Source: an uncultured delta proteobacterium | GTDB taxonomy: Bacteria > Desulfobacterota > Desulfobaccia > Desulfobaccales > 0-14-0-80-60-11 | Assembly: GCA_963812015.1 (NCBI GenBank) | Contig: CAWETI010000002.1 | Coordinates: forward strand, 288,001-352,000 | Direction of reading: 5' to 3' | DNA: 64,000 nt | In this document: piece by piece, positions 1 to 64,000 of the stretch | Layout: the number at the start of each line of letters is the position of its first letter | Position numbering within the stretch: position 1 is the stretch's first letter | The notes under the pieces: generated by a model | Told to the model about the DNA's origin: nothing | Databases searched by the model: none | Seen by the model: the letters and a program-made list of their open reading frames with translations, nothing else | Position numbers and translations under genes: made by a program

Positions 1-17
1 CCTCCTTTTGCGTCTCT

Positions 18-581
18 GTGCTTTTGGCGTTGATGGTCAATGCCGAGGCCCAGGCCTTTGTCAGCACCTTTCTGGGAGACAGCCGAACCGGGGCCAAAGA
101 CCGCTTCCATTTCAACGCCTTCCTGCATATGGATATTTTAGGAGGGATCTGTTATCTGGTGGGTGGTTTCGGTTGGCCCCGAATGATTGATCTCGACCGC
201 AGTAAGTTTAAACACCCCCGCCTGTATACGGTGATCGCTCGTTGCGCGGGGCCGGTGGCCAATCTCCTCCTGGCGGGGATCGCCGGCAGTCTCGTGGCCG
301 TCATGAAATCCTTTGAATGGGACCCCCGGGTCTTTCTGATGGTGATCGGGGTCAACGTCACCACGGCTATCTACAATCTGATCCCCATACCGCCTCTGGC
401 CTTAGGCTCTCTGGTCTGCGAGTTATTGCCACAGGATCGCGCCAAAGCCATCCTGGCCCAGATCGGACCCTACCTCATCATCGCCCTGGTCCTGCTGGAG
501 CGCATCACTCACCAGGGCATCATCAGCCCGTATATCGACCCTCTGGTCAAGACGATATTCGCCTATTTCGGGAGTCCTTAG
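18..581 (+). CDS. Site-2 protease (M50 family) membrane protein, probably 5'-truncated by the window edge
   Basis: Hydrophobic ORF with GPVANLLLA and YNLIPIPPL motifs typical of M50 peptidases. The usual LDG is LAL and no HExxH is visible. Confidence 0.7.
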   Translation: MLLALMVNAEAQAFVSTFLGDSRTGAKDRFHFNAFLHMDILGGICYLVGGFGWPRMIDLDRSKFKHPRLYTVIARCAGPVANLLLAGIAGSLVAVMKSFEWDPRVFLMVIGVNVTTAIYNLIPIPPLALGSLVCELLPQDRAKAILAQIGPYLIIALVLLERITHQGIISPYIDPLVKTIFAYFGSP

Positions 582-789
582 GCTGTGTGACGGGATTGTC
601 TCCCAGGTTTCTTCGGAAACGGGCGCGCCAATACGTCCCGGTAACATCGCGGTGAAGTAGTCAGGGGTTTGGGCCATATACTGATTGCTCCCCCAGGTTT
701 GGGGCTGACCCTATTTTTTCGCTTCTTCCTTGTTCTGCCGCATTACCTGGGTGATCAACACCTCGACGTCCCGCTGCAAGATCGCTTCC

Positions 790-875
790 ACCTGGGCGGC
801 ACCTGTATGGCCCCGGGTGCGGGTGGCCTATAACCCAAGGCACGGTGAGGCCTTACCGTAATGTATTCCCGCCGG
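790..875 (-). mobile_element. IS3-family transposase C-terminal remnant
   Basis: Translates REYITVRPHRALGYRPPAPGAI, close to EYNTVRPHSALGYRPPAPEAI at 13447-13665. Confidence 0.7.
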
Positions 876-971
876 TTGAATCCCATAAATTGGCAAAGCC
901 CAAGACCTTTGGATTCAGCGGAATCGGGTATTGATTGATAAATTGCTACGAGGAATGGGCTCGCTGACATG

Positions 972-1017
972 AAAATCAGGTTTTTGGAAGCCAAATATCA
1001 TTGATTTTCCTATTGAA
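972..1017 (+). promoter_or_regulatory. Upstream motif shared with 2830-2875 (candidate response-regulator site/promoter)
   Basis: AAAATCAGG(G)TTTTT...CCTATTGAA with the same 46-bp span upstream of both the kinase and the regulator. Confidence 0.45.
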
Positions 1018-1145
1018 TGCATGAATCTAATCTGGTTTATTAGGGATGTCCATCAGGTTATAAGATTATGCTTATCTCTCATAATAATGAACAATAATTT
1101 AGATCTATGCATTAATCTCATGGGCTCCTGGAGACAAAAAACCCT

Positions 1146-2606
1146 ATGGTAACCAGATCTAAAATAATTTTTTCCTCTCTCGCCATCTTTTTGCTAGCAA
1201 TATTAAATATTATCTTTTTTTATATATTTAATATAATTATTGATTATTTGCATTTAGCATACAAAATTAATATTGATTACCCTATTTCATTAATTATTTC
1301 AGCTTTTCTTATTGCGATAATTGCTTATTACGCAATAAATAAATTATCGATCAATTCTATCTTAATAAGTGAAAAAAATATAATCGAAAAGAAACTTAAA
1401 CAAGCTCTAAGTGAAATCAAGAAAGCAAATAGCAACTTATTACTTGAAATAGCAGAGCGAAATACTATAGAAAAAGATCTTATTGAAAGTGAGGAGCAGA
1501 TAAGAACAATCATTCAAAAAGCTCCAACTGGCATAGCTTTATTAGATAAAGATGGGTGGATATTGGAGTGCAATTCTGCTTTACAAAATATGCTCGGTTA
1601 TGATCACGATGAATTAAGTGGAGTGCTTTTTGTACAAGCCATCCATCCTCAAGATGTTGTTCTCTATAAGAATAAATTTACTGAATTGATTAATGGAAGC
1701 AGTGATATATATCGAATAGATAGCCGATACATACACAGGGAATTTCGTGAAGTATGGGGTTCCCTTTCTGCATCCGTTGTAAGAGATGTGAAAGGACAGC
1801 CTCAATTTGTCATTGCTATGGTGGAAGATATTACGACAAAACATCAAGCGGAAGAGAAAATCGTTAATTACCAGAAACAACTCCAATCCTTGACCTCAGA
1901 ATTATCCCTTATTGAAGAGCGGGAACGACGACGTCTTGCCAGCAATCTCCATGACCATGTCGGCCAAGTGCTAACTTTGATTGGCATAAAAATAGATGAA
2001 CTGTATAACACAGTATCGGTCACCACTTGTGGTCCTCTCATAGAAGAAATCAGTAGTCTGATTAAGCAAACCATAAAATGTATACGATCTTTAATTTTCG
2101 AACTCAGTCCACCTATTCTTTACGATTTAGGGCTCGAGGAAGCAATAGAATGGTTGGCCGAGCATTTTGTAAAGGAATATGGCCTTAAAATTCAAGTGAA
2201 CAAGGATGAGCAGTTAAAGCCCCTGAAGACCGAAGGAAATATAATTCTCTTCCAAGCGGTAAAAGAATTGTTATTTAACATCGTCAAGCATGCACAAGCA
2301 ACTACTGCGATAATATATATTCAAAGAGCTTGTAATGATCTGCGTATTATAGTGGAAGACGATGGAATAGGTTTCGAAACTAATTTAATTGACCATAAAC
2401 AACATAAATTAAAAGGCTTCGGACTATTTAGTATTTATGAAAGATTAGAATATTATGGTGGCAGTATGATAATAAGCTCAAATAATACTCAAGGGACTAA
2501 AATAACATTATTAATGCCAATGATAACTACTACTGGAGAAGAATTGCAGGATATTTTAGAAAAATCTAAAAGTTCGTATTCTGGTAGTAGTTTTGGGAAG
2601 GTGTGA
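1146..2606 (+). CDS. Membrane PAS-domain sensor histidine kinase (NarX/UhpB, HisKA_3 type)
   Basis: Two TM segments, PAS/PAC, ERRRLASNLHDHVGQ H-box, NIVKHA, DDGIGF and GFGL ATPase motifs. AT-rich. Confidence 0.92.
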   Translation: MVTRSKIIFSSLAIFLLAILNIIFFYIFNIIIDYLHLAYKINIDYPISLIISAFLIAIIAYYAINKLSINSILISEKNIIEKKLKQALSEIKKANSNLLLEIAERNTIEKDLIESEEQIRTIIQKAPTGIALLDKDGWILECNSALQNMLGYDHDELSGVLFVQAIHPQDVVLYKNKFTELINGSSDIYRIDSRYIHREFREVWGSLSASVVRDVKGQPQFVIAMVEDITTKHQAEEKIVNYQKQLQSLTSELSLIEERERRRLASNLHDHVGQVLTLIGIKIDELYNTVSVTTCGPLIEEISSLIKQTIKCIRSLIFELSPPILYDLGLEEAIEWLAEHFVKEYGLKIQVNKDEQLKPLKTEGNIILFQAVKELLFNIVKHAQATTAIIYIQRACNDLRIIVEDDGIGFETNLIDHKQHKLKGFGLFSIYERLEYYGGSMIISSNNTQGTKITLLMPMITTTGEELQDILEKSKSSYSGSSFGKV

Positions 2607-2829
2607 TACTTTAAGGACGGCGTTCGCTTTTTGCAAATATTACCGTTGAGCTTTTTGTCTAAGCGCACATCAAGTTAGGGCGGCTCTCCGTTGTATAAGT
2701 AAGCCGGCACTATCTTGCCACTCTCAAGAATTTATTAACAAATTTAATAGTTGTAGGACTGGTCTCAATAGCCTTCGCAAACATTAGCGCCAATTAATTA
2801 TCCTCGGAATCTTCCTATAGCCTGATATT

Positions 2830-2875
2830 AAAATCAGGGTTTTTATGACGATAATCTTCTATTCTCCCTATTGAA
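2830..2875 (+). promoter_or_regulatory. Second copy of the motif at 972-1017
   Basis: aaaatcagggttttt...ccctattgaa upstream of the response regulator. Confidence 0.45.
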
Positions 2876-2938
2876 GAATTTAACTTCATAATATTCAATA
2901 GGAATATAGTGATAAAAAATAAAATTCTAGGAGAATAC

Positions 2939-3586
2939 ATGAGCCTAAAAGTTCTGATTGCCGACGATCATCGGATTATCCGGGAGGGTCTGCGGGCAAT
3001 GCTCGAAAAAGAGCCTGATATCAAAGTGGTGGGGGATGCGGCGGATGGCCGGGTGGCGCAACTGCTGGCTCGCGATCTAAACCCTGATGTAGTTATCATG
3101 GATGTAAACATGCCGGAATTAAATGGTATCGAGGCTACTCGCCAAATTGCGGCCGAGTTGCGCGGGGTAAAAATCATTGCTCTTTCCATGCATGAAGATC
3201 GGCGTTTTGTTTTGAACATGCTCAAGGCCGGGGCGTCTGGTTATATGCTGAAGGATGATGCATTTAGAAATTTAGCTAAGGCGGTCCGGATGGTGGTAGC
3301 AAATAAAACCTATCTTAGCCATGAGATAACCGAGCTCTTGGAAAACAACTACCAGACATTGCCCATCTCTCTGGAATCTGCTGATTGTCAATTGCTCTCT
3401 TGCAGAGAACGGGAAGTCCTCCAACTTGTTGCCGAAGGCAAGACTTCCAATCAAATTGCTGACAGCCTCCACATCAGTGTAAAGACAGTAGAAACTCATC
3501 GTGGCCAGCTCATAGCGAAATTAAAGGTCAAGAGCATTGCTGAGCTGACCAAGTATGCCATCCGTGAAGGATTGACCTCTGCATAA
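2939..3586 (+). CDS. NarL/LuxR-family DNA-binding response regulator
   Basis: IADDH and MDVNMP receiver domain; LSCREREVLQLVAEG..ISVKTVETHR HTH; AGGAG RBS before ATG 2939. Confidence 0.95.
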   Translation: MSLKVLIADDHRIIREGLRAMLEKEPDIKVVGDAADGRVAQLLARDLNPDVVIMDVNMPELNGIEATRQIAAELRGVKIIALSMHEDRRFVLNMLKAGASGYMLKDDAFRNLAKAVRMVVANKTYLSHEITELLENNYQTLPISLESADCQLLSCREREVLQLVAEGKTSNQIADSLHISVKTVETHRGQLIAKLKVKSIAELTKYAIREGLTSA

Positions 3587-3922
3587 TCTTGCCAATGGGG
3601 CCTCATGACCTTTGAAAGGGATAAAACGTTGTCTTCGCTGGTGGCAATGTATCTTGTCTTTATCATAAGTTCTCAAACATACCAGTGCGTTATAAATATG
3701 ATCGCCCTATCGAAACGGGTCATATGGTCATGGTTCCACCCTAAACCGGGTCCCCTTACAGAGTCAGGGACTTATCGTTTAAAATCGGGCCTTCAAACGG
3801 CTCTGCACTGCGGAAAAATCTTAAAAAGCTAGCACGGCCCCGCCCCGCCTAAATGATTGGGGTTCAAAAGTGTTGGGGTTCAAACCGATGGGGATTTGTG
3901 GGGTTATATTGCCCAGCCCAGG

Positions 3923-3961
3923 TGACCTGCCCCCCGTAGTTGTACCAAGTCTTTAAGTTAG
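3923..3961 (-). mobile_element. Isolated IS3-family right end (terminal inverted repeat)
   Basis: TGACCTGCCCCCCGTAGTTGTACCAAGT is the near reverse complement of the IS end at ~13657-13694. Confidence 0.75.
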
Positions 3962-4607
3962 TCTGGGGGTCACAGCAATGGCGTGCGAGGCCCTGCAATA
4001 CATGGAGTCATATAAAGGGGGAGGTGCGGCATTGATTACCCTTCATATCAGTAATCAGGTTTGGAGTCCTGAAAACTGCGGCCAAGGGCCGGGCATGGCG
4101 GCTGCTGGCCGAGGGAGACGAACCTATCCCCCAGGGCCGTTGAAGCTGAGGGTACGCTTGCGCTCTGGGCGCGATAACCGTGGAAACTTTACCCCCACGG
4201 TCGTAGGGACAACGGCAGCCGAAAAACGACGGTGGGGCCAGCCAACAAAGAGCACATATGGATAAAGTATCAAAGCGTTTTGGGAGTACCCAAAAGGGCG
4301 TATACATAGCAGTGATCGACACTGTAGCTTGTAGGCAAAATGTCGACTCTGTCAGAAATAAAAATCAGATTAGTTTCGGTATAAGGCAATATTGGGTGCG
4401 GAATGGCCCAGCCCGAAAAATCAAGAAATTGCTTCAAGGAGGCGGAAAGCATAAACCTTCAGGCAGACCGGGCCAATCGCATTCTGAATTGTGTCTATCG
4501 AGCATGGATTTAAAACGAATATTAAAAACATCGATACGGCTGCCTCCCTGGAATGATGGGATAGATAGCGCCATGTCGGCTGCGTGGGGAGTGCGTTGTA
4601 CGTCCCT

Positions 4608-5360
4608 TTACCACAGGCCGGCCTGCCTCAGGTCTGCGAATGGGCCCCCGAAGTAGCTGCAGTTCCAGAAAGCCGTGTGGGCGATCTCCTCCGCGACTTT
4701 CCGGGCCATCTCCGGATTGTCGGCAAAGACCACGATCCGCGTCCCCTTGTCGGTGTAAGGCAGACGCCCATCTTCATTCGCCACCTTAACCTCTCCCGCC
4801 TGGACGTTCACCGCCCCGGGGACAGTCCCTTTGGCGAATTCCTCCTTGGGGCGGGCATCAACCCATACGGCGGTTTTGTCCTTTGGAAAGATGTATTTAC
4901 AACCTGCCATATCCGTCTGCACGGAATTGCCGTACGCCCTCCAAACCGGCATGCCCATCTGGTAGCGTTTGATGTTAGTGTAGCCCTTCGTGAACAGTTG
5001 TTCGGCCACTCGCTTGACTTTGTGGCAATACGGCCCATTGCAGTAAATTACCATGCCCGCCTTCTTGTCGGGGAGGAGCTGCATCAGTTTATCCATATCC
5101 TTTTCATAGATATGGATGCTGCCGGGGATATGGGCGATGGCATACTCTTTGGATGTGCGCACGTCAACCACGGGTTCGGATTTGTTGGCCAGAATCTGCT
5201 TCAATTCCTCCGTGGAAATCTCTACGCCGACCCCGGCAGGTTCCTTCGGCGCAACTGTCTGTGGCATTTGCGCCGGCGCTGGTGCAGGCACAAGCAGACA
5301 AAGTAGAAATAATAATACTGCTGCCATGGTCCAATTGAATTTTCTCCGATATCCGAACAT
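4608..5360 (-). CDS. Exported tandem rhodanese-domain protein
   Basis: Signal peptide; VDVR..EYAIAHIPGS, IYCNGPYC and a second VDARP..GTVPGAVN domain. Confidence 0.88.
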   Translation of the reverse strand: MFGYRRKFNWTMAAVLLFLLCLLVPAPAPAQMPQTVAPKEPAGVGVEISTEELKQILANKSEPVVDVRTSKEYAIAHIPGSIHIYEKDMDKLMQLLPDKKAGMVIYCNGPYCHKVKRVAEQLFTKGYTNIKRYQMGMPVWRAYGNSVQTDMAGCKYIFPKDKTAVWVDARPKEEFAKGTVPGAVNVQAGEVKVANEDGRLPYTDKGTRIVVFADNPEMARKVAEEIAHTAFWNCSYFGGPFADLRQAGLW

Positions 5361-5644
5361 CGTTATTCCTCCTCAGCATTTTCTCCCCTTGTGATCAGGA
5401 GCCTTTGGCCTCCGGCAACCCTCTTTTCTGCCATTCCGGAAAGCCGTGGGGATCACGGTAAACGTTCTGATAGCCAAGCTTGACAGCCACCCGGGCTGCG
5501 GAGTCGCTCCGGACTCAGGCAAGGCCAGCTCATTAAAAGACCACCTTGCCAGGTTGGACGCAATGAAAAATTAACCACGCCAGGGATATGGCCGATGGCG
5601 AATTACGCCGCCTGCCGCACCCCACAATAAAATAAATTGCACCT

Positions 5645-5956
5645 TCAAACCACCCCCCCACTTCCATGGCGGAAATGTGGTCGCGGCCCCTCGGTCTGGG
5701 CGCTGCCCAGGAGGGACTTCCCCAAGGCCGCGGCAAAGGCCCCCGTATAACTGATTTTGACCCCGGTTTTCTGCTCATAGAGTTGATTGGCGGGCATCAT
5801 GGCTTCGGCCAGGCCCCCGCAGGACCAGACCTGCAAATGATCCACGGCAAACTTCTGCGCCTGGGCCAGGTTCAAGGGCAACGCCGCCCCGACCACCGTC
5901 ATGGCCGCAGTTTTAATAAAGTCTCGTCTGCCGGGATAATCCTGATGTTGTTTCAT
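5645..5956 (-). pseudogene. Truncated Tat-exported ModA-like (oxyanion ABC substrate-binding) protein
   Basis: RRDFIK Tat signal, then an SBP-like N-terminus (LQVWSCGGLAEAM..YEQKTGVKISYTG) that ends after ~90 aa. Confidence 0.6.
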
Positions 5957-6334
5957 TCCTTCTCCTTGCTTGGTTGTCTGACAATCACTGCCATTAATAC
6001 TCCTTTGTGGTTTAGTGTAGCCTCACCTTAACAAGCCAAAGCAAGGGAAGACGTGACCTGCTGATCCCGGAAATGGACCATGTCGATGGCCCGTTCAAGG
6101 AAACCACGAAGGTTTTGTCCATCTGGGCGATGGGCCGACCATTGCGGGCAGTCTTCTTCCATCGTGGCGCAGCACTAGGCAAGCGCGCCGCAACGCAGAA
6201 ATATCAAAATTAATCAGGTAGTTATTGAATTAGAGACCACAGGTTGGATGGGATTAACAGGGATAGTAACTTGGGGAGGTCTTACCTTACAGAAGGAAAC
6301 GCCGGACTTGTGCAGCTAATCCGAAGGAAACCTC

Positions 6335-6478
6335 GATCCCAGGTGATCCGCCCCACCCCTTACCAGTCTGGATACTAGCAAGAGCCTTACCAAGGCTCTG
6401 CGGTCGCCTGAGCTTCAGGATTTCACCTTAATGGGAATAAACGGCCGATACACCCGGAACCACCTCCTTTTCTAAAGT
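6335..6478 (-). ncRNA. Structured RNA / 12-codon leader element, copy B (sORF 6453-6415)
   Basis: Promoter TTGAAT-17-TACAAT (6514-6486), AAAGGAGGTG, GTG..TGA, hairpins and a terminal stem; homologous to 6700-6838. Confidence 0.6.
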
Positions 6479-6699
6479 TCGCTTCATTGTAGGGTGATAG
6501 GATATGCCATTCAACAATTTTCTTGTCTGCTCATCAGCCAACCTGGTTCCTCCCTCCCCGTGAAAAGGAAGGCATTTGAACAGCCACCCTCAGGCTGGTT
6601 GCATAACTGTCCCAAAACCCGATGGCAGGGGGAAGCCTATAACCCTTTGTGAAATAACTATTGCATTTGTTTGGCACTCGGTTTTATAATGCTTCCCAT

Positions 6700-6838
6700 C
6701 CTCAACAAAGGAGGTGATTCCCAGGTGCTACGTTTGCTCTTCCCCGGTTCCGGCAGATCCTGAACCCAGGTTTACCGAGAGGCCTTGGTAAGGCTCTCGC
6801 CATCAGCCCGACTGAGAACCGCAGGGGCGCCTGGGAGT
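6700..6838 (+). ncRNA. Structured RNA / 12-codon leader element, copy A (sORF 6725-6763)
   Basis: Promoter TTGCAT-18-TATAAT (6661-6690), AAAGGAGGTG, closing stem CCCAGGTGC/GCGCCTGGG, hairpin GCCTT-GGT-AAGGC. Confidence 0.6.
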
Positions 6839-7181
6839 AAAGAAATCTAAGTACGGTTTTCCCCGTTTCATTCCCTTCTTTAACCTCGCCGCCATTCCCT
6901 GCCCTTCTCAGAACGGCAGATTCCAACCTTGGGCCTAAGTCAGACGAGCGCCGCTTTCTGTAGGGCGGGGTATCTGGCAACTGCCAAAATCTGTAGACCA
7001 CCGGAAGCGCCAAGCACAGATCGTTGAAATTTGTTTGCCCGTGGGTTTTAAGGTATGACCAACCTCAACTTGAGGAGGATCTTAGGAGAGAAAAATTCAT
7101 AAGGTTCAACCGGTGCATCCGCGCTAACAAGGCGTCAAGGAGGGAAAAACTCCCGACCTCACCTATTACAATGGAGGATCT

Positions 7182-8417
7182 ATGAAGGATCACGAATCAG
7201 ATCTGGTCCCCAGGCATTTAGGAATGGTATCGCGGCGAGATTTTTTGAAGTTCTGCACCATTGCGGCGGTGGGCATGGGGCTGCCCCTGGGCATGGGAGC
7301 CAAAATCGCCGAAGCAGTTGCCAACCTCAAGCGTCCGCCGGTCATTTGGCTCTCCGGCCAGGAGTGCACCGGCTGTACTGAAACCCTGCTACGCTCCACC
7401 CACCCCACGGTGGAGCAGCTGATCCTCGATCTCATCTCCCTCGATTATCACGAAACGCTGAGCACGCCTTCGGGCCACCTGGCGGAAGAAGCCAGGGCGA
7501 AATCCATTGCGGAAAACCAGGGTAAGTTCATCCTGGTGACGGACGGCTCTATTCCCACCAAGGACGGCGGTATCTACTGCCAGATCGGCGGCCGGCCGGT
7601 GCTGGACATCTTGAGAGAGACCGCCCCCCAGGCCATGGCCGTGATCGCCATCGGCTCCTGTGCCTCTTGGGGCGGCATCCCCTCGGCCTCTCCCAACCCC
7701 ACCGGCGCCGTGTCCACCGCCGAGGCCCTGGGCGGCAAATTTACCGTGATCAATATCCCGGGCTGCCCGCCCAACCCTTATAACTTCCTGTCCACCGTGC
7801 TCTATGTCCTGACCTTCAAAAAACTGCCCGAGCTGGACGATAAGGCCCGGCCCAAATTTGCCTATCGCCGCCTCATCCACGAGGGCTGCGAGCGGCGGGC
7901 GCATTTCGACGCCGGTCGCTTTGCCCTGGAGTTCGGCGACGACGGCCATCGTCGGGGTTGGTGTCTCTACAAACTGGGGTGCAAGGGGCCTGAGACCTAT
8001 AACAACTGCCCCGAGCAACTCTTCGGCGACGTCGGTCCCCGGAGCTGGCCGGTGGGCACCGGCTGCCCCTGCTTCGGCTGCTCCGAGAAGGGCGTGGGCT
8101 TTACCAAGCCCATACCTGAACAGGCCAGCCTGGCGTATTTCACCCCGGCGGGTTTACCCTTGGAGGAGGGTAAAGTCCGGGTAGGGGGCGGGGAGCTGCG
8201 CCTGACTCCGCCCACCGCCTTTGCGCCCATTCAGGCCCCCGAGGGGCATGGCGTTACTACCGCGGCCGTGGGCCTGGCGGCCGGTTTGGCCGGCCTGGCT
8301 GTGGGCGCCGGCGCGGTTGCCGCCATGAAGCTGGGCAAAGAAAAATCGGACCCCGGAGCGGTTCTGTCAAATGAAAGAGGCCGTTGTGCCGGTGGGCCGC
8401 GAGACTTGTGGCGATGA
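7182..8417 (+). CDS. hybO: [NiFe] hydrogenase small subunit (HybO-like, Tat-exported, C-terminal TM anchor)
   Basis: SRRDFLK Tat signal; ECTGC, GSCASWGG, GCPP, WCLYKLGCKGP and CFGC Fe-S motifs. Confidence 0.9.
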   Translation: MKDHESDLVPRHLGMVSRRDFLKFCTIAAVGMGLPLGMGAKIAEAVANLKRPPVIWLSGQECTGCTETLLRSTHPTVEQLILDLISLDYHETLSTPSGHLAEEARAKSIAENQGKFILVTDGSIPTKDGGIYCQIGGRPVLDILRETAPQAMAVIAIGSCASWGGIPSASPNPTGAVSTAEALGGKFTVINIPGCPPNPYNFLSTVLYVLTFKKLPELDDKARPKFAYRRLIHEGCERRAHFDAGRFALEFGDDGHRRGWCLYKLGCKGPETYNNCPEQLFGDVGPRSWPVGTGCPCFGCSEKGVGFTKPIPEQASLAYFTPAGLPLEEGKVRVGGGELRLTPPTAFAPIQAPEGHGVTTAAVGLAAGLAGLAVGAGAVAAMKLGKEKSDPGAVLSNERGRCAGGPRDLWR

Positions 8418-8569
8418 CGCGCCGCTTAAAACCGGTGGCGTTTATGGCGCAACCCCCTTGATTTCCGCTTAAAATCGCCAAGGGACCAGCCATGCAACGG
8501 AACAGAGAGAAAGCCGGCTGGTCCGCTAACGGCTAGGCTTCTATCCCGGATGTACCTTGACATAGTTTT

Positions 8570-8629
8570 GTAGGGGCGCACCCGCGTGTGCGCCCTCAAT
8601 CAGGGCGGACACATGGGTCCGCCCCTACG
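8570..8629. repeat. GTAG-type REP palindromic doublet
   Basis: GTAGGGGCGCACCCGCGTGTGCGCCCT...AGGGCGGACACATGGGTCCGCCCCTAC; related units at ~20917-20966, ~56760 and ~60062. Confidence 0.65.
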
Positions 8630-8690
8630 AAAAGTGTTAAATACTTTTTAAAGGAAAATTTGGGACACGGCACCAGGGGGACGCGGCATT

Positions 8691-9080
8691 TTACCATGCA
8701 GCCGGTCCCCCCAGGGAGTGGCGGACTTTCTCCCGGAGAGAGAGGACGCGGATGGATTCCTGAAGACAGCCCAGGGAGACGTGGAGGGAATGGGACTCTT
8801 CGGCCTTGCGGAAGAGGCGGTCCAGGCGGACCTCCAGGAGGGCCAATTTTTCCAGGAAGGCGGAGGCCTGGGACTGATCGGCCTGGCGCTGCTGGAGCAC
8901 CAGTTGATGGCGGAGATGCTTGGTATGGCGGCAGAGGGCCGAGGCACTGAGGCCATGGGTGGCGGCCAGGGTGCGGAGGGGCAGGCCATCGATGAGGGCG
9001 CGGTCGATCTCCGGGCGGGAGGGGTGATTACAGACGGTACAGCGGGCAGACTGATGGGCGGGGCCGTAATGTTTCGCCAT
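8691..9080 (-). CDS. Hypothetical CxxCxH/HTH protein of mobile-element type
   Basis: CTVCNHPSRPEIDRAL..LRTLAATHGLSASALCRH; GAGGAG RBS. Confidence 0.65.
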   Translation of the reverse strand: MAKHYGPAHQSARCTVCNHPSRPEIDRALIDGLPLRTLAATHGLSASALCRHTKHLRHQLVLQQRQADQSQASAFLEKLALLEVRLDRLFRKAEESHSLHVSLGCLQESIRVLSLREKVRHSLGGPAAW

Positions 9081-9568
9081 AGTTGTACTCCTCAAGGTTG
9101 ATAGTGCCGCACCGGCGAGACGCCTGTGCCACTCACCGGAGGATAGCAGGGCAGGCGGCCGGGAGGCCAGAACGGGCGGGAAAGATGGCGTGGAAAAGAC
9201 GGGTGAAAAGGGGAAAGAGGTGGATATAGTGAAGGTTGATTGACCAGCAGCAAATCAAGATCAGATTCGAGCTGACAATGGGGCCTAAAATTTACCTGCC
9301 GGGAGGATTTGAGAGGCAGCTATGGTCTTGCTATCAAAAACTTTCCTCTGGGTTAACAGAGTGGTGATCTAGAGCAGTTATTAGAGGTTTAGCAGGCGGG
9401 TCTCCGGCCCATCTTCCTGCCCCCTTCGACCCACTATTCTGACCTAACGCGTGGATCAGTTATTGGGGGGCACGTTACCTTCGATACAGTCCCTAACAAC
9501 TCGGACCTGATGGGTGGGGTGCAACTTGCCGATAAGGCTTTGAACCTTGCCGGGCACGCTGACCCCCC

Positions 9569-10183
9569 TCAGTGCTTCCCAGCCCCTTGAATCGCCTCGG
9601 CAATCTCCTGGCTGAGCTGGGCCAGCGCCCGGCTCTGTGCCGCAACCAACGCGGCATAATCCGCACCCGTCACCGGCTCGCGAATACTGGACCGATTCAT
9701 TTTGAGCAGCTTTTTCTCCGGTCCCCCGAAGATGCTCCAGCGCGCCTCCAGCCAGGCGGCGTCGCCCAACCGGCCATCACAACGCACGATATCCACTACC
9801 ACTTGGTAGTCGATGGGCACGGACATGCGCCAGGGATAGAGATAAATCCGTTCGGTCAACAGGAGAACACCAATATTGTCGGCCAGAACATTAATGAAGT
9901 TATCCTTGAAGGAGCCCACCCAGCGATCGAACTGGGCTTTTACCGCCTGATTGTCGCTGGTGCGGGTGACCAGCATAGACTGGTCGAGGTAATCGGCCAG
10001 CTTGACGGGGCCGATGCCGATAACCGCGTTCTGGGCCGGGCTTTGCCTCTTTGAAATCACCTGGTCTTCCTGTATGGAGTTCAAGGTGTAAAAACGCGGC
10101 GATTGACTCCTACAGCCGCCTAAAAAGAGGGCCGCGGTCGCCAGGATGACCGCTAAGCCGCGAGAAAAAGGCACTACTCTCAT
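9569..10183 (-). CDS. PqiC-family ABC auxiliary lipoprotein
   Basis: Lipobox FLGGC, RFYTL and IGPVKLADYLD; follows the MCE gene. Confidence 0.88.
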   Translation of the reverse strand: MRVVPFSRGLAVILATAALFLGGCRSQSPRFYTLNSIQEDQVISKRQSPAQNAVIGIGPVKLADYLDQSMLVTRTSDNQAVKAQFDRWVGSFKDNFINVLADNIGVLLLTERIYLYPWRMSVPIDYQVVVDIVRCDGRLGDAAWLEARWSIFGGPEKKLLKMNRSSIREPVTGADYAALVAAQSRALAQLSQEIAEAIQGAGKH

Positions 10184-10184
10184 G

Positions 10185-11135
10185 TTATTTCCCTCCAGGC
10201 TTCCCTTTGCCGCGAATCAGGGCTTCGGGATGCTGGTCAAGATAATTGGTCAACTGCCGAATTGACCTACTCATGGCAGAAATCTCCTGCAGCGTGTTCT
10301 CCAAATCTACTATCAGCGGTGAGTCTTGGGAGAGGATACCTCTGGCCGTGGACATGGTTTTATCCAAACCGGTCGCCACCCCTCCCACCTGGCCGTCAAT
10401 ATTGCGGGCCAGCTTGCCGAAATCTTTGACGGTTTTTTTCACGTCGTCCACCAGCGGGTCCACCTGGCGGTCCACCCTGGTGAGGAGCTTGCGGGCGTCC
10501 TCAAGAGTATCATGCAGGGCACGAATGCTGGCGGCCAGGTCCGGGTTGTTAACGAGTTTAGAGATGCCTTCCAGGGTCGATTCCAAATGCTTTTCCAGGG
10601 CCGTGAGATCCAGCTTCCCCAGGGCATTGGCCAGCTTTTCGGAGGTGGACGGGCAGGTTGGAATCACCACATAGTCCTTATAGTCTTTGTCGATTTGGGC
10701 TGGAGCATAGCAGAGACCTGACCCGGGAGCAAAATCAAGCTGGATCATTAACTGACCGGTAATAAAACTCTGCGTAATCAGCTGGGCCCGCAGGCCCCTT
10801 TCGATGAGCTTCGTCGCAACTTCCCGGTAATTTCTTTTTCCAGCTCGCACCTTCCATCGGTCCGGATCGATTTCGATGAGGATGGGGATTTGTGTTGTCA
10901 TCTTAGCCAGGTCGGCTTGGAGAGTAATGCTGGTCACAGACCCGACCTGAACGCCCTGGAACAGCACCGGTGCGCCCACATTCAATCCGGTGATGGATTC
11001 ATTAAAGTACAAAATGTATTTGTTGGTTTTCTGGAAGAATTTGCCCGAACCGAATACGACCAGGCTGGCGGCCATAAGGATCACTGCGAGGACCACGAAA
11101 CCGCCGATCATCATTCTGTTTGCTTGCTTAGCCAT
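10185..11135 (-). CDS. MlaD/MCE-domain protein
   Basis: N-terminal TM, GLNVGAPVLFQGVQVGSV, helical tail ending HPEALIRG. Confidence 0.92.
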   Translation of the reverse strand: MAKQANRMMIGGFVVLAVILMAASLVVFGSGKFFQKTNKYILYFNESITGLNVGAPVLFQGVQVGSVTSITLQADLAKMTTQIPILIEIDPDRWKVRAGKRNYREVATKLIERGLRAQLITQSFITGQLMIQLDFAPGSGLCYAPAQIDKDYKDYVVIPTCPSTSEKLANALGKLDLTALEKHLESTLEGISKLVNNPDLAASIRALHDTLEDARKLLTRVDRQVDPLVDDVKKTVKDFGKLARNIDGQVGGVATGLDKTMSTARGILSQDSPLIVDLENTLQEISAMSRSIRQLTNYLDQHPEALIRGKGKPGGK

Positions 11136-11153
11136 CTCTGCCCATCCTATCGG

Positions 11154-11942
11154 TTAAGATTTCTCGCCCCGGGTTAAAAACAGGCGCAAATCGGGATCCC
11201 GGGTTTCGGCCAAAAGCTGGTTCGGGTTGCCCATGGCCGTCATGGTTCGTTTGGATACATCCAAGAATACGGAATTGCTGCCAATCGCAAATATGCTGGC
11301 CAACTCATGGGTCACTACCACCATGGTGGTGCCCAGGCTGTCACGCAGTTCCAGGATCAGGTCATCCAGACGGCGGGCGCTCACCGGATCCAACCCGGCG
11401 GAAGGCTCATCGAAAAACAGGATCTCCGGATCGAGGGCCATGGCCCGGGCGATACCGGCCCGTTTCTGCATCCCGCCGCTGATCTCCGAGGGATAAAACT
11501 CTTCGAATCCGGCCATCCCCACCAGGGCCAGTTTCAGTTTGACAACCTCACGAATCTGGCCCGGGCTTAAATCCGTATAGAGCTCCAGGGGCAGGGCGAT
11601 ATTCTCGGCCAGGGTCATGGAGCTCCAGAGCGCCCCGCTCTGGTACATCACCCCGGCCCGGCGAATGATCCGGTCGCGGGTCTGTTGATCGGCTCCCCAG
11701 AAATCGACATCTCCATAAAAGACCTTGCCCTTGGCCGGGGCCTTCAAGCCGATTAAAATGGTCATCATGGTGCTCTTGCCGCAGCCGCTGCCGCCCATGA
11801 TGATGAAGATGTCCCCCCGGTTTATGGTAAAAGTCAGGTCCCTCATAAGGACAAAGTCGCCATAAGCCATGGTGAGATCGCGCACCGTTATGTGGGCTTC
11901 TTTTTCCGTCATTGTCACTTTATCCTGAGGCGCTGTTGGCAT
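11154..11942 (-). CDS. MlaF-like ABC ATP-binding protein
   Basis: GGSGCGKS, ISGGMQKR and FFDEPSAGLDP motifs. Confidence 0.93.
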   Translation of the reverse strand: MPTAPQDKVTMTEKEAHITVRDLTMAYGDFVLMRDLTFTINRGDIFIIMGGSGCGKSTMMTILIGLKAPAKGKVFYGDVDFWGADQQTRDRIIRRAGVMYQSGALWSSMTLAENIALPLELYTDLSPGQIREVVKLKLALVGMAGFEEFYPSEISGGMQKRAGIARAMALDPEILFFDEPSAGLDPVSARRLDDLILELRDSLGTTMVVVTHELASIFAIGSNSVFLDVSKRTMTAMGNPNQLLAETRDPDLRLFLTRGEKS

Positions 11943-11946
11943 TCCC

Positions 11947-13080
11947 TCATATCCCCAGCATGTTGCACAAAATGGTGATCACGGCGGTGGAGAGGATAAT
12001 CCCGACAATGGCGGTGACCACCGCGGATGTGGCCGCGTCACCCACCGCCGAGGCGCTGCGGCCGCACTGCATGCCCCGCATGCAGCCGGCCAGCGCCACA
12101 ATGACGCCGAACACGAGGCCGGAAAACAGGCCGATGCCCAGATTCCAGAGACCCACCGCCTTCGCCGTCTCGTTATAGTATTCTATAAAGCCGATATTGA
12201 GCAGCCCTACCCCCACCACCATGCCCCCCAGTATGCCCATGATATTGGCGTAAAGACACAGCAAGGGCATCATCACCGCCAGGGCCAGCATACGCGGCAG
12301 CACCAGAAACTCCATGGGTGATATGCCCAGGGTTTTCAGGGCATCGATCTCCTGGTTCACCTGCATGGTCCCCAGCTGAGCGGCAAAGGCGCCCCCCGTG
12401 CGGCCGGCCATGACGATGCCGGTCATAATCGCCGCCATCAGGCGAACCATGGCAATGCCCACCAAATCGGCCACATAAATCTGGGCCCCGAAGAGCTTCA
12501 ACTGGATGGCGCCGATAAACGCTAGGATCAACCCCACCAAAAAACAGATGAGGGAGACGATGGGCAACGCCTGGGCGCTAACGGCCTGCGTGATTAAGCC
12601 CAGGTCGGAGCGGCGGTACTGGGCCTTGCTCCGCAGCAGATTCAGGACGGCAATGACCGTATCGCCGAGGAATTCCAGCATTTCACCTGCAGATCGGAAG
12701 AGCTCGACGGTTTGGTTACCCAAATGGGTGAGAAACGACACCCGCCCCTCAGCCTGGCGGGCATCTTTCTTTTCCGGTACCGCCAAGGCCAATTCCAACA
12801 GTCTCTTCGCTCCTGGGGGCAGTCCGTCGCGGTTCAGGAGAATTTTTTGCCGGGAGCAGAGAGTGCCCAAATTCATCAAGAAGGTCAACAGCCCGGTGTC
12901 CCAATGCGCCAGCCCCTGGGTGTCGAAGACAATATTCCGAACCCCCGGCCTTCCTTCGAGCGTTTGCTGAACCTTATCGGCCCCAGGCAGTTCACCCCCC
13001 AGCTGCCAGTGCCCGGAAAGAATCACCTTCAGCGTGTCTGCTGATGGCTGCTCCATGATCATTTCACCACGGGCCGTCAT
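11947..13080 (-). CDS. MlaE-family permease with an N-terminal STAS-like domain
   Basis: AGRTGGAFAAQLGTMQVNQEIDAL and VGDAATSAVV. Confidence 0.93.
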   Translation of the reverse strand: MTARGEMIMEQPSADTLKVILSGHWQLGGELPGADKVQQTLEGRPGVRNIVFDTQGLAHWDTGLLTFLMNLGTLCSRQKILLNRDGLPPGAKRLLELALAVPEKKDARQAEGRVSFLTHLGNQTVELFRSAGEMLEFLGDTVIAVLNLLRSKAQYRRSDLGLITQAVSAQALPIVSLICFLVGLILAFIGAIQLKLFGAQIYVADLVGIAMVRLMAAIMTGIVMAGRTGGAFAAQLGTMQVNQEIDALKTLGISPMEFLVLPRMLALAVMMPLLCLYANIMGILGGMVVGVGLLNIGFIEYYNETAKAVGLWNLGIGLFSGLVFGVIVALAGCMRGMQCGRSASAVGDAATSAVVTAIVGIILSTAVITILCNMLGI

Positions 13081-13105
13081 GTGCGTTTTTCTCCATGGTA
13101 GCTCT

Positions 13106-13380
13106 TTAGCTGATAATTGGGGGCTTCATCCTTCCTCTGACCCAGGTCCGAAGCATTGCTCCAGGACTAGATTTGTGGTGCACGTCGCGTTGGGGGAAAG
13201 GCAATGCTCTGCCATGCTGCCGGAATTGCTGCCAGATGCCCCAGAGGAGATCGCTCTTGAATGAACCGATGCCATTTTTGGGGTCGTTGAGCCACACCCG
13301 CAGTTCGAGGTTGACGCTATTATCCCCGAACCCCTTCAAAAAGCAAGCGGATTTGGGATCCGTTAAGACGCGTAGGAGTC
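13106..13380 (-). pseudogene. MscS mechanosensitive channel C-terminal fragment
   Basis: GFGDNSVNLELRVW..DLLWGIWQQF..PFPQRDVH; the 5' part is replaced by the IS3 fragment. Confidence 0.7.
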
Positions 13381-13389
13381 AAAACGCTC

Positions 13390-13694
13390 TTCATTGAACC
13401 TGGCAGTCCTTGGGAGAACGGTTACAACGAGAGCTTCAATGGGAAGTTGCGGGATGAGTTGCTCAACGGGGAGATTTTCTATACCCTGAAGGAGGCCCAG
13501 ATCCTGATAGAGCGCTGGCGGTGGGAATACAATACGGTAAGGCCTCACAGTGCTTTGGGGTATCGACCACCGGCACCCGAAGCCATCGCCGTGGCCCCCA
13601 GAGATCCTGGCTACGCTATGCTCCGCCAGGATCTCTGGCTTGACTTGACCCCCATCCTAACTTAAAACTTGGTACAACTACTGGGGGCAGGTCA
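13390..13694 (+). mobile_element. IS3-family 3' fragment (integrase core end plus right IR)
   Basis: PGSPWENGYNESFNGKLRDELLN..YNTVRPHSALGY; ends GGGGCAGGTCA. Confidence 0.88.
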
Positions 13695-14349
13695 CTTCTT
13701 GTCTGCAACTGGCTGTCAAATCGTCAACGACCCGTTTTGTGAGCACTTGGCACTGTTCAAGCCGTTACAACTTGCTGCAGCACGGCGAGTCGGTCTGGCG
13801 ATCCCAGAAACTTGCGTTACGAATGACGTTCGGATTGCAACCGATTTCATCAGGCGTCTCAACAACCAGGGTCGCCGCTGTGTGTGCAAACCTTTGACTG
13901 CGCCCCGGCGCGAGATGGCGGAGACCCGCGTCATCCGTTTAGAAGAGCTTAATCCTGAAGCGCTGGCCATTGCACCGGTCATTTTCCAAGAATGCATCGA
14001 AAAAGGAACTGACATTCGCATTTCAATTTTTGGTGATGAGTGTTTTGCAGCGAAGGTGATTACCCGCCACGCGGAACTCGTTGACTGGCGCTTAGATCCC
14101 CTCGTTTCCTATCATCGGTATAAAACGTCAGATGATCTTCGCAACCACCTTCTGCTCTTATTGCGAGAGATGAAGCTCGATATGGGATCCATTGATCTGC
14201 GGCTTGATCAGGAAGGTCAGCCAGTGTTTTTCGAGATTAATCCGTCCGGACAATTTCTTTTTCTTGAGTTGGAAGCGGACCTTCCCGTCTCAAACTCGGT
14301 CGCAAAACTTCTTATTAGAAAGCATCTCGTTCAGCGCCCGCGGTCATGA
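13695..14349 (+). pseudogene. RimK-like ATP-grasp ligase (graspetide maturase type), 5'-truncated at the IS end
   Basis: KPLQLAAARRVGLAIPETCVTND, PVIFQECIEK..DIR, VDWR and FFEINPSGQFLF. Confidence 0.75.
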
Positions 14350-14472
14350 TGGATCGACAACACAACATAGATAACAGTTAAGGCAGAGGCCGATACTAGG
14401 GGCATTGAATGCTCGTAGTCCGATTTTCTATCGAATTGAACGAGTATTTCAAGATTATAGAGTTGCGGGTTT

Positions 14473-14520
14473 CTTGCCAAAACAGAAACTTATCGAATTT
14501 CCTCGGAAAATTGTGCTATG
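14473..14520 (+). repeat. Left half of the ~100-bp recurrent site
   Basis: CTTGCCA..TTATC..GAAAATTG..GCTATG matches the left halves at 32425, 37565, 40092 and 21912(-). Confidence 0.65.
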
Positions 14521-14569
14521 CTTTGTCTATCAGCATCAGCCTGATGCCATCAAAGACTGGAGGTGGAGC

Positions 14570-15407
14570 ATGAAAGTTTCTAAGGCCGTCAACCTGTTCC
14601 TGGATTACCACAAGCTGAACTCCCAAAAAAAATACGATCAGGGCCTACGGCTCGCTCTTGGCCAAATTCAGGGAGTATTTTCCTGACCACGACCTGGCTT
14701 CCATATCGCCAGAAAAGGTACTCTCCTTTTTGACCAGTCTCAACGGTAAGTGTAAGCAGCTAACCAAGCATACTCGTTACGCCTATCTCAAGGCTCTCTT
14801 CAACTTCATCCGCAATAATCTGGACGCTCAGCTCCAAAATCCCTGTGACACCCCGATGCTGAAGAAACTCTTTCGGCTGGGGAAGCTGGTGCATTGGCAG
14901 GTCCAGGAAAAGGAGACCATCGACGAGGTCATTTTCAGGACCACCAAAGTAAGAAACCGCCTCATGCTATAACTCATGGCCCGGGGTGGCATGCGGGTAG
15001 GCGAGGTTCTTAAGCTTACTGGCGGGGATGTCGAGGACCAAAAACTCGTAATCAGGAACCCAAAAAGTGGCAAGGAGACGGAGGTCGTCTTCATCCCTAA
15101 GAAGCTGGCCGATAGGCTGAAGGATTACCTCAAGGCCAGAGGCGCTGAAGGAAGCCAGAGAATTTTCCCCATCACCTATACAGCCGCCCGGGTCATGGTC
15201 AAAAAGGCCGGCGCTTTGGTGGGGGTCCATCTCAGGCCACACGACCTAAGGCGGCATGCGGCAACCTATGCCTCGAGATCAGGGGTACCCGTGGAGATTG
15301 TCAGCAAGGTCATTCTGAGGCACGCCAACCTCTCCACCACCCAAAAGTATCTTGGAAAGGTCAGCGATGTGGAAGCGGTGCGGTGGATGGAAAATTTATA
15401 CGGCTAA
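14570..15407 (+). pseudogene. Tyrosine recombinase with an A8 frameshift (14625-14632) and an in-frame TAA (14970-14972)
   Basis: MKVSKAVNLFLDYHKLNSQK joins NTIRAYGSLLAKF in the +1 frame; catalytic GGMR, HDLRR, LRH and TTQKY; GGAGG RBS. Confidence 0.85.
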
Positions 15408-15462
15408 ATGGACGGCAATTAGGGCGAGGTCGAACAAGGCCTCGCCCACATTTAAAAGTCTC

Positions 15463-15519
15463 GCTATGTCCTGGATATGGAAAGTTTTTAGAGCCGTGAT
15501 AAGTGTCGGATCATAGCAG
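15463..15519 (+). repeat. Right half of the ~100-bp recurrent site
   Basis: GCTATGTCCTGGATATGGAAAGTTTTTAGAGCCGTGATAAGTGTCGGATCATAGCAG; near-identical to 40261-40306. Confidence 0.85.
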
Positions 15520-15940
15520 TAACTGACACATTTACTTAACCAATGCGATTCCAAATCTCATGCCTGCCTTTAACCGCCGGGACTGACCTTCCCAATAAAA
15601 GGTGCCGGAACGGCAAGTGTGGGCCGACCCTTTCCCTCAAGTCAGCCAGGGTGAGCTCAGAAAGCCATACCGCATTGATCCTGATTAATTTGCAGAGTTG
15701 CCTTGAAATCAACGTTCCTTTCCGGTTCCTTTCCTTGCCTGGTTTTCGGAGCGGTGGCCTATTCTTGACTCTCGGCCCAGGGGCGCCCGTTAACGGGCGG
15801 GGCAAGGTTTTATGCTGCGACTCCCGGCTTCATAAAGAATTTGCCGTCGCGCCCAGCAGGGCTGAGAATTATCTTGACAGAAGAACCTTTTTCTCATAAT
15901 TCATAATTATAAATTATAAATGCAAGGCGCGTTTGCCGCA

Positions 15941-16630
15941 ATGAGCAGCCGCATCCCCCCCTTAGTCCTTTACCAGGAGGTCGCCGAGCGCCTCCGTCAC
16001 AGGATCTACAGCTACGAACTGAAGCCGGGAGAGTGGATCGACGAACAGGCTCTGGCAGAATCTTTCGGCATCAGCCGAACCCCGCTCCGGGAAGCCCTCA
16101 AGGTTTTGAACAGCGAGGGCCTGGTGGTCCTGAGACCCCGCCGGGGTTGCTTAGTGGCCGAACTGACTGAACAGGACCTGGACGAGATCTTTCCGGTGAT
16201 GGCCCTGTTAGAAGGGCGCTGCGCCTATGACGCGGTGCGCAAGGCCAAGCCCGCCGACCTCAAACGCCTGGATGACATACACGCCAAGCTGGAAAAGTTT
16301 GCCGCAGCCGAAGATATCGATCGCTATTATGAACAAAACTATATCTTCCACGAGCAGGTGCAAAAACTGGCCGGTAACCTCTGGCTCCAGAAGACGGTGG
16401 GCGATTTACGCAAGTTCCTCAAGCTGTTGCGGGGCCGACAACTCAAGCTACCGGGCCGTCTCCTGGCATCTCTCAAAGAACACCGTCTGATCATGGCCGC
16501 TTTTCACAATCAGAATCCCGCCGCGGCCGAAAAAATCATGCACGACCATCTGCTGGCGCAGCGGCAGGCGCTGGCCATATACGATTCCGCCACAGACAGG
16601 GAGAATAAGACCGCAGTGCGTAAGATGTAG
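15941..16630 (+). CDS. GntR/FadR-family regulator (FCD domain)
   Basis: LYQEVAERLR..GISRTPLREAL HTH; TTGACA and tandem TCATAAT repeats upstream (15874-15919). Confidence 0.92.
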   Translation: MSSRIPPLVLYQEVAERLRHRIYSYELKPGEWIDEQALAESFGISRTPLREALKVLNSEGLVVLRPRRGCLVAELTEQDLDEIFPVMALLEGRCAYDAVRKAKPADLKRLDDIHAKLEKFAAAEDIDRYYEQNYIFHEQVQKLAGNLWLQKTVGDLRKFLKLLRGRQLKLPGRLLASLKEHRLIMAAFHNQNPAAAEKIMHDHLLAQRQALAIYDSATDRENKTAVRKM

Positions 16631-16689
16631 CGAGTCAAAAAGGAGGCCCCTTTGATGCTGGGAACACCTCCGGGGCTGGGTACAACAGC

Positions 16690-17162
16690 AAATTGTGTAG
16701 GGGGCGGCCGGCGATTTAGCCTTTAGCTGTGACATTTTGATCGGCACGCACAGCGCCTTCTTCGCCATGACCCCGGCTAAAATCGGGATTCCCTATAGCT
16801 CATCCGGGCTCTTGCACTTCATTTACGGCGTCGGCCTGCCCATTGCCAAGGAAATGTTTTTCACAGCACAGCCGGTGGTGGCAGAGCGCGCCGAGAAGTT
16901 AGGGATTCTCAACCATCCGGTGCCGGAGAAGGAACTGGAAGATTTTACCTATGCAATGGCCCGGCGAATCACGCAAAATTCTCCTTTGAGCATCTCGGCG
17001 ATCAAGGAACAACTCCGGATTCTGGCCGATTCGCCCCCTTTGAGCCCGGGAACTTTTGAACGCATCCAAGGATTGCGCCGGCGGGTTTACGATAGCAAAG
17101 ATTACCTGGAAGGCAAAAACGCCTTCTTGCAGAAAAGGCCCCCGGTCTTTCAAGGAGAATGA
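16690..17162 (+). pseudogene. Crotonase-family (methylmalonyl-CoA decarboxylase-like) C-terminal fragment
   Basis: V*GAAGDLAFSCDILIG..FAMTPAKIGIPY..FERIQGLRRRVYDSKDYLEG; N-terminus missing. Confidence 0.7.
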
Positions 17163-17379
17163 GGACCGGGTTTCTTAGCAAAATATCCGCCCAGGGGAGG
17201 TGAAAAAGAAAACCCGGAAAAGCACGCCATATTTTCAGTCAGTTGAGCAGCGACGGGAGATCAGGGCGGTTCGAGTCCCGAATCAGTCGCTTGACCGAGA
17301 TTGAAGATCCCGGCAGGAAGGTCTCCCGGAAAATTTTCTCCAACGAGCAATCCCTTCTACGTTAAGAGGAGAGGAAAAA

Positions 17380-18585
17380 ATGGAAGAGTTATGGGCGCAA
17401 AGATGGAAAGCGCTGTGGTTCGTTGGTACCCTAGGTTTTATCTTCTCGGCCAACTATACCAACCACGGTCCCTTGATCCCCACCCTGGTCAAACAGCTGG
17501 AGATCACCTTCGCGATGGCGGGGTTCCTGACCACCGCCATTTTCCTGACCCACGGCGCCTTGCAGATACCGGGAGGGGCACTGGCAGATAAATTCGGCGC
17601 CAAAAAACTGGTCAATTTCGCTCTCCTGATCATCACCGCCGGAAATTTCATCATCGGGTTTTCCAACTCCTACTATGCCATTCTGGTATTGAAGTTCATC
17701 ATCGGCATTGGTACCGGCATCTGTTTTATCGCCGGGGCCCGCTACGTCACCACCTTCTTTCTCGGCAAGGAAATTCAGCGGGCCCAGGGGGTTTATGGCG
17801 GGTCGATCCTCTTGGGGTCCGGGTTCGTGATTTACGGCATTCCCCAACTCCTGCCGCTGGTGGGCTGGCACAATATCTTCATGATTACCGGCGGCATGGC
17901 GGGAGTGCTGTTAGTCCTGTGGTACTTCTTTGCCCCGGATACGCCCCGGGCGGTGACCATTCCCAAAATCAACTTTTCTAGCGTTATCGGCAGTCGCAAT
18001 ATCTGGCTGCTCTCTCTGGCGCAGCTGGCCACTTTTGGCGAGATCATTGCCTGCGGCGTCTGGGTCAATACCCTCTTGATCAAGAGCATTCACCTTCAGC
18101 CTAAGTTGGCGGGCATTATTGGCTCGATCGTCTTACTCCTGGGAATTTTCTCTCGTCCGCTGGGCGGCATTATCCTGGATCATAAGATCATGACAACCAA
18201 GAAACTCTTGGCGGTCGCCTGTGCCGGGCTGGCGGTAGGATTCATTTGGATGGGGTTATCTTCCAGTATGGGCATGGCTATCATCGCCATTATCTTTACC
18301 GGCATTATGGCGGGATTGCCCTTCGCCGGGATCTTTAACGCGGCCAGGGATAACTGCCCCCATTGTCCCGGGGTGGCCATGGGATTCGTCAATACCTGGG
18401 GGGCCATCGGGGTCATGATTTTCCCACCCATCATCGGACGGCTGGTGGATGTCACCGGGACGTTTATCAGCGGCTTTTTTGTCCTGGGGGCGGTGGCCGT
18501 CATCGCCGCCTTGGGCTGTTTGGCCCTGACCCACGCCGACATCTATATGATCCCGGAGACCAAGCCCATCGTGCAGCCGGATTAA
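17380..18585 (+). CDS. MFS transporter
   Basis: About 12 TM segments; GGALADKFGAK motif A. Confidence 0.92.
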   Translation: MEELWAQRWKALWFVGTLGFIFSANYTNHGPLIPTLVKQLEITFAMAGFLTTAIFLTHGALQIPGGALADKFGAKKLVNFALLIITAGNFIIGFSNSYYAILVLKFIIGIGTGICFIAGARYVTTFFLGKEIQRAQGVYGGSILLGSGFVIYGIPQLLPLVGWHNIFMITGGMAGVLLVLWYFFAPDTPRAVTIPKINFSSVIGSRNIWLLSLAQLATFGEIIACGVWVNTLLIKSIHLQPKLAGIIGSIVLLLGIFSRPLGGIILDHKIMTTKKLLAVACAGLAVGFIWMGLSSSMGMAIIAIIFTGIMAGLPFAGIFNAARDNCPHCPGVAMGFVNTWGAIGVMIFPPIIGRLVDVTGTFISGFFVLGAVAVIAALGCLALTHADIYMIPETKPIVQPD

Positions 18586-18650
18586 TTTCGAGTGGGAAGA
18601 TTAGCGGCAACCGGCCTTAGCCGCAGAAGAAGTGGTGACGGAGCAAGAGC

Positions 18651-19295
18651 ATGGATACCCCCCAGATCCTCTACCGGGAAAAGCTGGCCGAACACCTGAT
18701 CAAGCACCTGACCAAGCGCCGGATGGAGGCCAGCTATGCGCCCACGGCGGCACAGGCCAGAGAAGAGATTATTGCCATGATTCCAGCTGGTTCCACGGTA
18801 AGCCGGTGCGGCTCCATGTCCCTGGTGGAGATGGGGTTGTGGGATAAGCTGGCCCAAAAGCCCGGCGTAGAAATAATCGATCCCTTTACCCCGGGGCTTA
18901 GTCCCGAAGAGGCTTATGCCCGGTTGCGCCAGGGGTTATTGGCTGATTACATGCTTGCCAGCTCCAATGCCCTGACCATGGACGGAAAACTGGTCAATTT
19001 GGACGCTACGGGTAACCGGGTGGCGGCCATGTGCTTTGGTCCGGAAAAGGTCATCCTGGCCGTCGGCCTTAACAAAGTAACCCCTGATTTAGATTCCGCC
19101 ATGGCCCGAGTTAAACACCAGGCGGCGCCGATCAATGCCATGCGCCTCAATCGGGCTACACCTTGCGCGGAAACCGGCCAATGTCTCGATTGCAGAAGTC
19201 CTGCCAGGCTCTGTAATATGTGGTCGATTATCGAGGGGCACCGCTTTGAGAATCGTATCCACGTCAAACTGGTGGGCGAAGACTTGGGGTATTGA
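18651..19295 (+). CDS. LUD-domain (lactate-utilisation family) protein
   Basis: SSNALTMDGKLVNLDATGNRVAA and CAETGQCLDCRSPARLC. Confidence 0.85.
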   Translation: MDTPQILYREKLAEHLIKHLTKRRMEASYAPTAAQAREEIIAMIPAGSTVSRCGSMSLVEMGLWDKLAQKPGVEIIDPFTPGLSPEEAYARLRQGLLADYMLASSNALTMDGKLVNLDATGNRVAAMCFGPEKVILAVGLNKVTPDLDSAMARVKHQAAPINAMRLNRATPCAETGQCLDCRSPARLCNMWSIIEGHRFENRIHVKLVGEDLGY

Positions 19296-19412
19296 GGTTC
19301 CGGGAACCGGCCTCCGTAACTGCGGGAACCTGCCTGGTTAAGATTGAGGAGGTTGCGACGTCTAGGCCGCACTCCTCGGAGATGAAAAATTTTTGGTGAT
19401 TGTGGAGGCGTC

Positions 19413-20909
19413 ATGTCGATACTTCTGGTTCCGCGAGCCGAACAATATTCGGACCGGACTGCAATTATAGGGCCGGAAGGGAGGTTCACCTACCGGCAAC
19501 TTCTGGACGCGTCCGGCAAGGTCACGTCTTTTCTCTTGAACGGGGCGCCGGATTTGCAGGAGAGACCGGTGGCTTTTCTGGTGCCGCCGGGGTTCCACTA
19601 CGTGGCGGTGCAGTGGGCGATATGGCGCGCCGGAGGGATTGCGGTGCCTTTGTCCCTTTTCCATCCACGGCCAGAATTGGAATACGTGCTTGATGACACC
19701 CAGCCTGCGGCAGTAGTAGCTCATCCGGATTTTGTCAATCTGCTCGGTCCCATTGCCGAGGCGCGTGGCCTGAGATTCGCTCAGACCACCGAGGCGTTGA
19801 ACCATCCCGCGGGTCAACTCCCGGTGGTGGCGCCGGAGCGGCGGGCCATGATCCTCTACACGAGCGGCACCACGGGCAAGCCCAAGGGAGTGGTGACGAC
19901 TCATGAGAACATCGCCGCCCAGATTACCAGCCTGGTCCAGGCCTGGGGATGGACCGGGTATGATCGGATCGTAGAATTTTTGCCGTTGCATCATATCCAC
20001 GGGATCGTGAATGTCATCTCCTGCGCCCTTTGGGTAGGGGCGGTGTGCGAGATTTCCCCCCGGTTCGATGCCGGGGAGGTCTGGAATCGCATCGCTCGGG
20101 GCGGCCTGACGCTGTTCATGGCTGTGCCCACCATCTATGTGAAGCTCATCGACGCCTGGGAGAAGGCTTCTCCTGCCGACCGGAAACGGATGTCTGACGG
20201 CTGCGCCCAGATGCGGCTTATGGTGTCTGGTTCCGCAGCTTTGCCGGTCCCTACCCTGGAAAGGTGGAAGGAGATCTCCGGACACGTCCTCCTGGAGAGA
20301 TACGGGATGACCGAGATCGGCATGGGTCTTTCCAACGCCCTGCATGGGCAGCGATTCCCTGGATGCGTCGGGACGCCCCTTCCGGGTGTGGAAGCGAAGT
20401 TGGTGGATGAATCAGGTCATCCGGTTGAACCTGGAACTCCGGGGGAGATTGTGGTGCGGGGCAAAACGGTCTTTCTGGAGTACTGGCGCAGACCGGAAGA
20501 GACTAAAAAAGGGTTCAGGGACGGTTGGTTCTTAACCGGTGACGTTGCCGTGGTGGAAAACGGCGTCTATCGCATTCTGGGGCGCAGCAGCGTGGACATC
20601 ATCAAGACCGGCGGGTACAAGGTCTCGGCCCTGGAAATCGAGGAAGCTCTATTGACCCACCCGGACATCAAGGAAGTCGCAGTGGTGGGGGTGCCGGACC
20701 CGGTCTGGGGCGAACGGGTCGTCGCAGCGGTGGTGTTGCGGGATGGCGCGACCCTGACCACCAAGTCCCTGCGCGCCTGGGGCAAAGAGCGGCTCGCCTC
20801 CTACAAGGTTCCCCAAGAGGCCGTCGTGCTAGAGGAATTGCCCCGTAATGCCATGGGCAAGTGCTCTAAACCCGACTTGAAGAAAATTGTTGGGGGCGTG
20901 CATGGGTAG
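19413..20909 (+). CDS. Acyl-CoA synthetase, malonyl-CoA synthetase (MatB/ACSF3)-like
   Basis: YTSGTTGKPKG, LERYGMTEIGM, IIKTGGYKVSALEIE and LPRNAMGK. Confidence 0.85.
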   Translation: MSILLVPRAEQYSDRTAIIGPEGRFTYRQLLDASGKVTSFLLNGAPDLQERPVAFLVPPGFHYVAVQWAIWRAGGIAVPLSLFHPRPELEYVLDDTQPAAVVAHPDFVNLLGPIAEARGLRFAQTTEALNHPAGQLPVVAPERRAMILYTSGTTGKPKGVVTTHENIAAQITSLVQAWGWTGYDRIVEFLPLHHIHGIVNVISCALWVGAVCEISPRFDAGEVWNRIARGGLTLFMAVPTIYVKLIDAWEKASPADRKRMSDGCAQMRLMVSGSAALPVPTLERWKEISGHVLLERYGMTEIGMGLSNALHGQRFPGCVGTPLPGVEAKLVDESGHPVEPGTPGEIVVRGKTVFLEYWRRPEETKKGFRDGWFLTGDVAVVENGVYRILGRSSVDIIKTGGYKVSALEIEEALLTHPDIKEVAVVGVPDPVWGERVVAAVVLRDGATLTTKSLRAWGKERLASYKVPQEAVVLEELPRNAMGKCSKPDLKKIVGGVHG

Positions 20910-21694
20910 CTTCGTCTGGGCGCAATTCATTGCGCCCAGACGGGCGTGATAAATCACGCCCCTACAACAAAATTACCTGTTTGACGGCAACTTGGTATAA
21001 GGGAGTCAAAGAAGAAAAGTGGTTTGTTAAGGGAGGGGGCCGATCTCCCAGCTCCCTCCCCTGACTCCTCATGGGTAGTGGGAGATTTCCATCCCCTCAA
21101 CCCTTCATATTTTGAGATGTCCCATAGAAACTACTGGGGCAGTTAACCAGGAACGAAGAAAATCCAGATAACTTGCCTCTATACGCCCTTTCGCTAATTT
21201 TTCCATATCGTTCGTATATAGGAACCCTTGTAAATAACGTTTGGATTGGTAATCCTCCCGAAAAATCGGAAATTTTCCGGGGCAGTCATATTGACTGGGA
21301 GCAGTAGGCATTGAGGAATCGGCACGGGTGCCGCCGTCCTTACCCTGGCCGACCTCGCCCGCTGGGAGCATTTCCAGCAATAACTCCCCCCAACCTTGGA
21401 CTAACCCCTTGGTCGAAGCGTGAACACGCTGTAAAAAGCGTATCACGCTTTTTTAGGGCCTATCTAAGGATGAGGAAGGGCCATAATCCGGCCGGGTCAG
21501 ATGACCCCACGGACGCGGTTGCGACCCCCAAACCAGACGGATTTTTTCTCTAAAATTTTTCCCGTGGGTCTTATAAGGGGGGGGTGCCACCACAGGGGGA
21601 AGCCATCGCAGATGAAAAAATTCTCTACCCTTCCTTAACCATTAACCAGCGATATTTTTGAAAAAATTTGTGTACCAGCCTTTGAATCACAGAG

Positions 21695-21747
21695 GGGGGT
21701 ATGGGACCCGTCCCGGGGTTTGGTTTCCGGGCCGAAAATCTATATGG
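21695..21747 (+). repeat. Direct repeat, copy 1 (second copy ~23140-23182)
   Basis: GGGGGTATGGGACCCGTCCCGGGGTTT..GGGCCGAAAA in both places. Confidence 0.75.
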
Positions 21748-21813
21748 CCTTGACGAAACCCCAGAGCCGGGGCCATCGGGTAGCGCAGGCTATAGGCCAG
21801 GGCACAAAAATGA

Positions 21814-21912
21814 CCGCTGTGATCCACTATTTATACCAAGCCAAAAACTTCCCATATTCAGATCATATCCGCAATTTCCCCTGACTTCGAGATAAGTGTC
21901 GAGTTTGGCAAG
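21814..21912 (-). repeat. Full copy of the ~100-bp recurrent site (inverted)
   Basis: Reverse complement reads CTTGCCA..TTATC..GAAATTGCGGATATGATCTGAATATGGGAAGTTTTTGG..GGATCACAGCGG. Confidence 0.8.
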
Positions 21913-21950
21913 TGATCAGCTATCATCTTTAGCCCGGGAATGGGTAAGTC

Positions 21951-22163
21951 CATATTGATTGTTCAGTCGCCGGCATTGCCCATAACAAGGTGATAATCGT
22001 CGACATGGAGGTGGTGATCACTGGGAGTTTTAATTTTACTCGGTCTGCTGAAGAGAGCAATGCTGAGAATTTATTGATTATCCGGGATAAGGAGCTGGCC
22101 AGGGAATATTTGGAGAATTGGGAGAGGCACAGGGGGCATTCTGAGGGATATATGAGGAGGTAA
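21951..22163 (+). pseudogene. Phospholipase D/Nuc-type endonuclease C-terminal fragment (not in the ORF track)
   Basis: Manual translation IAHNKVIIVDMEVVITGSFNFTRSAEESNAENLLII, i.e. HxKxxxxD..GSxN; in-frame stop just upstream. Confidence 0.75.
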
Positions 22164-22448
22164 GGAAATCAGGGGTTTGCGGGGAAAACTGGTTTTTTGA
22201 TGGATCTTGTGCTAACATGCCGCTTACTAAACAACTTGAGGTTACTTAATTTTAAACATTGTGGGAAGATCATGGATTCAGTAGAACACAACGGTTTCGT
22301 CCAGGAATGGAAAACATTTCTCGCAAACATCGAAGAAGTTGGAAAAAGGAAGCTACGTGGGCGATACGGCAACGCATAGGAGCGTTCTGGAGCATAACAG
22401 CCAACAGTAAGGCCAGGCACCTTCTGCACGTTTAAGGAGGAGCAACAC

Positions 22449-22862
22449 ATGAAAACTCTAAGTATTGCATTGATGGCGACCTTCATGCTGGTGTTGGCGG
22501 CCACGTCCACCGGACAGGCCCAGAGCGCCGCAGACGGCTATAATGATCCAACCCCGGGGGGGAAATATGTCTATAGAGGCTGCAACTTGGAACAAGTGAT
22601 ATTTATTCAGGGAGATAAGTTAAGTGAGATAAATGAGTTAACCCTGATAATTGAAGTTCAAGGTGGTCAAAATAGTCACACTTTACGATTAACATTCCCT
22701 ATATTGGCGAAGCGCCAAGAAGGGAATAAATTAATTCTTGATTACCAATGGCCCCCCTGTGGCGACACCTACGAAGCGACCATCATAGGGGGTACTCTTA
22801 TAAACCGGAAAACTAAAGGCTATCTGGCAGGTATTAGGGAAGAAATGTTTACACGCGAATGA
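22449..22862 (+). CDS. Hypothetical exported protein
   Basis: AAGGAGG RBS and a Sec signal peptide. Confidence 0.7.
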   Translation: MKTLSIALMATFMLVLAATSTGQAQSAADGYNDPTPGGKYVYRGCNLEQVIFIQGDKLSEINELTLIIEVQGGQNSHTLRLTFPILAKRQEGNKLILDYQWPPCGDTYEATIIGGTLINRKTKGYLAGIREEMFTRE

Positions 22863-23139
22863 AACAAATAGCAGGTCATCGGAAATCTTTGGGAGGGAGA
22901 GGTGACATTCTGTTCCGGCAGGACAACTGATCTGCGGATACCTGCTATATCTCCGCACCTCTCCTACCGGCATTTGGCTTGCTGATATGCTTACCATATT
23001 GACCTCTGACCAAACCTCGCCCCAGTAACCCCTCAGTCGAAGCGTTACCACTCCGCAGTTGGGCCGGGTCCCATCTGGGGGGTGCGCCTCCGGACCGAAA
23101 AAATGAAAAAATTTCCGCACGGAGCATATAAGGACAGGG

Positions 23140-23182
23140 GGGGGTATGGGACCCGTCCCGGGGTTTACCTTTGGGGCCGAAA
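23140..23182 (+). repeat. Direct repeat, copy 2
   Basis: Matches 21695-21747. Confidence 0.75.
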
Positions 23183-23494
23183 AACTGGTGGGCCTGGGGT
23201 GGGGTGGAGGGGGCCGCAGGTTGCCCAGCAGGTCGCCGTGAGCGCAGGTCGGGCAGCGTGGCCAGGCCAAGAGGTAGGCGCACAGGCTCTCCAGCCAGGA
23301 CCAAGCCAGGAGAGCGACACAGACAGCCCCCCACCTTGAACATCCCTATCACTCCCCCATAAGCCTTTGGCCGGCCTCCTCCCCTCTCAAGCGAAGGCAT
23401 ATCTTGGGGTGGTATGTGGGGAATAGTGTGGGGAATGAATTTATAGGTAAAAGAAAAGGGGCCAGCTTTTTGAGCTAACCCCTTGATTTCATTA

Positions 23495-23539
23495 TGGTGG
23501 GCGATGGGCGACTCGAACGCCCGGCCTTTGGTTCCGGAG
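23495..23539 (-). repeat. att site: 45-bp duplicate of the tRNA-Arg(CCG) 3' end
   Basis: Identical to 46810-46854. Confidence 0.95.
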
Positions 23540-23842
23540 TGCAAATCAGGCCGATTTTGTACCATGATAGGTGATTTAATTTCACGTCATACACAATAAT
23601 CTATCATTAGTCATTTCAGTCTGTTACTCAATTTCAAAAGGCTATCTCGGGTAATCCTGAGATAGCCTTTCTTGCCTCAAATTATTTGGTGAATATTCAC
23701 CTATATATTCACCTGTTTTCTGCGCTATAATCTATAGGAGTTCTAATTTTTGCGACTCCCTTAACCCCGACTGATCACTGATAGGGGCAGGGGGACTCAT
23801 TACTGTCTTTGAAAGGTGTTATGTAACTAGGGGAGATGGCAG

Positions 23843-24778
23843 ATGAAGGATAAACCTGTTTCATCTGGTAATGACCACACTCCTATCTGTCAGCTTAAAG
23901 AATTAATTGCCTTCTTGGAAGACCCGGACAAATTTCCTTATCCTCGTAAATGTTTTAGGTTTCCAGGTCCATTAACCTTAAACCATGTTTTCTTTATCAA
24001 CATTTATCAACATGTTCATTATGTCCCTTCCCAAACTTTAGAGCAAATTCGGCATGATGCTATACGAATTCTTAAATCAGGAATCTTTACTTCAGATGGG
24101 GCGCTAAAAGGGGCAAGACTGTCAGGTCATTATCGTTTATACCAAGTAGAAAATATAGGTGAATTGGCATTAATGGTGGCCATGTCAATAAAAAAAGTTA
24201 AACAACTTGATCTCATAGATGATATTTTTGAGTTTCCAGATACAGATTACCATACTGAAGAGTCAGAAGAACTTTTTTCATACTTAAAACGTAGTAAACT
24301 TGCTAACCCCCAACGAATAGCAAGGATTCAAAAAGAAAATATACAATTAATAAGAGCGATTAAGAAAGCTGGTAAAAATATAGACAATGAAGATAAACCA
24401 GTTGAAGGTGGTGAGGTTCTTTTATTATTTGCCAATGTCCTTAATTCATTAGATGCATATTCTATGTGGTTTCCAGATAAATTCGCTTCACTCAACGACA
24501 AAATCAAAAAAATTATGACTAAGATTGTTAGATTAAGACATGATGTGTTTAATCAATTTAGACAATTGAATGATGAGCCTTTTTATCCAGGGATTTATCT
24601 AATCCCACATGAATTTAAGAGGCAAATCCCATCAGCAGTAGACAATATTATAGCCAAGAGGGTTATTGATTTACTAACATCACTAGGAATAGACCATGGA
24701 TTAACCAATGAATCTATTAGATATGAGTTGAGAAAACATTCATTACGAGTAACGTTGCATGCAATGGAACAATCTTGA
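23843..24778 (+). CDS. AT-rich hypothetical protein
   Basis: 311-codon ORF with a GGGGAG RBS; no recognised motif. Confidence 0.65.
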   Translation: MKDKPVSSGNDHTPICQLKELIAFLEDPDKFPYPRKCFRFPGPLTLNHVFFINIYQHVHYVPSQTLEQIRHDAIRILKSGIFTSDGALKGARLSGHYRLYQVENIGELALMVAMSIKKVKQLDLIDDIFEFPDTDYHTEESEELFSYLKRSKLANPQRIARIQKENIQLIRAIKKAGKNIDNEDKPVEGGEVLLLFANVLNSLDAYSMWFPDKFASLNDKIKKIMTKIVRLRHDVFNQFRQLNDEPFYPGIYLIPHEFKRQIPSAVDNIIAKRVIDLLTSLGIDHGLTNESIRYELRKHSLRVTLHAMEQS

Positions 24779-25073
24779 AATTGACGAATTAAAATCCATT
24801 CTTTCTATGTTTTCAATCATTCCCTCTCAAAAACTGCAAAACATCGCGTTAAAAATCTGACATTTTAGATTAGTTTCTCCCAATTCAGCGTTTTGTCCTT
24901 ATTTCATGGGGATATTATCCTGAGTTGGGAAAATTTAGTATAATTTTATAGTTTTTTAAACTAAACAACACCATAAAAAGATACTTCTAATGACCAACTA
25001 CTACTTGACAATACATAGATAATCGCCGTATAAAAGAGAAAAAACCTGATAAGATGATTCAAGAGGAGAGCTT

Positions 25074-25265
25074 ATGGAAAAACTCTTAAGTGTTAATGAT
25101 GCAGCACAACGTCTTGGCATTTCCCGGCATACGTTAAACTGCTGGGTAAGCAAACGTAAAGTGCCATTTATCAAATTAGGCAGGCGGACCTTATTTAATC
25201 CGGCTGATTTGGAAAGGATGATCAAGGCGGCCACCGTAGAACCCCGGCGGCGAGAGATTGAATAA
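25074..25265 (+). CDS. Excisionase-like HTH DNA-binding protein
   Basis: LLSVNDAAQRLGISRHTL..VPFIKLGRRTLF; promoter TTGACA-18-TATAAA at 25005-25034. Confidence 0.85.
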   Translation: MEKLLSVNDAAQRLGISRHTLNCWVSKRKVPFIKLGRRTLFNPADLERMIKAATVEPRRREIE

Positions 25266-27001
25266 TGTCAAGGGCAGATAACCCCCATACGGAAATTCAA
25301 GAACAGCTCAAAAATTTGACCCTTGAGACCCCGCAGGATCAGTTAAGGGATACCTTGCAAAGCCTAATTCCATTAATGGCTCGTTTGAATGAGGTTGGAT
25401 TTGAAAACTTATGGGCTAACCTCAATGCACGGTTGAAGTTAAAGGGGCCATTTTTTACCGCTGTGCGGCGAAAAATCAAAGAGACCAGGAAAGAACTGAA
25501 AAAGTGCGCGACTGTTCCAGGGGGAGGCCCCGGCTTATCACCGGAAGAAGAATTGAAGGCCCTGAAGCCCCTGGCCAAGCCTCTAAGTCAATGCCCTGAC
25601 ATTCTGGGGGAGGTGGTGAGGGCGCTGAACCATTTGGGCTTGGCAGGCCAGGAACGAGAAGCCAAGATTATATGCTTGGCTCTGACTTCCCGGATATTTG
25701 ATCGCCCGGTAAGTGTGGCTGTCAAAGGGCCTTCCAGCAGCGGCAAATCCTTCCTGGTGGAGCAGAGCCTAAAGCTATTGCCTGATAGTGCCTACTATGC
25801 CCTTTCCGCCATGTCTGAAAGAGCCTTGGCCTACTCCCACGAACCCATGTCTCATCGTCACCTGGTGATTTATGAGGCTGCAGGTATGGGGAGCGAATTT
25901 GCTCAATACCTTATGCGGTCTCTCCTGTCGGAAGGGCGGATAAGATATGAAACGGTTGAGAAGACCAGCGAGGGGATAAAGTCCCGTCTAATCGAGCGGG
26001 AAGGCCCCACAGGTTTGATTGTCACTACCACCAGGGCGGGGCTGCATCCGGAAAACGAGACGCGGATTCTTAGTTTGGAGGTGGATGATTCACCAGACCA
26101 AACCATGGCGGTGATCCTGGCCCATGCCAAAGGGGAAGGACAAAAATCGGTTAATTTAGCTTCTTTTCAGGCCATGCAGAGGATTCTGGAGCTAGAACGG
26201 CCCCAGGTAGTGATTCCATATGCTGAACCCCTGGCTAAGGGATGTAACCCTGCGGCGGTGAGGCTTAGACGTGATTTCCCTATGGTGCTATGTCTGGTCA
26301 AGGCCCATGCTGTCCTGCATTTTCACCATAGGCAAAGGGATGAACAAGGGCGGGTAATTGCCATCCATGAAGATTATCAGGCGGTTTATGACTTAGTTGC
26401 GGACTTGGTGGCCTGCGGCACAGGACAGAAAGTAACCGAAAAAATACGGGAAACGGTTGGGGCAGTGGAGGCTCTGGTCGGGGGACATCAGGATCACCCT
26501 GGGGTCACTATCCAGGGAATCGCTAATTCTTTAAAGGTCCATAGAACCACAGCGTACCGGAGGGTTCAGAAAACCCTGTATGCCGGATATTTGGAGAATA
26601 GAGCAAAGGCTCCAGTATATAAACTGGTGCTGGGTGACCCATTGCCGGACAACCAGACAGTTTTACCACCGCCCGATACAATTAATAGTAATTCATATCC
26701 CCCGAAAACCGGTGCAACCTTGCAACACCACAACAAATTATTAAATAAATCAGTAGGTTATGAGTTGCAACCCTCCTTGCAACCTCCTTGCAACCTGCAA
26801 CCAGGTTCGCCAGGATTGCACGGTTGCACTTCGGAAATACACCCCGCAACGATAAATGCAACCAATAACAATTTGAATTTACTTGAAAAAAAGGTAACAG
26901 TTGCAGAGTTGCACGAAAATCAGGGGAGTACGGGTGAAGTAAAAATTTCACGCCAACATCTATCGGCCTTGCTTAAAGAACGTGAGGAGGTCGAGTTATG
27001 A
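25265..27001 (+). CDS. P-loop NTPase, putative replication helicase of the element
   Basis: Walker A GPSSSGKS, C-terminal HTH, and TTGCA/TGCAAC repeats at the 3' end. Confidence 0.7.
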   Translation: MSRADNPHTEIQEQLKNLTLETPQDQLRDTLQSLIPLMARLNEVGFENLWANLNARLKLKGPFFTAVRRKIKETRKELKKCATVPGGGPGLSPEEELKALKPLAKPLSQCPDILGEVVRALNHLGLAGQEREAKIICLALTSRIFDRPVSVAVKGPSSSGKSFLVEQSLKLLPDSAYYALSAMSERALAYSHEPMSHRHLVIYEAAGMGSEFAQYLMRSLLSEGRIRYETVEKTSEGIKSRLIEREGPTGLIVTTTRAGLHPENETRILSLEVDDSPDQTMAVILAHAKGEGQKSVNLASFQAMQRILELERPQVVIPYAEPLAKGCNPAAVRLRRDFPMVLCLVKAHAVLHFHHRQRDEQGRVIAIHEDYQAVYDLVADLVACGTGQKVTEKIRETVGAVEALVGGHQDHPGVTIQGIANSLKVHRTTAYRRVQKTLYAGYLENRAKAPVYKLVLGDPLPDNQTVLPPPDTINSNSYPPKTGATLQHHNKLLNKSVGYELQPSLQPPCNLQPGSPGLHGCTSEIHPATINATNNNLNLLEKKVTVAELHENQGSTGEVKISRQHLSALLKEREEVEL

Positions 27002-27324
27002 GGCCCGATGAGGCCATTAAAGAATTGACCCGCATTGGCTTCCGCTTTCGCCTGGATGGTGAGGTATTGAAGGTACGTTATAAGGGAACGGACACGCCGG
27101 ACCCGGCCAAGGTACTGCCCCTCCTGGAACTAGTGAGAGAGCACAAGTTAGAAGTGCTGGCTTACCTGAACAAATCGGCCATGCCTGAGCGGGTTCTAAC
27201 TTGTGCCGAATGCGGGTTTCATAAATATAGAGGGCCGAACCCCAGCCAGGGGTGGGGGCATTGCTCATTTAAGGACAAGGGATGTTATGGCCTACGCCAA
27301 GCCTGCGAGGACGTAAGGGCATGA
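26998..27324 (+). CDS. Hypothetical protein with a Cys cluster
   Basis: ATGA overlap with the previous gene; CAEC..HC..C..C. Confidence 0.7.
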   Translation: MRPDEAIKELTRIGFRFRLDGEVLKVRYKGTDTPDPAKVLPLLELVREHKLEVLAYLNKSAMPERVLTCAECGFHKYRGPNPSQGWGHCSFKDKGCYGLRQACEDVRA

Positions 27325-27624
27325 TGCGAGGTTTTATTGGCAGCCGAAAGCGAGCGCTATCTCGGCGGTTAAGGCGCAAGAGGTTAATTGACCTACTACA
27401 TATAACTACACCCTGGCAATTTGAAAAAAACAGGAGAAAAGCAAAAGCGGCATGCGATTCTTTGGCCTGATAAACAGATAGAAACCAGTGGAATGTTAAT
27501 AAATGTTAACCTGATAAGCAGCCAAAAACAGCGTTGCCGATTTGCATATTTTAGCCCTTTAATAAGCCCCTCCCTGCAAATATAGGAGAAATGCAATAAA
27601 TCGGGGGCCAAGATAGGCGTATCC

Positions 27625-27882
27625 ATGACCTGCGGCACCAAAGAAGGGGAAATTCACCTTTATACCCCGCTTAAAAGCATCCGGCGAAAATGCCTGGACT
27701 GCTGCTGCGGCAGTTCCAAAGAGGTGAAACTGTGCCCCGTGGAAACCTGTTCACTATATCCTTACCGATTTGGAAAATCGCCCCGGAGAAAAGGGACCAG
27801 ACCCAAGGGTGAAATTCCCCCCGGATTGCAAAAATTCCACGTCCCTAGACGAGCGGAAATTTCGGAAACCGGGAATGAATAG
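27625..27882 (+). CDS. Small Cys-rich phage-type hypothetical protein
   Basis: TPLKSIRRKCLDCC..EVKLCPVETCSLYPYRFGK. Confidence 0.6.
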   Translation: MTCGTKEGEIHLYTPLKSIRRKCLDCCCGSSKEVKLCPVETCSLYPYRFGKSPRRKGTRPKGEIPPGLQKFHVPRRAEISETGNE

Positions 27883-27946
27883 TTTACCCCAAGGGATGAA
27901 GTTTCATGCTTTATTGCACCATACTTGAGGACTCGGAGGACCCATA

Positions 27947-28525
27947 ATGTCTCGGATAACCCCAAAACAGTTAGAGGCTAACCGACAAAACGCCTTAAAA
28001 AGCACCGGCCCCAAGACCCCGGAAGGTAAGTCACTGGTGGCCCTGAATCCTATAAAACATGGGCTTTTATCAAAAGAGGTTTTGCTCGCCCATGAAGATG
28101 AAAATTCCCTTGTGGAGTTAGGCAAACGGCTGAGGCACCAATTAGCCCCCGTGGGGGAACTGGAACTTATGTTAGTTGACCGGGTAATTTCAGCGGCTTG
28201 GCGTCTTAGAAGAATACTGAGAATTGAAACGGAGATGATGGACCATAAGCTATCGGATAAGGAGAAATCCCGCATTTCCTATGGCCGGAAGATAAAGCAA
28301 GATCCCGTCACCTTGTGGGAAGCCCTGGAAAGTGATTTTCAATATCGTGATTCGCTATTCAAGTTTATGAGGTATGAAATCCACATAGAACGGGGGCTAT
28401 ACAAGGCCCTGCATGAACTACAAAGACTCCAGGCGGCCCGGAGTGGGGAAGGTGTGCCGGCCACCGTGATGGTGGACGTGGATATATCCGGCCAGGAAAT
28501 GGGTTTGCTTGGCGAAAAAGGCTGA
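27947..28525 (+). CDS. Hypothetical mobile-element protein
   Basis: QLEANRQNALKSTGPKTPEGK..KHGL motif; GGAGG RBS. Confidence 0.7.
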   Translation: MSRITPKQLEANRQNALKSTGPKTPEGKSLVALNPIKHGLLSKEVLLAHEDENSLVELGKRLRHQLAPVGELELMLVDRVISAAWRLRRILRIETEMMDHKLSDKEKSRISYGRKIKQDPVTLWEALESDFQYRDSLFKFMRYEIHIERGLYKALHELQRLQAARSGEGVPATVMVDVDISGQEMGLLGEKG

Positions 28526-28722
28526 AAAGTAGTGAAAAATGCTTGCAAAAACAGGTAAAAATAGGCGCAAAAATGACGAATTTTCTCTGAAAACAGTGAA
28601 AAGTAGCATGAAAATGCCTAAAAATGCAGTTTTTAACGATTATTAAAATAGCACATAAGTAACCATGATTATTGAGATTATAGACGAAAAGCGGGCAATA
28701 AATCCCTAATGATTTAGGAAGA

Positions 28723-29313
28723 ATGAGGGCTAAACACATGGGCGGCCCCGGAAGCGGTGGCGGGTATAGGGGGAATAAAAAGGACACGGTTGAAGGACAC
28801 AAGCGGATTGATGTGCGCTATCTTGTTAAGCACGGCCTTTTAAATCCCGGCTATCATTCAATAGGATGGTCATGCGGGGGTGAATCTAGGGGAAGCATCC
28901 ATTTTCAGGTGGAAGATTACGGGATAACCTTAATTTATCAGTATAGGCGGGGCGGGCAAGACTGGGAAGATGTAAGGCAAAGGGTGACTGTGGAGTGGAC
29001 ACCCTGCAATTTTGGGGGGCGGCGGCCCTGGTTTATTTGCGGGAATTGTGGCCGGCGCGTGGCGGTGATCTATGCGGGTGGCAAATACTTTGCTTGCAGG
29101 CATTGCTATGATCTGACCTATACAAGTTGCCAGGAATCGGACAGCCGGTTTAGCAGGCTTTTACGGAATTACGATTTTGGGGGTGGGGTGGAGAATATGC
29201 CCATGTGGTCATTGAAGGGAGCCTTAAGCAGGATGTGGAAAGAAGAGGAACGGCTTGAAAAGCAGATGAAAAGGAAACGCCGGGGGCGACCACCAAAGAG
29301 CAGATATGGATAG
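28723..29313 (+). CDS. Zn-ribbon hypothetical protein
   Basis: GGRRPWFICGNCGRR..FACRHCYDLTY. Confidence 0.7.
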   Translation: MRAKHMGGPGSGGGYRGNKKDTVEGHKRIDVRYLVKHGLLNPGYHSIGWSCGGESRGSIHFQVEDYGITLIYQYRRGGQDWEDVRQRVTVEWTPCNFGGRRPWFICGNCGRRVAVIYAGGKYFACRHCYDLTYTSCQESDSRFSRLLRNYDFGGGVENMPMWSLKGALSRMWKEEERLEKQMKRKRRGRPPKSRYG

Positions 29314-29394
29314 AATATCAGCAAGGCAGAGGTTGGGGGGAAGAGTGCGGAGATATAGCAGATATCCGAAGTTCTGCTATATTGCTTGGCCACC

Positions 29395-29526
29395 CACCCG
29401 AGCTATACCGACTATCTCAAGACTCAGATGATCTGCTCCGGCGTGTAACGCTTCCTACTCATCTACCTCCCCGCTTCGTTCCACTACTCACCATAACTTG
29501 TAAATCAGTTTTTGGGGGGCAGGTCA
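29395..29526 (-). mobile_element. IS3-family left-end remnant
   Basis: TGACCTGCCCCCC end, GGAGG RBS, degenerate orfA MSRKRYTPEQII*VLR*. Confidence 0.75.
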
Positions 29527-29563
29527 GAGTCTCCTACGCAGCCTTCGAGAACTAACCCCTTAT

Positions 29564-30814
29564 TTAAGGAGATCCTTTAATGCCCATCTTTATTTTGGAG
29601 AAATTGATCCTTCGTGATTGTAAATCTTCATTGAAATTAAAGCCTTTCTCCCTAAATAATGTCAAACATGTGTTTACTACTTCGGAGTCATAAAGAATGC
29701 CCTTCTGTTCATAAATTTCGTCCAGAGCCTTATCGATGCTTTGGGGCGGACCATACGGCCGGTCGCAAATCATGGCTTCCAACACGTCAGCCACCCCCAA
29801 GATCTTGGCTTCCGGGATAATATCCGCCGCAGTCAGGCCGGCGGGATAACCCGAACCATCCAATCTCTCATGATGTTGCAAAATGGTCTGCTGCACAAGC
29901 CAGGGGAAATCGATATTCTCCAAGAGCTCAAATCCCACCTGGCAATGAGATCTGATAAACTCACCTTCCAAGTTACTGAGCACTCCCGGCTTGCTCAGGA
30001 TTTCTGTAGGTACGGCGATCTTGCCGATATCGTGAAGCAAAGCGGCAATCTTAATTCCTTCCAGCTGGTTAAGGGAAAAACCCATCTCTCGGGCTATAGC
30101 GACCGCCAGCTGCGCCACCCGCTTCTGGTGCCCCGCGGTTTGCAGGTATTTCATCTCCACCGCATAGGCAAAGGCTTCGGCTAAACTGTATAGGCAGCTT
30201 CTTAGCCGGCTGGGCATCGACTTCAGGTTCTCTTCTTCTGCCGTGCGCTCTCGGGCCTCCCGTAGCAACCACAGCAGCCTCACCGGCTCATCATGTTGGT
30301 CCGTTTGAGCTCTAACATTGGCGAACAGCGAGAATGGGGCGTCATCCCCAGGTTGGAATTGCAATTCCCAGTTCCGTTTCTCTCCTCCCGTCTGTACTTC
30401 GGTCAGGCTGGCCCGGAAGGCCGGGCGATCTGGTCCCGAAATCAAAAGGGCCAAGGGCGTATTTTTCAGGATATTCTGGCTCATCCTCAGCATGGCTGCG
30501 GCGGCCTGGTTGCTCTCCTGAATAATAGTTTGGGGATCAGTTACCAGATAAGCATCGGAAGCAAAATCGAAGAAGTCCCGACAACGCCGGTATTCGACAT
30601 CCGGAGCTCTTGACGCGGGCGATAGATTGGCCTCTGCCTGGATATCAGCCTCTCCCACTGCGGCTTGGAGAGTTTGCAACAATTGTGAGATGTCGTGCAT
30701 CAATTTGTTGAGGAGAGGTGCCAACTGCATGAAAAAACCGGCTTCGGGTGCCGCCTTAGTTTCGGACATCATGTCGGATCCTGCACAACCATCAATGGTG
30801 AGAGAGTGATACAA
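29564..30814 (-). CDS. PAS + HD-GYP c-di-GMP phosphodiesterase
   Basis: LLHDIGK and HHERLDGSGYP; start codon uncertain. Confidence 0.9.
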   Translation of the reverse strand: MYHSLTIDGCAGSDMMSETKAAPEAGFFMQLAPLLNKLMHDISQLLQTLQAAVGEADIQAEANLSPASRAPDVEYRRCRDFFDFASDAYLVTDPQTIIQESNQAAAAMLRMSQNILKNTPLALLISGPDRPAFRASLTEVQTGGEKRNWELQFQPGDDAPFSLFANVRAQTDQHDEPVRLLWLLREARERTAEEENLKSMPSRLRSCLYSLAEAFAYAVEMKYLQTAGHQKRVAQLAVAIAREMGFSLNQLEGIKIAALLHDIGKIAVPTEILSKPGVLSNLEGEFIRSHCQVGFELLENIDFPWLVQQTILQHHERLDGSGYPAGLTAADIIPEAKILGVADVLEAMICDRPYGPPQSIDKALDEIYEQKGILYDSEVVNTCLTLFREKGFNFNEDLQSRRINFSKIKMGIKGSP

Positions 30815-30988
30815 GACATACTGTTTTTCTCCGCTGCTTAAAGAAATTTAGGGGTTGAAGGGGTGTATCTTGATCCCTCCCGAATTGCGGATTAATCTCC
30901 CGTATCTCACATAGTTGTGCTTATTTCAGTCAATTATTACGGCATAATCCAGGCTTGAAGGGTTCTAATCGGAGCAGTTTGCTATAAT

Positions 30989-31795
30989 TTAGTTATGGGT
31001 CGCTTTGGTGCTGAAGTCTTGCCCACCTATATGACGTAACTTTCGCACTATCTCCTCAGTCTTCTCAGGCTTGTCTTCCCGGATAATAAACTGATTCTTT
31101 CCCAACTTTTTGACCTCATATAACGCCTGGTCTACCCTTTTGATAAAGCTGTCGATGGTGTCTCCTGGTTGATACGCGGACACACCGAAACTGGCAGTTA
31201 CCCTGATAATGGAGTCAGGGAAGGTTATCTCCTCCAAACGATGCAGGAGACGCTCACCGAAAACGGTTGCTTCCTTTCCGCTGGTGCCTGGGAGCATCAT
31301 AATAAATTCATCTCCGCCCCAGCGCGCGATCAAGTCCTCCTGCCGGCTGTTTTCCATCAAGAGAGTGGCAACAGCCTGGAGCACTTGGTCCCCCGCATTA
31401 TGACCAAAAGTATCGTTGACGGACTTAAAGCCGTCTAAGTCGGCCATGATGATGCAAACGGGAGCCTGGTGCCTCTGGGCAAAGGAGATGGCGTGCTCCA
31501 GGCTCTCCAGGAAGATGCGCCGGTTGGCGATGCCAGTCAACGGATCAGTGCACATCAAAGCAATGATGCGGTTATGAACTCCCCGCAGGCGGTTGAAACA
31601 AAAAATAATTCCTCCAAGGCCCAGAAGCCACAAGAGACCATGCCCGCACCAGAGGTCCAATGCAGTCTCCGGCCGCTGCTGTGCCAGGTTCCACCAAAGA
31701 GATAACGCCACCACAGCGGTCCACATGGCCAGGAGCGCCCAGGCATAGCAATTGAGGCGGGAGACCTCCCTACAGCGGGCAATGTGCTGATCCAT
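30989..31795 (-). CDS. Membrane GGDEF diguanylate cyclase
   Basis: Two TM segments, DPLTG, FKSVNDTFGH, RQED I-site and RWGGDEF. Confidence 0.92.
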   Translation of the reverse strand: MDQHIARCREVSRLNCYAWALLAMWTAVVALSLWWNLAQQRPETALDLWCGHGLLWLLGLGGIIFCFNRLRGVHNRIIALMCTDPLTGIANRRIFLESLEHAISFAQRHQAPVCIIMADLDGFKSVNDTFGHNAGDQVLQAVATLLMENSRQEDLIARWGGDEFIMMLPGTSGKEATVFGERLLHRLEEITFPDSIIRVTASFGVSAYQPGDTIDSFIKRVDQALYEVKKLGKNQFIIREDKPEKTEEIVRKLRHIGGQDFSTKATHN

Positions 31796-31995
31796 GATAG
31801 GTTGAACCTTTGGCCCTTGAGTAAGTATGATGCGACATTAAGCAGCGGCAACATCTGGTGAGCAACCCTTGCGCGCCGCCTGTAAGGTTGGGCTGCTAAC
31901 CGCGGGACCGGCACTGGGCCTCATACCAACCCCAGGTGTCAAACCGTAACCAGCAAGGCTTTAATCCTTTTTCGGGTATGCACCCGAGGAAACAA

Positions 31996-32039
31996 TAAAA
32001 AGCCGGGTTGCCTGTGCTTCACTTGCAGGCAACCCGGCT
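31996..32039 (-). terminator. Intrinsic terminator overlapping the riboswitch 3' strand
   Basis: AGCCGGGTTGCCTG...CAGGCAACCCGGCT followed by TTTT. Confidence 0.85.
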
Positions 32040-32102
32040 ATCTCCTGCTCAGAGATCCGTGGCTTTCCGTCCCCAGCTCACACTGGGTTTGGCTTTATCT
32101 GT
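32025..32102 (-). promoter_or_regulatory. c-di-GMP-I (GEMM) riboswitch
   Basis: AAAGCCAAACCCAGT-GTGA-GCTGGGGACGGAAAGCCACGGATC..GATAGCCGGGTTGCC fits the GEMM-I consensus. Confidence 0.9.
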
Positions 32103-32424
32103 AGGATGTTGAGATCTTATCTGAGATTATCCGGGACCTGCCTCACAGAGGTTATTCCCGACAAGTTTCCTTTTTTGCCGTCGAGATGTCTAAGCTGAAC
32201 GATAGTAGCATAAAATTCCATGAATTTGTCAACCAACCAGCCAAAATATATTAATTTTTCAGCCTACCCTTAAGACCCCAGATACTTCACTGCTGTGAGC
32301 GTGCAGACTTCGGGCTAGTAGCGCCCGGTAATGGTTGGCCAATGGGAAAAATCTTATGCGACATATGTTATTCCCTGAGAAGCCCCAGGAGGAGCAATTG
32401 TGCGCCAGATGCTTGTGTCGCTCA

Positions 32425-32525
32425 CTTGCCAGGACCAGCAATTATCAAATGCGTCGGGGAAAATTGCAGATATGATCCGGATATGGGAAGTTTTTGGAGC
32501 TGTGATAAGTTTCGGACCATAGCAG
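32425..32525 (+). repeat. Full copy of the ~100-bp recurrent site
   Basis: CTTGCCA..TTATC..GAAAATTGCAGATATGATCCGGATATGGGAAGTTTTTGG..GTGATAAGTTTCGGACCATAGCAG. Confidence 0.85.
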
Positions 32526-32609
32526 CTATCGCGCGTTGTTTCTTCGCGCATTCGCAATTTGAAAGTATCTTGATGCTGCCTTATTCTTTGTCGCCTGACA
32601 TTCCGTGAC

Positions 32610-34049
32610 TCAAGGGCCCTTGGCCCCGTCGGTCAGCCGTTGCAACCGCCTCTCCACGGTGGGGGGGACCGATGTGAAGTGGATCAGATAACGCCGGCTT
32701 GACTCGTCAAGAGGATGGATCACCTTGGCGTACAACTCCGACTCTTCATCGCCAGCCTCGGCCTCCAACCGGAGCATTATGTTGGCATACGACTCAAGCG
32801 GGCCGGTGACCTCGACTATTGCGCGCCGGGTGGATAGGGATAGCAAGGTTCCAGGATGCAATTTCTCGTCGAGATGCTTGTCGGTCAGACTCATGTAGGA
32901 GAAGGGTATAGGTTCGGCCAGGGTTGTGAAGCTCGCCGCCTCTTCCTTGAGCAAAAGCCCCGGGTGGTCTTCGTGGCCCAACAACTCACGACAATTGAGG
33001 GCCTCCCGCATACCCTTGGCGTGGACTTTGATCTCGTCACCCAGGATGAGGCCCCGTCCAGCGGCGTTTATCAATGTTGGGGAGACGAGCACCTGCCCAC
33101 CGACGGTGAAGCTTTCGATACGCGCCGTCAGGTTGACCGCGCGCCCCACGACTCCGTACTTCGAGCGCTTTGTCGAGCCGATGTTGCCCACCACCACCTC
33201 TCCGGTATGCATGCCTATCCCCATTTCAATTTCGGGCCAACCCATTTGGAAGTTATGTTCGTTTACCCCGCGCATTGCCTTCTGCATCTCAAGGGCACAG
33301 AGGACGGCGCGCTGAGCCGCGTCCGGCATCACCATGGGGGCACCAAAAAGCACGAAGATGGCGTCCCCGATGATCTCATCAATAGTGCCGCTGGTTCGGT
33401 GAATAAGCTCGACCATGGTGGAGAGGTAATGGTTCAATAAGGCAACGACTGCAGTGGCCTCAAGCCGCTCAGCCAGGGCGGTGAACCCCCGCAGGTCGGA
33501 CATCAGTAAGGTAACCTCGCGCTTCTCTCCACCCAGCTTGAGCCCTTCGGGCATGTCGAGGAGCACCCCCACGATGTCGTCGCTCGTGTAACGGCCAAAG
33601 GTCTCCCGGATGAACTGATTGCGACGCTCGAGTTGCTGGTTCAGATTGACGAGTTGGGCGCGGGAGTCCTTCAGTTGCTGAGTCATGGTGTTGAAGGCAA
33701 TGGAGAAGTCCCCCATGAAGTCAACCCTTTGCTCCAGATCACCCCCGGCGATCTGTTGGGTCTTCCAGGTAAGGTGCTTGAGGTTCGATTGAAGGGCCTT
33801 GAAGGATTGGATAATGGCCATGCGGCCCGCCATGGGGCGAATGTCCAATTCTCCCTGGGCGACCTGCGCCATGGATTCGGTGAACAGGGCGAACTCCACC
33901 AGGAAGCGATTCACATAGGTAAGAAGCTGGCGGATCTCATTGTCCGGGAGGTCATCCGGTATAGGGATGGGTTGAGGGACTTTCCCGGTGCGAAGATGAT
34001 GGAACGTTGCGGTAATTTTATCAAGGAGATCCTCTTCAACCTCGATCAT
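32610..34049 (-). CDS. HAMP + class III adenylate/guanylate cyclase with a possible C-terminal PilZ-like domain
   Basis: MSDLRGFT, IGDAI, GEVVVGNIGS and VGRAVNLTARIES. Confidence 0.9.
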   Translation of the reverse strand: MIEVEEDLLDKITATFHHLRTGKVPQPIPIPDDLPDNEIRQLLTYVNRFLVEFALFTESMAQVAQGELDIRPMAGRMAIIQSFKALQSNLKHLTWKTQQIAGGDLEQRVDFMGDFSIAFNTMTQQLKDSRAQLVNLNQQLERRNQFIRETFGRYTSDDIVGVLLDMPEGLKLGGEKREVTLLMSDLRGFTALAERLEATAVVALLNHYLSTMVELIHRTSGTIDEIIGDAIFVLFGAPMVMPDAAQRAVLCALEMQKAMRGVNEHNFQMGWPEIEMGIGMHTGEVVVGNIGSTKRSKYGVVGRAVNLTARIESFTVGGQVLVSPTLINAAGRGLILGDEIKVHAKGMREALNCRELLGHEDHPGLLLKEEAASFTTLAEPIPFSYMSLTDKHLDEKLHPGTLLSLSTRRAIVEVTGPLESYANIMLRLEAEAGDEESELYAKVIHPLDESSRRYLIHFTSVPPTVERRLQRLTDGAKGP

Positions 34050-34058
34050 CTTGGAACC

Positions 34059-34583
34059 TCATTTGGGGTCAACCGTGAAACGACAGACCCTCCCCCCGGT
34101 GCCCCAGCAGTCGACTTCCTTAACGTGGAAGTCCTTCCCCGAATAGGCGAGCAGGAGGCCCGCAATAAATCCTTCATCATAAGTGCAGATCTCCTCCGAG
34201 CACACTGGGATCCCCGAGCAATCAAGATCCTCTGCCACAGTTACTACGAAAGAGCCCTTTTCGTAATCGGCCGATTCGACGCGGAAGATCCCAATGCCGA
34301 GTTCCTTCATCGTGCGCTGGAGATCGGCAAACAGGCCATCCAAGTCCTTATGCTCGGTAAGGATGTTTTTGCAATACTCTTCACCGGCTTTCTTACCAGC
34401 CTCGAAAATAATCCGGTCGGTCTTCTCAACCCCAAATTCCCGGATGAGGAGGTCGCGCAGCGTGAACTGCATCAGGCGGTAAACAGCCACGTGCACCATG
34501 GGGCCGAGATTCGGCCGCCCTTTTTCGATATCGCCCAACATGCTCCATTCGAATTGGCTTTCTTCCCGTTCTTCTTTGAACAT
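34059..34583 (-). CDS. V4R-domain protein
   Basis: EDLDCSG..CTYDEGFIAG..EVDCWGTGGRVCRF. Confidence 0.88.
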   Translation of the reverse strand: MFKEEREESQFEWSMLGDIEKGRPNLGPMVHVAVYRLMQFTLRDLLIREFGVEKTDRIIFEAGKKAGEEYCKNILTEHKDLDGLFADLQRTMKELGIGIFRVESADYEKGSFVVTVAEDLDCSGIPVCSEEICTYDEGFIAGLLLAYSGKDFHVKEVDCWGTGGRVCRFTVDPK

Positions 34584-34706
34584 GTGCTTACTCTCCTCCC
34601 TACGAGATCATAACTATTGATGCCTCGGCGTTTATGTTCTTCCTGGCCTGCCCATTACTATCCTCCCCAGGAATCCGAGACATTGCGGCTCCTCTAAATT
34701 TAAGGT

Positions 34707-34750
34707 TATGGGAGCTTTTTGGCTCTGTGATAAGTTTCGGATCATAGCAG
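34707..34750 (+). repeat. Right half of the recurrent site
   Basis: TATGGGAGCTTTTTGGCTCTGTGATAAGTTTCGGATCATAGCAG. Confidence 0.8.
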
Positions 34751-34761
34751 AACTCTTCTAC

Positions 34762-37386
34762 TTACCCATCCCCGTGCAAGATTAGGCCCGACCAGAAATA
34801 TGGATGAGGTTCCTTGGCCCGCACTGCCTGGCGGGCGACCTTTAATGCCTCAATCTTGGGCTTCCCCTCCTTTAGGGCCTTATAAAAGGTCTCATAAAAC
34901 TTCATGGACTCATCCACCGGGATGTTCCACAGGGCCACCATGACGCTGCGGGCCCCGGCCTGTTGGAAGGCCCGGGCGAAATTCAGCACCCCTTCCCCCT
35001 GCATCACCTGGCCTACCCCGGTCATGCAGGCGGCCAGAGTCACCAGATCCGCATCCAGTTTCAACTGCAACACCTTGCTGAAAGTCAGGAACCCGTCATC
35101 CGGTGGTTTATTTTCTACTTGAGTCAGGACCAGCGTGGGCTCTCGCACCCCGGCAATCTTATCCGCTAAAAACCCGTGGGTGCCGAAGAAGAGATAGCGA
35201 TATTGGCCCAGGCTAGTCTGCCGCACTTTTGTTTCCGTGGCGAAGACATCCAGGAGCACCTGGGGAGGCTGGGGCTTTTCCTGGAAGAGGGCGGCCAGTT
35301 CCAGCACGGTCTGGCGAGTCTCCGGCAGCGGCGGAAACTCCAGCCGCCCCCACCCCTTGTCGGTGGCCGCCATAGTCATAGCCTTTTCCGGCCCCGCACC
35401 CCGGAGTTCCCCCGCCTTCTCCTTGCCTGCCTTATAGGCCAGATAGCGGCTGTTATCCTTGGTGTAGATGCAGTCCCCCAGGGCAAAGAGGGGCTGACCG
35501 GCTTTGGAAGAACCCAAAACCCGGTTCAAGACTAGAATAGCAGCGGACTGAAAATAGGTGACAGGCCAGCGGTCTCCCACCAGGGTGCTTTTGTCCCAGC
35601 CGGCGCCGGCCTGCACCACCAGAGCCTCAAAGGGGAAGGCTCCCAGGGCGCCATCGGGAACGATGATCAGTTTGGTGCCAGGATTCACCCCGACCAGTGC
35701 CGGGGCCAGGATCTCCTGATACAAGGAGGCCGCCTCGCTCACTGAAAAACGGGATAAATCCTCGCGCCGCAAGACGCTTTTCCGAAAAGGCGCCAGCATG
35801 GCCCCCAGGCGCTTTTCCAGGGCCTCCTGCCCCAAAGCCAGCCGGAACACCTGGGTCTTGCCCCCGGGTTCCACCCGGAAAAGATAACTGTCCTTATCAC
35901 CCAGGGCGTACTCCAGCAGCACCTCCCCCGGCTTCAGGGGCAGCTCCTGGGCCTTATACGGTTGGGGATAGGCTAGCGCCGCATACCGGGGTTCCCGGTG
36001 GCGCAGTTCCGTAACCAAGCTATCCATCTCCCGTTGCAAGGCTTCCCTATGGAGTTGGAAATCCTGGGCCGGCTGATCCTTCCGATCCCCTCTTCCCCCC
36101 TTTGACATTATCCGTTCTGCCCTTTGGGCTTCCAGGGTCTGCAAGCGCTCCTGGAGATTTTTCTCCTTAGCCGCCAACTCCGGGGGCAATTGGGGGGCCA
36201 CCCGCGCCGCCCCGGCGGCAAGGGCCTCCAGCAAAGAACGGGCCTTGATTGCTTCAGCAAAATAAAAGGCCGCAGCAGAGAGATCCGGTCCATAAGCTTG
36301 CAAGCCCGCAGGAGCAGGATCGCCTTTCTGGGCCATCTCCGCCAGTAAACCTGTCATACCCTGATAGGCGCGAAAATAGCCACCCAGAACCCCCGACTCG
36401 AAGAAGCTGGTGCGTTCCCCTGAGGTGAGGGCCCGCAACCCTTCGATATTCTTGATGGCCTGCATGAAAGCGGCAGACGCCTCTCCCCGGCTCCCCAACC
36501 CCTGGAGCGCCAACCCTTTTTGCGTATAATAAAGCGCCTGGACTTGGGGGGGGGTCCATGCCAAGGGGACGAGATGAGAGGTTAAGAGGTTCAGGGCTGA
36601 TGCATACTGCCTGGTGGCCAGATAAAGTTCCACCATACCGCGGTGTCCCTCTGGGGGTTGAGCCCGGAGGAAAGTGGATTCGGCCTGGTTATAATCTTTC
36701 TTGACCAGATAGATAAATCCCAGAGTCGTGAGACTGCGTGCGGTCTGTCGGTTTTCTAGTCCTAATGCCTTTTCATTGATCTGCGCGGCGCGTCGGGCCA
36801 AGGGCAGAGCCTGGTCATAGGAACCCTCCTGGCAATAAAGGATCGCTAGATTGTACAAGGCGGACGCAGTCTGCCGGTCTTCCGGCCCCAACGCCTTTTC
36901 GCTGATCCGTAAACCTTGCTGGATCATGAGCAACGCCTTTTCCCGGGCTCCCATCTGTCCATAAAGGTACCCCAGGATTATCTGGCTCTGGGCGGTTTGG
37001 GAGTGTTCGGGCCCCAGGACCTTCTCATTGAGCTGGAAGGCTTTATGGGCCAGGGGCAGAGCCTGATCGAAGAAACCGAGAATAGAGTATAATCTTGCCA
37101 AATGTGCCATACACTTGGCGGTGAGCGGATCTTCTGGTCCCAAGGCCCTCTCGCTGAGACTCAGGGCCTGCTTGTAAGTATTCAGGGCGGTAATGCCAAG
37201 ACCAGCATCCACATCAGCCCAGGCCTTTTTCAGTAATTCCTTGACTTCGGCCGCCTCCGGCTTTTGGCCGGCTACTGGCATCTCCATACCTAAAGTTGAC
37301 TGGGGACTCTTCTTGGCGGCATAGCCGTATGTTCCAAATAAGCCAAAGAGCAAGAGGCAGAAGCAAACAGAGATGAGTCTGACCAT
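34762..37386 (-). CDS. Exported TPR + CHAT (caspase-like) protein
   Basis: Signal peptide, LGPEH/LGPED TPR repeats, IVPDG, THG, LAAC and HPYFWSG. Confidence 0.9.
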   Translation of the reverse strand: MVRLISVCFCLLLFGLFGTYGYAAKKSPQSTLGMEMPVAGQKPEAAEVKELLKKAWADVDAGLGITALNTYKQALSLSERALGPEDPLTAKCMAHLARLYSILGFFDQALPLAHKAFQLNEKVLGPEHSQTAQSQIILGYLYGQMGAREKALLMIQQGLRISEKALGPEDRQTASALYNLAILYCQEGSYDQALPLARRAAQINEKALGLENRQTARSLTTLGFIYLVKKDYNQAESTFLRAQPPEGHRGMVELYLATRQYASALNLLTSHLVPLAWTPPQVQALYYTQKGLALQGLGSRGEASAAFMQAIKNIEGLRALTSGERTSFFESGVLGGYFRAYQGMTGLLAEMAQKGDPAPAGLQAYGPDLSAAAFYFAEAIKARSLLEALAAGAARVAPQLPPELAAKEKNLQERLQTLEAQRAERIMSKGGRGDRKDQPAQDFQLHREALQREMDSLVTELRHREPRYAALAYPQPYKAQELPLKPGEVLLEYALGDKDSYLFRVEPGGKTQVFRLALGQEALEKRLGAMLAPFRKSVLRREDLSRFSVSEAASLYQEILAPALVGVNPGTKLIIVPDGALGAFPFEALVVQAGAGWDKSTLVGDRWPVTYFQSAAILVLNRVLGSSKAGQPLFALGDCIYTKDNSRYLAYKAGKEKAGELRGAGPEKAMTMAATDKGWGRLEFPPLPETRQTVLELAALFQEKPQPPQVLLDVFATETKVRQTSLGQYRYLFFGTHGFLADKIAGVREPTLVLTQVENKPPDDGFLTFSKVLQLKLDADLVTLAACMTGVGQVMQGEGVLNFARAFQQAGARSVMVALWNIPVDESMKFYETFYKALKEGKPKIEALKVARQAVRAKEPHPYFWSGLILHGDG

Positions 37387-37564
37387 ATTATCCTCCCCTG
37401 ACCCTGCTAAGGGAAAATCCGAGGCTTAGCTAATGGCGTGCCGTGGCTTGGAGGCGGAAGCAAAGATATATAGGTCCATTCACCAACTTCTGAAATTCAC
37501 ATTGCCACGAGGAGGTAGGATTGTCAAGAAATGGACCTTTGGTCAAGGTTCCTTGGCTCACCAT

Positions 37565-37664
37565 CTTGCCAGCCCCTGCAGTTATCATCGGGCCGGTAGA
37601 AATTATACATATGGTCTGGATATGGAAGGTTTTTGGCTTCGTGATAATTTTTGGATCATAGCAG
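37565..37664 (+). repeat. Full copy of the recurrent site
   Basis: CTTGCCA..GTTATC..GAAATTATACATATGGTCTGGATATGGAAGGTTTTTGG..GTGATAATTTTTGGATCATAGCAG. Confidence 0.85.
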
Positions 37665-37754
37665 TAACCGCCACTATTCACTCCGCTTAGCCGATCGAGC
37701 ACTTGATCAAAAATGCACTCAGGTTTTCAACGAACGGATTTGGTATGTATCTAG

Positions 37755-38912
37755 TTATAGAAAAAGTTCCTGTATCACTTGGAGGCCACCAATCAAGGCC
37801 AGCAGACCGATAAGATTTGGAGGAGACATCCCACCCAGAGCGCCAAGCACCAACACCGCGGCAGCACCTCCGAAGCGGAAGACCAGGCGAGTTTTCTGAA
37901 TCTTTCTCCGGCTGACGTCAATAATGAGTTGGATACAGCCGATGGATAGTAAAACCAAGGCTGCTGCTCCGCAACTGAGCCAGCGCTCTCCCGCCGGCAA
38001 GGCCAGGTCCTGAGGGCTGGCTACCGCATACTGTACGCCCACGGCGCCGGCCGCCAGACCGATGACCAGGGGGAGATGGGCGTAAAGCCAGCCCTGGTAA
38101 AGCCAGATGCGCCCCTTGGCCCGGGCGACGCGTATGGCGGCGCCGTCAATATTGTCAAAATAGGCCCACCAGAAGGTGAAGGCGAGGCTCAACCCCAACG
38201 CCGCGGTAAGTCCGGACTGGATACTCCAGGCGTGTTTCGTTAAACCCATCACAACCCCCGCGATTGCCTCTCCCAGCACGAAGAGGATAAAGGAGGCGAA
38301 GCGTTCAGGCAGGTGGGCGGCGTGAGGTGCCAATCGAGAGTGGAGTTTTTCCCCGGCCGTCAGAGGGGTGGCGAAATCAATCAGGAGACCGAATCCCCAC
38401 AGGTAAAAACGGAATGGCGTCGGGACCCAGGCCGACACCAACCAGATGGTCGCAGCCGCGCCGAAGCCCAGACCATAGCGTTTCGTCAAGGAGCGGGCGA
38501 CAGGCACCCAGACATGGGCGCCCAGGTATTCTCCCACCAGGATGAAGCGCACCGCGGCATACGAGAGGGCGAAGCCGGCTGAAGCGTGGCCCAAACCGGC
38601 ATGAACATTCACCGCCATGGCTGCGACCGCAAACATCTGGGCGATGATGAACAGGCGTTGTCCCAGATCGTCGGTGTCAAACCGGTCGGCATAAAAGGAC
38701 TGGCCTACCCAGGCCCACCAGACCGGGACGCACAAAAAGGCGAAACCGAGGACTCCGGGGACGGAAAGGCCCTGACTGAGCCCAAAAGTCAATTGGGCCA
38801 CCACCGAGGCAAAGAGCAGGTCATAAAAAAGCTCTAGCCAGGTGGCGTGCCGTTCTTCTTCCGCCCCCTCACCGATGCGCAGCCGCGGCGGTTTCCACAC
38901 TATTTTTTTCAT
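37755..38912 (-). CDS. Low temperature requirement protein A (LtrA) family
   Basis: ATWLELFYDL, WWAW and HLPERF. Confidence 0.9.
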   Translation of the reverse strand: MKKIVWKPPRLRIGEGAEEERHATWLELFYDLLFASVVAQLTFGLSQGLSVPGVLGFAFLCVPVWWAWVGQSFYADRFDTDDLGQRLFIIAQMFAVAAMAVNVHAGLGHASAGFALSYAAVRFILVGEYLGAHVWVPVARSLTKRYGLGFGAAATIWLVSAWVPTPFRFYLWGFGLLIDFATPLTAGEKLHSRLAPHAAHLPERFASFILFVLGEAIAGVVMGLTKHAWSIQSGLTAALGLSLAFTFWWAYFDNIDGAAIRVARAKGRIWLYQGWLYAHLPLVIGLAAGAVGVQYAVASPQDLALPAGERWLSCGAAALVLLSIGCIQLIIDVSRRKIQKTRLVFRFGGAAAVLVLGALGGMSPPNLIGLLALIGGLQVIQELFL

Positions 38913-38947
38913 ATCGGATCAGATCGTTGGCCCAAGCCGCTCTTGGC

Positions 38948-39862
38948 TCATCTCTTGGCGTGTTTGATGAAAATGCCCTCCTGATATTCCTTGAACGCCT
39001 GTTGCAATTCTTCCTGTGTATTCATAACGATAGGACCATACCACGCTACGGGTTCGCCAATGGGCTGGCCCGAGATCAGGAGAAACCGCACCGGGCTGGC
39101 AGGAGCAAAGACTGCCACCTCATCGCCCTCCCCGTAATGGATAATGGTCCGATTGCCGCAGACACACCGGCGGTCAAAATCAAAATAGTTAGACCCTATG
39201 ACTTCATGCGCATAGGCATCCCGCTCGGGGTCGAAATAGCCTTCCCCCTCTATGACGTAGGCAAAGGCCGTATGGCCCCGCCGGATTGGATGATGGAACT
39301 CGGCTCCAGCCGGCACCAAGACATCGAGGTATTCCGGGTCCGTGACAATATCCTTGACCGGTCCCCGAGTTCCGTTAACTTGCCCGCAAATGATCTTCAC
39401 CTTGACGCCCTGAGTTAAAGAGACCTCGGGAATCTGGGCGGCCTTCACGTCCCGGTAGCGGGGTTCCATCATCTTGCGGGAGGCCGGAAGATTGGCCCAG
39501 AGCTGGAAGCCGTACATGCGACCTCGGGTATCCCCCTTGGGCATCTCCTGGTGGATGATTCCGCTGCCTGCCGTCATCCACTGCACGTCTCCCGGGGTGA
39601 TTACCCCCTTGTTGCCCATGCTGTCGCCATGTTCCACTTCTCCAGCCAGGATGTAGGTAATCGTTTCAATCCCCCGGTGTGGATGCCAAGGAAAACCCTT
39701 TAGATAGTCGGTGGGATCATCCCCGCGAAAATCGTCCAGGAGGAGAAAAGGGTCGAATTGGGGCACTTGGTCGTACCCGAAGGCCCGCCGGAGGCGGACC
39801 CCAGCGCCTTCCATTGTGGCCCTGCTTTGCCACACCTTGTTAATTTTTCTTATCTTGGCCAT
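38948..39862 (-). CDS. Pirin family protein
   Basis: DPFLLLD, HPHRGIETIT and MTAGSGIIHQE. Confidence 0.95.
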   Translation of the reverse strand: MAKIRKINKVWQSRATMEGAGVRLRRAFGYDQVPQFDPFLLLDDFRGDDPTDYLKGFPWHPHRGIETITYILAGEVEHGDSMGNKGVITPGDVQWMTAGSGIIHQEMPKGDTRGRMYGFQLWANLPASRKMMEPRYRDVKAAQIPEVSLTQGVKVKIICGQVNGTRGPVKDIVTDPEYLDVLVPAGAEFHHPIRRGHTAFAYVIEGEGYFDPERDAYAHEVIGSNYFDFDRRCVCGNRTIIHYGEGDEVAVFAPASPVRFLLISGQPIGEPVAWYGPIVMNTQEELQQAFKEYQEGIFIKHAKR

Positions 39863-40091
39863 GGATATCCCTCTGGTTGATACCGCTTGACATGCTTGCG
39901 GAGAAAGTTGTGCATCAGGTCGGTTATCTAACCGCCATCATTCTGCTCGAGCGGTCGTAGGTGATTAGTCTGCGAGATTACCCACCTCAATTGACACCCG
40001 GTTCCTCCAAACAATCGATCTGTCTTTAAGTTAAGATGGCCAAGGACATGGGTCAACTCACCCATTATTTAGGCGAAGACACGGTCGATAT

Positions 40092-40306
40092 CTTGCCAGA
40101 TCATGCAGTTATCATCGGACGGGCAGAATTTATAGATATGATCCGCATATCATATGGGGGCAACAGTGGGGAGGAAGATTTCAGATGTCGGTGATGGGGA
40201 AACGCCAGTTTACCGGCGGGAATGGCAGGAATCCTTCAGGCCAAAAAGGCTTGATATCCTCTGGATATGTAAAGTTTTTAGAGCCGTGATAAGTGTCGGA
40301 TCATAG
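40092..40306 (+). repeat. Recurrent site split by ~110 bp (left half 40092-40150, right half ~40254-40306)
   Basis: Left half matches the 37565 copy; right half matches the 15471 copy. Confidence 0.8.
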
Positions 40307-40490
40307 ATGCTATGAAAGGTTTCTTGCGCTGGCCTCCTGATATAAAAGGTGAAGTTTCGCCAGAAAAGACAAAGAGAGGAGGCTGACCATGGACCACAAG
40401 CAGGGAAAGCAGGTCAGAGAACAGAGCGCCCAGGGGCCAGTTTTGTACGTGGCCTTCGAACTGGCAAAGCATGGAAGATGGCAAGGGCAC
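40307..40490 (+). mobile_element. IS110-family 5' remnant
   Basis: GGAGG RBS, ATG 40389, VLYVAFEL then frameshifted AWKMA, resembling the IS110 RuvC N-terminus. Confidence 0.55.
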
Positions 40491-40533
40491 AGAGGCGGGG
40501 GAAAGTTTTCTCGGTGATGCAGAGGCGGTCCAC

Positions 40534-40806
40534 CTATTCCATTTCAAATGTACGAGTTTCCCCCATATCTTGGTCATAGACTTCGACATCAACAGATGAG
40601 CCATTCCTCTGGATTGAATCCACATCTCCATATCGATATTCGCCCTTATCATAATCATAAAATTCAATTTCTTGCCCGGGTCGGACCAGGTTCCCTTTCT
40701 CAATCTCAACGGAAGTGCCATTTTCATAGTCGTATCCATCCCATGCGAGGACTGGGACAGAACACACAAGCCAGAGAAGAGCGACAGAAATAGCAATTCT
40801 TATCAT
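40534..40806 (-). CDS. Small exported acidic protein (DUF5334-like)
   Basis: Signal peptide, then WDGYDYE..VEIEKGNLVR; GGAGG RBS. Confidence 0.7.
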   Translation of the reverse strand: MIRIAISVALLWLVCSVPVLAWDGYDYENGTSVEIEKGNLVRPGQEIEFYDYDKGEYRYGDVDSIQRNGSSVDVEVYDQDMGETRTFEME

Positions 40807-40887
40807 CGTTTGACCCTCCTTTCTTTTTTCCTTGGATTGATCGAGGTAGCCGTTGCAAGAGGTTTGGCCGGGTTGCCCTAAGCCTCC

Positions 40888-41694
40888 CTAATAATAAACG
40901 GGTGACCTTTTTCCAAACAACTTGGCTATCTCTTTGATAATTTTTCTCCACCCAAGACTTCTCATTTCAGCAAAGGATAATTCACTAATAAGATGGCCCT
41001 CATACGTGAACACTTCTTCTGGTGTAACTTCTCTATCATGAAATAGATTTAAATACTCTCGCCTAACAAATATTGCATTACAATGTACATTTGCTAATAA
41101 GATGTACTGTTTACTAACTGCAAGCTCTGTCATGGATGAGATGCTTGTTCCTGTATAACCAGTAATACCCCACATGGATGAGATGCTTGTTCCGCTATTA
41201 TCAAAAACAATTGATGAACCTGGCTTATTCATACGTTTTATTCCAGGTTTATCACGTATGTTAATCTCGATTATGACAACTTTTGGCTGATAATTATCTA
41301 AAGATTTCCATATATGATAATCATCACCGTCAACATCAATTGACAACAAATCGAATTGTTTTGGAATAGGCGTTAAACCTAATATTTTATCGAGTCTATT
41401 TTCCCCTTCGGGTCTTACAAAAGCATTGACACAAAAAGTGTCGTAGCCTTTCATGTTTTCACGCAAAAGATTATATTTCAACGGATCTGCTTCAATCATA
41501 ACACCATGGTAACCTAAGTGTGAAATAAAGTAATATGTATTACTTTCAGATTTGCCATCCCATGCTCCAAATTCTACGCACCAACCCGTCTTATCAGGTA
41601 TTTTTGATAGAACAAAAGCCAGTAGTCCATCTTCACCTTGTTTAGAAAAAAATGATTTGCGGTGGCTGAGTAATTTTTCAACTGTATCTTTCAT
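40888..41694 (-). CDS. FkbM-like SAM methyltransferase
   Basis: SKQGEDG, VEFGAWDG and LLSIDVDGDDY. Confidence 0.8.
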   Translation of the reverse strand: MKDTVEKLLSHRKSFFSKQGEDGLLAFVLSKIPDKTGWCVEFGAWDGKSESNTYYFISHLGYHGVMIEADPLKYNLLRENMKGYDTFCVNAFVRPEGENRLDKILGLTPIPKQFDLLSIDVDGDDYHIWKSLDNYQPKVVIIEINIRDKPGIKRMNKPGSSIVFDNSGTSISSMWGITGYTGTSISSMTELAVSKQYILLANVHCNAIFVRREYLNLFHDREVTPEEVFTYEGHLISELSFAEMRSLGWRKIIKEIAKLFGKRSPVYY

Positions 41695-41835
41695 GAGGCG
41701 TCACGTTACGCATGGAAACCGCAGGCAGGCGGGGTTGAGCTGATCCTTGGCAGTTAAAACACAAAAGGCCCCATCTTGCGGACAAGGGCCTTCGGCTGTT
41801 AATACATACACCAAGCGAGCGTTCTGGTCTTTTTT

Positions 41836-42069
41836 CTAATATCCCGAGCGGTGAGAATAATGGCTCGAATGGCTCTCATGGCTCGAATGGCTTTCGTGTT
41901 GGCCGATTACGGTGTCTATGCTGCTACCAATGGACTTCCCGTGCTCCAGATAAAGGGGTGATTTGGCGCTAATGTCCGGTACCGCTGCCGATACAGTCGC
42001 TGCCGATATGCCGAAAAGAGCCACAAGACCTGCAAGAACGCCCATCACCTTGCTGGATAGGCCTTTCAT
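41836..42069 (-). CDS. hxsA: His-Xaa-Ser repeat precursor peptide
   Basis: C-terminal HESHSSHESHSSHYSHRS; AAGGAGG RBS; terminator-like hairpin at ~41763-41792. Confidence 0.9.
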   Translation of the reverse strand: MKGLSSKVMGVLAGLVALFGISAATVSAAVPDISAKSPLYLEHGKSIGSSIDTVIGQHESHSSHESHSSHYSHRSGY

Positions 42070-42262
42070 AAAACCCCCTCCTTCGCCTCTAAATAGCCAA
42101 TTTAGCAATAATTTTGGTCTGACATTACACTCATAAGATATATGCTACTCTTAAAAATTCAATATGCAAGCAATTTATTTCTTTATTAAATGGCAATCAA
42201 GGTAAGTCCGCAGTGCTGAAGCAAATCGGTTGACAGACTCGCCTCCACTCCCTCCTTCAATG

Positions 42263-43387
42263 CTATTGCGGGCAAATATGGGGGCTTTGATGCGATCCGG
42301 AGGTTGTGAAAATCCCACAGCACTTCGATTTAACTGAGCATCCTTCACATACTGGAAGGTAATCATTTTTCCATCCTGAAATTGACTGCCTTGCAAAACC
42401 CCATGCCTTCGATTCAATCAGGCATAGCGGGAGGTTATAAATTGAGACGCTCATGTCCGCACGGCTCAACACCCTAATTGCCCGTGAAAGCTCATGACGG
42501 TAGTCATGCGGGTCAATCCAAACAGTCTCGTAATGATCGCAAGCAAGTCCGGTTATCTCCATTCCCATGAAGGCGCAGTGTTTGATGAAGGGAAAGTTCC
42601 TTTGAATGAAGGTTGCAATGGACTCAAGGCGGTGAGCGTTGATACGGCTCACAACTACCCGGATTTCAATCTTCTCCCGAAAGCGAGCGAGGTTCTGGAG
42701 GCCCATTGCTGTCTTATAGAAGCTGCCTTTAACACCTACAATCCGGTCATGAACCTCATCCACATCACTATGCATAGAAACACAGGTAAGAAAATCTTTG
42801 GGTCTTAATGATACAAAACGCTTTGTGAACTCGAATTTGGCGAATGACTTGCCGTTTGTGAGCAGCATAACGGTTGAGTCCGGATGTCTTTTGTTGATTA
42901 TCCCCAGGATATCGAAAAAATCTTCCTTCAATAGGGTAGGTTCTCCGCCAGTCAGGCAGATAGCCTGAGTATTCTCAATTTTGACAAGATTAAGGATTTG
43001 TTTACTTGTCTCCGTTAAAGTTCTATCGTGTGCTTTCGGCGGTTGTGGACACATAAGGCAATGGCAATCACACATCTCCGTCAGAAGGAGCGAATTCGTT
43101 GGGGACTTTTTCTCACAAACAACCGATATGACGCCGTCCTTGCCGATACGAACGCAATCTCCCTCTTGCAGTTTTTCTAAAACTTCGCCAGAAACTTTAG
43201 TTTGTGGTAACAAGCTCTTATTTTTACTAGAGTCTTTCACTATCAGTCCCGCAAAGCCCCTTGACAGTAACGAAGTCTCTTCAGTTACAAGAACGCTGTT
43301 ACCTCGCGATAGAGCCAGCGGGTTGCGCGTCACCAAGCCAAGAATCGGGGTCTCTATGTTCTCTGCTATCCCTTTAAATTGTCTCAT
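42263..43387 (-). CDS. hxsC: His-Xaa-Ser system radical SAM maturase
   Basis: CDCHCLMCPQPP, TGGEP and SISGWKN; gene context. Confidence 0.9.
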   Translation of the reverse strand: MRQFKGIAENIETPILGLVTRNPLALSRGNSVLVTEETSLLSRGFAGLIVKDSSKNKSLLPQTKVSGEVLEKLQEGDCVRIGKDGVISVVCEKKSPTNSLLLTEMCDCHCLMCPQPPKAHDRTLTETSKQILNLVKIENTQAICLTGGEPTLLKEDFFDILGIINKRHPDSTVMLLTNGKSFAKFEFTKRFVSLRPKDFLTCVSMHSDVDEVHDRIVGVKGSFYKTAMGLQNLARFREKIEIRVVVSRINAHRLESIATFIQRNFPFIKHCAFMGMEITGLACDHYETVWIDPHDYRHELSRAIRVLSRADMSVSIYNLPLCLIESKAWGFARQSISGWKNDYLPVCEGCSVKSKCCGIFTTSGSHQSPHICPQ

Positions 43388-44847
43388 GCTTCTTTACCGC
43401 GCACTTCTTTTAAACTCCGACCAGAAATCCACGACCAGAATACATCCATTTCATCAGGGTCGTTGCGCTTGAGTTTTTTGAATAGCATATCGAAGATTAG
43501 CTTGTTCTTCTTGCAGAAATCGTTACCCGGACGTTTCCCCATAAGGTCGCCTGTCTCAAGATAATTGCGTACAGGGTAGGAACCGCAGTAGGTGCGATAA
43601 ACGCAAGAGCTGCAATAAGGCATGATCTCGACACATGACTTGCTGACAATCTCCCGGAGCAGTTCCCCTCCAAAAATGCTTTCATAGGAATCTTTGAAAA
43701 CATTTCCAAGGCAGAAACGGCGGTCGCCCATCCTGGCGAGCATGCGCGCCTCATCTGCGGGGAAAACATCTCCGTTGTAGTCATAAATCGCGCCTGAAAT
43801 GCCTGCACCTGATGGAGATTGGAGATCGACGAAACCAGTGGAAAAAGGTGTAAGGATACGAGTAAGCAGAAGGTTCGTGTAGAACTCTACAAACCTTGGG
43901 CCGTTAAGATTGAGTTGGACGATAAGATTAAGGGCTTTTTCGAAATTCTCGACAAAATGCTCTACGGGATACCCCAGATGCTCCGCGTTCTTGGCGGCTA
44001 AACCATAGGGATTAAGCGACCGGATAAATATCCCATTGAAGCCAAGCTGGACATACTCTGCAACAACCTCTTCCAAGTGGTCGATGTTATCTATAGTGGT
44101 TGTCATGAGGGCATTCACCTGACCACGAAGGAGGATGTCGAAGGCTTTGTAGAGGTTTTTGATAAACGCATCGTAGGTACCGCCGCCACTTCTCAGTATC
44201 CGGTTCTTGTCGTGAAGGTTCCGGGGGCCGTCAAGAGAGGTAGATATGTGTATGCCATGTTCTTTAAAGAACATTAGCTGTTGCGTGTCAACCATGACGA
44301 GATTGGTGCAAACGACGAAAACAAGATGCTTATGGTATTTCTGGTTAACCTTCTTCGCATAAAGGACAGTCTCTTTTAGCGTCTCCCAGTTAAGGGTAGG
44401 CTCACCGCCTTGGAACTCTATCTTTATCGAGGGGGAAGGGGATTTGAAAATATAGTCAACAACACGGCGAGCCACCTCAGGTGACATGTCAAAGCCCTTT
44501 GCGTCGTCCACTTCAGCGGTCACCTGGCAGTATGAACAAGCGTTGCAGCACTTCAGGGTGATGACCATCATGTGGAGAGAGGTGAAATTTGAGAGAAATC
44601 TTTTCCGAGTCCGGTACTTCGCTGAAACCATCTCCAGCGTTTCCGGCAAGTGTTCCGTATTGAGGAAATGCCTGCTCTTTAAGTCGTAGCAGGAGAGGGA
44701 ATCGGGGGTCAGGTCGCTCTGTATGAACTTATGGAAATCGTCCTTATTGAGGAAGATGTATTCGCCACTTTCGTTGACGAGCAAGTAGTCATTGCTGTTA
44801 AACCGAGAGAACTGGAATGGCAGTATGTTCTGCCGTTGGTCGTTCAC
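43384..44847 (-). CDS. hxsB: His-Xaa-Ser system radical SAM/SPASM maturase
   Basis: CCNACSYCQ, EFQGGEP, DLQSPSGAG and ADEARML. Confidence 0.92.
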   Translation of the reverse strand: MNDQRQNILPFQFSRFNSNDYLLVNESGEYIFLNKDDFHKFIQSDLTPDSLSCYDLKSRHFLNTEHLPETLEMVSAKYRTRKRFLSNFTSLHMMVITLKCCNACSYCQVTAEVDDAKGFDMSPEVARRVVDYIFKSPSPSIKIEFQGGEPTLNWETLKETVLYAKKVNQKYHKHLVFVVCTNLVMVDTQQLMFFKEHGIHISTSLDGPRNLHDKNRILRSGGGTYDAFIKNLYKAFDILLRGQVNALMTTTIDNIDHLEEVVAEYVQLGFNGIFIRSLNPYGLAAKNAEHLGYPVEHFVENFEKALNLIVQLNLNGPRFVEFYTNLLLTRILTPFSTGFVDLQSPSGAGISGAIYDYNGDVFPADEARMLARMGDRRFCLGNVFKDSYESIFGGELLREIVSKSCVEIMPYCSSCVYRTYCGSYPVRNYLETGDLMGKRPGNDFCKKNKLIFDMLFKKLKRNDPDEMDVFWSWISGRSLKEVRGKEA

Positions 44848-45188
44848 AGAGATTTTACTTCCTTGTGGAGGTCAAGAGGTGAAAAGGCATGGGCGACAAT
44901 CAGATCGCGTATCCTACCATTTATCTTGTCAAGCTGATGTCTGACCTGGTGGTCTATGAGAGCGTTGGCAAAATCTTTTAGATCTTCACTGACATCCCTG
45001 GCTTTGTCTTTCGCTTCGAAGATAACCGTCACCGAGTTGTCAACATTAGGGGTTATTAGGATATGGTAGCTGTCTGTAAATTGATAAGTAGCCGCGTGAA
45101 TGGCTTCGAGGTTGTAAATGCTGGTGTTAACGGTTATGTTGCCCCGTCCAGAACCGGAATCACAGATTAAATCTGATATTACTTGCAT
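44844..45188 (-). CDS. hxsD: His-Xaa-Ser system protein
   Basis: FANALIDHQVR..IRDLIVAHAF; overlaps the hxsB start. Confidence 0.8.
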   Translation of the reverse strand: MQVISDLICDSGSGRGNITVNTSIYNLEAIHAATYQFTDSYHILITPNVDNSVTVIFEAKDKARDVSEDLKDFANALIDHQVRHQLDKINGRIRDLIVAHAFSPLDLHKEVKSL

Positions 45189-45433
45189 GCGTTGCCCCCC
45201 TTCCGTGAATAGCATCCACCCTTCCATCCCTGTTGCGCAGCGGGTTTAGCTTTGTCTGAGATTCCAGCATAAGCCCACTTTTTCACAAATGTCAAAATTA
45301 TAATTTACATTTTTCATTAACTTTCATCTGGAAGTCCCCCTGCCCCCTTTGCTCCACTTCCTTGCAGGGACAGGCGGTTACGGTTAGAGAATAAGGTTAA
45401 CAAGGGTGAAGTAATTTTCCTCAGGATATTTCC

Positions 45434-45462
45434 TTGACAAGTATGACCAATGGTCATATATT
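45434..45462 (+). promoter_or_regulatory. Sigma70 promoter containing a palindromic operator
   Basis: TTGACA-17-TATATT; TATGACCA-A-TGGTCATA at 45442-45458. Confidence 0.75.
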
Positions 45463-45468
45463 AAGATT

Positions 45469-45669
45469 ATGACAGGGCAGGATTTAAAAAACTGGAGAAA
45501 AAAGTGGAGAATCACTCAGATCGAATTAGCCCGGTTGCTTGGAACCTATCAGGAAACCATCAGCCGATGGGAGGGGGGTAAGAGGGGAATTCCATCCCAT
45601 TTATTCCTAGCATTAGAGGCCCTGGAACACCGGATAATGAAAGGAGGCAAAGATGGCCTTACTGGTTGA
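45469..45669 (+). CDS. XRE-family HTH regulator
   Basis: ITQIELARLLG..TISRWEGG. Confidence 0.85.
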   Translation: MTGQDLKNWRKKWRITQIELARLLGTYQETISRWEGGKRGIPSHLFLALEALEHRIMKGGKDGLTG

Positions 45670-46741
45670 ATGTCCAGAGTGCAAGAAGCGGAATAGCCAG
45701 AGAGCGAAAAACTGCAAATGCGGTTTTGCTTTGGCGAAATTTTCAGGCCGGGTCTGGTGGATTGAGTATTATGACCATGATAAGCGGCTGAGACGGGAAC
45801 GGATCGGCCCCAACAAGGCGGCGGCAGAGCAACGGCTCAGGGAAATTTTGAGCGCCAGAACAGAGGGGCGGTACATCAAGAAAAGCCCTGATAGCCTCAC
45901 CCTCTTTAAGGAATTGGCCCATTGGTATCTTGACCTTCCCGAAGTGAAGGCGAAGCGGAGCCATGTGAGGGACCGTTACAGCGTGGAAAAGCTGTTACCC
46001 TTTTTTGGGGACCGGCTCTTAAAGGACATCACCCCAGCCATGGTGGAGGCTTACCGGCAAAAGCGTTTAGTGGAACCATCTTACCGAAAGCACTTGACCT
46101 TGCCTGCCACGGTTAACCGGGAAGTTACCTGCCTAAAGGTGATTTTCAATAAAGCAGTCAAGAATGGCAAGGCGGAAAAAAATCCGGTTCAGGGGTTGAA
46201 GCTGCTCAAAGAAAACAATGAACGGGACCGGATATTAAGCCCCGAAGAATATACTCTGCTGATAGTTCATTGCCCGGAGCATCTTAAGCCCATTGTGAAG
46301 ATGGCGTATTATACCGGCATGAGACAGGGAGAAATCCTCAATCTCACTTGGGACCAGGTGGATTTAAGAGAGGGTTTTGTCCGGCTGAATCCGGAGCACA
46401 CCAAGACCAACGATGGGCGACTTGTGCCTCTTACCGGGGAACTGGTGGATATGTTCAAGGCCATGCCAAGAGGCTTGCCGGGAGTGAAGGTGTTTACCTA
46501 CCAGGGAAAGTCTGTGTCCTGCATTAAGAAGAGCTTTGTTACGGCTTGCAAACGGGCAGGGATTGAGAGCTTTTGCTTCCATGATCTGAGGCACACGGCC
46601 ATTAATAACTGGCGACAAGCCGGGCACGACTATTTTAGAATCATGGCGGCCACTGGCCACAAGACTATGGAAGTGTTCAAGCGGTATAACACGGTCAGCC
46701 GCGATGAACTGAAAGCCCTGGTGAATGGAAAAACGGAATGA
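45653..46741 (+). CDS. Tyrosine integrase of the island
   Basis: TGMRQGE, FHDLRH, GHK..RY; adjacent to the tRNA. Confidence 0.95.
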   Translation: MALLVECPECKKRNSQRAKNCKCGFALAKFSGRVWWIEYYDHDKRLRRERIGPNKAAAEQRLREILSARTEGRYIKKSPDSLTLFKELAHWYLDLPEVKAKRSHVRDRYSVEKLLPFFGDRLLKDITPAMVEAYRQKRLVEPSYRKHLTLPATVNREVTCLKVIFNKAVKNGKAEKNPVQGLKLLKENNERDRILSPEEYTLLIVHCPEHLKPIVKMAYYTGMRQGEILNLTWDQVDLREGFVRLNPEHTKTNDGRLVPLTGELVDMFKAMPRGLPGVKVFTYQGKSVSCIKKSFVTACKRAGIESFCFHDLRHTAINNWRQAGHDYFRIMAATGHKTMEVFKRYNTVSRDELKALVNGKTE

Positions 46742-46809
46742 ATATTCACCTATATATTCACCAAGACAAAAAATGGGTTAACCAATAATGGCTAACCCAT
46801 TGAAATCTT

Positions 46810-46886
46810 TGGTGGGCGATGGGCGACTCGAACGCCCGGCCTTTGGTTCCGGAGACCAACGCTCTATCCACCTGAGCTAATCGCCC
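46810..46886 (-). tRNA. tRNA-Arg(CCG)
   Basis: 77-nt cloverleaf, anticodon arm TTGGT-CTCCGGA-ACCAA, TTCGA T-loop, encoded CCA. Confidence 0.97.
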
Positions 46887-46974
46887 ACGTAAAAAATCAT
46901 ATCAGATTCAGGCGCGCTGTCAAGGTGGATCAGCCCCGCACCGGGTTGGCCGGCATCACCTTCCCGTGGCCTGG

Positions 46975-48042
46975 TCAATTCCACAGCTTGATGGCGACAA
47001 AGGGTCCCTGGTTCACCGGGGGGGTCTCGCCCTGGGCCACCCACAAGACCCGGTCGCCGGGGGAAAAAACGGTGCAGACCGCGGTGCCGGCATTGGCGAT
47101 CTCAGGGTCGGCGAGAATTTTTTGTAAGTCCATGGGACCCAGTCGGCGGTCTGAGGCCAACTCCTGGAGCCGCCGGTCCCGGTCCTGGCTATAGGCCTCG
47201 GTGAAATGGTAAGAGGAGAGCACGGAATAGGGCGGGGGCGGCGGAAAACGCCCCTTCAGTCCCTGCATGGCCGGGCTTTGATAGTGATTGGTGACGGTGA
47301 GCAATCCCTGGTGCGGCTGGCGCCGGGCCCCGTGTCGGGCCGAGAGCTCCACCACCAGTGCCTCCCGGGGCCCGCACAGCAGGAGATTATTGCCGATGGT
47401 GCCGGCGTCCGAAAGGACGCGGTCGGCCACCGCGGTCACCGTGTTACCTTCCTCCAGGCCCCGGCGGAAGCGCAGGGCCGCCGGAGTCCCCTTGAGGGTG
47501 CGGTCCCGGCTCACGGTGGAGAGCTGAGCCAGGGCCACGCCGGCGGAGTTGATGCCGGTGCATACCCCCACGTATCCCGGCCAGGCCAGGGAGGCCAGGG
47601 GCTGACCCCGGTGAGGCGAAAGGAGAAACAGGGTTTGGCAGCGGGACAGGTAATCGGTGAATACCGGATAATCCAGGTTGCGCCCCATCAAATAAGCCCC
47701 CTGGTCGGTGTGTCGGTCTCCCACCGCCAGGGCCGAGCACCGGGGGCTGTTATTGGCCAGGTCATCCATGACATTAAGGAGCAGGATGCTTCCCAGGCTG
47801 ACTTCGGCCCCGGCGGCGATGGCGGCCATCTCCTGCTGGAGGTGGGGAGGGATGTAAGGCCAGAACCCCCGGGCCAACCACTTCAGGAGGCCATATAGGG
47901 GCAGAGCCCCGGCATACAGGCTGATCCGGGCCAGGTAGGCCAGAAGCACCCGGCGCAGCAGGCGGATGTCGGCGGCCAGGGTTTGCCCGTGGCGGCGCCC
48001 CAATTCTTGCGGCGAGCCCCAGATTTCCAGCGTGCGTAACAC
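46975..48042 (-). CDS. C45-family (Ntn hydrolase) peptidase/acyltransferase
   Basis: CSALAV nucleophile, GRNLDY, GINSAG and TNHY. Confidence 0.85.
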   Translation of the reverse strand: MLRTLEIWGSPQELGRRHGQTLAADIRLLRRVLLAYLARISLYAGALPLYGLLKWLARGFWPYIPPHLQQEMAAIAAGAEVSLGSILLLNVMDDLANNSPRCSALAVGDRHTDQGAYLMGRNLDYPVFTDYLSRCQTLFLLSPHRGQPLASLAWPGYVGVCTGINSAGVALAQLSTVSRDRTLKGTPAALRFRRGLEEGNTVTAVADRVLSDAGTIGNNLLLCGPREALVVELSARHGARRQPHQGLLTVTNHYQSPAMQGLKGRFPPPPPYSVLSSYHFTEAYSQDRDRRLQELASDRRLGPMDLQKILADPEIANAGTAVCTVFSPGDRVLWVAQGETPPVNQGPFVAIKLWN

Positions 48043-48206
48043 GTTTGTCTTCCCATGGGAGCCTGGCCCGGTAGAGCCCTGCCGGCTCCCCTGGTTAGCC
48101 TGGCGGATTCAGGGTTTCGGGCTTGGCGCCGCCACATCAGGCAGGCGGCGCGGTGATGCGGCCCGGCCGGGAGATCGGCTTGCGCCCTTTCGCCTCCCGG
48201 GAAACC

Positions 48207-48734
48207 TCACTTGGCCAGGGTGGCCAATTTCTTCAAATCCATCTGTTTGGCCGCCTCTTTTAACACCTCGAGATTGTCGATACCCTCACCGTCGATTTTT
48301 ACCCAGAACCGGTTCGCCACACTGATGCTCAACTCACCCTGCTTATCTTTGGTGCGATAGTTTTCCAGGGCCTTGAAACCCTGCACCTCGGTGGTGCGCA
48401 CGATTTCTTCGCTGCTCTCCATTTCCATTTGCTGTCCCGTCAGGAAGGGAAAAGGCTTCCCCAGGAAATCCATGATGATGACCTCCAGGGTCTTGTCCCC
48501 GGCCTTAAACGACACCCGGGCTTCACTCATCACCATTGGCCCCTGTTTCACGGTAGTGCCGCAGGGCTTGCCTTCCATGGCCCAGCCGGGGATTTTAATA
48601 TCCACGAAGGGCACCAGTTCTCTGAAATGGACCACCTCCGCCGAGGCCGGCAGAGCCAGACCGACAATCATGTATGACAGACCGAGGAGGGCCGCCACCC
48701 CGAATTTAGCCGTTTTGGCACGAAGATAGGACAT
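48207..48734 (-). CDS. Hypothetical exported protein
   Basis: Signal peptide; coding-like composition. Confidence 0.75.
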   Translation of the reverse strand: MSYLRAKTAKFGVAALLGLSYMIVGLALPASAEVVHFRELVPFVDIKIPGWAMEGKPCGTTVKQGPMVMSEARVSFKAGDKTLEVIIMDFLGKPFPFLTGQQMEMESSEEIVRTTEVQGFKALENYRTKDKQGELSISVANRFWVKIDGEGIDNLEVLKEAAKQMDLKKLATLAK

Positions 48735-48786
48735 GCTTGTTCCCTTTCTGTTCATAAGGATACTATGTTGGGAAAGCCCTGGTGTC

Positions 48787-49194
48787 TTAGGAGCCCTGCC
48801 GGGAAGACTTTAACCAGAACGCCGTGGCCAGGCCCCAAATCACCCCGAAAAAGGTGACCAGGAGCGGCGCCATATATCCCAGTTCCAGGCCCAAGAGGCC
48901 TTTCCCCATTTTCGGGAAAATGATCACCAGTTGGATCAGCGTCTGCCCCAGGCTATAAAAGGCGCCCCGCAGGTAACAGGACCCGGCCAGGGGCAGGAGA
49001 AACAGGAGAGCCCAGAGGCCGCCCCACACCAGGTGCTGATAGACCCACATGGGGGTCAACGTCGGCGTCATCTTGAATCCCAGCACGGCGTTAATGCCGG
49101 CGGCGCCGAAGCTCCAGGCCACGATGGATTTTACCAGGCCGCCAAAGGCGCCGGCGGCAAAGATCAGGCTGAGATTCCGACAAAAATTGTTCAT
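48787..49194 (-). CDS. Small membrane protein (paralog of the next gene)
   Basis: RNLSLIF..LVWGGLW..GLLGLELGYMAP. Confidence 0.8.
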   Translation of the reverse strand: MNNFCRNLSLIFAAGAFGGLVKSIVAWSFGAAGINAVLGFKMTPTLTPMWVYQHLVWGGLWALLFLLPLAGSCYLRGAFYSLGQTLIQLVIIFPKMGKGLLGLELGYMAPLLVTFFGVIWGLATAFWLKSSRQGS

Positions 49195-49387
49195 CTGAGT
49201 AGTGATCCCTCCGGCATGGGGAGTCGGCCGGTCACCGGGGTCCCGGTGCATGTGCATCACCTGGGGCGGATTGACGAAAATTTTAGACTATTTTTGGCCA
49301 AGCTCCAAAAGGTTTTAAGATCGGGGGGAAGATGGACCGGTTATATAAAGACCGGCCAGCCGCCCCCAACCCGCCCCGGCGCCTTTA

Positions 49388-49795
49388 CTATGGGCGCGCC
49401 CATTTCAACCACAGGCCCGCGGCATATCCCCAGATGGCATTGTAAAACACTACCAAGAGGGGGGTCAGATAGCCCAACTGCAACCCCAAAACGCCTTTTT
49501 CGGCCATGAAGGGAAACACCAGGAAGAGTTGCACCAGGGTGGGGCCCAGGCTGAAGATAAGCCCCTTGTCCGGCCAGGACCGCCGGCCCAGGGGCAGTAG
49601 AAACAACAGCCCCCAGAGCCCGCCCCACACCAGTTTAGGATAGAGCAAGGCCGCAGTCAACGGCGGGGCGATCTTGACCCCGAGGGCCGGGGCGATCCCG
49701 AGTAATCCAAAGAGCCACACCGCCAGGCCGTTCCACCAGCCCCCCCAACACCCGGCCACAAACACCAGGGAGAGGTTTCTCGTCGTGAGGTTCAT
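49388..49795 (-). CDS. Small membrane protein (paralog of the previous gene)
   Basis: RNLSLVF..LVWGGLW..GVLGLQLGYLTP. Confidence 0.8.
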   Translation of the reverse strand: MNLTTRNLSLVFVAGCWGGWWNGLAVWLFGLLGIAPALGVKIAPPLTAALLYPKLVWGGLWGLLFLLPLGRRSWPDKGLIFSLGPTLVQLFLVFPFMAEKGVLGLQLGYLTPLLVVFYNAIWGYAAGLWLKWARP

Positions 49796-49886
49796 GCCAT
49801 CCTCCGTAAAGCAATGAGCTGCGTCTGATAGAGGCTCCCCGGAAGGCGAATAACCCTCATGGGCTTCACCCTCCCGCCGGGTCGGG

Positions 49887-51545
49887 TCATTTCAGACTCC
49901 TGATGAACTTTTTCCGGCCCCGGCCCCGTCTGCCATAGGCATAGATCAAATGCTGCACCCGGGGCCGCCCATCATCGACATGAAAAGAAAAGGCCAGTTC
50001 TTCAATGGCGCGGTCGGCCACCGTCATCCGTTCGTGTTGCCGCCGGTGCTCCATCCAGGTCTCCACGATAAAGGTTTCCAGGTAGCGGTCCGGGTCGGCG
50101 GTATCCTGGAACAAACCCCAGCGGATGGCGCCGTCGCGTCGCCGGATAACACTTAAGGCCCGCATGGCCTGGGTAAACTTCTCCGACTGCTGGGGGTCGA
50201 TGTGGTACTCCATCGTCACCAAGACCGGCCCCTGCTCCGGCCGGGGCTCGAGGATCAGGTGGGGTTCGGGCCAGTGGAGCGAGGGGGTCAGGTCCGATTC
50301 TTCGTCGATCTTGATGGGATAACGGATGGCGGCCAGGAGCCCCAGGGCCAAACCCCCGGCGGAATAAAGCAGGGCCGCTTTAAGGCCTTGATGAGTGGCG
50401 ACCGCCCCCCAGACGATGCTGCCGCCGCTAAAACCACCGGCAAAAACCAGCATATACACGGCCAGGACCCGGGCCCGGACCCAGGCCGGGACCGCAATCT
50501 GGATGGCCACATTGAAGAGGGAGACCGTCACCAGCCAGGCGGCTCCACTGAGGACCATGGCCGCCACCAGAGCCGGCATTTGGGGCCAGAGGGCCGTTAC
50601 CGCGATCATGGCCACGGCGAGCAGGTTCATGCCGGCCAACAAGGCCTCCACCGGCAGATGGCGTTGCAGGCGCGGCATGAGGGTGGCCCCGGCCACCGCG
50701 CCGGCGCCGAAACACCCCAACAAGATGCCGTAGTCGGTGGAGCTGCCGCCCATTTCGTAGCGGACCACCAGGGGCAGAAGGGCCCAGAGAGAGCTAGTAA
50801 ACAAGATGAAAATACCGGTCCGCCAGAGTACGGCTTGCAACCCCCTGGAATGACGCACATAACGCAGGCCGGTGTGGATGGCGGCGACCATGCGCTCCGC
50901 CGGCAAGGCGGCGTTGGTGGCGGGCCGCGGCCACCGGTACAGGACGATCATCACCCCCAGGAAAGAAACCGCATTCAGGATAAAGGTGGCCCCGGCCCCG
51001 ACCCCGGCCACGATGGCGCCGCCCAGGGCCGGACCCACAGCCCGGGACAGGTTAAACCCGGCGCTGTTCAGGGAAATGGCCCGGGTCAGCTCAGGGCGCG
51101 GCACCAGGTCGGGGATGATGGCCTGCCAGGCGGGAGCGTTCATGGCGGCGCCCAGACCCAGCAAAAAGGTGAAACCCAAGAGCACCCAGGGCGAGGCGAA
51201 TCCCAGCAGGGTCACGGCAGCCAGCATCGCCGCGGCGACCATCATCCAGGCCTGGGTAGCCAGCAACAGCCGGCGGCGGTCGATGATGTCGGCCAGGGCC
51301 CCGGCCGGTAGCGACAAGAGAAACATGGGGAAAATACTGGCAGCCTGCACCAGGGCCACCATCGCCGGGGAGGTGGAGAGCGACGTCATGAGCCAGGCGG
51401 CGCCCACGCTCTGCATAAAGGTGCCGATATTGGAGACCAGGGTAGCCAGCCACAAGGCCCGGAAGACCGGGTAGGTAAAAGGAGTCCAGGGAGCCGTGGC
51501 GGCGGGTGGCGGTTTCATGACAAGGTCGGCGCGGGTTTTATCCAC
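49887..51545 (-). CDS. MFS transporter (MFS_3 type) with a soluble C-terminal domain
   Basis: FRALWLATLVSNIG, GALADIIDRRR and RRRDGAIRWG. Confidence 0.9.
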   Translation of the reverse strand: MDKTRADLVMKPPPAATAPWTPFTYPVFRALWLATLVSNIGTFMQSVGAAWLMTSLSTSPAMVALVQAASIFPMFLLSLPAGALADIIDRRRLLLATQAWMMVAAAMLAAVTLLGFASPWVLLGFTFLLGLGAAMNAPAWQAIIPDLVPRPELTRAISLNSAGFNLSRAVGPALGGAIVAGVGAGATFILNAVSFLGVMIVLYRWPRPATNAALPAERMVAAIHTGLRYVRHSRGLQAVLWRTGIFILFTSSLWALLPLVVRYEMGGSSTDYGILLGCFGAGAVAGATLMPRLQRHLPVEALLAGMNLLAVAMIAVTALWPQMPALVAAMVLSGAAWLVTVSLFNVAIQIAVPAWVRARVLAVYMLVFAGGFSGGSIVWGAVATHQGLKAALLYSAGGLALGLLAAIRYPIKIDEESDLTPSLHWPEPHLILEPRPEQGPVLVTMEYHIDPQQSEKFTQAMRALSVIRRRDGAIRWGLFQDTADPDRYLETFIVETWMEHRRQHERMTVADRAIEELAFSFHVDDGRPRVQHLIYAYGRRGRGRKKFIRSLK

Positions 51546-51834
51546 TTATGAAAAATATGAAAAGACCGGGGTTTCTGGTCAGGGTCAACTGCCGAACGGT
51601 ATTGATTTAAATATAAGCATCGATTGAGGCTTGTCATGCCGGCAAGCTTTTTGGCGGACCCCGGAGGTGAAAAAATCGGAGAACCACCGCCGGCCCGGCC
51701 CCGGCCCGGTCCCACCGTCCCTCACCGGAACAGGGACTCAGGGGTTAGGATCGAAAAGGTGGTTGGAGAAACCGTTGCGGTGGGGCAGGGGGCCCGGAGA
51801 AGAGCAGACCCCCTGCGGTTGGCGTGGTATCTGG

Positions 51835-53463
51835 TTAGCCCAGGATGGCCTGCAGGTCCGCATCAGGGGTGGTGATGGGTTTGATGTCGAAGTTTTTCAC
51901 CAGCACGTCCAGGACGTTGGGGGTGACGAAGGCCGGCAGGCTCGGCCCCAGGCGGATGTTCTTGATGCCCAGATAGAGCAGGCTCAAGAGGATGGCCACG
52001 GCCTTCTGTTCGTACCAGGACAGGACCAGGGACAGGGGCAGGTCGTTGACCCCCACGCCAAAGGCGTTGGCCAAGGCCACGGCGATTTGCACCGCGGAGT
52101 AGGCATCGTTGCACTGGCCCACATCCAGGAGCCGGGGGATGCCGCCGATATCGCCCATTTCCTTGTCAAAGAAGCGGAACTTGCCGCAGGCCAGGGTCAG
52201 GACCACGCAATCCTTGGGGACCTTTTCCACGAACTCGGTGTAGTAGTTGCGGGTGGGTTTGGCCCCGTCGCAGCCGCCCACCAGGAAAAAGTGGCGGATC
52301 TGCTTGTTCTTGACGGCCTCAATGACCGCTCCCGCCACGCCCAGGACGGCGTTCCTGGCAAAACCGACCATGACGGACTTGCCGTTGCTGTCTTCGCTAA
52401 AGCCCGGCATGGCCAGGGCTTTGTCGATCACCGGCTTGAAGTTGAGGTCCGGGATGTGGGTGATGCCCGGCCAGCCCACCAGGCCCCGGGTAAACAGGTT
52501 GGGGGCATAAGATTCCTGGGGCCGCTGGATGCAGTTGGTGGTCATGACGATGGCCCCGGGGAACTGGGCGAACTCCTTGGCCTGGTTCTGCCAGGCGGTG
52601 CCGAAGTGGCCGTAGAAATGGGGATACTTCTTGAGGCCGGGGTAGCCGTGACAGGGGAGCATCTCGCCGTGGGTGTAGACGGAGATGCCTTTGCCTTGGC
52701 TCTGCTTCAGGATTTCTTCCAGGTCAAGGAGATCGTGGCCGGACACCAGGATGGCCTTGCCTTTTTTATGGCCCAGAGGCACCGGGGTGGGAACCGGGTG
52801 GCCGTACCGGCCGGTGTTGGCCGCGTCCAGCAGTTCCATGGCCCTGAGGTTGATCTCGCCGCATTTCAGCACCAGGCCTAAAAGGTCGTTCAAACCCAGG
52901 TCCTGGCTAATGGTAGCAGCCAGGCCCTGGTGGATGAAGGCATAGACCTTGTCGTCTTCCTGCCCCAAAATTCGGGCGTGGTCGGCATAGGCCGCGACCC
53001 CTTTGATGCCGAAGAGCAGGGTGTGCTTGAGGGCCAGGATATCGGCGTCGGCGGCGGGATAGTTCTTGATGGCCGCAGCTTCCGCCTGCTTCAGCAGCCC
53101 CGCCAGGGTGGCTTCGGGCTTGAAAGTGGCCTGGGCGGCGGCGAAATCCACCTTGCCCCCGGCCTTCCGAACCTTCTCCTTGAGTTGCTCCCGGAGTTCG
53201 ACGCTCCGTCGGATCAACTTCACCAGCCGGGCGGGGTCGAAATCCACGTTGGTCAAGGTGGAAAAAGTCGCTTCACAGGTAAAGACGTTAACGTCCCGGT
53301 CGCTGACTCCGACTTTACGGCCTTCTATGGCCACCAGGGACAGGCCCTGGAGACTGTAGATCAACAAATCCTGGAGGGCCGCCACCTCGGCATTCTTGCC
53401 GCACACCCCGAGAACCGTGCACCCTTCACCTTTGGCCGCCTGTTCGCACTGATAACAAAACAT
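51835..53463 (-). CDS. hcp: Hybrid cluster protein (hydroxylamine/NO reductase)
   Basis: MFCYQCEQ..GC..GVCGK, THGEMLPCH, GCDG, GQCND and SWYEQKA. Confidence 0.97.
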   Translation of the reverse strand: MFCYQCEQAAKGEGCTVLGVCGKNAEVAALQDLLIYSLQGLSLVAIEGRKVGVSDRDVNVFTCEATFSTLTNVDFDPARLVKLIRRSVELREQLKEKVRKAGGKVDFAAAQATFKPEATLAGLLKQAEAAAIKNYPAADADILALKHTLLFGIKGVAAYADHARILGQEDDKVYAFIHQGLAATISQDLGLNDLLGLVLKCGEINLRAMELLDAANTGRYGHPVPTPVPLGHKKGKAILVSGHDLLDLEEILKQSQGKGISVYTHGEMLPCHGYPGLKKYPHFYGHFGTAWQNQAKEFAQFPGAIVMTTNCIQRPQESYAPNLFTRGLVGWPGITHIPDLNFKPVIDKALAMPGFSEDSNGKSVMVGFARNAVLGVAGAVIEAVKNKQIRHFFLVGGCDGAKPTRNYYTEFVEKVPKDCVVLTLACGKFRFFDKEMGDIGGIPRLLDVGQCNDAYSAVQIAVALANAFGVGVNDLPLSLVLSWYEQKAVAILLSLLYLGIKNIRLGPSLPAFVTPNVLDVLVKNFDIKPITTPDADLQAILG

Positions 53464-53560
53464 ATCCAACCTCCTGAATTTTGAGTTTCTCAAATTCTGT
53501 AGTATCGTTGGCTGTCAACCATTGTTGCCCTCAATCTAATCCCCGCTTCGCCCCGACGCC

Positions 53561-53574
53561 TTGACTTAAGGCAA
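53561..53574. promoter_or_regulatory. FNR/HcpR-like box upstream of hcp
   Basis: TTGAC-TTAA-GGCAA about 100 bp upstream of the start codon. Confidence 0.6.
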
Positions 53575-53619
53575 AGAAAGGGAAAATATTCTCTCAGCCA
53601 GGTCAAAACCGGCTTTTTT

Positions 53620-53690
53620 TGTCATCTTGAGCGTAACGAAGGATCTCATCTACCTGAAAACACGAGCTTCTTCGCTCAGCTCAGAATGAC
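53620..53690. repeat. REP-like inverted repeat
   Basis: GTCATCTTGAGC..GAAG / CTTC..GCTCAGAATGAC. Confidence 0.55.
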
Positions 53691-53845
53691 CATGCTCTAT
53701 CAATCCAGGTTTTGATATCGCTTGTAGGTCGGCCCCTACAAAAAATGGGAAATCCCCGTTGGCAAGCACCCGCATAGGGGGTCAGGGTTTGCGGGTTTCG
53801 GGGCAGATGGGGGCCGCACTCCAGGGCGGGTGCAGCCTGGCAACG

Positions 53846-54208
53846 TTACTCCAGGAACTCTTTCAGGGCCAGGAGTTCGTCCCGGATGGTCTTAAGCAGG
53901 GTCAATACCCGGTTTTCCAGGGGGGCGGGGGGCAGGGGCCGGGGCGGCAAACGATGGTGCTCGGGCTTATGGTGCATCTGGCGGCGCATGGCCGTCAAGC
54001 TCAGATTTTCTTCTTCCCGCAGGCGCTTGATTTCAAAGATGAGCTGAATATCGGCAGGGCGGTAGAGGCGGTGCCGGGAGCGGCGGCGGCTGGGCTTCAA
54101 CAGTTTGCCCTGGGTCTCCCAGTACCGCAGCACGTGGGCTTTCACCCCGGTGATGCGGGATGCTTCACCGATGGTATAAAAGGCTTTGCGGGGGAATTCC
54201 TCTTCCAC
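53846..54208 (-). CDS. MerR-family HTH regulator
   Basis: YTIGEASRITGVKAHVLRYWE; usual position downstream of pheT. Confidence 0.88.
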   Translation of the reverse strand: MEEEFPRKAFYTIGEASRITGVKAHVLRYWETQGKLLKPSRRRSRHRLYRPADIQLIFEIKRLREEENLSLTAMRRQMHHKPEHHRLPPRPLPPAPLENRVLTLLKTIRDELLALKEFLE

Positions 54209-54215
54209 GCTCTCC

Positions 54216-56606
54216 TTAACGCAGTTCCGCCCCCAGATCCTTCTCCAGGGCCGTAACCAGGGCCTGATGATGGGAATTCACCAGATCATCCGTCAGGGTC
54301 CGCTCCGGGTCGCGATACGACAGGCGGAAGGCCAGGCTCCGCTTGCCGGCCGGCACCGGGTCGCCGGTGTAGACGTCAAACAGGCGGGCTTCCACCAGCC
54401 AGGGCCGGCCCTGGGAGTACAGGGCCTCGGCCACCCGGGCGGCGGGCACACTTTCCGGCAATACCAGGGCGATGTCCCGGTAGACCGCCGGATAACGGGG
54501 TAAGGGCGTGAACCGGGGGGGCACCGCGGCCTGGCACAGGGCGGCGAAATTGAGGTTGAAGGCAAAGATTTCGCCTTCCAGATCCAGCCGCTCGCCGATA
54601 TCCGGCTGGAGTTCGCCCAGGACGCCCAACTCCCGGTCACCCGACATCACCCGGGCCCCATAGCGTAGGTATCCGGGCAGGTTTTCCGGGGAAAAGGTCA
54701 CCTCGGGGATCAGGAGGCCGTCCAACAGGGTCTCCACCGCGCCTTTGAGATCGAAGAAATCAACTTTCTCCTGGGCGTTATTCCAGGCCATGCCCTCCCG
54801 GGCGCCGTACATCAGCCCGGTGAGCCAGTGCTCCTCGTGAGGCAGGTCCTCCCCGGCCCGGGGCTCAAAGACCTTGGAAATCTCGAACAGGCGCACATCC
54901 AGACTCTGCTGCAAGGTATTGCGGCGCAGGGTTTCCAGCAGACCGGGCAAGAGCGAGGTCCGCATCATAGCCTGCTCTTCGCTCAAGGGGTTGGCCAGGC
55001 GCAGCGGCGGGGTCGCCGCATCGTCTCCCGCCACCAGGCTCCCCAGGCGGTCCGGCTGGAAGGCATAGGTAATCACCTCAAAGAACCCCAGACCCAGGAG
55101 CACATCCTTGGCCGCCGCCTTCAGGCGGACCTCGGGGCCGGGCCGGCGGGTGGCCACCTCCCCGTGGGCCAGGGTCACCGGGATGGCGTCATAGCCGGCC
55201 AGGCGGGCGATCTCCTCGATGAGGTCCACCTCCCGTTCCAGGTCGCCCCGGAAGGGGGGCACCTGGAGCACCAGGTTCTCGGCATCCACCGCCAGGGCCG
55301 GAAGATGGAGACGCCGGAGCAGGTGCAGCATCTGCTCCCCGGAAAAATCGGTGCCCAACACCTGGTTGGTTCGGGAAACCCTGAGGTTCAGCCGGGGGTG
55401 TTGGATGGGCGCGGGATACTCATCCAACCGCTCAGCCGCCACCGCGCCGCCGCCCACCTCGCACATGAGCTGGGTGGCCCGCTCCAGGGCGTGAATCACC
55501 CCGTCCGGGTCCACGCCCCGTTCGAACCGGTAGGACGCCTCGGTGCTGAGCCCCAGGCGTTTGGAGGTCCGGCGGATGGTGCGGGGATTGAAATAGGCGC
55601 TCTCGATCAGCACCCGGGTGGTGGCCCCGGTGACCTCGGAATCCAGGCCGCCCATAACCCCGGCCAGGGCTACGGGCCCCTGGCCGTCGCAAATGAGCAG
55701 GGTCTCGGGATCAAGCTCCCGTTCGGCCCCGTCCAGGGTGGTGAAACGGCCCTCGCCGCTCTTGGGCAGGCGCACCACGATTTCGCCGCCCCGGAGGCGC
55801 TCAAAATCGAAGGCGTGTAAGGGCTGGCCGAACTCCAGCAACACGTAATTGGTGACGTCCACCAAATTATTGATGGCCCTGAGGCCCGCCAACTGAAGGC
55901 GGCGGCGCAGCCAGAAGGGCGACGGTTTCACGCTTAGGCCGGTGAGGAGGCGAGCGGCATAGCGGGGGCAATGCACCGGGTCCAGAATGGTCACCCGGGC
56001 CTGAAGCCCCGACTCAGCCGCGGGGGTCACCGTGACCTCCGGATGGCGCAGGGGCTGGTCCAAAAGGGCCGCCACTTCCCGGGCCAGTCCCAAGACGCTG
56101 AGACAGTCGGAGCGGTTGGCGGTGATGGCGACTTCCAGGACCACGTCCGCCAGACCCAGGGCCGCGGCCAGGTCCTGCCCTAACGGCAGGGTCTGGGGAA
56201 TCTCCATCAGGCCCACATGATCCGGGGACAGGCCCAGCTCATCTTCCGCCAGGAGCATGCCTTCGGAGGGGATGCCCCGGAGCTTGGCGGCCTTGATTTT
56301 GTGGCCGCCCGCCAAGATGGCCCCGGGAGGCGCAAACGGATAGATACATCCCGCCTGCACGTTGGGGGCGCCGCACACTACCTGGTAGGTTTGACTGCCG
56401 GTGGTGACCTCCGCCACCTGCAATCGGTCCGCCTGGGGATGGCGGTCCACGCTCAAGACCTTGCCCACGACCACCCCGGAGAAATCCGGGGCCACGGTTT
56501 CCAGACCCTCGACTTCCAGGCCGGCCATGGTCAGCCGATCTGCCAGGGCCTGAGCCTCCAGGGTGAGGTCCACAAAATCAGCCAGCCAGTTAAGACTTAA
56601 TCGCAT
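54216..56606 (-). CDS. pheT: Phenylalanyl-tRNA synthetase beta subunit
   Basis: RLTMAGLEV, VCGAPN, NRSDCLS, GQPLHAFD, RFERG and the FDX-ACB tail. Confidence 0.98.
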   Translation of the reverse strand: MRLSLNWLADFVDLTLEAQALADRLTMAGLEVEGLETVAPDFSGVVVGKVLSVDRHPQADRLQVAEVTTGSQTYQVVCGAPNVQAGCIYPFAPPGAILAGGHKIKAAKLRGIPSEGMLLAEDELGLSPDHVGLMEIPQTLPLGQDLAAALGLADVVLEVAITANRSDCLSVLGLAREVAALLDQPLRHPEVTVTPAAESGLQARVTILDPVHCPRYAARLLTGLSVKPSPFWLRRRLQLAGLRAINNLVDVTNYVLLEFGQPLHAFDFERLRGGEIVVRLPKSGEGRFTTLDGAERELDPETLLICDGQGPVALAGVMGGLDSEVTGATTRVLIESAYFNPRTIRRTSKRLGLSTEASYRFERGVDPDGVIHALERATQLMCEVGGGAVAAERLDEYPAPIQHPRLNLRVSRTNQVLGTDFSGEQMLHLLRRLHLPALAVDAENLVLQVPPFRGDLEREVDLIEEIARLAGYDAIPVTLAHGEVATRRPGPEVRLKAAAKDVLLGLGFFEVITYAFQPDRLGSLVAGDDAATPPLRLANPLSEEQAMMRTSLLPGLLETLRRNTLQQSLDVRLFEISKVFEPRAGEDLPHEEHWLTGLMYGAREGMAWNNAQEKVDFFDLKGAVETLLDGLLIPEVTFSPENLPGYLRYGARVMSGDRELGVLGELQPDIGERLDLEGEIFAFNLNFAALCQAAVPPRFTPLPRYPAVYRDIALVLPESVPAARVAEALYSQGRPWLVEARLFDVYTGDPVPAGKRSLAFRLSYRDPERTLTDDLVNSHHQALVTALEKDLGAELR

Positions 56607-56806
56607 AATAGATTAATTTAACCCCCCGGGCCGCAAAACTCAAGAACCTTGATTCCTCAAAAACTGGGGGCTTAAGGGAGGAAGCTCCTAAGGATGGAGG
56701 ATATTTCGCGGGGGAGGGGGTCACAGAGCGAGCTTCTTTTAATAAATTCAATTTCACCATGCAGGGGCCGACTTGCGTGTCGGCCCTCCATGAGGACGTG
56801 GACAAC

Positions 56807-57526
56807 TCAAGATTTAGTTCCCTCGGCCATCTTCTGTAAAGCGACGGGATCCATGATGGTTATTTTTCCCTTATCAACTTCTATGAGACCCAAACCTTTA
56901 AATCGCGATAAAGTCCGGGATAATGTTTCGCTGATGGTACCCAAATAAGCGGCCAACTGCGTTTTGGTGGTGGGTAATTCACACTGCAATCCCGTGGCGA
57001 TCTCGCCATGCGTAGCCTGACATCTTTCCAAGATATATCGGGCCAGGCGATTTGATACTTCTTTCAGGGAGAGATCCTCCAGTTGCTTGGTCAGGTGGAA
57101 CATCAAGCGACTCAAGGTGGCCAGCATGTTGCGGGCCAGGGCCGGCGACGCGGCCAGATGGTGCAGAAACGGCCCTTTGGGGAAGAAGAGGGTTTGGCAC
57201 TCCTCTAAAGCGATGGCCGTAGCCGGGTAGGGAATTTCCCCGAAAACCGCCGCCTCGGCAAAGGTCTCGCCGGGCCCCACCAGGCGGAGGATGTACTCCT
57301 TGCCATCCAAAGAGGTCTTTACCAGTTTGACCTGGCCGGTAACGAGAATGGTTAACCCCTGGGCCTCTTTCCCTTCCGCAAAGATGGTGGCATGCCGGGG
57401 GAAGGTCTTCCTCACCGACATGCGGGCCAGGGTCTCCAGGTCCGCCTCGGCAATCCCGGAGAACAAGTAAATACGCCGTAAAATTTGCTGCTTGACCCCG
57501 GTGTCTTCCCTGGCGGTGCGATCCAT
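56807..57526 (-). CDS. Crp/Fnr-family regulator (HcpR-like)
   Basis: cNMP-type domain (GETFAEAAVF..YPA) and LGTISETLSR HTH; near hcp. Confidence 0.88.
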   Translation of the reverse strand: MDRTAREDTGVKQQILRRIYLFSGIAEADLETLARMSVRKTFPRHATIFAEGKEAQGLTILVTGQVKLVKTSLDGKEYILRLVGPGETFAEAAVFGEIPYPATAIALEECQTLFFPKGPFLHHLAASPALARNMLATLSRLMFHLTKQLEDLSLKEVSNRLARYILERCQATHGEIATGLQCELPTTKTQLAAYLGTISETLSRTLSRFKGLGLIEVDKGKITIMDPVALQKMAEGTKS

Positions 57527-57812
57527 TCCGGCCCCCCATTCAGGCGGTAGTGATGATCCTTGAGGGAGGGCGGTGCGGGCCGCAGCCCCCCTCTTAAAAA
57601 AATAAAAAAATTTCTTAACTGCGCCATTTTAGGCCGAAACCGACTTTCTGACAACGAGATTCCGCACCTTGGGGGAGGCCGCCGGGGTCTTGAGCCCCGG
57701 CCCCGGTTCTTTGCGGTTGACGGAACGAGGCTGCCTTTGGTAGATTGCTAACCGACCATCACCCAGGGAAACCTGCCCAACCTGGCCTCATGTCATCCGG
57801 GAGGAGCGACCC

Positions 57813-58958
57813 ATGATCCAACCTAAATGGACCGGCGCGATCTTGTTGATGTGCTTCAGCCTCATCTGGGGCTGCGGCTCCCAGGAGTCCAAAGACATTC
57901 GCGTCGGCGTCAACGCCGAACTGACCGGCAGCAAACCCACGGTGGGGGATTCGTGTCGAAAGGCCGCGGAACTCCTGGCGCTCCAGGTGAATCTGGCCGG
58001 CGGCCTCAAGGTGGGCGATAAACAGTTCCCCATCACGCTGTTCATCGAGGATAACGAAGACAAGGCTGAATCCGCGGCCGCCGCGGCTCAGAAACTTATC
58101 AGTCAGAACAACGTCCTGGCCATCCTCGGCCCCAACGCCTCGGGCAATGCCATCCCCGCCGCCCGGATCTGCGAAGATGCCAAAGTGATCATGATCAGCC
58201 CCTGGTCCACCAATCCCAAGACCACGGAAGGCAAGAAATATATCTTTCGGGCCTGCTTCATCGACGATTTCCAGGGCCAGGTGATGGCCAAGTTCGCCCG
58301 GGAAAACCTGAAGGCCCAGACCGCGGCGGTGCTCTATGACGTGGCCTCGGAGTATAATAAAGGCATAGCCGAGTTTTTCAAGAAATTCTTCGAAGCCGCC
58401 GGCGGCAAGGTGGTGGCCTTCGAATCCTATACCAAGGACGACAAGGATTTCTCCTCCCAGCTCACCACCATCAAGGCGGCCAATCCCGGGGTGCTCTTTC
58501 TCCCCAATTATTACAACGAAGTCCCCCTCCAGGTGCAGCAGGCCCGGCGGCTGGGGATAACCTGTCCCATTATCGGCTCCGACTCCTGGGGCAGCGCCGA
58601 GATCCTGCGCCTGGGCGGGGCCGACCTGGAGGGCTGTTATTTCAGCACCCATTACGCCCCCGACATCGCCACTCCCACCGCCCAGAAATTCATCAAGGAC
58701 TATGAAGCCAAATACGGTAAAAAGCCTGATGACGTCGCCGCCCTCACCTATGACGCCGGGAGCCTCTTGTGCGCCGCCATTACCCAGGCCGGCTCCCTGG
58801 ACCGGCAAAAAGTCCGGGACTCCCTGGCCAAGATTCAAGAATTTCGAGGCGTGACCGGCCAGATGAAGTTCCAGGGGAGCGGTGACCCCGTCAAAAGCGC
58901 GGTCATCATCCAGATTAAGGATGGCAAATTTAATTACTTTGCCGCGGTGCAGCCTTAG
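57813..58958 (+). CDS. Branched-chain amino acid ABC substrate-binding lipoprotein (LivK-like)
   Basis: Lipobox-like WGC, STNPKTT, FRACFIDDFQG and AALTYDA. Confidence 0.92.
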   Translation: MIQPKWTGAILLMCFSLIWGCGSQESKDIRVGVNAELTGSKPTVGDSCRKAAELLALQVNLAGGLKVGDKQFPITLFIEDNEDKAESAAAAAQKLISQNNVLAILGPNASGNAIPAARICEDAKVIMISPWSTNPKTTEGKKYIFRACFIDDFQGQVMAKFARENLKAQTAAVLYDVASEYNKGIAEFFKKFFEAAGGKVVAFESYTKDDKDFSSQLTTIKAANPGVLFLPNYYNEVPLQVQQARRLGITCPIIGSDSWGSAEILRLGGADLEGCYFSTHYAPDIATPTAQKFIKDYEAKYGKKPDDVAALTYDAGSLLCAAITQAGSLDRQKVRDSLAKIQEFRGVTGQMKFQGSGDPVKSAVIIQIKDGKFNYFAAVQP

Positions 58959-59048
58959 AAGCGGGGCGGCCAGAGACGGCCGCCCCCCCAACTGATTTTA
59001 TCGGTGGGGCGGGCCTCCGTGCCCGCCATCCACCTTTGGTGCAAAATC

Positions 59049-59960
59049 ATGTTTCAGCTCCTGGCCCAAAACGCCCTGAACGCCCTGCAATTGGGGAGCG
59101 TCTACGCCCTCATCGCCCTGGGCTACACCATGGTGTACGGCATCCTCAGCATGATCAATTTCGCCCATGGGGACATCTTTATGGTGGGGACCTACCTTAG
59201 CCTGGCCGGGGCCATGCTCCTCTTGGGCCTGCCCTTCCACCTGCCCCTGGTGCTGGTCTTCCTGGGGGCCCTGACCTTCAGCATGGTCCTGACGGCGCTT
59301 TTGGGGGTGACCATCGAACGCCTGGCCTACCGCCCACTGCGCCAGGCCCCCCGGGTCTCCGCGGTTATCACCGCCCTGGGGGTGGGGCTCTTCCTGGAAA
59401 ACTTTACCCTGGGCATCCTGGGGCCGGAGCCCCTTCACTTCCCGACCCTCATCACCTTGAGGTCCTGGGAGGTGGCGGGCCTCACCATTTCCCCCCTTCA
59501 AGTGCTCATTATTGTGATGGCCGCGGTGCTCATGGTCCTCTTGGACCTGCTGGTGCGGCGGACGCTTTTGGGCATGGCCATGCGGGCCATTTCCTATAAT
59601 CGCCCCATCGTCCCCCTCATGGGGGTGCCGGTGGACCGGGTCATCTCCCTGACCTTTGCCATCGGCTCCGCCATCGCCGCCGCCGGGGGCCTCCTCTACG
59701 GCCTGGCCTATCCGGTGCTGGACCCCCTGATGGGGGTGCGCATCGGCTGGTGGGCCTTCATCGCCGCGGTGGTGGGGGGCATCGGCAATATCCGGGGGGC
59801 CATGCTGGGCGGCTTTATCCTGGGCGCGGTGGAGATCTTCACCCCGGTGCTGCTGCCTTCCTCCACCTACCGGGACTTCGTGGCCTTCTCCCTGCTCCTG
59901 GTGCTGCTGATCTTTAAACCCACCGGCATCCTGGGCCGGCCGGTATTCGAGCGGGTGTGA
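59049..59960 (+). CDS. livH: Branched-chain amino acid ABC permease
   Basis: YALIALGYTMVYG..INFAHG and AAVVGGIG. Confidence 0.92.
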   Translation: MFQLLAQNALNALQLGSVYALIALGYTMVYGILSMINFAHGDIFMVGTYLSLAGAMLLLGLPFHLPLVLVFLGALTFSMVLTALLGVTIERLAYRPLRQAPRVSAVITALGVGLFLENFTLGILGPEPLHFPTLITLRSWEVAGLTISPLQVLIIVMAAVLMVLLDLLVRRTLLGMAMRAISYNRPIVPLMGVPVDRVISLTFAIGSAIAAAGGLLYGLAYPVLDPLMGVRIGWWAFIAAVVGGIGNIRGAMLGGFILGAVEIFTPVLLPSSTYRDFVAFSLLLVLLIFKPTGILGRPVFERV

Positions 59961-60124
59961 GATTTTTTGGGAGAGGGGGCCAGGGACAAAAGCCCCTGCC
60001 CCCTCTTCCAAACCCTCTCCCCCAACCCCATATATGTTTTTTACATAAGCATTAGGAGTAATGTAGGGCGGGCATTGCCCGCCATTATCCTGCTGCTGAC
60101 TGCTCACTATTAAAACAGGTAGAC

Positions 60125-61123
60125 TTGATGCCAAGACGTAACTGGCTAATCTGGCTGGGGGCCGCCCTACTACTCGCCCTGGCCTGGGGTTTGCCCGCTT
60201 CCGGCCTCCTCAACCCCTACGTGGTCCAGATCCTCATGTACGTGGGGATCAACATGATCCTCACCTTGAGCCTCAACCTGGTGAACGGCTACATGGGCGA
60301 ATTCTCCGTGGGCCACGCCGGGTTCATGGGCATCGGCGCCTATGCCGCCTCGGTGCTCACCGTGGCGGTGCTGCCCCCGTCCTGGGCGGTCCCTGCCTTC
60401 CCCCTCGTCCTGGTATGCGGCGGCGCCGCCGCGGCCGTGGCCGGGTTGATCGTGGCCTACCCTTCCTTCCGCACCCGGGGGGATTACCTGGCCATCGTCA
60501 CCCTGGCCTTCAACATGATCGTCAAGAGCGTGCTGGAGAATATCTCCTGGCTGGGGGGGCCCCGGGGTTACCTCGGAATGCCCCGGCTCACCAGCCTCTT
60601 CTGGGTGGCCGCCTGGGTGATGTTGACCCTGTGGATTTTGCGCAATCTGGTCTATTCCAACTTCGGCCGGGGGATCACCGCCATCCGGGAAGACGAAGTG
60701 GCCGCGAATCTCACCTCCGTAGACACCCGGCGTCTCAAGCTTTACGCCTTCCTGATTTCCGCCTTCTTCGCCGGGGTGGCCGGGGGCCTGTACGCCCACC
60801 TGCTCCAGTTCATCAATCCCCGGAGCTTCTCCATCCTGAAATCCACCGACATGCTGGTCATGGTCTACCTGGGAGGAGTGGGCAGCCTCACCGGGTCGCT
60901 CCTGGGGGCCGCCATCTTCACGGTGCTCCTGGAACTGCTCCGGCCCCTGGGCCTCTGGCGCTGGGTGGTGGGGCCGCTCTTGCTGGTCTTGCTCATGATC
61001 TTCCGGCCCCAGGGGCTCATGGGCTTTAAAGAGGCGCGCCTGTTCAAGCCCGCCTTGCCCCAGCCCGGCGGCGGCAGCCCCGGGCCCCCGGCTGCGCCCC
61101 ACCGCCTGGCCCCGGGCAGTTGA
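60125..61123 (+). CDS. livM: Branched-chain amino acid ABC permease
   Basis: SVGHAGF, GDYLAIVTL and AIREDEVAA. Confidence 0.92.
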   Translation: MMPRRNWLIWLGAALLLALAWGLPASGLLNPYVVQILMYVGINMILTLSLNLVNGYMGEFSVGHAGFMGIGAYAASVLTVAVLPPSWAVPAFPLVLVCGGAAAAVAGLIVAYPSFRTRGDYLAIVTLAFNMIVKSVLENISWLGGPRGYLGMPRLTSLFWVAAWVMLTLWILRNLVYSNFGRGITAIREDEVAANLTSVDTRRLKLYAFLISAFFAGVAGGLYAHLLQFINPRSFSILKSTDMLVMVYLGGVGSLTGSLLGAAIFTVLLELLRPLGLWRWVVGPLLLVLLMIFRPQGLMGFKEARLFKPALPQPGGGSPGPPAAPHRLAPGS

Positions 61124-61130
61124 CCCCATC

Positions 61131-61936
<806 letters not shown>

Positions 61937-61940
<4 letters not shown>

Positions 61941-62677
61941 AGGAGGCTCCGGCCCGTTCCCCCCTGCCCCCGCTCCTCGCGGTGGAAGATGTCTGGGTGT
62001 CCTATGATCGCATCGACGCGGTCCGGGGGGTTTCCTTTGACGTGGGGGTAGGGGAGATCGTCACCCTCATCGGGGCCAACGGCGCAGGCAAATCCTCGAT
62101 TTTGCAGGCCATCTCAGGGATGTTGCGGGTGGCCCGGGGCAGGGTGACCCTGGCCGGGGAGGAGCTCCTGACGGTGCCGGCCCACCTGAGGGTTGAGCGG
62201 GGCATCGCCCACGTCCCGGAGGGCCGGGGCATTTTTGGCAACCTGACGGTGCTGGAGAACCTGCGTCTGGCCGCCTACCGGCGCCGGGACCCCGACATCC
62301 GGCGGGACCTGGAGGAGGTTTTCAGCCATTTTCCCCGGTTGGCGGAACGCCGGCGGCAGTGGGGCAATACCCTTTCCGGGGGGGAGCAGCAGATGCTGGC
62401 GATGGGCCGGGCCTTGATGAGCCGGGCCCGGCTCCTGCTCCTGGACGAACCCTCCATGGGACTGGCGCCCCTGCTGGTCCGGGAGATCTTCCGGGTGATC
62501 CAGCGCATCAACCGGCAGGGCACCGCCATCCTCCTGGTGGAGCAAAACGCCCACCTGGCGTTGGAGGTGGCGCGCCGCGCCTATATCCTGGAAACGGGAG
62601 AGATCGTCCTGAGCGGCCCGGCGAGGGAACTGCGCCACCATCCCCAGGTCCTGGCGGCCTATCTGGGCGGGGCGTGA
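61937..62677 (+). CDS. livF: Branched-chain amino acid ABC ATPase
   Basis: GANGAGKS, LSGGEQQML and DEPSMGLAP; ATGA overlap with livG. Confidence 0.93.
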
Positions 62678-62732
62678 AGGAGGGCCGGGGGAAGCCCTTA
62701 CGAAGAATTTCCCCGCCCCTCCCCTCAATATC

Positions 62733-63584
62733 CTAAATTTTGCCTGTCTTCCGCTCCGTGATGTCCTGAATAAAACCTTCGTAGTAGCTGATGACGCCCT
62801 GTTCGTCCCGCACGGCTCGGGCGGTCGCGGCTACCCAGATGATGCTGCCGTCTTTGCGGTATATTTGGTACTCCCGGTCCCGGACGACTCCCGCCTCGGC
62901 CATTTCTTGCCGGAATTCATCCCGTTGCTGCGGGTCGACAAAGGTCTGGTGGCCGAGGTCCATGATGCCGGCGATCATCTCCTCGGGGGAATCATAGCCG
63001 TGCATCCGGGCCAGGGCCGGGTTGACGCTGAGCAGACGGCCATCGGGCGTGCTCTGGAAGATGCCGATCACGGCGTTGTCGAAGATCCCCCGGTATTTGG
63101 CTTCGGCCTCTTTTAAAGCCTTTTCCGTCTGTTTGTGGGCGGTGACATCCTGAATCATGGCCATCTTGGACATGCTGCCGTCGGGATGCCGGATGGGGGT
63201 GTTGACCACATAATACCAGCGGAGGTCTCTGGGGCTGAGCACCTCCCAGCGCACCGTCTCTCCCCCGAAGACCCGCTCGTTGACGCACCAGGGGCAAACA
63301 TCATCCCGGTCATGAAGCACCTGGTAGCATTTTTGCCCCAAGGGATAGCTCCCGGTGTGCTCAATGAAGCGCTGGTTCATGAATTCCACTTCATAGTTTT
63401 GGGAGCAGATGTAGATGAAGCCATCGAAGGCTTCAATGATCGCTTCATATTGGGCCCATAAATCCCGCCAGGCCTCGGATGACCGTTGGTACCGGGACTC
63501 TTCCTGCTCCACGGCCGCCACTTTTTGCCGCAGCACCGTTAATTCGGCGATGAGGTCGGCTTTATCCCGGTCTTCGTCTTTCAT
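62733..63584 (-). CDS. Stand-alone tandem PAS-domain protein
   Basis: KCYQV..CPWC PAS and YRGIFDNA..DITERK PAS/PAC; no output domain. Confidence 0.85.
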   Translation of the reverse strand: MKDEDRDKADLIAELTVLRQKVAAVEQEESRYQRSSEAWRDLWAQYEAIIEAFDGFIYICSQNYEVEFMNQRFIEHTGSYPLGQKCYQVLHDRDDVCPWCVNERVFGGETVRWEVLSPRDLRWYYVVNTPIRHPDGSMSKMAMIQDVTAHKQTEKALKEAEAKYRGIFDNAVIGIFQSTPDGRLLSVNPALARMHGYDSPEEMIAGIMDLGHQTFVDPQQRDEFRQEMAEAGVVRDREYQIYRKDGSIIWVAATARAVRDEQGVISYYEGFIQDITERKTGKI

Positions 63585-63697
63585 CTGCTTCCTTACCTGT
63601 GGTAAGAATACCTCAGCTTTCCGGACCTTGGTGAATGCTAATTCAATTATAGCAAAATAACCCGATCTTACGAGATGGCTAACCCGGGGCCGACCCC

Positions 63698-64000
63698 TCA
63701 GTCTTCGACAATTTTCTCGATATGAAAGACCTGGAGATACAAACCCGGATTCAGCCGGCTGAGTTCGCCATAGAGATAAACCTGGTCCAGCCGCTTCAGC
63801 TTATACTCCTCGGCCTGCTGGGGCGTTATGGCCGCCAGGTCGTAGTAGCCGGTCAGGTCATTCGTGGCGTAGGTGGAGAACCATTGGAGCTGATACCACC
63901 TGACGGGATACCGCGGCAGGGTGAGATAATTCCGGACTATGGCCGGGTCATAAACCAGATATTGCCAGAAATACGCCTTCACCCGAATTTTCTGACCTTC
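63698..64000 (-). CDS. Hypothetical protein, C-terminal part (cut by the window edge)
   Basis: Open frame running to the window edge. Confidence 0.55.
   Translation of the reverse strand, partial: EGQKIRVKAYFWQYLVYDPAIVRNYLTLPRYPVRWYQLQWFSTYATNDLTGYYDLAAITPQQAEEYKLKRLDQVYLYGELSRLNPGLYLQVFHIEKIVED

What the first reader, a model, noticed from the sequence alone, without database searches (positions are those of the whole stretch)
6316..6850. Divergent pair of homologous structured RNAs, each with a 12-codon ORF, a UGA at the same position and a shared hairpin
Seen: two back-to-back elements (6700-6838 + and 6478-6335 -), each with its own sigma70-like promoter and a strong SD (AAAGGAGGTG). 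Each has a GTG start, 12 codons (MLRLLFPGSGRS and MYRPFIPIKVKS) and a TGA inside a CCTG..CAGG hairpin. Both share GCCTTGGTAAGGCTCT and a 3' segment (CRCCTGGGA) that pairs back over the start codon. Both frames stay open and in register after the TGA (R-x-ALVRL..RL; 41 and 45 codons). Inference: an unannotated RNA family. It could be a leader-peptide regulator, a type-I-toxin-like self-sequestering mRNA, or a UGA-readthrough (SECIS-like) element. The downstream genes are a [NiFe] hydrogenase subunit and a ModA-like gene, so selenium or metal sensing is a speculative possibility.
Basis: partly seen in the sequence, partly recalled or inferred. Interest (0 to 1): 0.8.

Follow-up and report, generated by a model that had tools for sequence, protein, structure and literature searches.

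The report
Selenocysteine-sensing leader switch for backup genes
Two back-to-back copies of a tiny upstream gene that ends in the selenocysteine codon belong to a family of RNA leaders placed in front of selenium-uptake genes and selenium-free backup enzymes, and most likely let the ribosome switch those genes off when selenocysteine can be made and on when it cannot.

Summary
Both elements belong to a family of at least 102 distinct leaders, found in 62 of 68 genomes of the host's family (relatives are titled Desulfobaccales) and 0 of 14 of the sister family. Each has a promoter, strong SD, GTG, a 12-codon uORF, UGA and a bacterial SECIS in the register of this genome's own selenoprotein genes. 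The frame stays open at least 26 codons past UGA in 101 of 101, ending at the edge of a C-rich, Rho-site-like tract. A G-rich arm can pair with either that tract or the start region. Downstream lie cysteine versions of selenoenzymes (HdrA, MvhD, HdrD-like, FdhA, rhodanese) and selenium-supply genes (yedE, yedF, selD). Best reading: a selenocysteine-sensing attenuator; read-through exposes the tract and shuts the operon, stopping at UGA leaves it masked. Sensor role about 0.85; Rho output about 0.6; nothing tested at the bench. No Rfam family or paper found. This scan noted the same family on the genome's duplicate copy, and similar leaders in other genomes.

The parts
6661..6690 (+). sigma70-like promoter of element A (TTGCAT-18-TATAAT)
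   Evidence: sequence; below the scan threshold; 92 of 101 family members have TTG..TA...T upstream
6707..6716 (+). Shine-Dalgarno of uORF A
   Evidence: conserved in alignment A2
6725..6763 (+). uORF A: GTG, 12 codons, UGA (putative Sec codon 6761-6763)
   Evidence: family 12 codons in 95 of 102
6780..6796 (+). bacterial SECIS hairpin A, loop G at +24 from UGA
   Evidence: same register as 12 of 15 non-FDH Sec codons of the genome
6806..6848 (+). G-rich arm A; pairs with start region or with C-rich tract
   Evidence: folding with ribosome masks; swap test
6848..6850 (+). second stop (TAA) of the read-through frame A
6861..6925 (+). C-rich, G-poor tract A (28 C, 8 G), putative Rho utilisation site
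   Evidence: family profile; function inferred
7182..8417 (+). [NiFe] hydrogenase small subunit (hydrogenase-2-like); rest of operon missing in this copy, intact at G000:C2 duplicate
6486..6514 (-). sigma70-like promoter of element B (TTGAAT-17-TACAAT)
6461..6470 (-). Shine-Dalgarno of uORF B
6415..6453 (-). uORF B: GTG, 12 codons, UGA (putative Sec codon 6417-6415)
6382..6398 (-). bacterial SECIS hairpin B
6330..6372 (-). G-rich arm B
6316..6318 (-). second stop (TAG) of the read-through frame B
6253..6317 (-). C-rich tract B (19 C, 12 G; weaker than family mean)
5645..5956 (-). truncated Tat-exported ModA-like substrate-binding protein (SBP_bac_11), 103 of about 290 aa
4608..5360 (-). double rhodanese, Cys form; weakly similar to the Sec rhodanese at G000:C3:238892-238907
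   Evidence: E about 2e-5; not recovered at the stricter cut-off

Best explanation
A selenocysteine-sensing transcription attenuator. The leader is translated from the strong SD and GTG. With Sec-tRNA and SelB available, the SECIS recodes UGA, the ribosome runs about 30 more codons through the G-rich arm and stops at the 5' edge of the C-rich tract; the tract is left single-stranded and free of ribosomes, Rho loads and ends transcription before the operon. Without Sec-tRNA the ribosome stops at UGA, the arm is not translated and pairs with the tract, Rho cannot load, and selenium-uptake genes and cysteine backup enzymes are transcribed. Pairing of the arm with the start region is the likely untranslated state. 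Shown from sequence: uORF, UGA, SECIS geometry, open read-through frame, tract, alternative pairings, gene context. Inferred: translation, Sec insertion, Rho action and direction of control. Sensor role alone about 0.85; this output about 0.6.
For: uORF in frame with UGA in 76 of 76 model hits and all 42 non-chance collection hits; short variants lose 3, 6 or 9 nt. 99 of 102 meet the bSECIS consensus and 96 have the loop at +21 to +25 band 22-25, against 21 and 1 of 100 ordinary TGA stops. Genome has selA, selB, tRNA-Sec, Sec-type selD, rho and at least 19 Sec codons; 12 of 15 non-FDH ones have G at +24. Read-through frame open at least 26 codons in 101 of 101 (other frames 32 and 60 of 101 at 25 or more), median 32. 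C 36-42%, G 13-15% at +100 to +160; 1 terminator-like hit among the leaders screened. Arm:tract pairing is cognate-specific (43 of 60, 0 of 10000 permutations; control windows p 0.3-0.8); covariation score 0.261 against 0.162 shuffled and at most 0.178 slid. Downstream HdrA 7 of 7, HdrD-like 7 of 7, FdhA 2 of 2, MvhD 22 of 22 and 21 of 21 motifs are Cys forms; this genome holds Sec forms of each.
Against: No transcription, translation or termination data. RNAalifold on the downstream alignment predicted only the SECIS, not the arm:tract helix; that helix was defined by eye and only 70.9% of cells pair; relatedness inflates such counts. The inner arm against +98 to +140 was not significant (p 0.055). 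At equilibrium a single ribosome at UGA changes little (unpaired C 0.42 against 0.44 free; 0.36 if the whole 5' part is blocked) and a lone ribosome at the second stop gives 0.54 (0.78 if all translated RNA is kept open), so the switch needs co-transcriptional timing. Sec genes also lie downstream: selD 5 of 5 and rhodanese 3 of 31. For the window's own hydrogenase and ModA-like genes no Sec paralog was found. Tract B in the window is only mildly C-rich.
Confidence: 0.6

Rival explanations
1. Same Sec-sensing leader, different output: read-through or bound SelB-GTP-Sec-tRNA changes mRNA stability or downstream translation rather than Rho termination, as in the Salmonella speF leader (RNase G) or the E. 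coli selAB leader (SelB blocks the SD).
For: All sensor evidence holds. speF shows a uORF leader acting through decay (PMC6386406, passages); selAB shows direct SelB control (10.64898/2026.03.03.709296, passages). Equilibrium folding gives only a modest switch.
Against: The first gene starts about 260-570 nt past UGA in most members, far from the hairpin, unlike selAB (3 nt). Direct SelB binding does not explain the in-frame uORF or the fixed second stop at the tract edge.
Confidence: 0.25
2. The elements are genes for small (about 45 aa) selenoproteins that act as peptides and merely head these operons.
For: True SECIS, strong SD, open frame of constant length; weak residue pattern M-x-R-P...K/R-S/T-U.
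Against: 8 of 102 members shift frame between UGA and hairpin yet stay open; codon-position entropy is nearly flat (1.25, 1.13, 1.38); middle residues vary freely; a selenoprotein heading selenium-free backup operons is hard to motivate.
Confidence: 0.07
3. Type-I-toxin-like self-sequestering mRNA or independent small RNA, unrelated to selenium.
For: Own promoter, strong SD, 3' segment pairing over the start codon with compensatory changes.
Against: Peptides are basic and proline-rich, not membrane helices; no terminator after the element; always on the same strand upstream of selenium-linked genes; the three viral-contig pattern hits do not score with the model.
Confidence: 0.03

Closest known systems
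Leader-peptide transcription attenuators of amino-acid operons (trpL, hisL, ivbL; PMC5373646, passages read)
   Same: A short translated uORF whose ribosome position selects between competing RNA structures and reports the supply of one charged tRNA.
   Different: The sensing codon is a stop codon needing SECIS/SelB recoding, so the choice is stop or go; a single codon, not a run; no intrinsic terminator; targets are uptake genes and isoenzymes.
Rho-dependent uORF leaders (Salmonella speF orf34, PMC6386406, passages read; E. coli tnaC recalled)
   Same: Long leader, uORF, C-rich rut-like site, no intrinsic terminator, position of the stop codon matters.
   Different: In speF and tnaC translation protects from Rho; here full read-through is predicted to unmask the site by removing an antisense arm. 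Signal is Sec-tRNA.
E. coli selAB 5'UTR SECIS-like element (as described in 10.64898/2026.03.03.709296, passages read)
   Same: A SECIS-type hairpin in a leader makes expression depend on SelB-GTP-Sec-tRNA.
   Different: selAB has no uORF or UGA and blocks an SD 3 nt away; here the hairpin follows an in-frame UGA hundreds of bases upstream of the gene.
HrsM selenium regulon of Methanococcus maripaludis (PMC11097638, passages read)
   Same: Regulon logic: Cys isoforms of HdrA, hydrogenase subunits and candidate transporters are induced on selenium depletion.
   Different: HrsM is a LysR protein acting on DNA in archaea, with the signal unknown; here the sensor is RNA plus ribosome.

Membership tests
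Bacterial SECIS element | 3-9 nt loop, stem of 4 bp or more, G in first two loop positions, 16-37 nt from UGA, MFE at most -7.5 (model in PMC13188914) | tested here: met
   99 of 102 members against 21 of 100 ordinary TGA stops
Bacterial SECIS element | Host has selA, selB, selC, selD | tested here: met
Bacterial SECIS element | Binds SelB and directs Sec insertion | not testable with these tools
   needs binding or 75Se assay
Classical leader-peptide attenuator | Conserved short uORF with SD upstream of the operon | tested here: met
Classical leader-peptide attenuator | Run of sense codons for the regulated amino acid | tested here: not met
   one UGA only
Classical leader-peptide attenuator | Intrinsic terminator with antiterminator | tested here: not met
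   1 weak hit among leaders screened from +60 to +350; none in the window
Rho-dependent uORF attenuator | C-rich G-poor tract after the uORF and rho in genome | tested here: met
Rho-dependent uORF attenuator | Structure that masks the tract depending on ribosome position | tested here: inconclusive
   swap and covariation tests positive; RNAalifold negative; equilibrium shift modest
Rho-dependent uORF attenuator | Bicyclomycin-sensitive premature termination | not testable with these tools
   bench test
Type I toxin mRNA | Hydrophobic membrane peptide and stand-alone terminated transcript | tested here: not met
   peptides listed; no terminator; antisense RNA not searched
Any Rfam 15 family | Score at gathering threshold | tested here: not met
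   best hit over the elements 17.7 bits against 52.5

The most novel reading that the evidence does not exclude
A bacterial regulon in which stop-codon recoding itself is the sensor: selenocysteine insertion at one UGA in a uORF moves the ribosome through an anti-rut arm and triggers Rho termination, switching the cell between selenium and sulfur versions of its core energy enzymes and its selenium uptake. The leader has been copied in front of at least ten kinds of operon, so it also lists candidate selenium transporters and unrecognised selenium-linked enzymes.
Probability: 0.6. Interest if true: 0.9.

Novelty: new variant of a known kind. Interest (0 to 1): 0.82.

Why it matters
How microbes sense selenium and swap selenoenzymes for cysteine isoforms is stated as unknown even for the best-studied case, and no dedicated selenium transporter is established (PMC11097638, passages). 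This leader offers a compact, testable sensor: three point changes (UGA, loop G, second stop) predict opposite outputs. It extends attenuation to the 21st amino acid, supports YedE/YedF and double-cubane reductases as selenium-starvation genes, and could serve as a genetic reporter of Sec-tRNA supply.

Tried and rejected
Rfam: nothing near threshold. tRNA-Thr anticodon mimic: the loop matches a tRNA-Thr arm in the genome but varies GGT/GGC/GGA and sits in SECIS register; rejected. DNA operator palindrome: orientation and distance to UGA are fixed and G-U pairs are tolerated; rejected. First selenoprotein screen by motif was too noisy and an unfiltered blast timed out; replaced. Anti-SD pairing of the tract with the leader's SD: not cognate-specific (p 0.98). 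Generic uORF-UGA-SECIS scan of 30 yedE loci from the phylum gave 5 hits, none a convincing member. Outside the family, 1 of 146 other genomes sampled held a clear copy (G140); 12 weaker hits were inspected and are chance. Sequencing runs: no RNA holder listed, which is no evidence either way. NCBIfam scan of the read-through peptide gave no family; not relied on. Literature: 10 searches found no Sec-uORF attenuator; the library lacks most subscription papers, and supplements were not read (those of bioRxiv are closed), so a listing in a selenoproteome or RNA-motif supplement cannot be excluded.

Full report
Observation. The two elements are as described: SD, GTG, 12 codons, TGA, a shared hairpin, and frames of 41 and 45 codons if TGA is read through. 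Each folds better than shuffles (z -2.56). Rfam has no match near threshold. The stretch 4294-8359 is a near-identical copy of G000:C2:806001-810066, where the hydrogenase operon is intact; in the window it breaks off after the small subunit. Three further distinct copies lie elsewhere in the genome.

Family. An exact pattern found 59 stretches in the genome collection. I dropped 17 that lacked an SD and in-frame GTG; all 17 came from unrelated taxa by their titles, and the 42 kept are mostly titled Desulfobaccales, Syntrophobacterales or Deltaproteobacteria. A covariance model from 48 distinct sequences hit 62 of 68 genomes of the host's family (a few of these only weakly) and 0 of 14 of the sister family, although 12 of those 14 have selA. 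In a phylum sample one genome outside the family held a clear copy. Of 80 loci re-searched, 79 matches were returned; 3 reverse-strand echoes were dropped, and the 76 left plus the 48 gave 102 distinct elements. I fetched only part of the order-wide hits, weighted to the divergent ones. A metagenome scan added 41 strong matches among 83 loci tested, with the same layout in those I could see (output partly cut); they are not in the counts.

The uORF is translated-looking. Start GTG in 99 of 102; length 12 codons in 95, 10 in 4, 9 in 1, 11 in 1, and one cut by a contig end. For the 48 pattern hits frame and TGA were selection criteria; for the 76 model hits they were not, and all kept both. The last two residues are K/R-S/T in 94 of 102; that a basic residue at -2 favours termination at UGA is recalled, not checked. 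A promoter-like TTG..TA...T lies upstream in 92 of 101, mostly 30-34 nt before GTG.

The hairpin is a SECIS. The genome has tRNA-Sec, selA, selB and a Sec-type selD. Nineteen other Sec codons were identified by alignment of TGA to cysteine in homologs; 12 of the 15 outside formate dehydrogenases have G at +24 in a hairpin loop, the position of the element's loop G. Against the consensus model quoted in PMC13188914 (passages), 99 of 102 elements pass and 96 have the loop starting at +22 to +25; of 100 ordinary TGA stops 21 pass and 1 has that position. The stem shows compensatory changes.

Read-through matters but the peptide does not. The frame after UGA is open for at least 26 codons in 101 of 101 elements with enough sequence, median 32, against 32 and 60 of 101 reaching 25 in the other frames; the same holds for 61 representatives under 85% identity. 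Eight members have small indels between UGA and hairpin and stay open. The second stop falls near +96, at the edge of a tract with C 36-42% and G 13-15% (+100 to +160), preceded by an arm with 49% G. Rho is encoded, and a terminator screen gave one weak hit. C-rich, unstructured sites as Rho entry points are described in PMC6386406 (passages).

Two pairings compete for the arm. With the start region: 50 of 60 cognate pairs better than expected, 0 of 5000 permutations. With the distal tract: 43 of 60, 0 of 10000; three control window pairs gave p 0.31, 0.82, 0.38. Pair counts on ten arm:tract pairs gave covariation 0.261 against 0.162 shuffled and 0.178 for the best slid version. Against this: RNAalifold did not predict the helix, I defined it by eye, kin share changes, and the inner arm test gave p 0.055. 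Folding with ribosome masks in 61 representatives gave tract C unpaired 0.36 with everything to UGA+15 blocked and 0.78 with everything to the second stop blocked, but 0.42 and 0.54 with single footprints, against 0.44 free. The switch is therefore plausible only as a co-transcriptional one.

The regulon points to selenium starvation. First recognised motif downstream of the 102 elements: MauE/DoxX or its rhodanese partner 28, MvhD 14, YedF 13 (one is not the first gene), double-cubane reductase 8, YedE 8, TIM-barrel gene (followed by selD or a mutase-like gene) 7, HdrA 7, HdrD-like 2, and one each of FdhA, hydrogenase small and large subunit, ModA-like and transglutaminase-like; 10 had no motif, 3 of them on short contigs. 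At known Sec positions HdrA 7 of 7, HdrD-like 7 of 7, FdhA 2 of 2, MvhD 22 of 22 and 21 of 21, and rhodanese 28 of 31 carry cysteine; this genome encodes Sec forms of all five, and none of its seven leaders directly precedes those. Exceptions: selD is Sec-type in 5 of 5, and 3 Sec rhodaneses lie within 2.6 kb, the two inspected about 2 kb away as third genes. YedE and YedF are predicted selenium genes (PMC9312934, passages) and double-cubane proteins co-occur with SelD (10.1101/2022.07.06.499078, passages). For the window's own hydrogenase and truncated ModA-like gene I found no Sec paralog.

Mechanism and rivals. Most likely a Sec-sensing attenuator with Rho output (0.6); next, the same sensor with decay or translation output (0.25); small selenoprotein genes (0.07); toxin-like or independent RNA (0.03). 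Direction of control is inferred from gene content and by analogy with the Methanococcus HrsM regulon (PMC11097638, passages).

Novelty. It works like a leader-peptide attenuator (PMC5373646, passages) but fails two defining features, the codon run and the intrinsic terminator. The nearest selenium precedent is the E. coli selAB leader (passages of a paper citing it), which has no uORF. Ten literature searches, and term searches in two reviews of prokaryotic selenoproteins (0 occurrences of 'leader') and PMC13582414, showed no such element; most subscription papers and all supplements were unseen. After I had reached this reading (stated), the scan's notes showed the same conclusion for the duplicate copy in this genome and similar UGA/SECIS leaders in other genomes. 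These are unchecked AI notes and not independent support; I did not test whether those leaders are homologous to this family.

Noticed in passing
window 4294-8359: Near-identical copy of G000:C2:806001-810066; the window copy ends inside the 3' end of the hydrogenase small-subunit gene, so it is a partial duplication or an assembly artefact (genome contamination estimate 5.7%).
   Followed up: partly
window 5406-5956 (-): The ModA-like gene is cut at about 90 residues and followed by a remnant similar to the 3' end of the Sec rhodanese gene at G000:C3:238781-238920; full-length relatives occur in 3 of 82 other genomes of the order.
   Followed up: partly
G000:C3:238892-238907 (-): Rhodanese with two in-frame UGA five codons apart (YUxxxxU), apparently sharing one SECIS; also in L168 and L178.
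   Followed up: no
L136 (G444:C29:4000-16000), L142, L279: Four leaders within 12 kb in one genome, and divergent back-to-back pairs like the window's in three other contigs: selenium-starvation islands.
   Followed up: partly
L193 (G140:C183): A full copy in a genome of another family, near the end of a short contig; transfer or mis-binning not resolved.
   Followed up: no
G000:C2:1057000-1060800 (-): Leader precedes a TIM-barrel gene, Sec-type selD, a phosphoglycerate-mutase-like gene and a nucleotidyltransferase-like gene; the TIM-barrel gene follows the leader in 7 of 102 cases.
   Followed up: no
window 8566-8633, 800-874, 3923-3972: Short repeats with many copies across the genome (the first, about 60 nt and palindromic, has more than 25 blast hits).
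   Followed up: no
window 9403 to at least 12000: ABC/MCE-looking transporter genes 99.3% identical to G000:C3:1655097-1657696; another recent duplication.
   Followed up: no
L083, L153, L136: Leaders in front of a transglutaminase-like protein, an alginate-export-type porin and a redoxin: candidates for unrecognised selenium-linked genes.
   Followed up: no

Follow-up and report, generated by a model that had tools for sequence, protein, structure and literature searches.

A 64,000-nucleotide stretch of DNA from an uncultured delta proteobacterium (the window) carries several copies of a bipartite repeat of about 100 bp and, between the two halves of one copy, a tyrosine recombinase gene. This raises the question whether the recombinase serves to capture genes at these repeats, as in an integron, or whether gene and repeats are parts of a mobile element. 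The initial annotation favoured the former and regarded the gene as inserted in the core of a site. Our analysis suggests that the repeat family is probably an insertion-sequence-like small mobile element, with a two-domain Xer/XerA-like tyrosine recombinase in the role of the transposase. Judging from their sequences, the 100-bp and 235-bp repeats would be gene-less derivatives of an element of about 1.05 kb.

The repeat family and its full-length element

The bipartite repeat is present at every annotated place, as full copies, a half copy, a split copy and the copy with the recombinase gene. The features of the window are as follows.

14473-15519 (+): full element of about 1.05 kb, with left end, recombinase gene and right end, delimited by homology to other genomes
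14473-14531 (+): left end with the CTTGCCA terminus, the CTTATC box and core site 1, from a 20-element alignment and the left-half profile
14570-14632 (+): first part of the recombinase ORF (MKVSKAVNLFLDYHKLNSQKK), up to and including the A8 putative slippage run 14625-14632; the protein continues in the +1 frame
14634-15407 (+): main frame, tyrosine recombinase (Pfam Phage_integrase), with an inactivating TAA at 14970-14972
15463-15519 (+): core site 2 (GCTAT-GTCCTGG-ATATG) and right end (AAAGTTTTT..GTGATAAGT..CGGATCATAGCAG)
21814-21912 (-): full short gene-less copy, profile match 95 bits, right end decayed (GGTATAAAT..GGATCACAGCGG)
32425-32525 (+): full short gene-less copy, profile match 100.6 bits, 3' of an adenylate cyclase / V4R gene pair
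34704-34750 (+): right half alone, beginning at the right arm of the core, from a profile match
37565-37664 (+): full short gene-less copy, 3' of LtrA / pirin genes
40092-40309 (+): long gene-less copy, with left half, conserved remnant of about 135 bp and right half

Counted by hand from the C of CTTGCC to the G of TATG inclusive, the spacing is 48-50 bp in all five copies, as annotated. The core motif matches nine times at up to three mismatches, against 1.6 matches expected, and none of 100 shuffles reaches nine. Since the spacing can differ by one base, a strict right-end pattern with one N has zero matches. Genome-wide, a profile made from the three full copies has 63 matches at E<=0.1. 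With a profile for each half site, 57 left halves and 36 right halves are found at E<0.01, which merge into 66-67 units. All but one of 67 units are intergenic, and they lie antisense to co-directional neighbours 28 times and sense 8 times. Most gene-less copies are less than 88% alike, and most of the roughly 66 units appear to be old and diverged. One pair of gene-less copies, set in unrelated flanks, shares 99% identity over 102 bp. It is the sole recent gene-less pair, the remaining pairs being below 88-95% identity or sharing flanks, and it suggests recent copying of a whole gene-less unit.

Alignment of 11 long copies shows a common conserved remnant with direct core repeats on either side; in the copy at 40092-40309 it is bounded by the direct repeat GATATG(A/C)TC. 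The right end of the remnant is similar to that of the recombinase insert at its 3' junction. Two of the short copies have counterparts in relatives: a near-twin variant of the copy at 21814-21912 is found in G047, and in G016 the same cyclase-block junction as at 32425-32525 bears a 5'-truncated recombinase and a right end.

The boundaries of the full element are defined by its recurrence in other genomes. Homology to the window copy starts at CTTGCCA in 36 genome loci and 80 metagenome loci, whose flanks map elsewhere, and ends at CATAGCAG in one class of loci (type A); about 10 more semi-conserved bases follow in the window, to about 15529. Contigs from three unrelated metagenome runs cover 14469-15540 alone, with loose ends at 14472 and 15519-15523. 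Dozens of Desulfobaccales and Syntrophobacterales MAGs, and metagenome contigs as well, contain the element between unrelated flanks. As annotated, the gene is flanked by a left half (14473-14520) on one side and a right half (15463-15519) on the other, with GCTATG at both junctions (14515-14520 and 15463-15468), and its removal between the two directly repeated cores would leave a short site. The idea of an insertion into a host site did not hold, since left half, gene and right half travel together as one unit of about 1.05 kb with sharp ends and unrelated flanks. The 100-bp 'site' is most plausibly explained as the two ends of this element joined together. The left halves beside recombinase genes form a separate conserved subfamily in the 20-element alignment. 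To be noted, core site 1 of the window copy is GCTAT-GCTTTGT-CTATC, while intact relatives have GATAT-GCTCTGT-ATATC.

About half of the close recombinase loci are without the standard right end (type B), so the right boundary is not always CATAGCAG. In these loci site 2 is followed by a conserved 1.3-kb stretch with a 230-aa ORF, and the downstream neighbourhood is common to several MAGs and metagenomes; the upstream flanks vary even here. A loose ATAGCRG-NTAW motif is found on both borders of the element, in the left flank and at the right end, which would fit site-specific integration better than classical transposition. No target-site duplication is seen in 15 complete units compared by eye, and among the loci compared no clean empty site, lacking the unit between two conserved flanks, was found. 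Across metagenomes the depth of the right-half bin exceeds that of the gene up to 20-fold (X5: 572 against about 25), which indicates many gene-less copies.

The recombinase and its association with the repeat

The gene changes frame at its A8 run, and the possibility that it is broken by a frameshift was rejected, as most relatives have the same feature. Of 96 scored loci, namely the window copy and all others with a recognisable N-terminal ORF, 85 need a change of frame at an A run (+1 in 72, as here, and -1 in 13), and the 11 in-frame loci mostly have no A run. Since in-frame members exist, the fused protein of about 279 aa is the real one, and the recurrent frame change looks like programmed slippage. 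The sole lesion specific to the window copy is the TAA at 14970-14972, which is GAA in relatives; by this codon the single gene copy of the genome is dead.

The fused protein matches Pfam PF00589 (Phage_integrase) at 3.9e-21, and all Pfam families above their curated cut-offs are of this kind; a match to HEPN_AbiA_CTD (20.3 bits) stays below its cut-off of 27. The best NCBIfam model is XerA_Arch with 115 bits (cut-off 220), ahead of XerC (56.6, cut-off 335) and XerD (55.5, cut-off 330). Among solved structures the nearest chain is that of XerA 4a8e (8.6e-16), to which the enzyme aligns at the R, K, HxxR, H and Y positions. In this alignment GMRVGE, KSGKE, PHDLRRH and LRHANLSTTQRY fall on the catalytic motifs of the tyrosine recombinase superfamily (R..K..HxxR..H/W..Y). 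The two NCBIfam integron integrase models reach 43.5 bits (cut-off 265) and 25.4 bits (cut-off 435), and no IntI chain is among the PDB matches at E<=1e-5; IntI enzymes, which have an extra segment specific to their family, are some 40-60 aa longer. By these comparisons the enzyme is a two-domain, Xer/XerA-like tyrosine recombinase and not an integron integrase. Related proteins number 5007 at E<=1e-3, and many of the best 120 are encoded on contigs of about 1-1.4 kb.

That the recombinase and the sites belong together, as the initial annotation had supposed, is borne out by both linkage and distribution. At a permissive E<=10 the same left half is located just 5' of the gene in 57 of 115 related loci and the right half just 3' in 33 of 115. 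Among 60 relatives, kin that are not independent of each other, the repeat is found in 14 of 16 genomes with the recombinase and in 15 of 44 without it; repeats without the gene thus occur in 15 of 60. The gene is present in 17 of 61 genomes at one or two copies each. It is matched in 7 of 17 congeners, often truncated or with stops. The copy in G039, a member of another genus, is 97% identical to the window gene while the seven matching congeners reach at most 94%, and this identity across genera points to horizontal transfer.

From these features an autonomous form of about 1.05 kb can be proposed. It would start with a left end of about 60 bp, comprising CTTGCCA, the CTTATC box and core site 1 (GATAT-N7-ATATC), which is followed by the gene, a directly oriented core site 2 (GATAT-N7-ATATG) and a right end of about 55 bp reaching to CATAGCAG. 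In most members the full protein would require a frame change at an A6-A9 run after codon ~21, with transcriptional slippage, as in IS transposases, being the most likely route. The recombinase may cut at the GATAT-N7-ATAT(C/G) core, at the ATAGCAG-NTAW terminus, or at both. The 100-bp form would be the exact product of recombination or deletion between the two direct cores, and the 235-bp form would retain part of the insert as a remnant. The presumed binding boxes are present in both forms, which could be acted on in trans.

Arrays of units and alternative explanations

Adjacent units are less than 6 kb apart in 30 of 64 pairs, against 6.2 expected, and all 30 of these close pairs are co-oriented. 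In G047, eight co-oriented units are found within 10 kb at a spacing of about 1 kb, and most of the intervals hold single unrelated genes (esterase, zinc-ribbon/SH3, SDR, CBS, PEP-CTERM). Random MITE insertion does not explain these co-oriented pairs, nor the eight units of G047. The unit boundaries, the association with the recombinase, the patchy distribution of the gene at one or two copies and the one near-identical gene-less pair with unrelated flanks are direct observations. For the arrays, the mobile-element reading would call on co-oriented units recombining with each other or on circles integrating at a unit, and the same activity could swap the content of the central slot or what is adjacent to a unit. 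The alignment of gene-less copies in one direction between accessory genes hints at a shuffling of genes at the sites.

These arrays are also an argument for a dedicated gene-capture system, which we consider unlikely. There the unit of about 100 bp would primarily be an attachment site, and the recombinase would integrate and excise circles of gene plus site, or plus core, at the TATG core. Arrays would grow by circle integration, the recombinase gene would itself be a cassette, and units would spread with cassettes and not by their own transposition. Besides the close, co-oriented pairs and the G047 array, the variable central slot speaks for it: between the direct core repeats the slot is empty or holds the 135-bp remnant, the recombinase, a DUF116 gene (in G008) or a 76-aa ORF that has a ribosome-binding site of its own. 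There are also several units of one half each, either a left half ending right after the core or a right half beginning at the core. The modules of the window array (cyclase plus V4R, CHAT, LtrA, pirin) are scattered in congeners.

In all three comparisons with a conserved block beside a right half, the core is where homology starts, with unrelated sequence on its other side; one is G008, where the orthologous right half and LtrA block, as at 37565-37664, begins at the TATG core next to the DUF116 slot. Against this, the outer ATAGCAG terminus, and not the core, is the end point of two duplicated blocks, and no site is found at their far ends. The cyclase plus V4R module occupies loci in 10 relatives and has a unit at its border in one alone, so it moves or persists without the site. 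The genes in the arrays lie on both strands and appear self-sufficient. There appears to be no platform of resident integrase, attI and promoter, and 15 unit-bearing genomes have no recombinase. The joint unit of recombinase, left half and right half, with its sharp outer ends and unrelated flanks, together with the apparent recent copying of a gene-less unit, implies that the units themselves are mobile. The co-oriented arrays, the half sites broken at the core, the varied slot genes and the homology blocks ending at the core suggest that the recombinase may capture or shuffle genes, as annotated.

In its strongest form the gene-capture reading would make this a second, independent gene-cassette system, in which an Xer-like recombinase, carried as a cassette in its own bipartite site of about 100 bp, integrates and excises circles at the GATAT-N7-ATAT(C/G) core. 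We hold this as a tentative possibility. If true, such a system would assemble accessory genes of Desulfobaccales and Syntrophobacterales genomes into co-oriented arrays, integron-like in its working yet without the integron's integrase clade, folded attC sites and platform.

A domesticated pair of the REPIN-RAYT type is highly improbable. Here a single-copy, mostly vertically inherited recombinase would maintain repeats of use to the host, such as terminators, RNA-stability elements or nucleoid elements. The low gene number against tens of repeats, the common downstream neighbourhood of type B loci and the intergenic, mostly antisense placement of the units would suit it. It is at odds with the patchy and often damaged gene, dead in the window, with the 97% identity across genera and its hint of horizontal transfer, with the varying upstream flanks of type B loci, and with an enzyme of the lambda-integrase type and not of the HUH Y1 type. 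A structured non-coding RNA or folded single-stranded, attC-like DNA site, with hairpins (TATGATCCG/CGGATCATA, TTATC/GATAA) conserved over sequence, is scarcely credible: the inverted repeats are real and 10 of 11 positions could pair in some copies, but the TATGATCCG/CGGATCATA hairpin is weak or lost in others and omitted from the RNAalifold consensus of 15 distinct short copies (-4.8 kcal/mol, 10 pairs, zero compensatory changes), conserved blocks are kept in sequence while variable blocks change without visible compensation, and the window copies and seven related loci have zero Rfam matches at gathering scores.

Comparison with known systems

The preferred reading, a small mobile element with gene-less derivatives, shares features with several known systems. 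As in integrons, a tyrosine recombinase is tied to co-oriented arrays of sites of about 100 bp, one or few unrelated accessory genes lie between sites, and half sites are broken at a short core. The attC sites of integrons have a variable sequence and a conserved imperfect palindrome (R''-L''...L'-R', GTTRRRY core). The units here have no R''/R' layout and, in agreement with the initial annotation, are not attC: they are conserved in sequence (CTTGCCA, TTATC, GATATGATCTGGATATGG, AAGTTTTTGG, GTGATAAGT, CATAGCAG), and their consensus fold is weak and without covariation. Genes in the arrays face both ways, unlike in most integron arrays. In the integron platform the integrase lies beside attI and Pc, followed by the array, whereas the recombinase here is located inside the unit and arrays occur without one nearby.

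The Xer/dif system has in common with the element an enzyme of the nearest kind (XerA and XerD) and a core of two short inverted arms with a spacer of about 7 bp. Xer-exploiting modules (IMEX, pdif) share the enzyme likeness and the two-arm core with such a spacer. That the sites are not dif, as also annotated, agrees with their number, about 66 per genome against one dif near the terminus, and with the enzyme scores far below the Xer equivalog cut-offs. Moreover, the site here is about 100 bp long with extra boxes, and the enzyme is encoded within the element.

The REPIN-RAYT concept, as given in excerpts of PMC3116915 and PMC5581495, is similar in its low-copy 'tyrosine' enzyme gene, flanked by a repeat that the enzyme is thought to disperse, and in its many short intergenic copies. 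RAYTs are IS200-like HUH Y1 enzymes acting on single-strand hairpins, while the enzyme here has the lambda-integrase fold and a patchy distribution with signs of horizontal transfer. Excerpts of the tycheposon report (10.1101/2020.12.28.424599) describe tyrosine-recombinase elements with cargo, repeated integration at the same kind of site, and variable islands in which remnants of integrases and of sites are scattered. Such elements, and tandem arrays of integrative elements at one att site, resemble our system in these respects. Tycheposons target tRNA genes, are several kb long and have replication modules; here the site is borne by the 1-kb element itself, a tRNA plays no part, and the gene-less units are 100-235 bp.

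Insertion sequences with MITE and cargo (MIC-type) derivatives differ in using DDE, HUH or serine enzymes in place of an Xer/XerA-like tyrosine recombinase. The two ends found here are not mutual inverted repeats, target-site duplication was not found, the gene is placed between two direct core-type sites, and copies stand in co-oriented arrays. In both cases, conserved ends with sharp boundaries and unrelated flanks enclose a single gene, which encodes the mobilising enzyme, few full copies stand beside many gene-less copies that keep the ends, and a passenger gene replaces the enzyme gene in some derivatives. Expression that is apparently gated by a frame change at an A run is a further likeness, excerpts of PMC1088944 describing transcriptional slippage in IS genes.

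Copies and forms of the repeat family

The repeat occurs in the window above chance level. Nine matches to its core motif are found where 1.6 are expected, and nine was reached in 0 of 100 shuffles. The copies listed in the initial annotation are all read in the sequence at their places: three short copies, a right half, a split copy and the copy that holds a tyrosine recombinase gene.

Copies of the repeat in the window
21814-21912, minus strand, short copy
32425-32525, plus strand, short copy
37565-37664, plus strand, short copy
34704-34750, plus strand, right half
40092-40309, plus strand, split (long) copy
14473-14520 and 15463-15519, plus strand, left half and right half with the recombinase gene between them and GCTATG at both junctions

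The proposed profile search, with a model built from the three full copies, returned 63 matches at E≤0.1 in the 3.96-Mb source genome. Left-half and right-half profiles run separately over the whole genome gave 57 and 36 matches, merging to 66-67 units, as we call the family members. A strict right-end pattern with a single N has zero matches because the spacing varies. All forms bearing a left half have the layout CTTGCCA .. CTTATC .. AAATTGC-GATATGATCTG, all forms bearing a right half have GGATATGG-AAGTTTTTGG .. GTGATAAGT .. CGGATCATAGCAG, and both ends are present in complete units.

Forms of the unit
Short, about 100 bp
Long, about 235 bp, conserved segment of about 135 bp between the halves (11 copies aligned)
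Left half only, ending directly after the palindromic core GATAT-N7-ATATC, often followed by GAAATGGGG
Right half only, beginning at the core
Variant short, with a different right half terminating in AATAGCAG
Recombinase gene inside, one copy

The central segment of the long and gene-bearing forms has direct repeats of the core on either side (site 1 and site 2), in the order GATATG.TCTG ... GATATG.TCTG-GATATGG. It is literally correct, as first proposed, that removal of the gene would rebuild a full site, and the short form corresponds to the residue after deletion of the DNA between the two cores. Further short repeats of the source genome end in ATATAGCAGATAT and start with ..CATATCAGCAAG.. 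or ..ATATCAAATAA.. (for example on its contigs C2 and C3 at C2:317354, C2:1366264(-), C3:1428367(-) and C3:344816), and they are probably additional subfamilies with a common ATAGCAG terminus. One pair of gene-less units shares 99% identity over 102 bp and has unrelated sequence on either side; other pairs stay below about 88% unless their flanks are shared. The gene-less units in the source genome are mostly old.

A folded RNA or attC-like strand is very unlikely: RNAalifold on 15 distinct short copies gave -4.8 kcal/mol and 10 pairs with zero compensatory changes, and its consensus fold omits the TATGATCCG/CGGATCATA hairpin. The boxes are conserved as sequence, so protein-binding sites fit better.

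The gene-bearing copy and its recombinase

The initial annotation regarded the gene as an insertion into a pre-existing site. Comparison with related loci speaks against this. A protein search for the recombinase returned 5007 family members at E≤1e-3. Among the 120 best, many come from contigs only 1-1.4 kb long, as is typical when a multi-copy element interrupts assemblies. We retrieved 36 loci from species-representative genomes (records of Desulfobaccales, Syntrophobacterales and 'delta proteobacterium' MAGs) and 80 from metagenomes. A left half is found at a fixed upstream distance in 57 of 115 recombinase-matching loci and a right half downstream in 33 of 115 (nhmmer E≤10, weak matches included), and recognisable halves are nearly confined to loci with an enzyme above about 70% identity to the window's. 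Homology to the window copy begins at C2:302469-302473 (window 14469/14473) and stops near 303520 (window about 15520), and the sequences outside it map to many separate places in the source genome or to nothing. Among the related loci themselves, the CTTGCCA terminus is invariably where homology begins. In three unrelated metagenome runs, from peat, soil and freshwater sediment, related contigs are confined to bins 14469-15540, with loose contig ends at 14472 and 15519-15523. The left halves adjoining recombinase genes form their own conserved subfamily (GAAACTTATCGAATTTCC..GAAAATTGTGATATGCTCTGTATATCAGCATC), which is unexpected if a gene circle had dropped into arbitrary members of a diverged site family. 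Fixed halves, sharp ends, unrelated flanks and a separate left-half subfamily together argue that left end, gene and right end move as one, as in an insertion sequence. Judged from these alignments, the 100-bp 'site' would be both ends of the recombinase element joined at the core.

The best-supported description is an IS-like element of small size that a Xer-like tyrosine recombinase would move and that has derivatives without the gene or with cargo; we consider it probable. The window gene copy (14473-15519) is best read as a dead full-length member, and the remaining window copies as derivatives. The flanks of the full copy have no counterpart in 17 congeners. If the whole element is mobile, its excision would leave the junction CATAGCAG-NTAW-CTTGCCA. 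About half of the close recombinase loci are without the standard right end (type B). Here site 2 is followed by a conserved stretch of about 1.3 kb with hairpin-rich non-coding DNA and a 230-aa ORF that matches no Pfam family (L005:3843-5081 and L007:3835-5074 among the retrieved loci, plus 15 or more metagenome loci), and the upstream flanks vary by locus. Type B may be a longer, cargo-carrying version of the element. No Rfam family matches this stretch or the repeat at gathering scores in the window and seven related loci.

The enzyme is a two-domain tyrosine recombinase (Pfam Phage_integrase, 3.9e-21), and its N-terminal SAM-like domain scores just below the Pfam cut-off. The best NCBIfam model is archaeal XerA with 115 bits (cut-off 220). 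The XerC and XerD models give about 56 bits, and the integron integrase models 43 and 25 bits (cut-offs 265 and 435). The nearest solved chains are XerA (4a8e, 8.6e-16; 5hxy) and XerD, and the alignment covers the R, K, HxxR, H and Y motifs. Integron integrases are missing from the solved-chain matches at E≤1e-5. The gene is single-copy in the source genome and has no close paralogue there, other recombinases being 25-30% identical.

The initial annotation took the gene to need repair. The frame changes at the A8 run 14625-14632, so that only the first 21 codons (MKVSKAVNLFLDYHKLNSQKK) lie in the starting frame; they encode the FLxY helix typical of the core-binding domain. We surveyed 109 sequences including the window copy, with the N-terminal ORF recognisable in 96, none in 9, and 4 too short. 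A +1 change at an A6-A9 run is needed in 72 of the 96 loci and a -1 change at an A7-A8 run in 13, so that the frame change after about codon 21 is conserved in 85, window copy included. The other 11 are in frame, most without an A run (e.g. ..SRDNTLRA), and these in-frame members show that the fused protein is the functional form. Because of the conserved frame change, close relatives appear in databases as 249-aa proteins, mis-called by gene callers. RNA polymerase slippage on the A run is a putative single mechanism for both +1 and -1 members, and transcriptional slippage is described for some IS genes (as outlined in PMC1088944). The sole lesion specific to the window copy is a TAA at 14970-14972, where relatives have GAA. 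Position 14970 is G in all three other metagenome runs, and also in a minority contig of the probable source run (2.9 of 6.4 depth).

Other genomes carry one or two recombinase copies, often truncated or with stops. Among 60 relatives (recombinase E≤1e-40, repeat E≤1e-4), the recombinase is found in 16 and the repeat in 29. As first anticipated, the two co-occur: the repeat is present in 14 of the 16 genomes with the recombinase, 15 further genomes have the repeat alone, 2 the gene alone and 29 neither. Related genomes do not count as independent here, and MAG assemblies often lack repeats. The window copy shares 97% identity with that of G039, a relative assigned to a different genus, versus at most 94% in the 7 matching congeners, a pattern that fits horizontal spread. 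The family abounds in metagenomes of sediment, peat and soil and breaks assemblies at about 1 kb; the right-half bin there is up to 20x deeper than the gene. An assembled contig of metagenome run X5 'skipping 1004' bases was considered as an excision product and is simply a short copy from elsewhere.

Arrays, slot contents and gene capture

The positions of the units, their co-oriented clusters, slot contents and core breaks go beyond ordinary MITE behaviour. Of 67 units, 66 are intergenic (crude coding fraction 0.83), and between co-directional genes 28 are antisense versus 8 sense. Adjacent units are less than 6 kb apart in 30 of 64 pairs, where 6.2 would be expected if uniform; all 30 are co-oriented, and 1-4 crude ORFs usually separate them. 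Unit orientation agrees with local GC skew in only 31 of 72 matches and has no consistent link to replication direction. The complete genome G047, with an intact recombinase, has 8 co-oriented units inside 10 kb. Most intervals hold a single unrelated gene, on either strand (alpha/beta hydrolase, zinc-ribbon/SH3, SDR, CBS, PEP-CTERM, ORFs without Pfam match), and several of these units terminate exactly after the core. In the window array (32.4-40.3 kb), cyclase+V4R, then a CHAT/TPR protein, then LtrA+pirin follow each other, a unit closing each interval, and the same modules are found at scattered places in congeners. The slot can hold other genes. In the relative G008 the order is left half, core, 276-aa DUF116 gene, junction AAAAGTCTCGCTATGTCCTGGATATGG (identical to that of the window gene copy), right half, and then an LtrA block. 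At C3:449405-449843 of the source genome the space between the halves is taken by a 76-aa ORF, which has a ribosome-binding site and a signal of lipoprotein type.

These features are cassette-like: circles may integrate at units, or co-oriented units may recombine, and gene arrays would be built in this way. Strict co-orientation of the close pairs, core-broken half sites and alternative slot contents would most simply arise by such events. Blocks conserved beside a right half begin their homology at the TATG core, with the opposite side unrelated, in 3 of 3 cases.

Breaks of homology at the core
Relative G016 versus window 32469
C2:1630707-1634800 versus C3:1000704-1004798, 94% identical, one unit short and one long, left-half subfamilies different
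G008 (L159:4209) versus window 37610

The claim that synteny breaks fall at the TATG core stands for these blocks; it fails for a 99.7%-identical 1.5-kb duplicate (C2:790333-791848 and C3:1010659-1012174), which starts at the outer ATAGCAG terminus. Other observations also weigh against gene capture. The far ends of this duplicate and of the 4.1-kb block carry no site, and in G008 a block whose counterpart in the source genome adjoins a unit has after it the 7-base terminus motif alone, then unrelated DNA. Cyclase+V4R is found in loci of 10 relatives with a different neighbourhood each time, a unit lying at the border in only one. Neither a target-site duplication nor a clean empty site was found, and the type B loci do not have the standard right end. 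An integron-like capture system is rated unlikely as the main explanation.

Conserved blocks in C2:1624000-1637000 end at units, the opposite flank never being conserved. Both unit borders bear a loose ATAGCRG-NTAW motif, as might be left by site-specific integration through a short segment common to both partners. The genome has 31 occurrences of ATAGCRGNTAW, versus about 17 expected from base composition. The 'free' copies were considered as empty targets; most are ends of the further repeat subfamilies and none is a usable empty target. The most likely target of the recombinase is the GATAT-N7-ATAT(C/G) core, of which two copies stand in direct order on either side of the slot; the ATAGCAG terminus may be a second target. 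Circles that integrate at a unit, or co-oriented units that recombine with each other, could account for co-oriented arrays, half sites and varied slot contents.

Neighbouring elements and comparison with known systems

An IS3-family element of about 1.27 kb with an rve integrase core is present in five or more copies.

Copies of the IS3-family element
Window 13346-13694
C2:616783-618050
C2:441450-442719
C2:1179648-1180914
C3:1017909-1019175
L025:1541-2808

In at least four places its terminal 64 bp or so meet a unit at an identical position, directly before the CTTGCCA terminus (..aaaagtttctagaa), and in loci L006, L021 and L025 it adjoins the recombinase element. One of the two elements seems to prefer the edge of the other as its target. 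Several units (e.g. C3:1012273+, C2:797581+, C3:882262+ and C2:465620+) are preceded, about 20-30 bp before the left terminus, by a terminator-like hairpin of similar sequence (GGCAGGGTCAGCCATGGCCCTGCC, then a T run), perhaps another repeat module or a favoured target. A 4.06-kb inverted duplicate of 99.9% identity (C2:292294-296356, window 4294-8356, and C2:806004-810066) links the window to the unit array at C2:783-843 kb. A c-di-GMP-I-GGC riboswitch (66.4 bits, gathering score 59) is found on the minus strand at 32024-32102. The gene downstream of it encodes a GGDEF diguanylate cyclase (30989-31795) and is followed by that of an HD-GYP-type HD/PAS protein (29564-30814). In this arrangement a c-di-GMP synthase would have a leader that senses c-di-GMP. 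A tRNA gene at 46813-46886 (minus strand; Rfam 64.4 bits) adjoins no unit. A 196-aa ORF with an integrase catalytic domain only (C3:1472623-1473213; L158:2124-2714, minus strand) lies beside a C5 cytosine methylase. The array at C3:1477 kb has its first unit about 4 kb away, and in G047 a 78%-identical stretch is found at a distance of about 4 kb from the recombinase element. The ORF was considered as a partner of the units; nothing ties it to them.

One small enzyme and a 100-bp site would make a simple two-part system for site-specific integration and excision. To our knowledge, compact bacterial transposable elements with a lambda-integrase-type tyrosine recombinase and MITE-like or cargo derivatives are not among the known IS families. 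Our search of titles and abstracts, which was not exhaustive, returned no description of a compact bacterial element of this kind; recombinases 'of insertion sequences' are mentioned in general terms in the abstract of 10.1101/542381. REPIN-RAYT systems, as outlined in PMC3116915 and PMC5581495, and tycheposons, as outlined in 10.1101/2020.12.28.424599, offer comparisons. The integron-like reading first proposed survives as a possible likeness in working and not as membership, because the defining integron features tested were absent. If arrays are indeed built by recombination among units, this would be a route of gene-cassette assembly that evolved apart from integrons.

Follow-up and report, generated by a model that had tools for sequence, protein, structure and literature searches.

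Insertion sequences with MITE and passenger-carrying derivatives encompass an autonomous element of about 1 kb, internally deleted derivatives, imperfect inverted ends and an enzyme that is controlled by slippage. The dif modules of Acinetobacter, as described in passages of PMC13141974, come in two types with inversely oriented sites, which alternate obligatorily and are extensively shuffled. A single module is not excisable, and a pair exits between directly oriented, spacer-matched sites (same passages of PMC13141974). IS elements of the IS1202 family are reported to target the pdif sites (PMC10132070).

The window analysed here is a stretch of 64,000 nucleotides from an uncultured delta proteobacterium of the Desulfobacterota, and harbors an array of gene blocks that are separated by short repeats. 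These repeats belong to an element family that is spread over the genome, some of them as complete copies and some as halves; its members end in two cores, L and R, which are inverted relative to each other and have a central 7-mer each. Blocks are joined at the same base to differing element copies and to differing neighbours, and this comparison of sequences points to a putative, undescribed gene-shuffling system.

The array and its tRNA island

An earlier note on this DNA had described four co-oriented sites that delimit three minus-strand gene blocks, and most of that description holds. Repeat family D1 is found in one orientation at 32460-32522, 34685-34747, 37599-37661 and 40244-40306; every open reading frame of the three blocks is in place on the minus strand; the block identities are borne out by Pfam matches to Guanylate_cyc, V4R, TPR plus CHAT, LtrA and Pirin; and the gap of 12-91 bp that had been given between block and site agrees with stop codons that follow the R 7-mer at 84, 11 and 90 bp. 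The notion of one recurrent site type has to be given up, as the four sites are of unlike make-up: two are L plus R (111 bp), one is R only, and one is L, filler and R.

Site 1 (32420..32530, plus strand) is of the short form, with an L core at 32420-32446, a middle box and an R core at 32504-32530, and its plus-strand 7-mers are CTTGCCA in L (32425-32431) and ATAGCAG in R (32519-32525). Cargo block 1 (32610..34583, minus strand) encodes a V4R protein (34059-34583) and an adenylate/guanylate cyclase (32610-34049). Site 2 (34704..34755, plus strand; 7-mer 34744-34750) is an R end without an L that begins within the middle box; a contig of run X3 matches the V4R flank as far as 34705 and then diverges. 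Cargo block 2 (34762..37386, minus strand) is a TPR-CHAT protein, assigned by Pfam, with the same R junction in five loci. Site 3 (37560..37669, plus strand) is again of the short form, with its L core at 37560-37586, its R core at 37643-37669 and its R 7-mer at 37658-37664, and is followed by cargo block 3 (37755..39862, minus strand), which comprises pirin (38948-39862) and LtrA (37755-38912). Site 4 (40087..40306, plus strand) is of a medium form of about 225 bp, in which an L core (40087-40113) and a conserved filler (40159-40245) lead to an R core severed within its 7-mer by an IS110-like fragment. This fragment (40307..40482, plus strand) is the truncated start of an element inserted into the R 7-mer and matches, at 82-83%, two whole 1.7-kb copies on contig C3 that sit in the same 7-mer. 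The protein of these copies resembles a Pfam-confirmed IS110 transposase; the window fragment itself has no Pfam match.

Further traces of the family lie outside the array. A diverged R-like end (29330..29368, plus strand; 7-mer 29355-29361) closes the island core, and the stretch from there to site 1, an HD-GYP/GGDEF/riboswitch block, is possibly one more unit of cargo. A worn short-form copy lies in the opposite orientation outside the island (21814..21917, minus strand). An Rfam scan found no family at the sites, and in the window as a whole only one tRNA and one c-di-GMP-I riboswitch, while a promoter scan of the array gave 4 matches against 5.2 expected.

The array is housed in a tRNA-Arg(CCG) island (23495..46859), which had been proposed before and is confirmed by a 50-bp terminal duplication (23495-23544 and 46810-46859) and by the contiguity of the left flank and the tRNA side in several relatives. 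The earlier note had also placed the only candidate recombinase outside the island. This is right for the recombinase cognate to the sites (14570-15407), but an integrase of 362 aa lies inside as an uninterrupted reading frame (45653..46741, plus strand), with 23% identity to the element recombinase. The site system is not specific to the island: its family is genome-wide, and 6 of its 13 multi-site clusters lie within 20 kb of a tRNA where 5.4 would be expected, which is no enrichment. No cargo-free version of the island was found among 60 relatives, in which the island core is poorly conserved.

The element family and its recombinase

In this genome the family amounts to 59 elements in 23 clusters. 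At a score cut-off of 20, weight matrices recover 31 R sites and 48 L sites from the genome and none of either from the reversed genome, so the sites are not products of chance. A complete site consists of inverted L and R with a small inner module between them, which may be empty or contain a filler, a passenger gene or the gene of a simple Xer-like tyrosine recombinase. Cargo occupies the interval from an R to the L that follows. When aligned, L and R are inverted counterparts with a common inward arm (GATAAGT...), the 7-mer excepted, which is CTTGCCA in L and either ATAGCAG or AGGGCAG in R. The 7-mers are near-invariant (L in 172 of 179 sites; R, in one of its two forms, in 186 of 220), although this is partly built in, because they served as seeds for the matrices and for the metagenome pattern. 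More generally, sites of one cluster and related genomes do not represent independent observations. The element edges are sharp at both 7-mers in 14 aligned recombinase loci, which were picked by protein and not by site. By length, 103 L-to-R elements fall into 40 of 75-84 bp, 40 of 176-210 bp, 8 of 1027-1030 bp, all of which bear the recombinase, and 15 others.

Some of these features would also be expected if the sites were MITE-like relics of an IS-like recombinase transposon, inserted singly at preferred targets near gene ends, with later adjacent deletions altering one flank and with blocks that were never moved by the sites. We consider this rather unlikely, but its inverted-repeat-like ends and size classes of the internal-deletion kind are there, and solo L and solo R ends, common in the family, suit it as well. 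The same applies to two full-element copies in genome G025, which are 99.5% identical over 1045 bp and differ in both flanks. For this pair plain transposition takes one step and the module model two.

Among 189 neighbouring-site transitions, 157 alternate, 105 of them from L to R and mostly within elements, and 32 are L-L or R-R. An element has the same orientation as its neighbour in 32 of 36 cases, where gene-strand bias would give 57-65%. A replichore bias was rejected as the source of this co-orientation, both orientations occurring, as judged by eye, in regions with the same weak skew. The R end lies with strong polarity at gene 3' ends (30 versus 2), and this was replicated in a metagenome subset (18 versus 2). 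A polarity of L was seen at first and was not replicated in that subset, where the contrast between R and L is not significant (p 0.34 at 300 bp). Viral contigs gave 0 exact matches to the site pattern.

The full-length element of the window (14468..15524, plus strand) consists of an L core, a tyrosine recombinase gene and an R core. It is the only copy of its recombinase found in the assembly, and is broken as assembled: the gene (plus strand) starts at ATG 14570, contains an A8 run at 14625-14632, meets a premature TAA at 14970-14972, and has its stop at 15407. In general the enzyme has about 280 aa, is of the tyrosine type, and is the single reading frame of a 1.03-kb element, the full frame of which usually depends on a predicted +1 slip at a run of A close to codon 20. 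The main text of PMC3711429 nowhere mentions an integrase or recombinase, and its supplements may list the frameshift. The catalytic set (R, K, H-x-x-R, H, Y) is complete in intact relatives, and the catalytic domain shows no extra insertion relative to a plain phage integrase. Because the only recombinase copy is broken, the array is probably inert unless the enzyme is supplied from outside. The recombinase family is large: searches gave 5314 database proteins at E <= 0.001, distant tyrosine recombinases counted in; at E <= 1e-60 the enzyme is present in 19 of 301 genomes of the phylum, and at 1e-30 no match was found in plasmid or phage records. The IntDes group was considered as its family and does not fit, since its members, as described in PMC8138268, possess an arm-binding domain and depart from the usual catalytic set.

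Co-oriented sites at gene 3' ends, a tRNA island with an integrase, and the presence of host Xer-like genes all recall an integron-type array (attC, IntI), a host XerCD pdif array, or tandem accretion by the island tRNA integrase. Such an origin is very improbable. The complete sites 1 and 3 fold no better than shuffles on either strand (z +0.15 to +0.91) and form no attC-type hairpin; of site 4 only the right part folds (z about -2.5), by way of local hairpins in which the IS110 junction is included. The recombinase scores 41.6 bits against the integron integrase model TIGR02249, far under its cut-off of 265, and likewise falls far below the NCBIfam cut-offs for XerC (53.5 against 335) and XerD (52.3 against 330), its best score being 105.7 bits for XerA, with a cut-off of 220. 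The only site found in the genome with a dif motif is unlike the cores, and the sites are unrelated to the att duplication of the island and scattered genome-wide.

Exchange of flanks at two 7-mers

Flanks change partner at the 7-mers, which differ between the two cores. Of 98 pairs of homologous R flanks, 69 keep exact register; they come from 16 clusters and mostly have different inner types. Pairs that share the inner side drop to background identity immediately past the R 7-mer, and pairs that share the outer side do so immediately past the L 7-mer. The register is kept at the 7-mer even where nothing else of the site can be recognised, in 6 of 11 cases for R (one self-hit dropped; 2.6% at control offsets) and in 7 of 15 for L (1.1% at control offsets). 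The two flanks change separately: of 19 R pairs, 18 do not have the opposite flank in common, and neither do 14 of the 15 L pairs, the one exception being the same element at the same locus. A crossover in the 7 bases after CTTGC and before AGCAG was rejected; it predicts hybrid sites, of which there were 0 and 0, and it was superseded by the linkage profile.

Within the genome there are two duplicates, one of 1516 bp (99.7% identical) and one of 4054 bp (99.975%), that both begin with the R 7-mer, while the inner sequences in front of it are unrelated. Such near-identical cargo duplicates speak against singly inserted MITE-like relics, as does the joining of one cargo base to short, medium, full and diverged ends with a different opposite flank every time. 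Inner-linked pairs are at background in the 6-bp flanks on both sides and outer-linked pairs are high on both; neither 6-bp flank is therefore carried with the element, in contrast to a Tn916- or SE-type footprint, which also weighs against MITE-like relics.

No sign was found that the 8-kb stretch is kept as one syntenic unit: across 60 relatives, with 4 candidates scored per genome, no match ran across two whole blocks. As anticipated earlier, blocks do occur in other neighbourhoods beside the same site halves, the cyclase (7 loci) and the TPR-CHAT gene (5 loci) meeting R at the same base, with a different inner element and different neighbours. This is true of one end only, since in a small sample none of 5 cargo pairs that share an R end also share the L end. 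In relative G016 the cyclase and TPR-CHAT units are both present in reversed order, and in G008 LtrA also has R at its 3' end, but with a 7-nt offset. Cyclase plus V4R is, in several relatives, the 3' end of a longer Mla-ABC/MscS operon, and TPR-CHAT is the last gene of a CHASE2-cyclase/243-aa protein/TPR-CHAT unit whose upstream genes are missing at the present locus. A site accompanies 3 of the 18 cyclase loci and 2 of the 9 TPR-CHAT loci, and most homologues of the blocks have none. The earlier idea of a cassette array built by repeated site-specific insertion thus survives insofar as R-joined blocks recur elsewhere; precise two-ended cassettes were not found, and the site system is not island-specific.

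Blocks that are anchored at R and variable at the far end might instead reflect one-ended capture, in which R alone is active and recombines with cryptic sites at variable distance, L being mainly a landing place for other mobile elements. This would suit the replicated 3'-end polarity of R, set against the unreplicated one of L, and the presence of IS110 at L; at least one shared L flank and at least one shared R flank (part of the 16 clusters was checked) are site-targeting IS110 elements and not cargo. We regard one-ended capture as quite improbable, since non-IS flanks switch at the L 7-mer as well, namely an 828-bp flank that is 94% identical and a 3.8-kb element that begins exactly at L. 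In addition, no cryptic core is evident at the far ends inspected. One of these ends was formed at a microhomology, and far ends that are not fixed are also in keeping with MITE-like relics.

Nothing that L×R recombination would be expected to leave was found. The 6 bp outside L and R match at 2.6 of 6 positions in 48 elements, against a background of 2.7, with no sign of target duplication, and none of 689 L-flank and 1081 R-flank placements, at loci fetched around occupied sites in strains that are not very close, is a true empty site; both results tend to weigh against the MITE-like alternative. The single empty-site candidate proved to be a whole short element. No tandem junction is present in 59 R-to-L intervals. 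The assembled contigs show no excision junction or circle, and no case was found in which one inner module had replaced another within an unchanged pair of flanks. Run X1 contains joints from one site to another, whose short sides of 25-45 bp are accounted for by other repeat copies.

A possible module system and its relatives

We lean slightly towards a mechanism in which modules of element and of cargo follow one another in turn and are moved by the dedicated recombinase, in exchanges of the R×R or the L×L kind, like the dif modules of Acinetobacter. The enzyme, acting in trans and at a low level, would pair like with like, R with R and L with L, the 7-mer being the overlap that has to match between partners. 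A lone module would be unable to excise or flip, given the inverse orientation of its L and R and their unlike overlaps. A pair of cargo and element would leave as a circle, as do the C plus D pairs of dif modules, and enter another R or L in the same orientation, which would give rise to co-oriented arrays such as that of the window. Later deletions and IS insertions would shorten the far ends, and the window blocks would then be R-anchored remnants of longer modules. Several findings count against this mechanism: the cargo pairs that do not agree at both ends, the site-free majority of homologues, the L-L and R-R transitions, the two full copies in G025, the shared flanks that proved to be IS110 elements, and the absence from the contigs of circles, excision junctions and exchanged inner modules.

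If this mechanism is true, it represents an undescribed route to accessory-gene arrays in relatives of sulfate reducers, and a single recombinase of about 280 aa with two orthogonal 27-bp cores becomes a compact candidate tool for cassette exchange. If it is false, there is still an IS-like family of tyrosine-recombinase elements with MITEs, of which we found no description in the literature searched.

The family shares with insertion sequences and their MITEs an autonomous element, inverted ends and internally deleted copies. It differs from them in that a tyrosine recombinase takes the place of a DDE transposase, flanks change independently, and neither target duplication nor empty site was found at the loci compared. 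Mobility by a tyrosine recombinase, imperfect inverted ends and 6-bp variable flanks are held in common with Tn916, Tn554, SE, GInt and RIT, as far as these are treated in the relevant parts of PMC10214605 and PMC5812530; SEs also leave no empty site, and none was found here. According to the same parts, Tn554, SE, GInt and RIT have two to four recombinase-related genes, whereas here there is one small gene, and Tn916 and SE carry a 6-bp coupling or footprint sequence at one end, which the present element does not. The decayed, att-bounded units of ICE/IME tandem accretion with CIMEs at tRNA genes, open to cis mobilisation, offer a further likeness within a tRNA island (sections of PMC5704250), although here the internal sites have no relation to the tRNA att and show no enrichment around tRNAs.

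Integrons and CALIN, as covered in part of PMC4889954, resemble the family in their co-oriented sites at gene 3' ends, in arrays located away from the recombinase, and in a cargo order that varies by genome. In contrast to what that part sets out, there is here no folded attC, no IntI and no attI by a gene 5' end; open-ended cargo comprises several genes, and the recombinase is encoded within a site. With the Acinetobacter dif modules the family shares alternating module types, inverted sites and IS elements aimed at those sites. Dif modules depend on host XerCD, whereas here there is one dedicated candidate recombinase, the gene for which is itself an inner module, and the cores are not dif-like, unlike the 28-bp pdif with its XerC and XerD arms and 6-bp spacer. 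There are also apparently only two spacer types, with orientation kept, the arrays are chromosomal, and cargo genes are polarised to R.

A broader claim, more tentative and on balance somewhat doubtful, is that, next to integrons and dif modules, the Desulfobacterota have a natural system of gene modules that would be the third of its kind. Such a system would have its own module-encoded, slippage-throttled recombinase, two non-interchangeable cores, capture of operon ends, orientation-locked arrays, and an IS110-targeted network shared by passenger genes and satellite-like elements. On that reading the two non-interchangeable cores would be a natural counterpart of heterospecific lox pairs.

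The two-ended element and its recombinase

The complete repeat is an element bounded by two inverted cores, L on the left and R on the right, and on the inner side of each core lie an A-tract and a GATAT box. When read in opposite directions the two cores share GATAAGT as their inward arm and NTATC on the outward side, and differ in their central 7-mer, which is CTTGCCA in L and ATAGCAG or AGGGCAG in R. Homology between copies begins and ends at these two 7-mers, and relative G025 harbors two copies that are 99.5% identical over 1045 bp within different flanks. Measured from core to core, the 103 L-to-R elements comprise short forms of 75-84 bp (n = 40), medium forms of 176-210 bp (n = 40), full forms of 1027-1030 bp (n = 8) and 15 of other sizes, some of which carry a passenger gene, such as that for a DUF116 protein. 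At C2:1185972-1187620 of the source genome (G000) and at L058:9739-10764, a compared locus, passengers reading from L to R replace the recombinase; they are a radical-SAM-like ORF, recognized by motif, and a DUF116 protein. A 95-bp element at 6001-6095 of loci L222 and L256 has R at either end, inverted, and one at L248:1-160 has two tandem R ends. Both R-R joins lie in or next to the middle GATAT box, a possible third point of exchange. The 7-mer is preserved in diverged R-like ends at window 4229-4312, 9340-9377, 22918-22999 and 29277-29368, and some such ends adjoin a GGGGGGTATGGGACCC motif (21659, 23104) within satellite-like stretches.

All eight full forms encode a recombinase of ~280 aa, Xer-like and simple, in which the catalytic set is complete. 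It scores under the XerA, XerC, XerD and integron integrase cut-offs, and its closest relative of solved structure is an XerC-like protein from an archaeon (E 1e-15). The gene in the window's full-form element (14468-15524) has a premature TAA, and tblastn gives no other strong match in the assembly; among 60 relatives, 18 have matches, many of them free of internal stops. At 10 of 14 aligned loci the start codon and ribosome-binding site are out of frame with the main ORF by one, the shift falling at an A-rich run around codon 20, with two others in frame, one with an extra base and one lacking a start. In a rougher census, 41 of 51 loci were shifted and the other 10 in frame. The joined product is confirmed by natural in-frame proteins (P0076), and the pattern suggests programmed slippage. 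According to database records the hosts are Desulfobaccales, Syntrophobacteraceae, Desulfobacterales and Desulfobulbaceae, and the element is found in 19 of 301 genomes of the phylum (E <= 1e-60).

An array within a tRNA-Arg(CCG) island

The array at 32425..40306 contains four repeat copies and five minus-strand genes, at the gene-site distances that the earlier note had reported. Sites 1 and 3 are short forms, site 2 is R alone, and site 4 is a medium form interrupted by an IS110-like fragment. Stretches of the array are confirmed by contigs of four sequencing runs (in run X1, by several pieces with zero differences). The repeat is far above chance, as a weight matrix at score 20 finds 31 R and 48 L sites in the genome and none of either in the reversed genome.

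The array lies inside an island at tRNA-Arg(CCG) that is bounded by a 50-bp duplication and whose two sides are contiguous in several relatives. The only candidate recombinase had been placed outside this island, which is incorrect, as the island carries an integrase of its own, an uninterrupted ORF of 362 aa (45653-46741). Nor is the site family tied to the island: the genome contains 59 elements in 23 clusters, which show no enrichment near tRNAs. The clustering itself is pronounced, with 36 neighbors <=15 kb apart, whereas 2000 random placements gave 11.7 on average and never more than 22. Assembly of the array by the island integrase, an integron or pdif sites is highly improbable.

Several features adjoin the array. 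Immediately left of site 1, a c-di-GMP-I riboswitch (32024-32102, minus strand) lies upstream of GGDEF and HD-GYP genes (29564-31795). Between site 4 and the integrase, 40888-45227 is low in GC and encodes an FkbM-type methyltransferase and two radical SAM proteins. The island core (23843-29313) has five ORFs almost without family matches, including that of a 578-aa AAA-like protein, the sole core gene with DNA matches in relatives (66-68%). Remnants at 13380-13695 and 29428-29526 are presumably IS3-like, and the end of the latter is multi-copy in the genome.

Other mobile elements are found at the cores. An IS110-like element is inserted in the R 7-mer at a point common to the window fragment (40307-40482) and two near-identical whole copies (G000 C3:449829-451549 and C3:890470-892189), with locus L127 also listed; sites with ...ATAGAAGCAG resemble a scar of this element or its right-hand junction. 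Another IS110 (352 aa) occupies the L core at several loci. A 3.8-kb element present twice in G000 (C3:453858-457666 and C3:996792-1000613, 94%) starts exactly at an L 7-mer; it codes for a protein of 511 aa and for a separate tyrosine recombinase of 206 aa.

Exchange points at the two cores

Neighboring elements are co-oriented in 32 of 36 cases, more often than the 57-65% that runs of same-strand genes would predict (p <= 0.001). With gene calls from a simple purpose-made caller, 30 of 32 genes <=150 bp from R are directed towards it (20/22 after clustering), as are 18 of 20 in metagenome loci. Genes <=600 bp from L are directed away in 55 of 76 cases, a polarity not replicated in metagenome loci (10/17).

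Among 220 R and 179 L sites, found with matrices seeded on the 7-mers, exact register is seen for 69 of 98 homologous pairs of R flanks and for 10 of 19 pairs of L flanks; kin genomes and clustered sites are non-independent, and some shared flanks are IS110 elements targeting the cores. Pairs sharing inner sequence fall to background identity from the base after the R 7-mer, and pairs sharing outer sequence do so from the base after the L 7-mer (R: 44 inner- and 73 outer-sharing pairs; L: 23 and 30, respectively). The flank on the other side is unlike in 18 of the 19 R pairs and 14 of the 15 L pairs. Two G000 duplicates, of 1516 bp (99.7%) and 4054 bp (99.975%), start at the R 7-mer after unrelated inner sequence.

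Because both 6-bp flanks remain with the cargo, a footprint of the Tn916 or SE type (PMC5812530 and PMC10214605) is absent. The two 6-bp flanks do not match each other, so that no target duplication was found. Neither tandem junctions nor true empty sites were found in the 6.1 Mb examined, and contigs of the four sequencing runs contain no credible excision joint. Independent insertion of MITEs followed by adjacent deletion is a less probable explanation than exchange of modules.

Cargo blocks and likeness to known systems

Across 60 relatives, with four candidates scored per genome, no match covers two whole blocks. As the earlier note anticipated, blocks recur in other neighborhoods beside the same site half: the V4R-cyclase block (32610-34583) at seven loci and the TPR-CHAT block (34762-37386) at five, with R at the same position. 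The sequence inside R at the seven cyclase loci is short, medium, full-length or unclassified, and additional homologues have diverged R-like ends at the identical base. In relative G016 the order is TPR-CHAT unit, truncated recombinase element and cyclase unit, the reverse of the window.

The blocks are not the neat cassettes that had been proposed. Only 3 of 18 cyclase, 2 of 9 TPR-CHAT, 1 of 5 LtrA and 0 of 1 pirin loci bear sites (the last two genes form the block at 37755-39862), and none of five cargo pairs with a common R end also has a common L end. One-ended capture, by which cargo would be taken up from a single core, is improbable. The cyclase and TPR-CHAT blocks are 3' ends of longer operons in relatives, and the far end of the recent 4054-bp duplicate is a microhomology join. 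This duplicate (window 4306-8359; G000 C2:806001-810054) begins at a diverged R end and encodes a rhodanese and a [NiFe]-hydrogenase small subunit, the window copy being cut within the hydrogenase gene. A Mla-type ABC operon, which precedes V4R-cyclase in relatives, is present at window 9569-13360 and G000 C3:1655097-1659028 (97.7%), both copies separate from the cyclase block.

The element anatomy, the association of the sites with a recombinase gene, the points of exchange and the reshuffled neighborhoods are all directly observed. On balance we lean towards modules of element plus cargo that moved by exchange of like with like and were then trimmed. The element's recombinase would catalyze exchange solely between R and R or L and L, with the 7-mers as overlaps; circles of cargo plus element would enter existing sites in fixed orientation, and the entered cargo would later be shortened by deletions.

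By the tests applied, the element does not belong to the integron, pdif, SE, GInt, RIT or Tn916 groups, and no description of it was found in the open-access articles searched. What is new is that exchange points map to a different 7-mer in each core, that the two flanks vary independently of one another, and that no products of L×R recombination were found. The system works most like the dif modules of Acinetobacter, for which PMC13141974 reports two alternating module types bounded by inverted sites, where single modules are unable to excise and pairs exit between directly oriented, spacer-matched sites; the pattern of L/R elements fits these rules as reported there.
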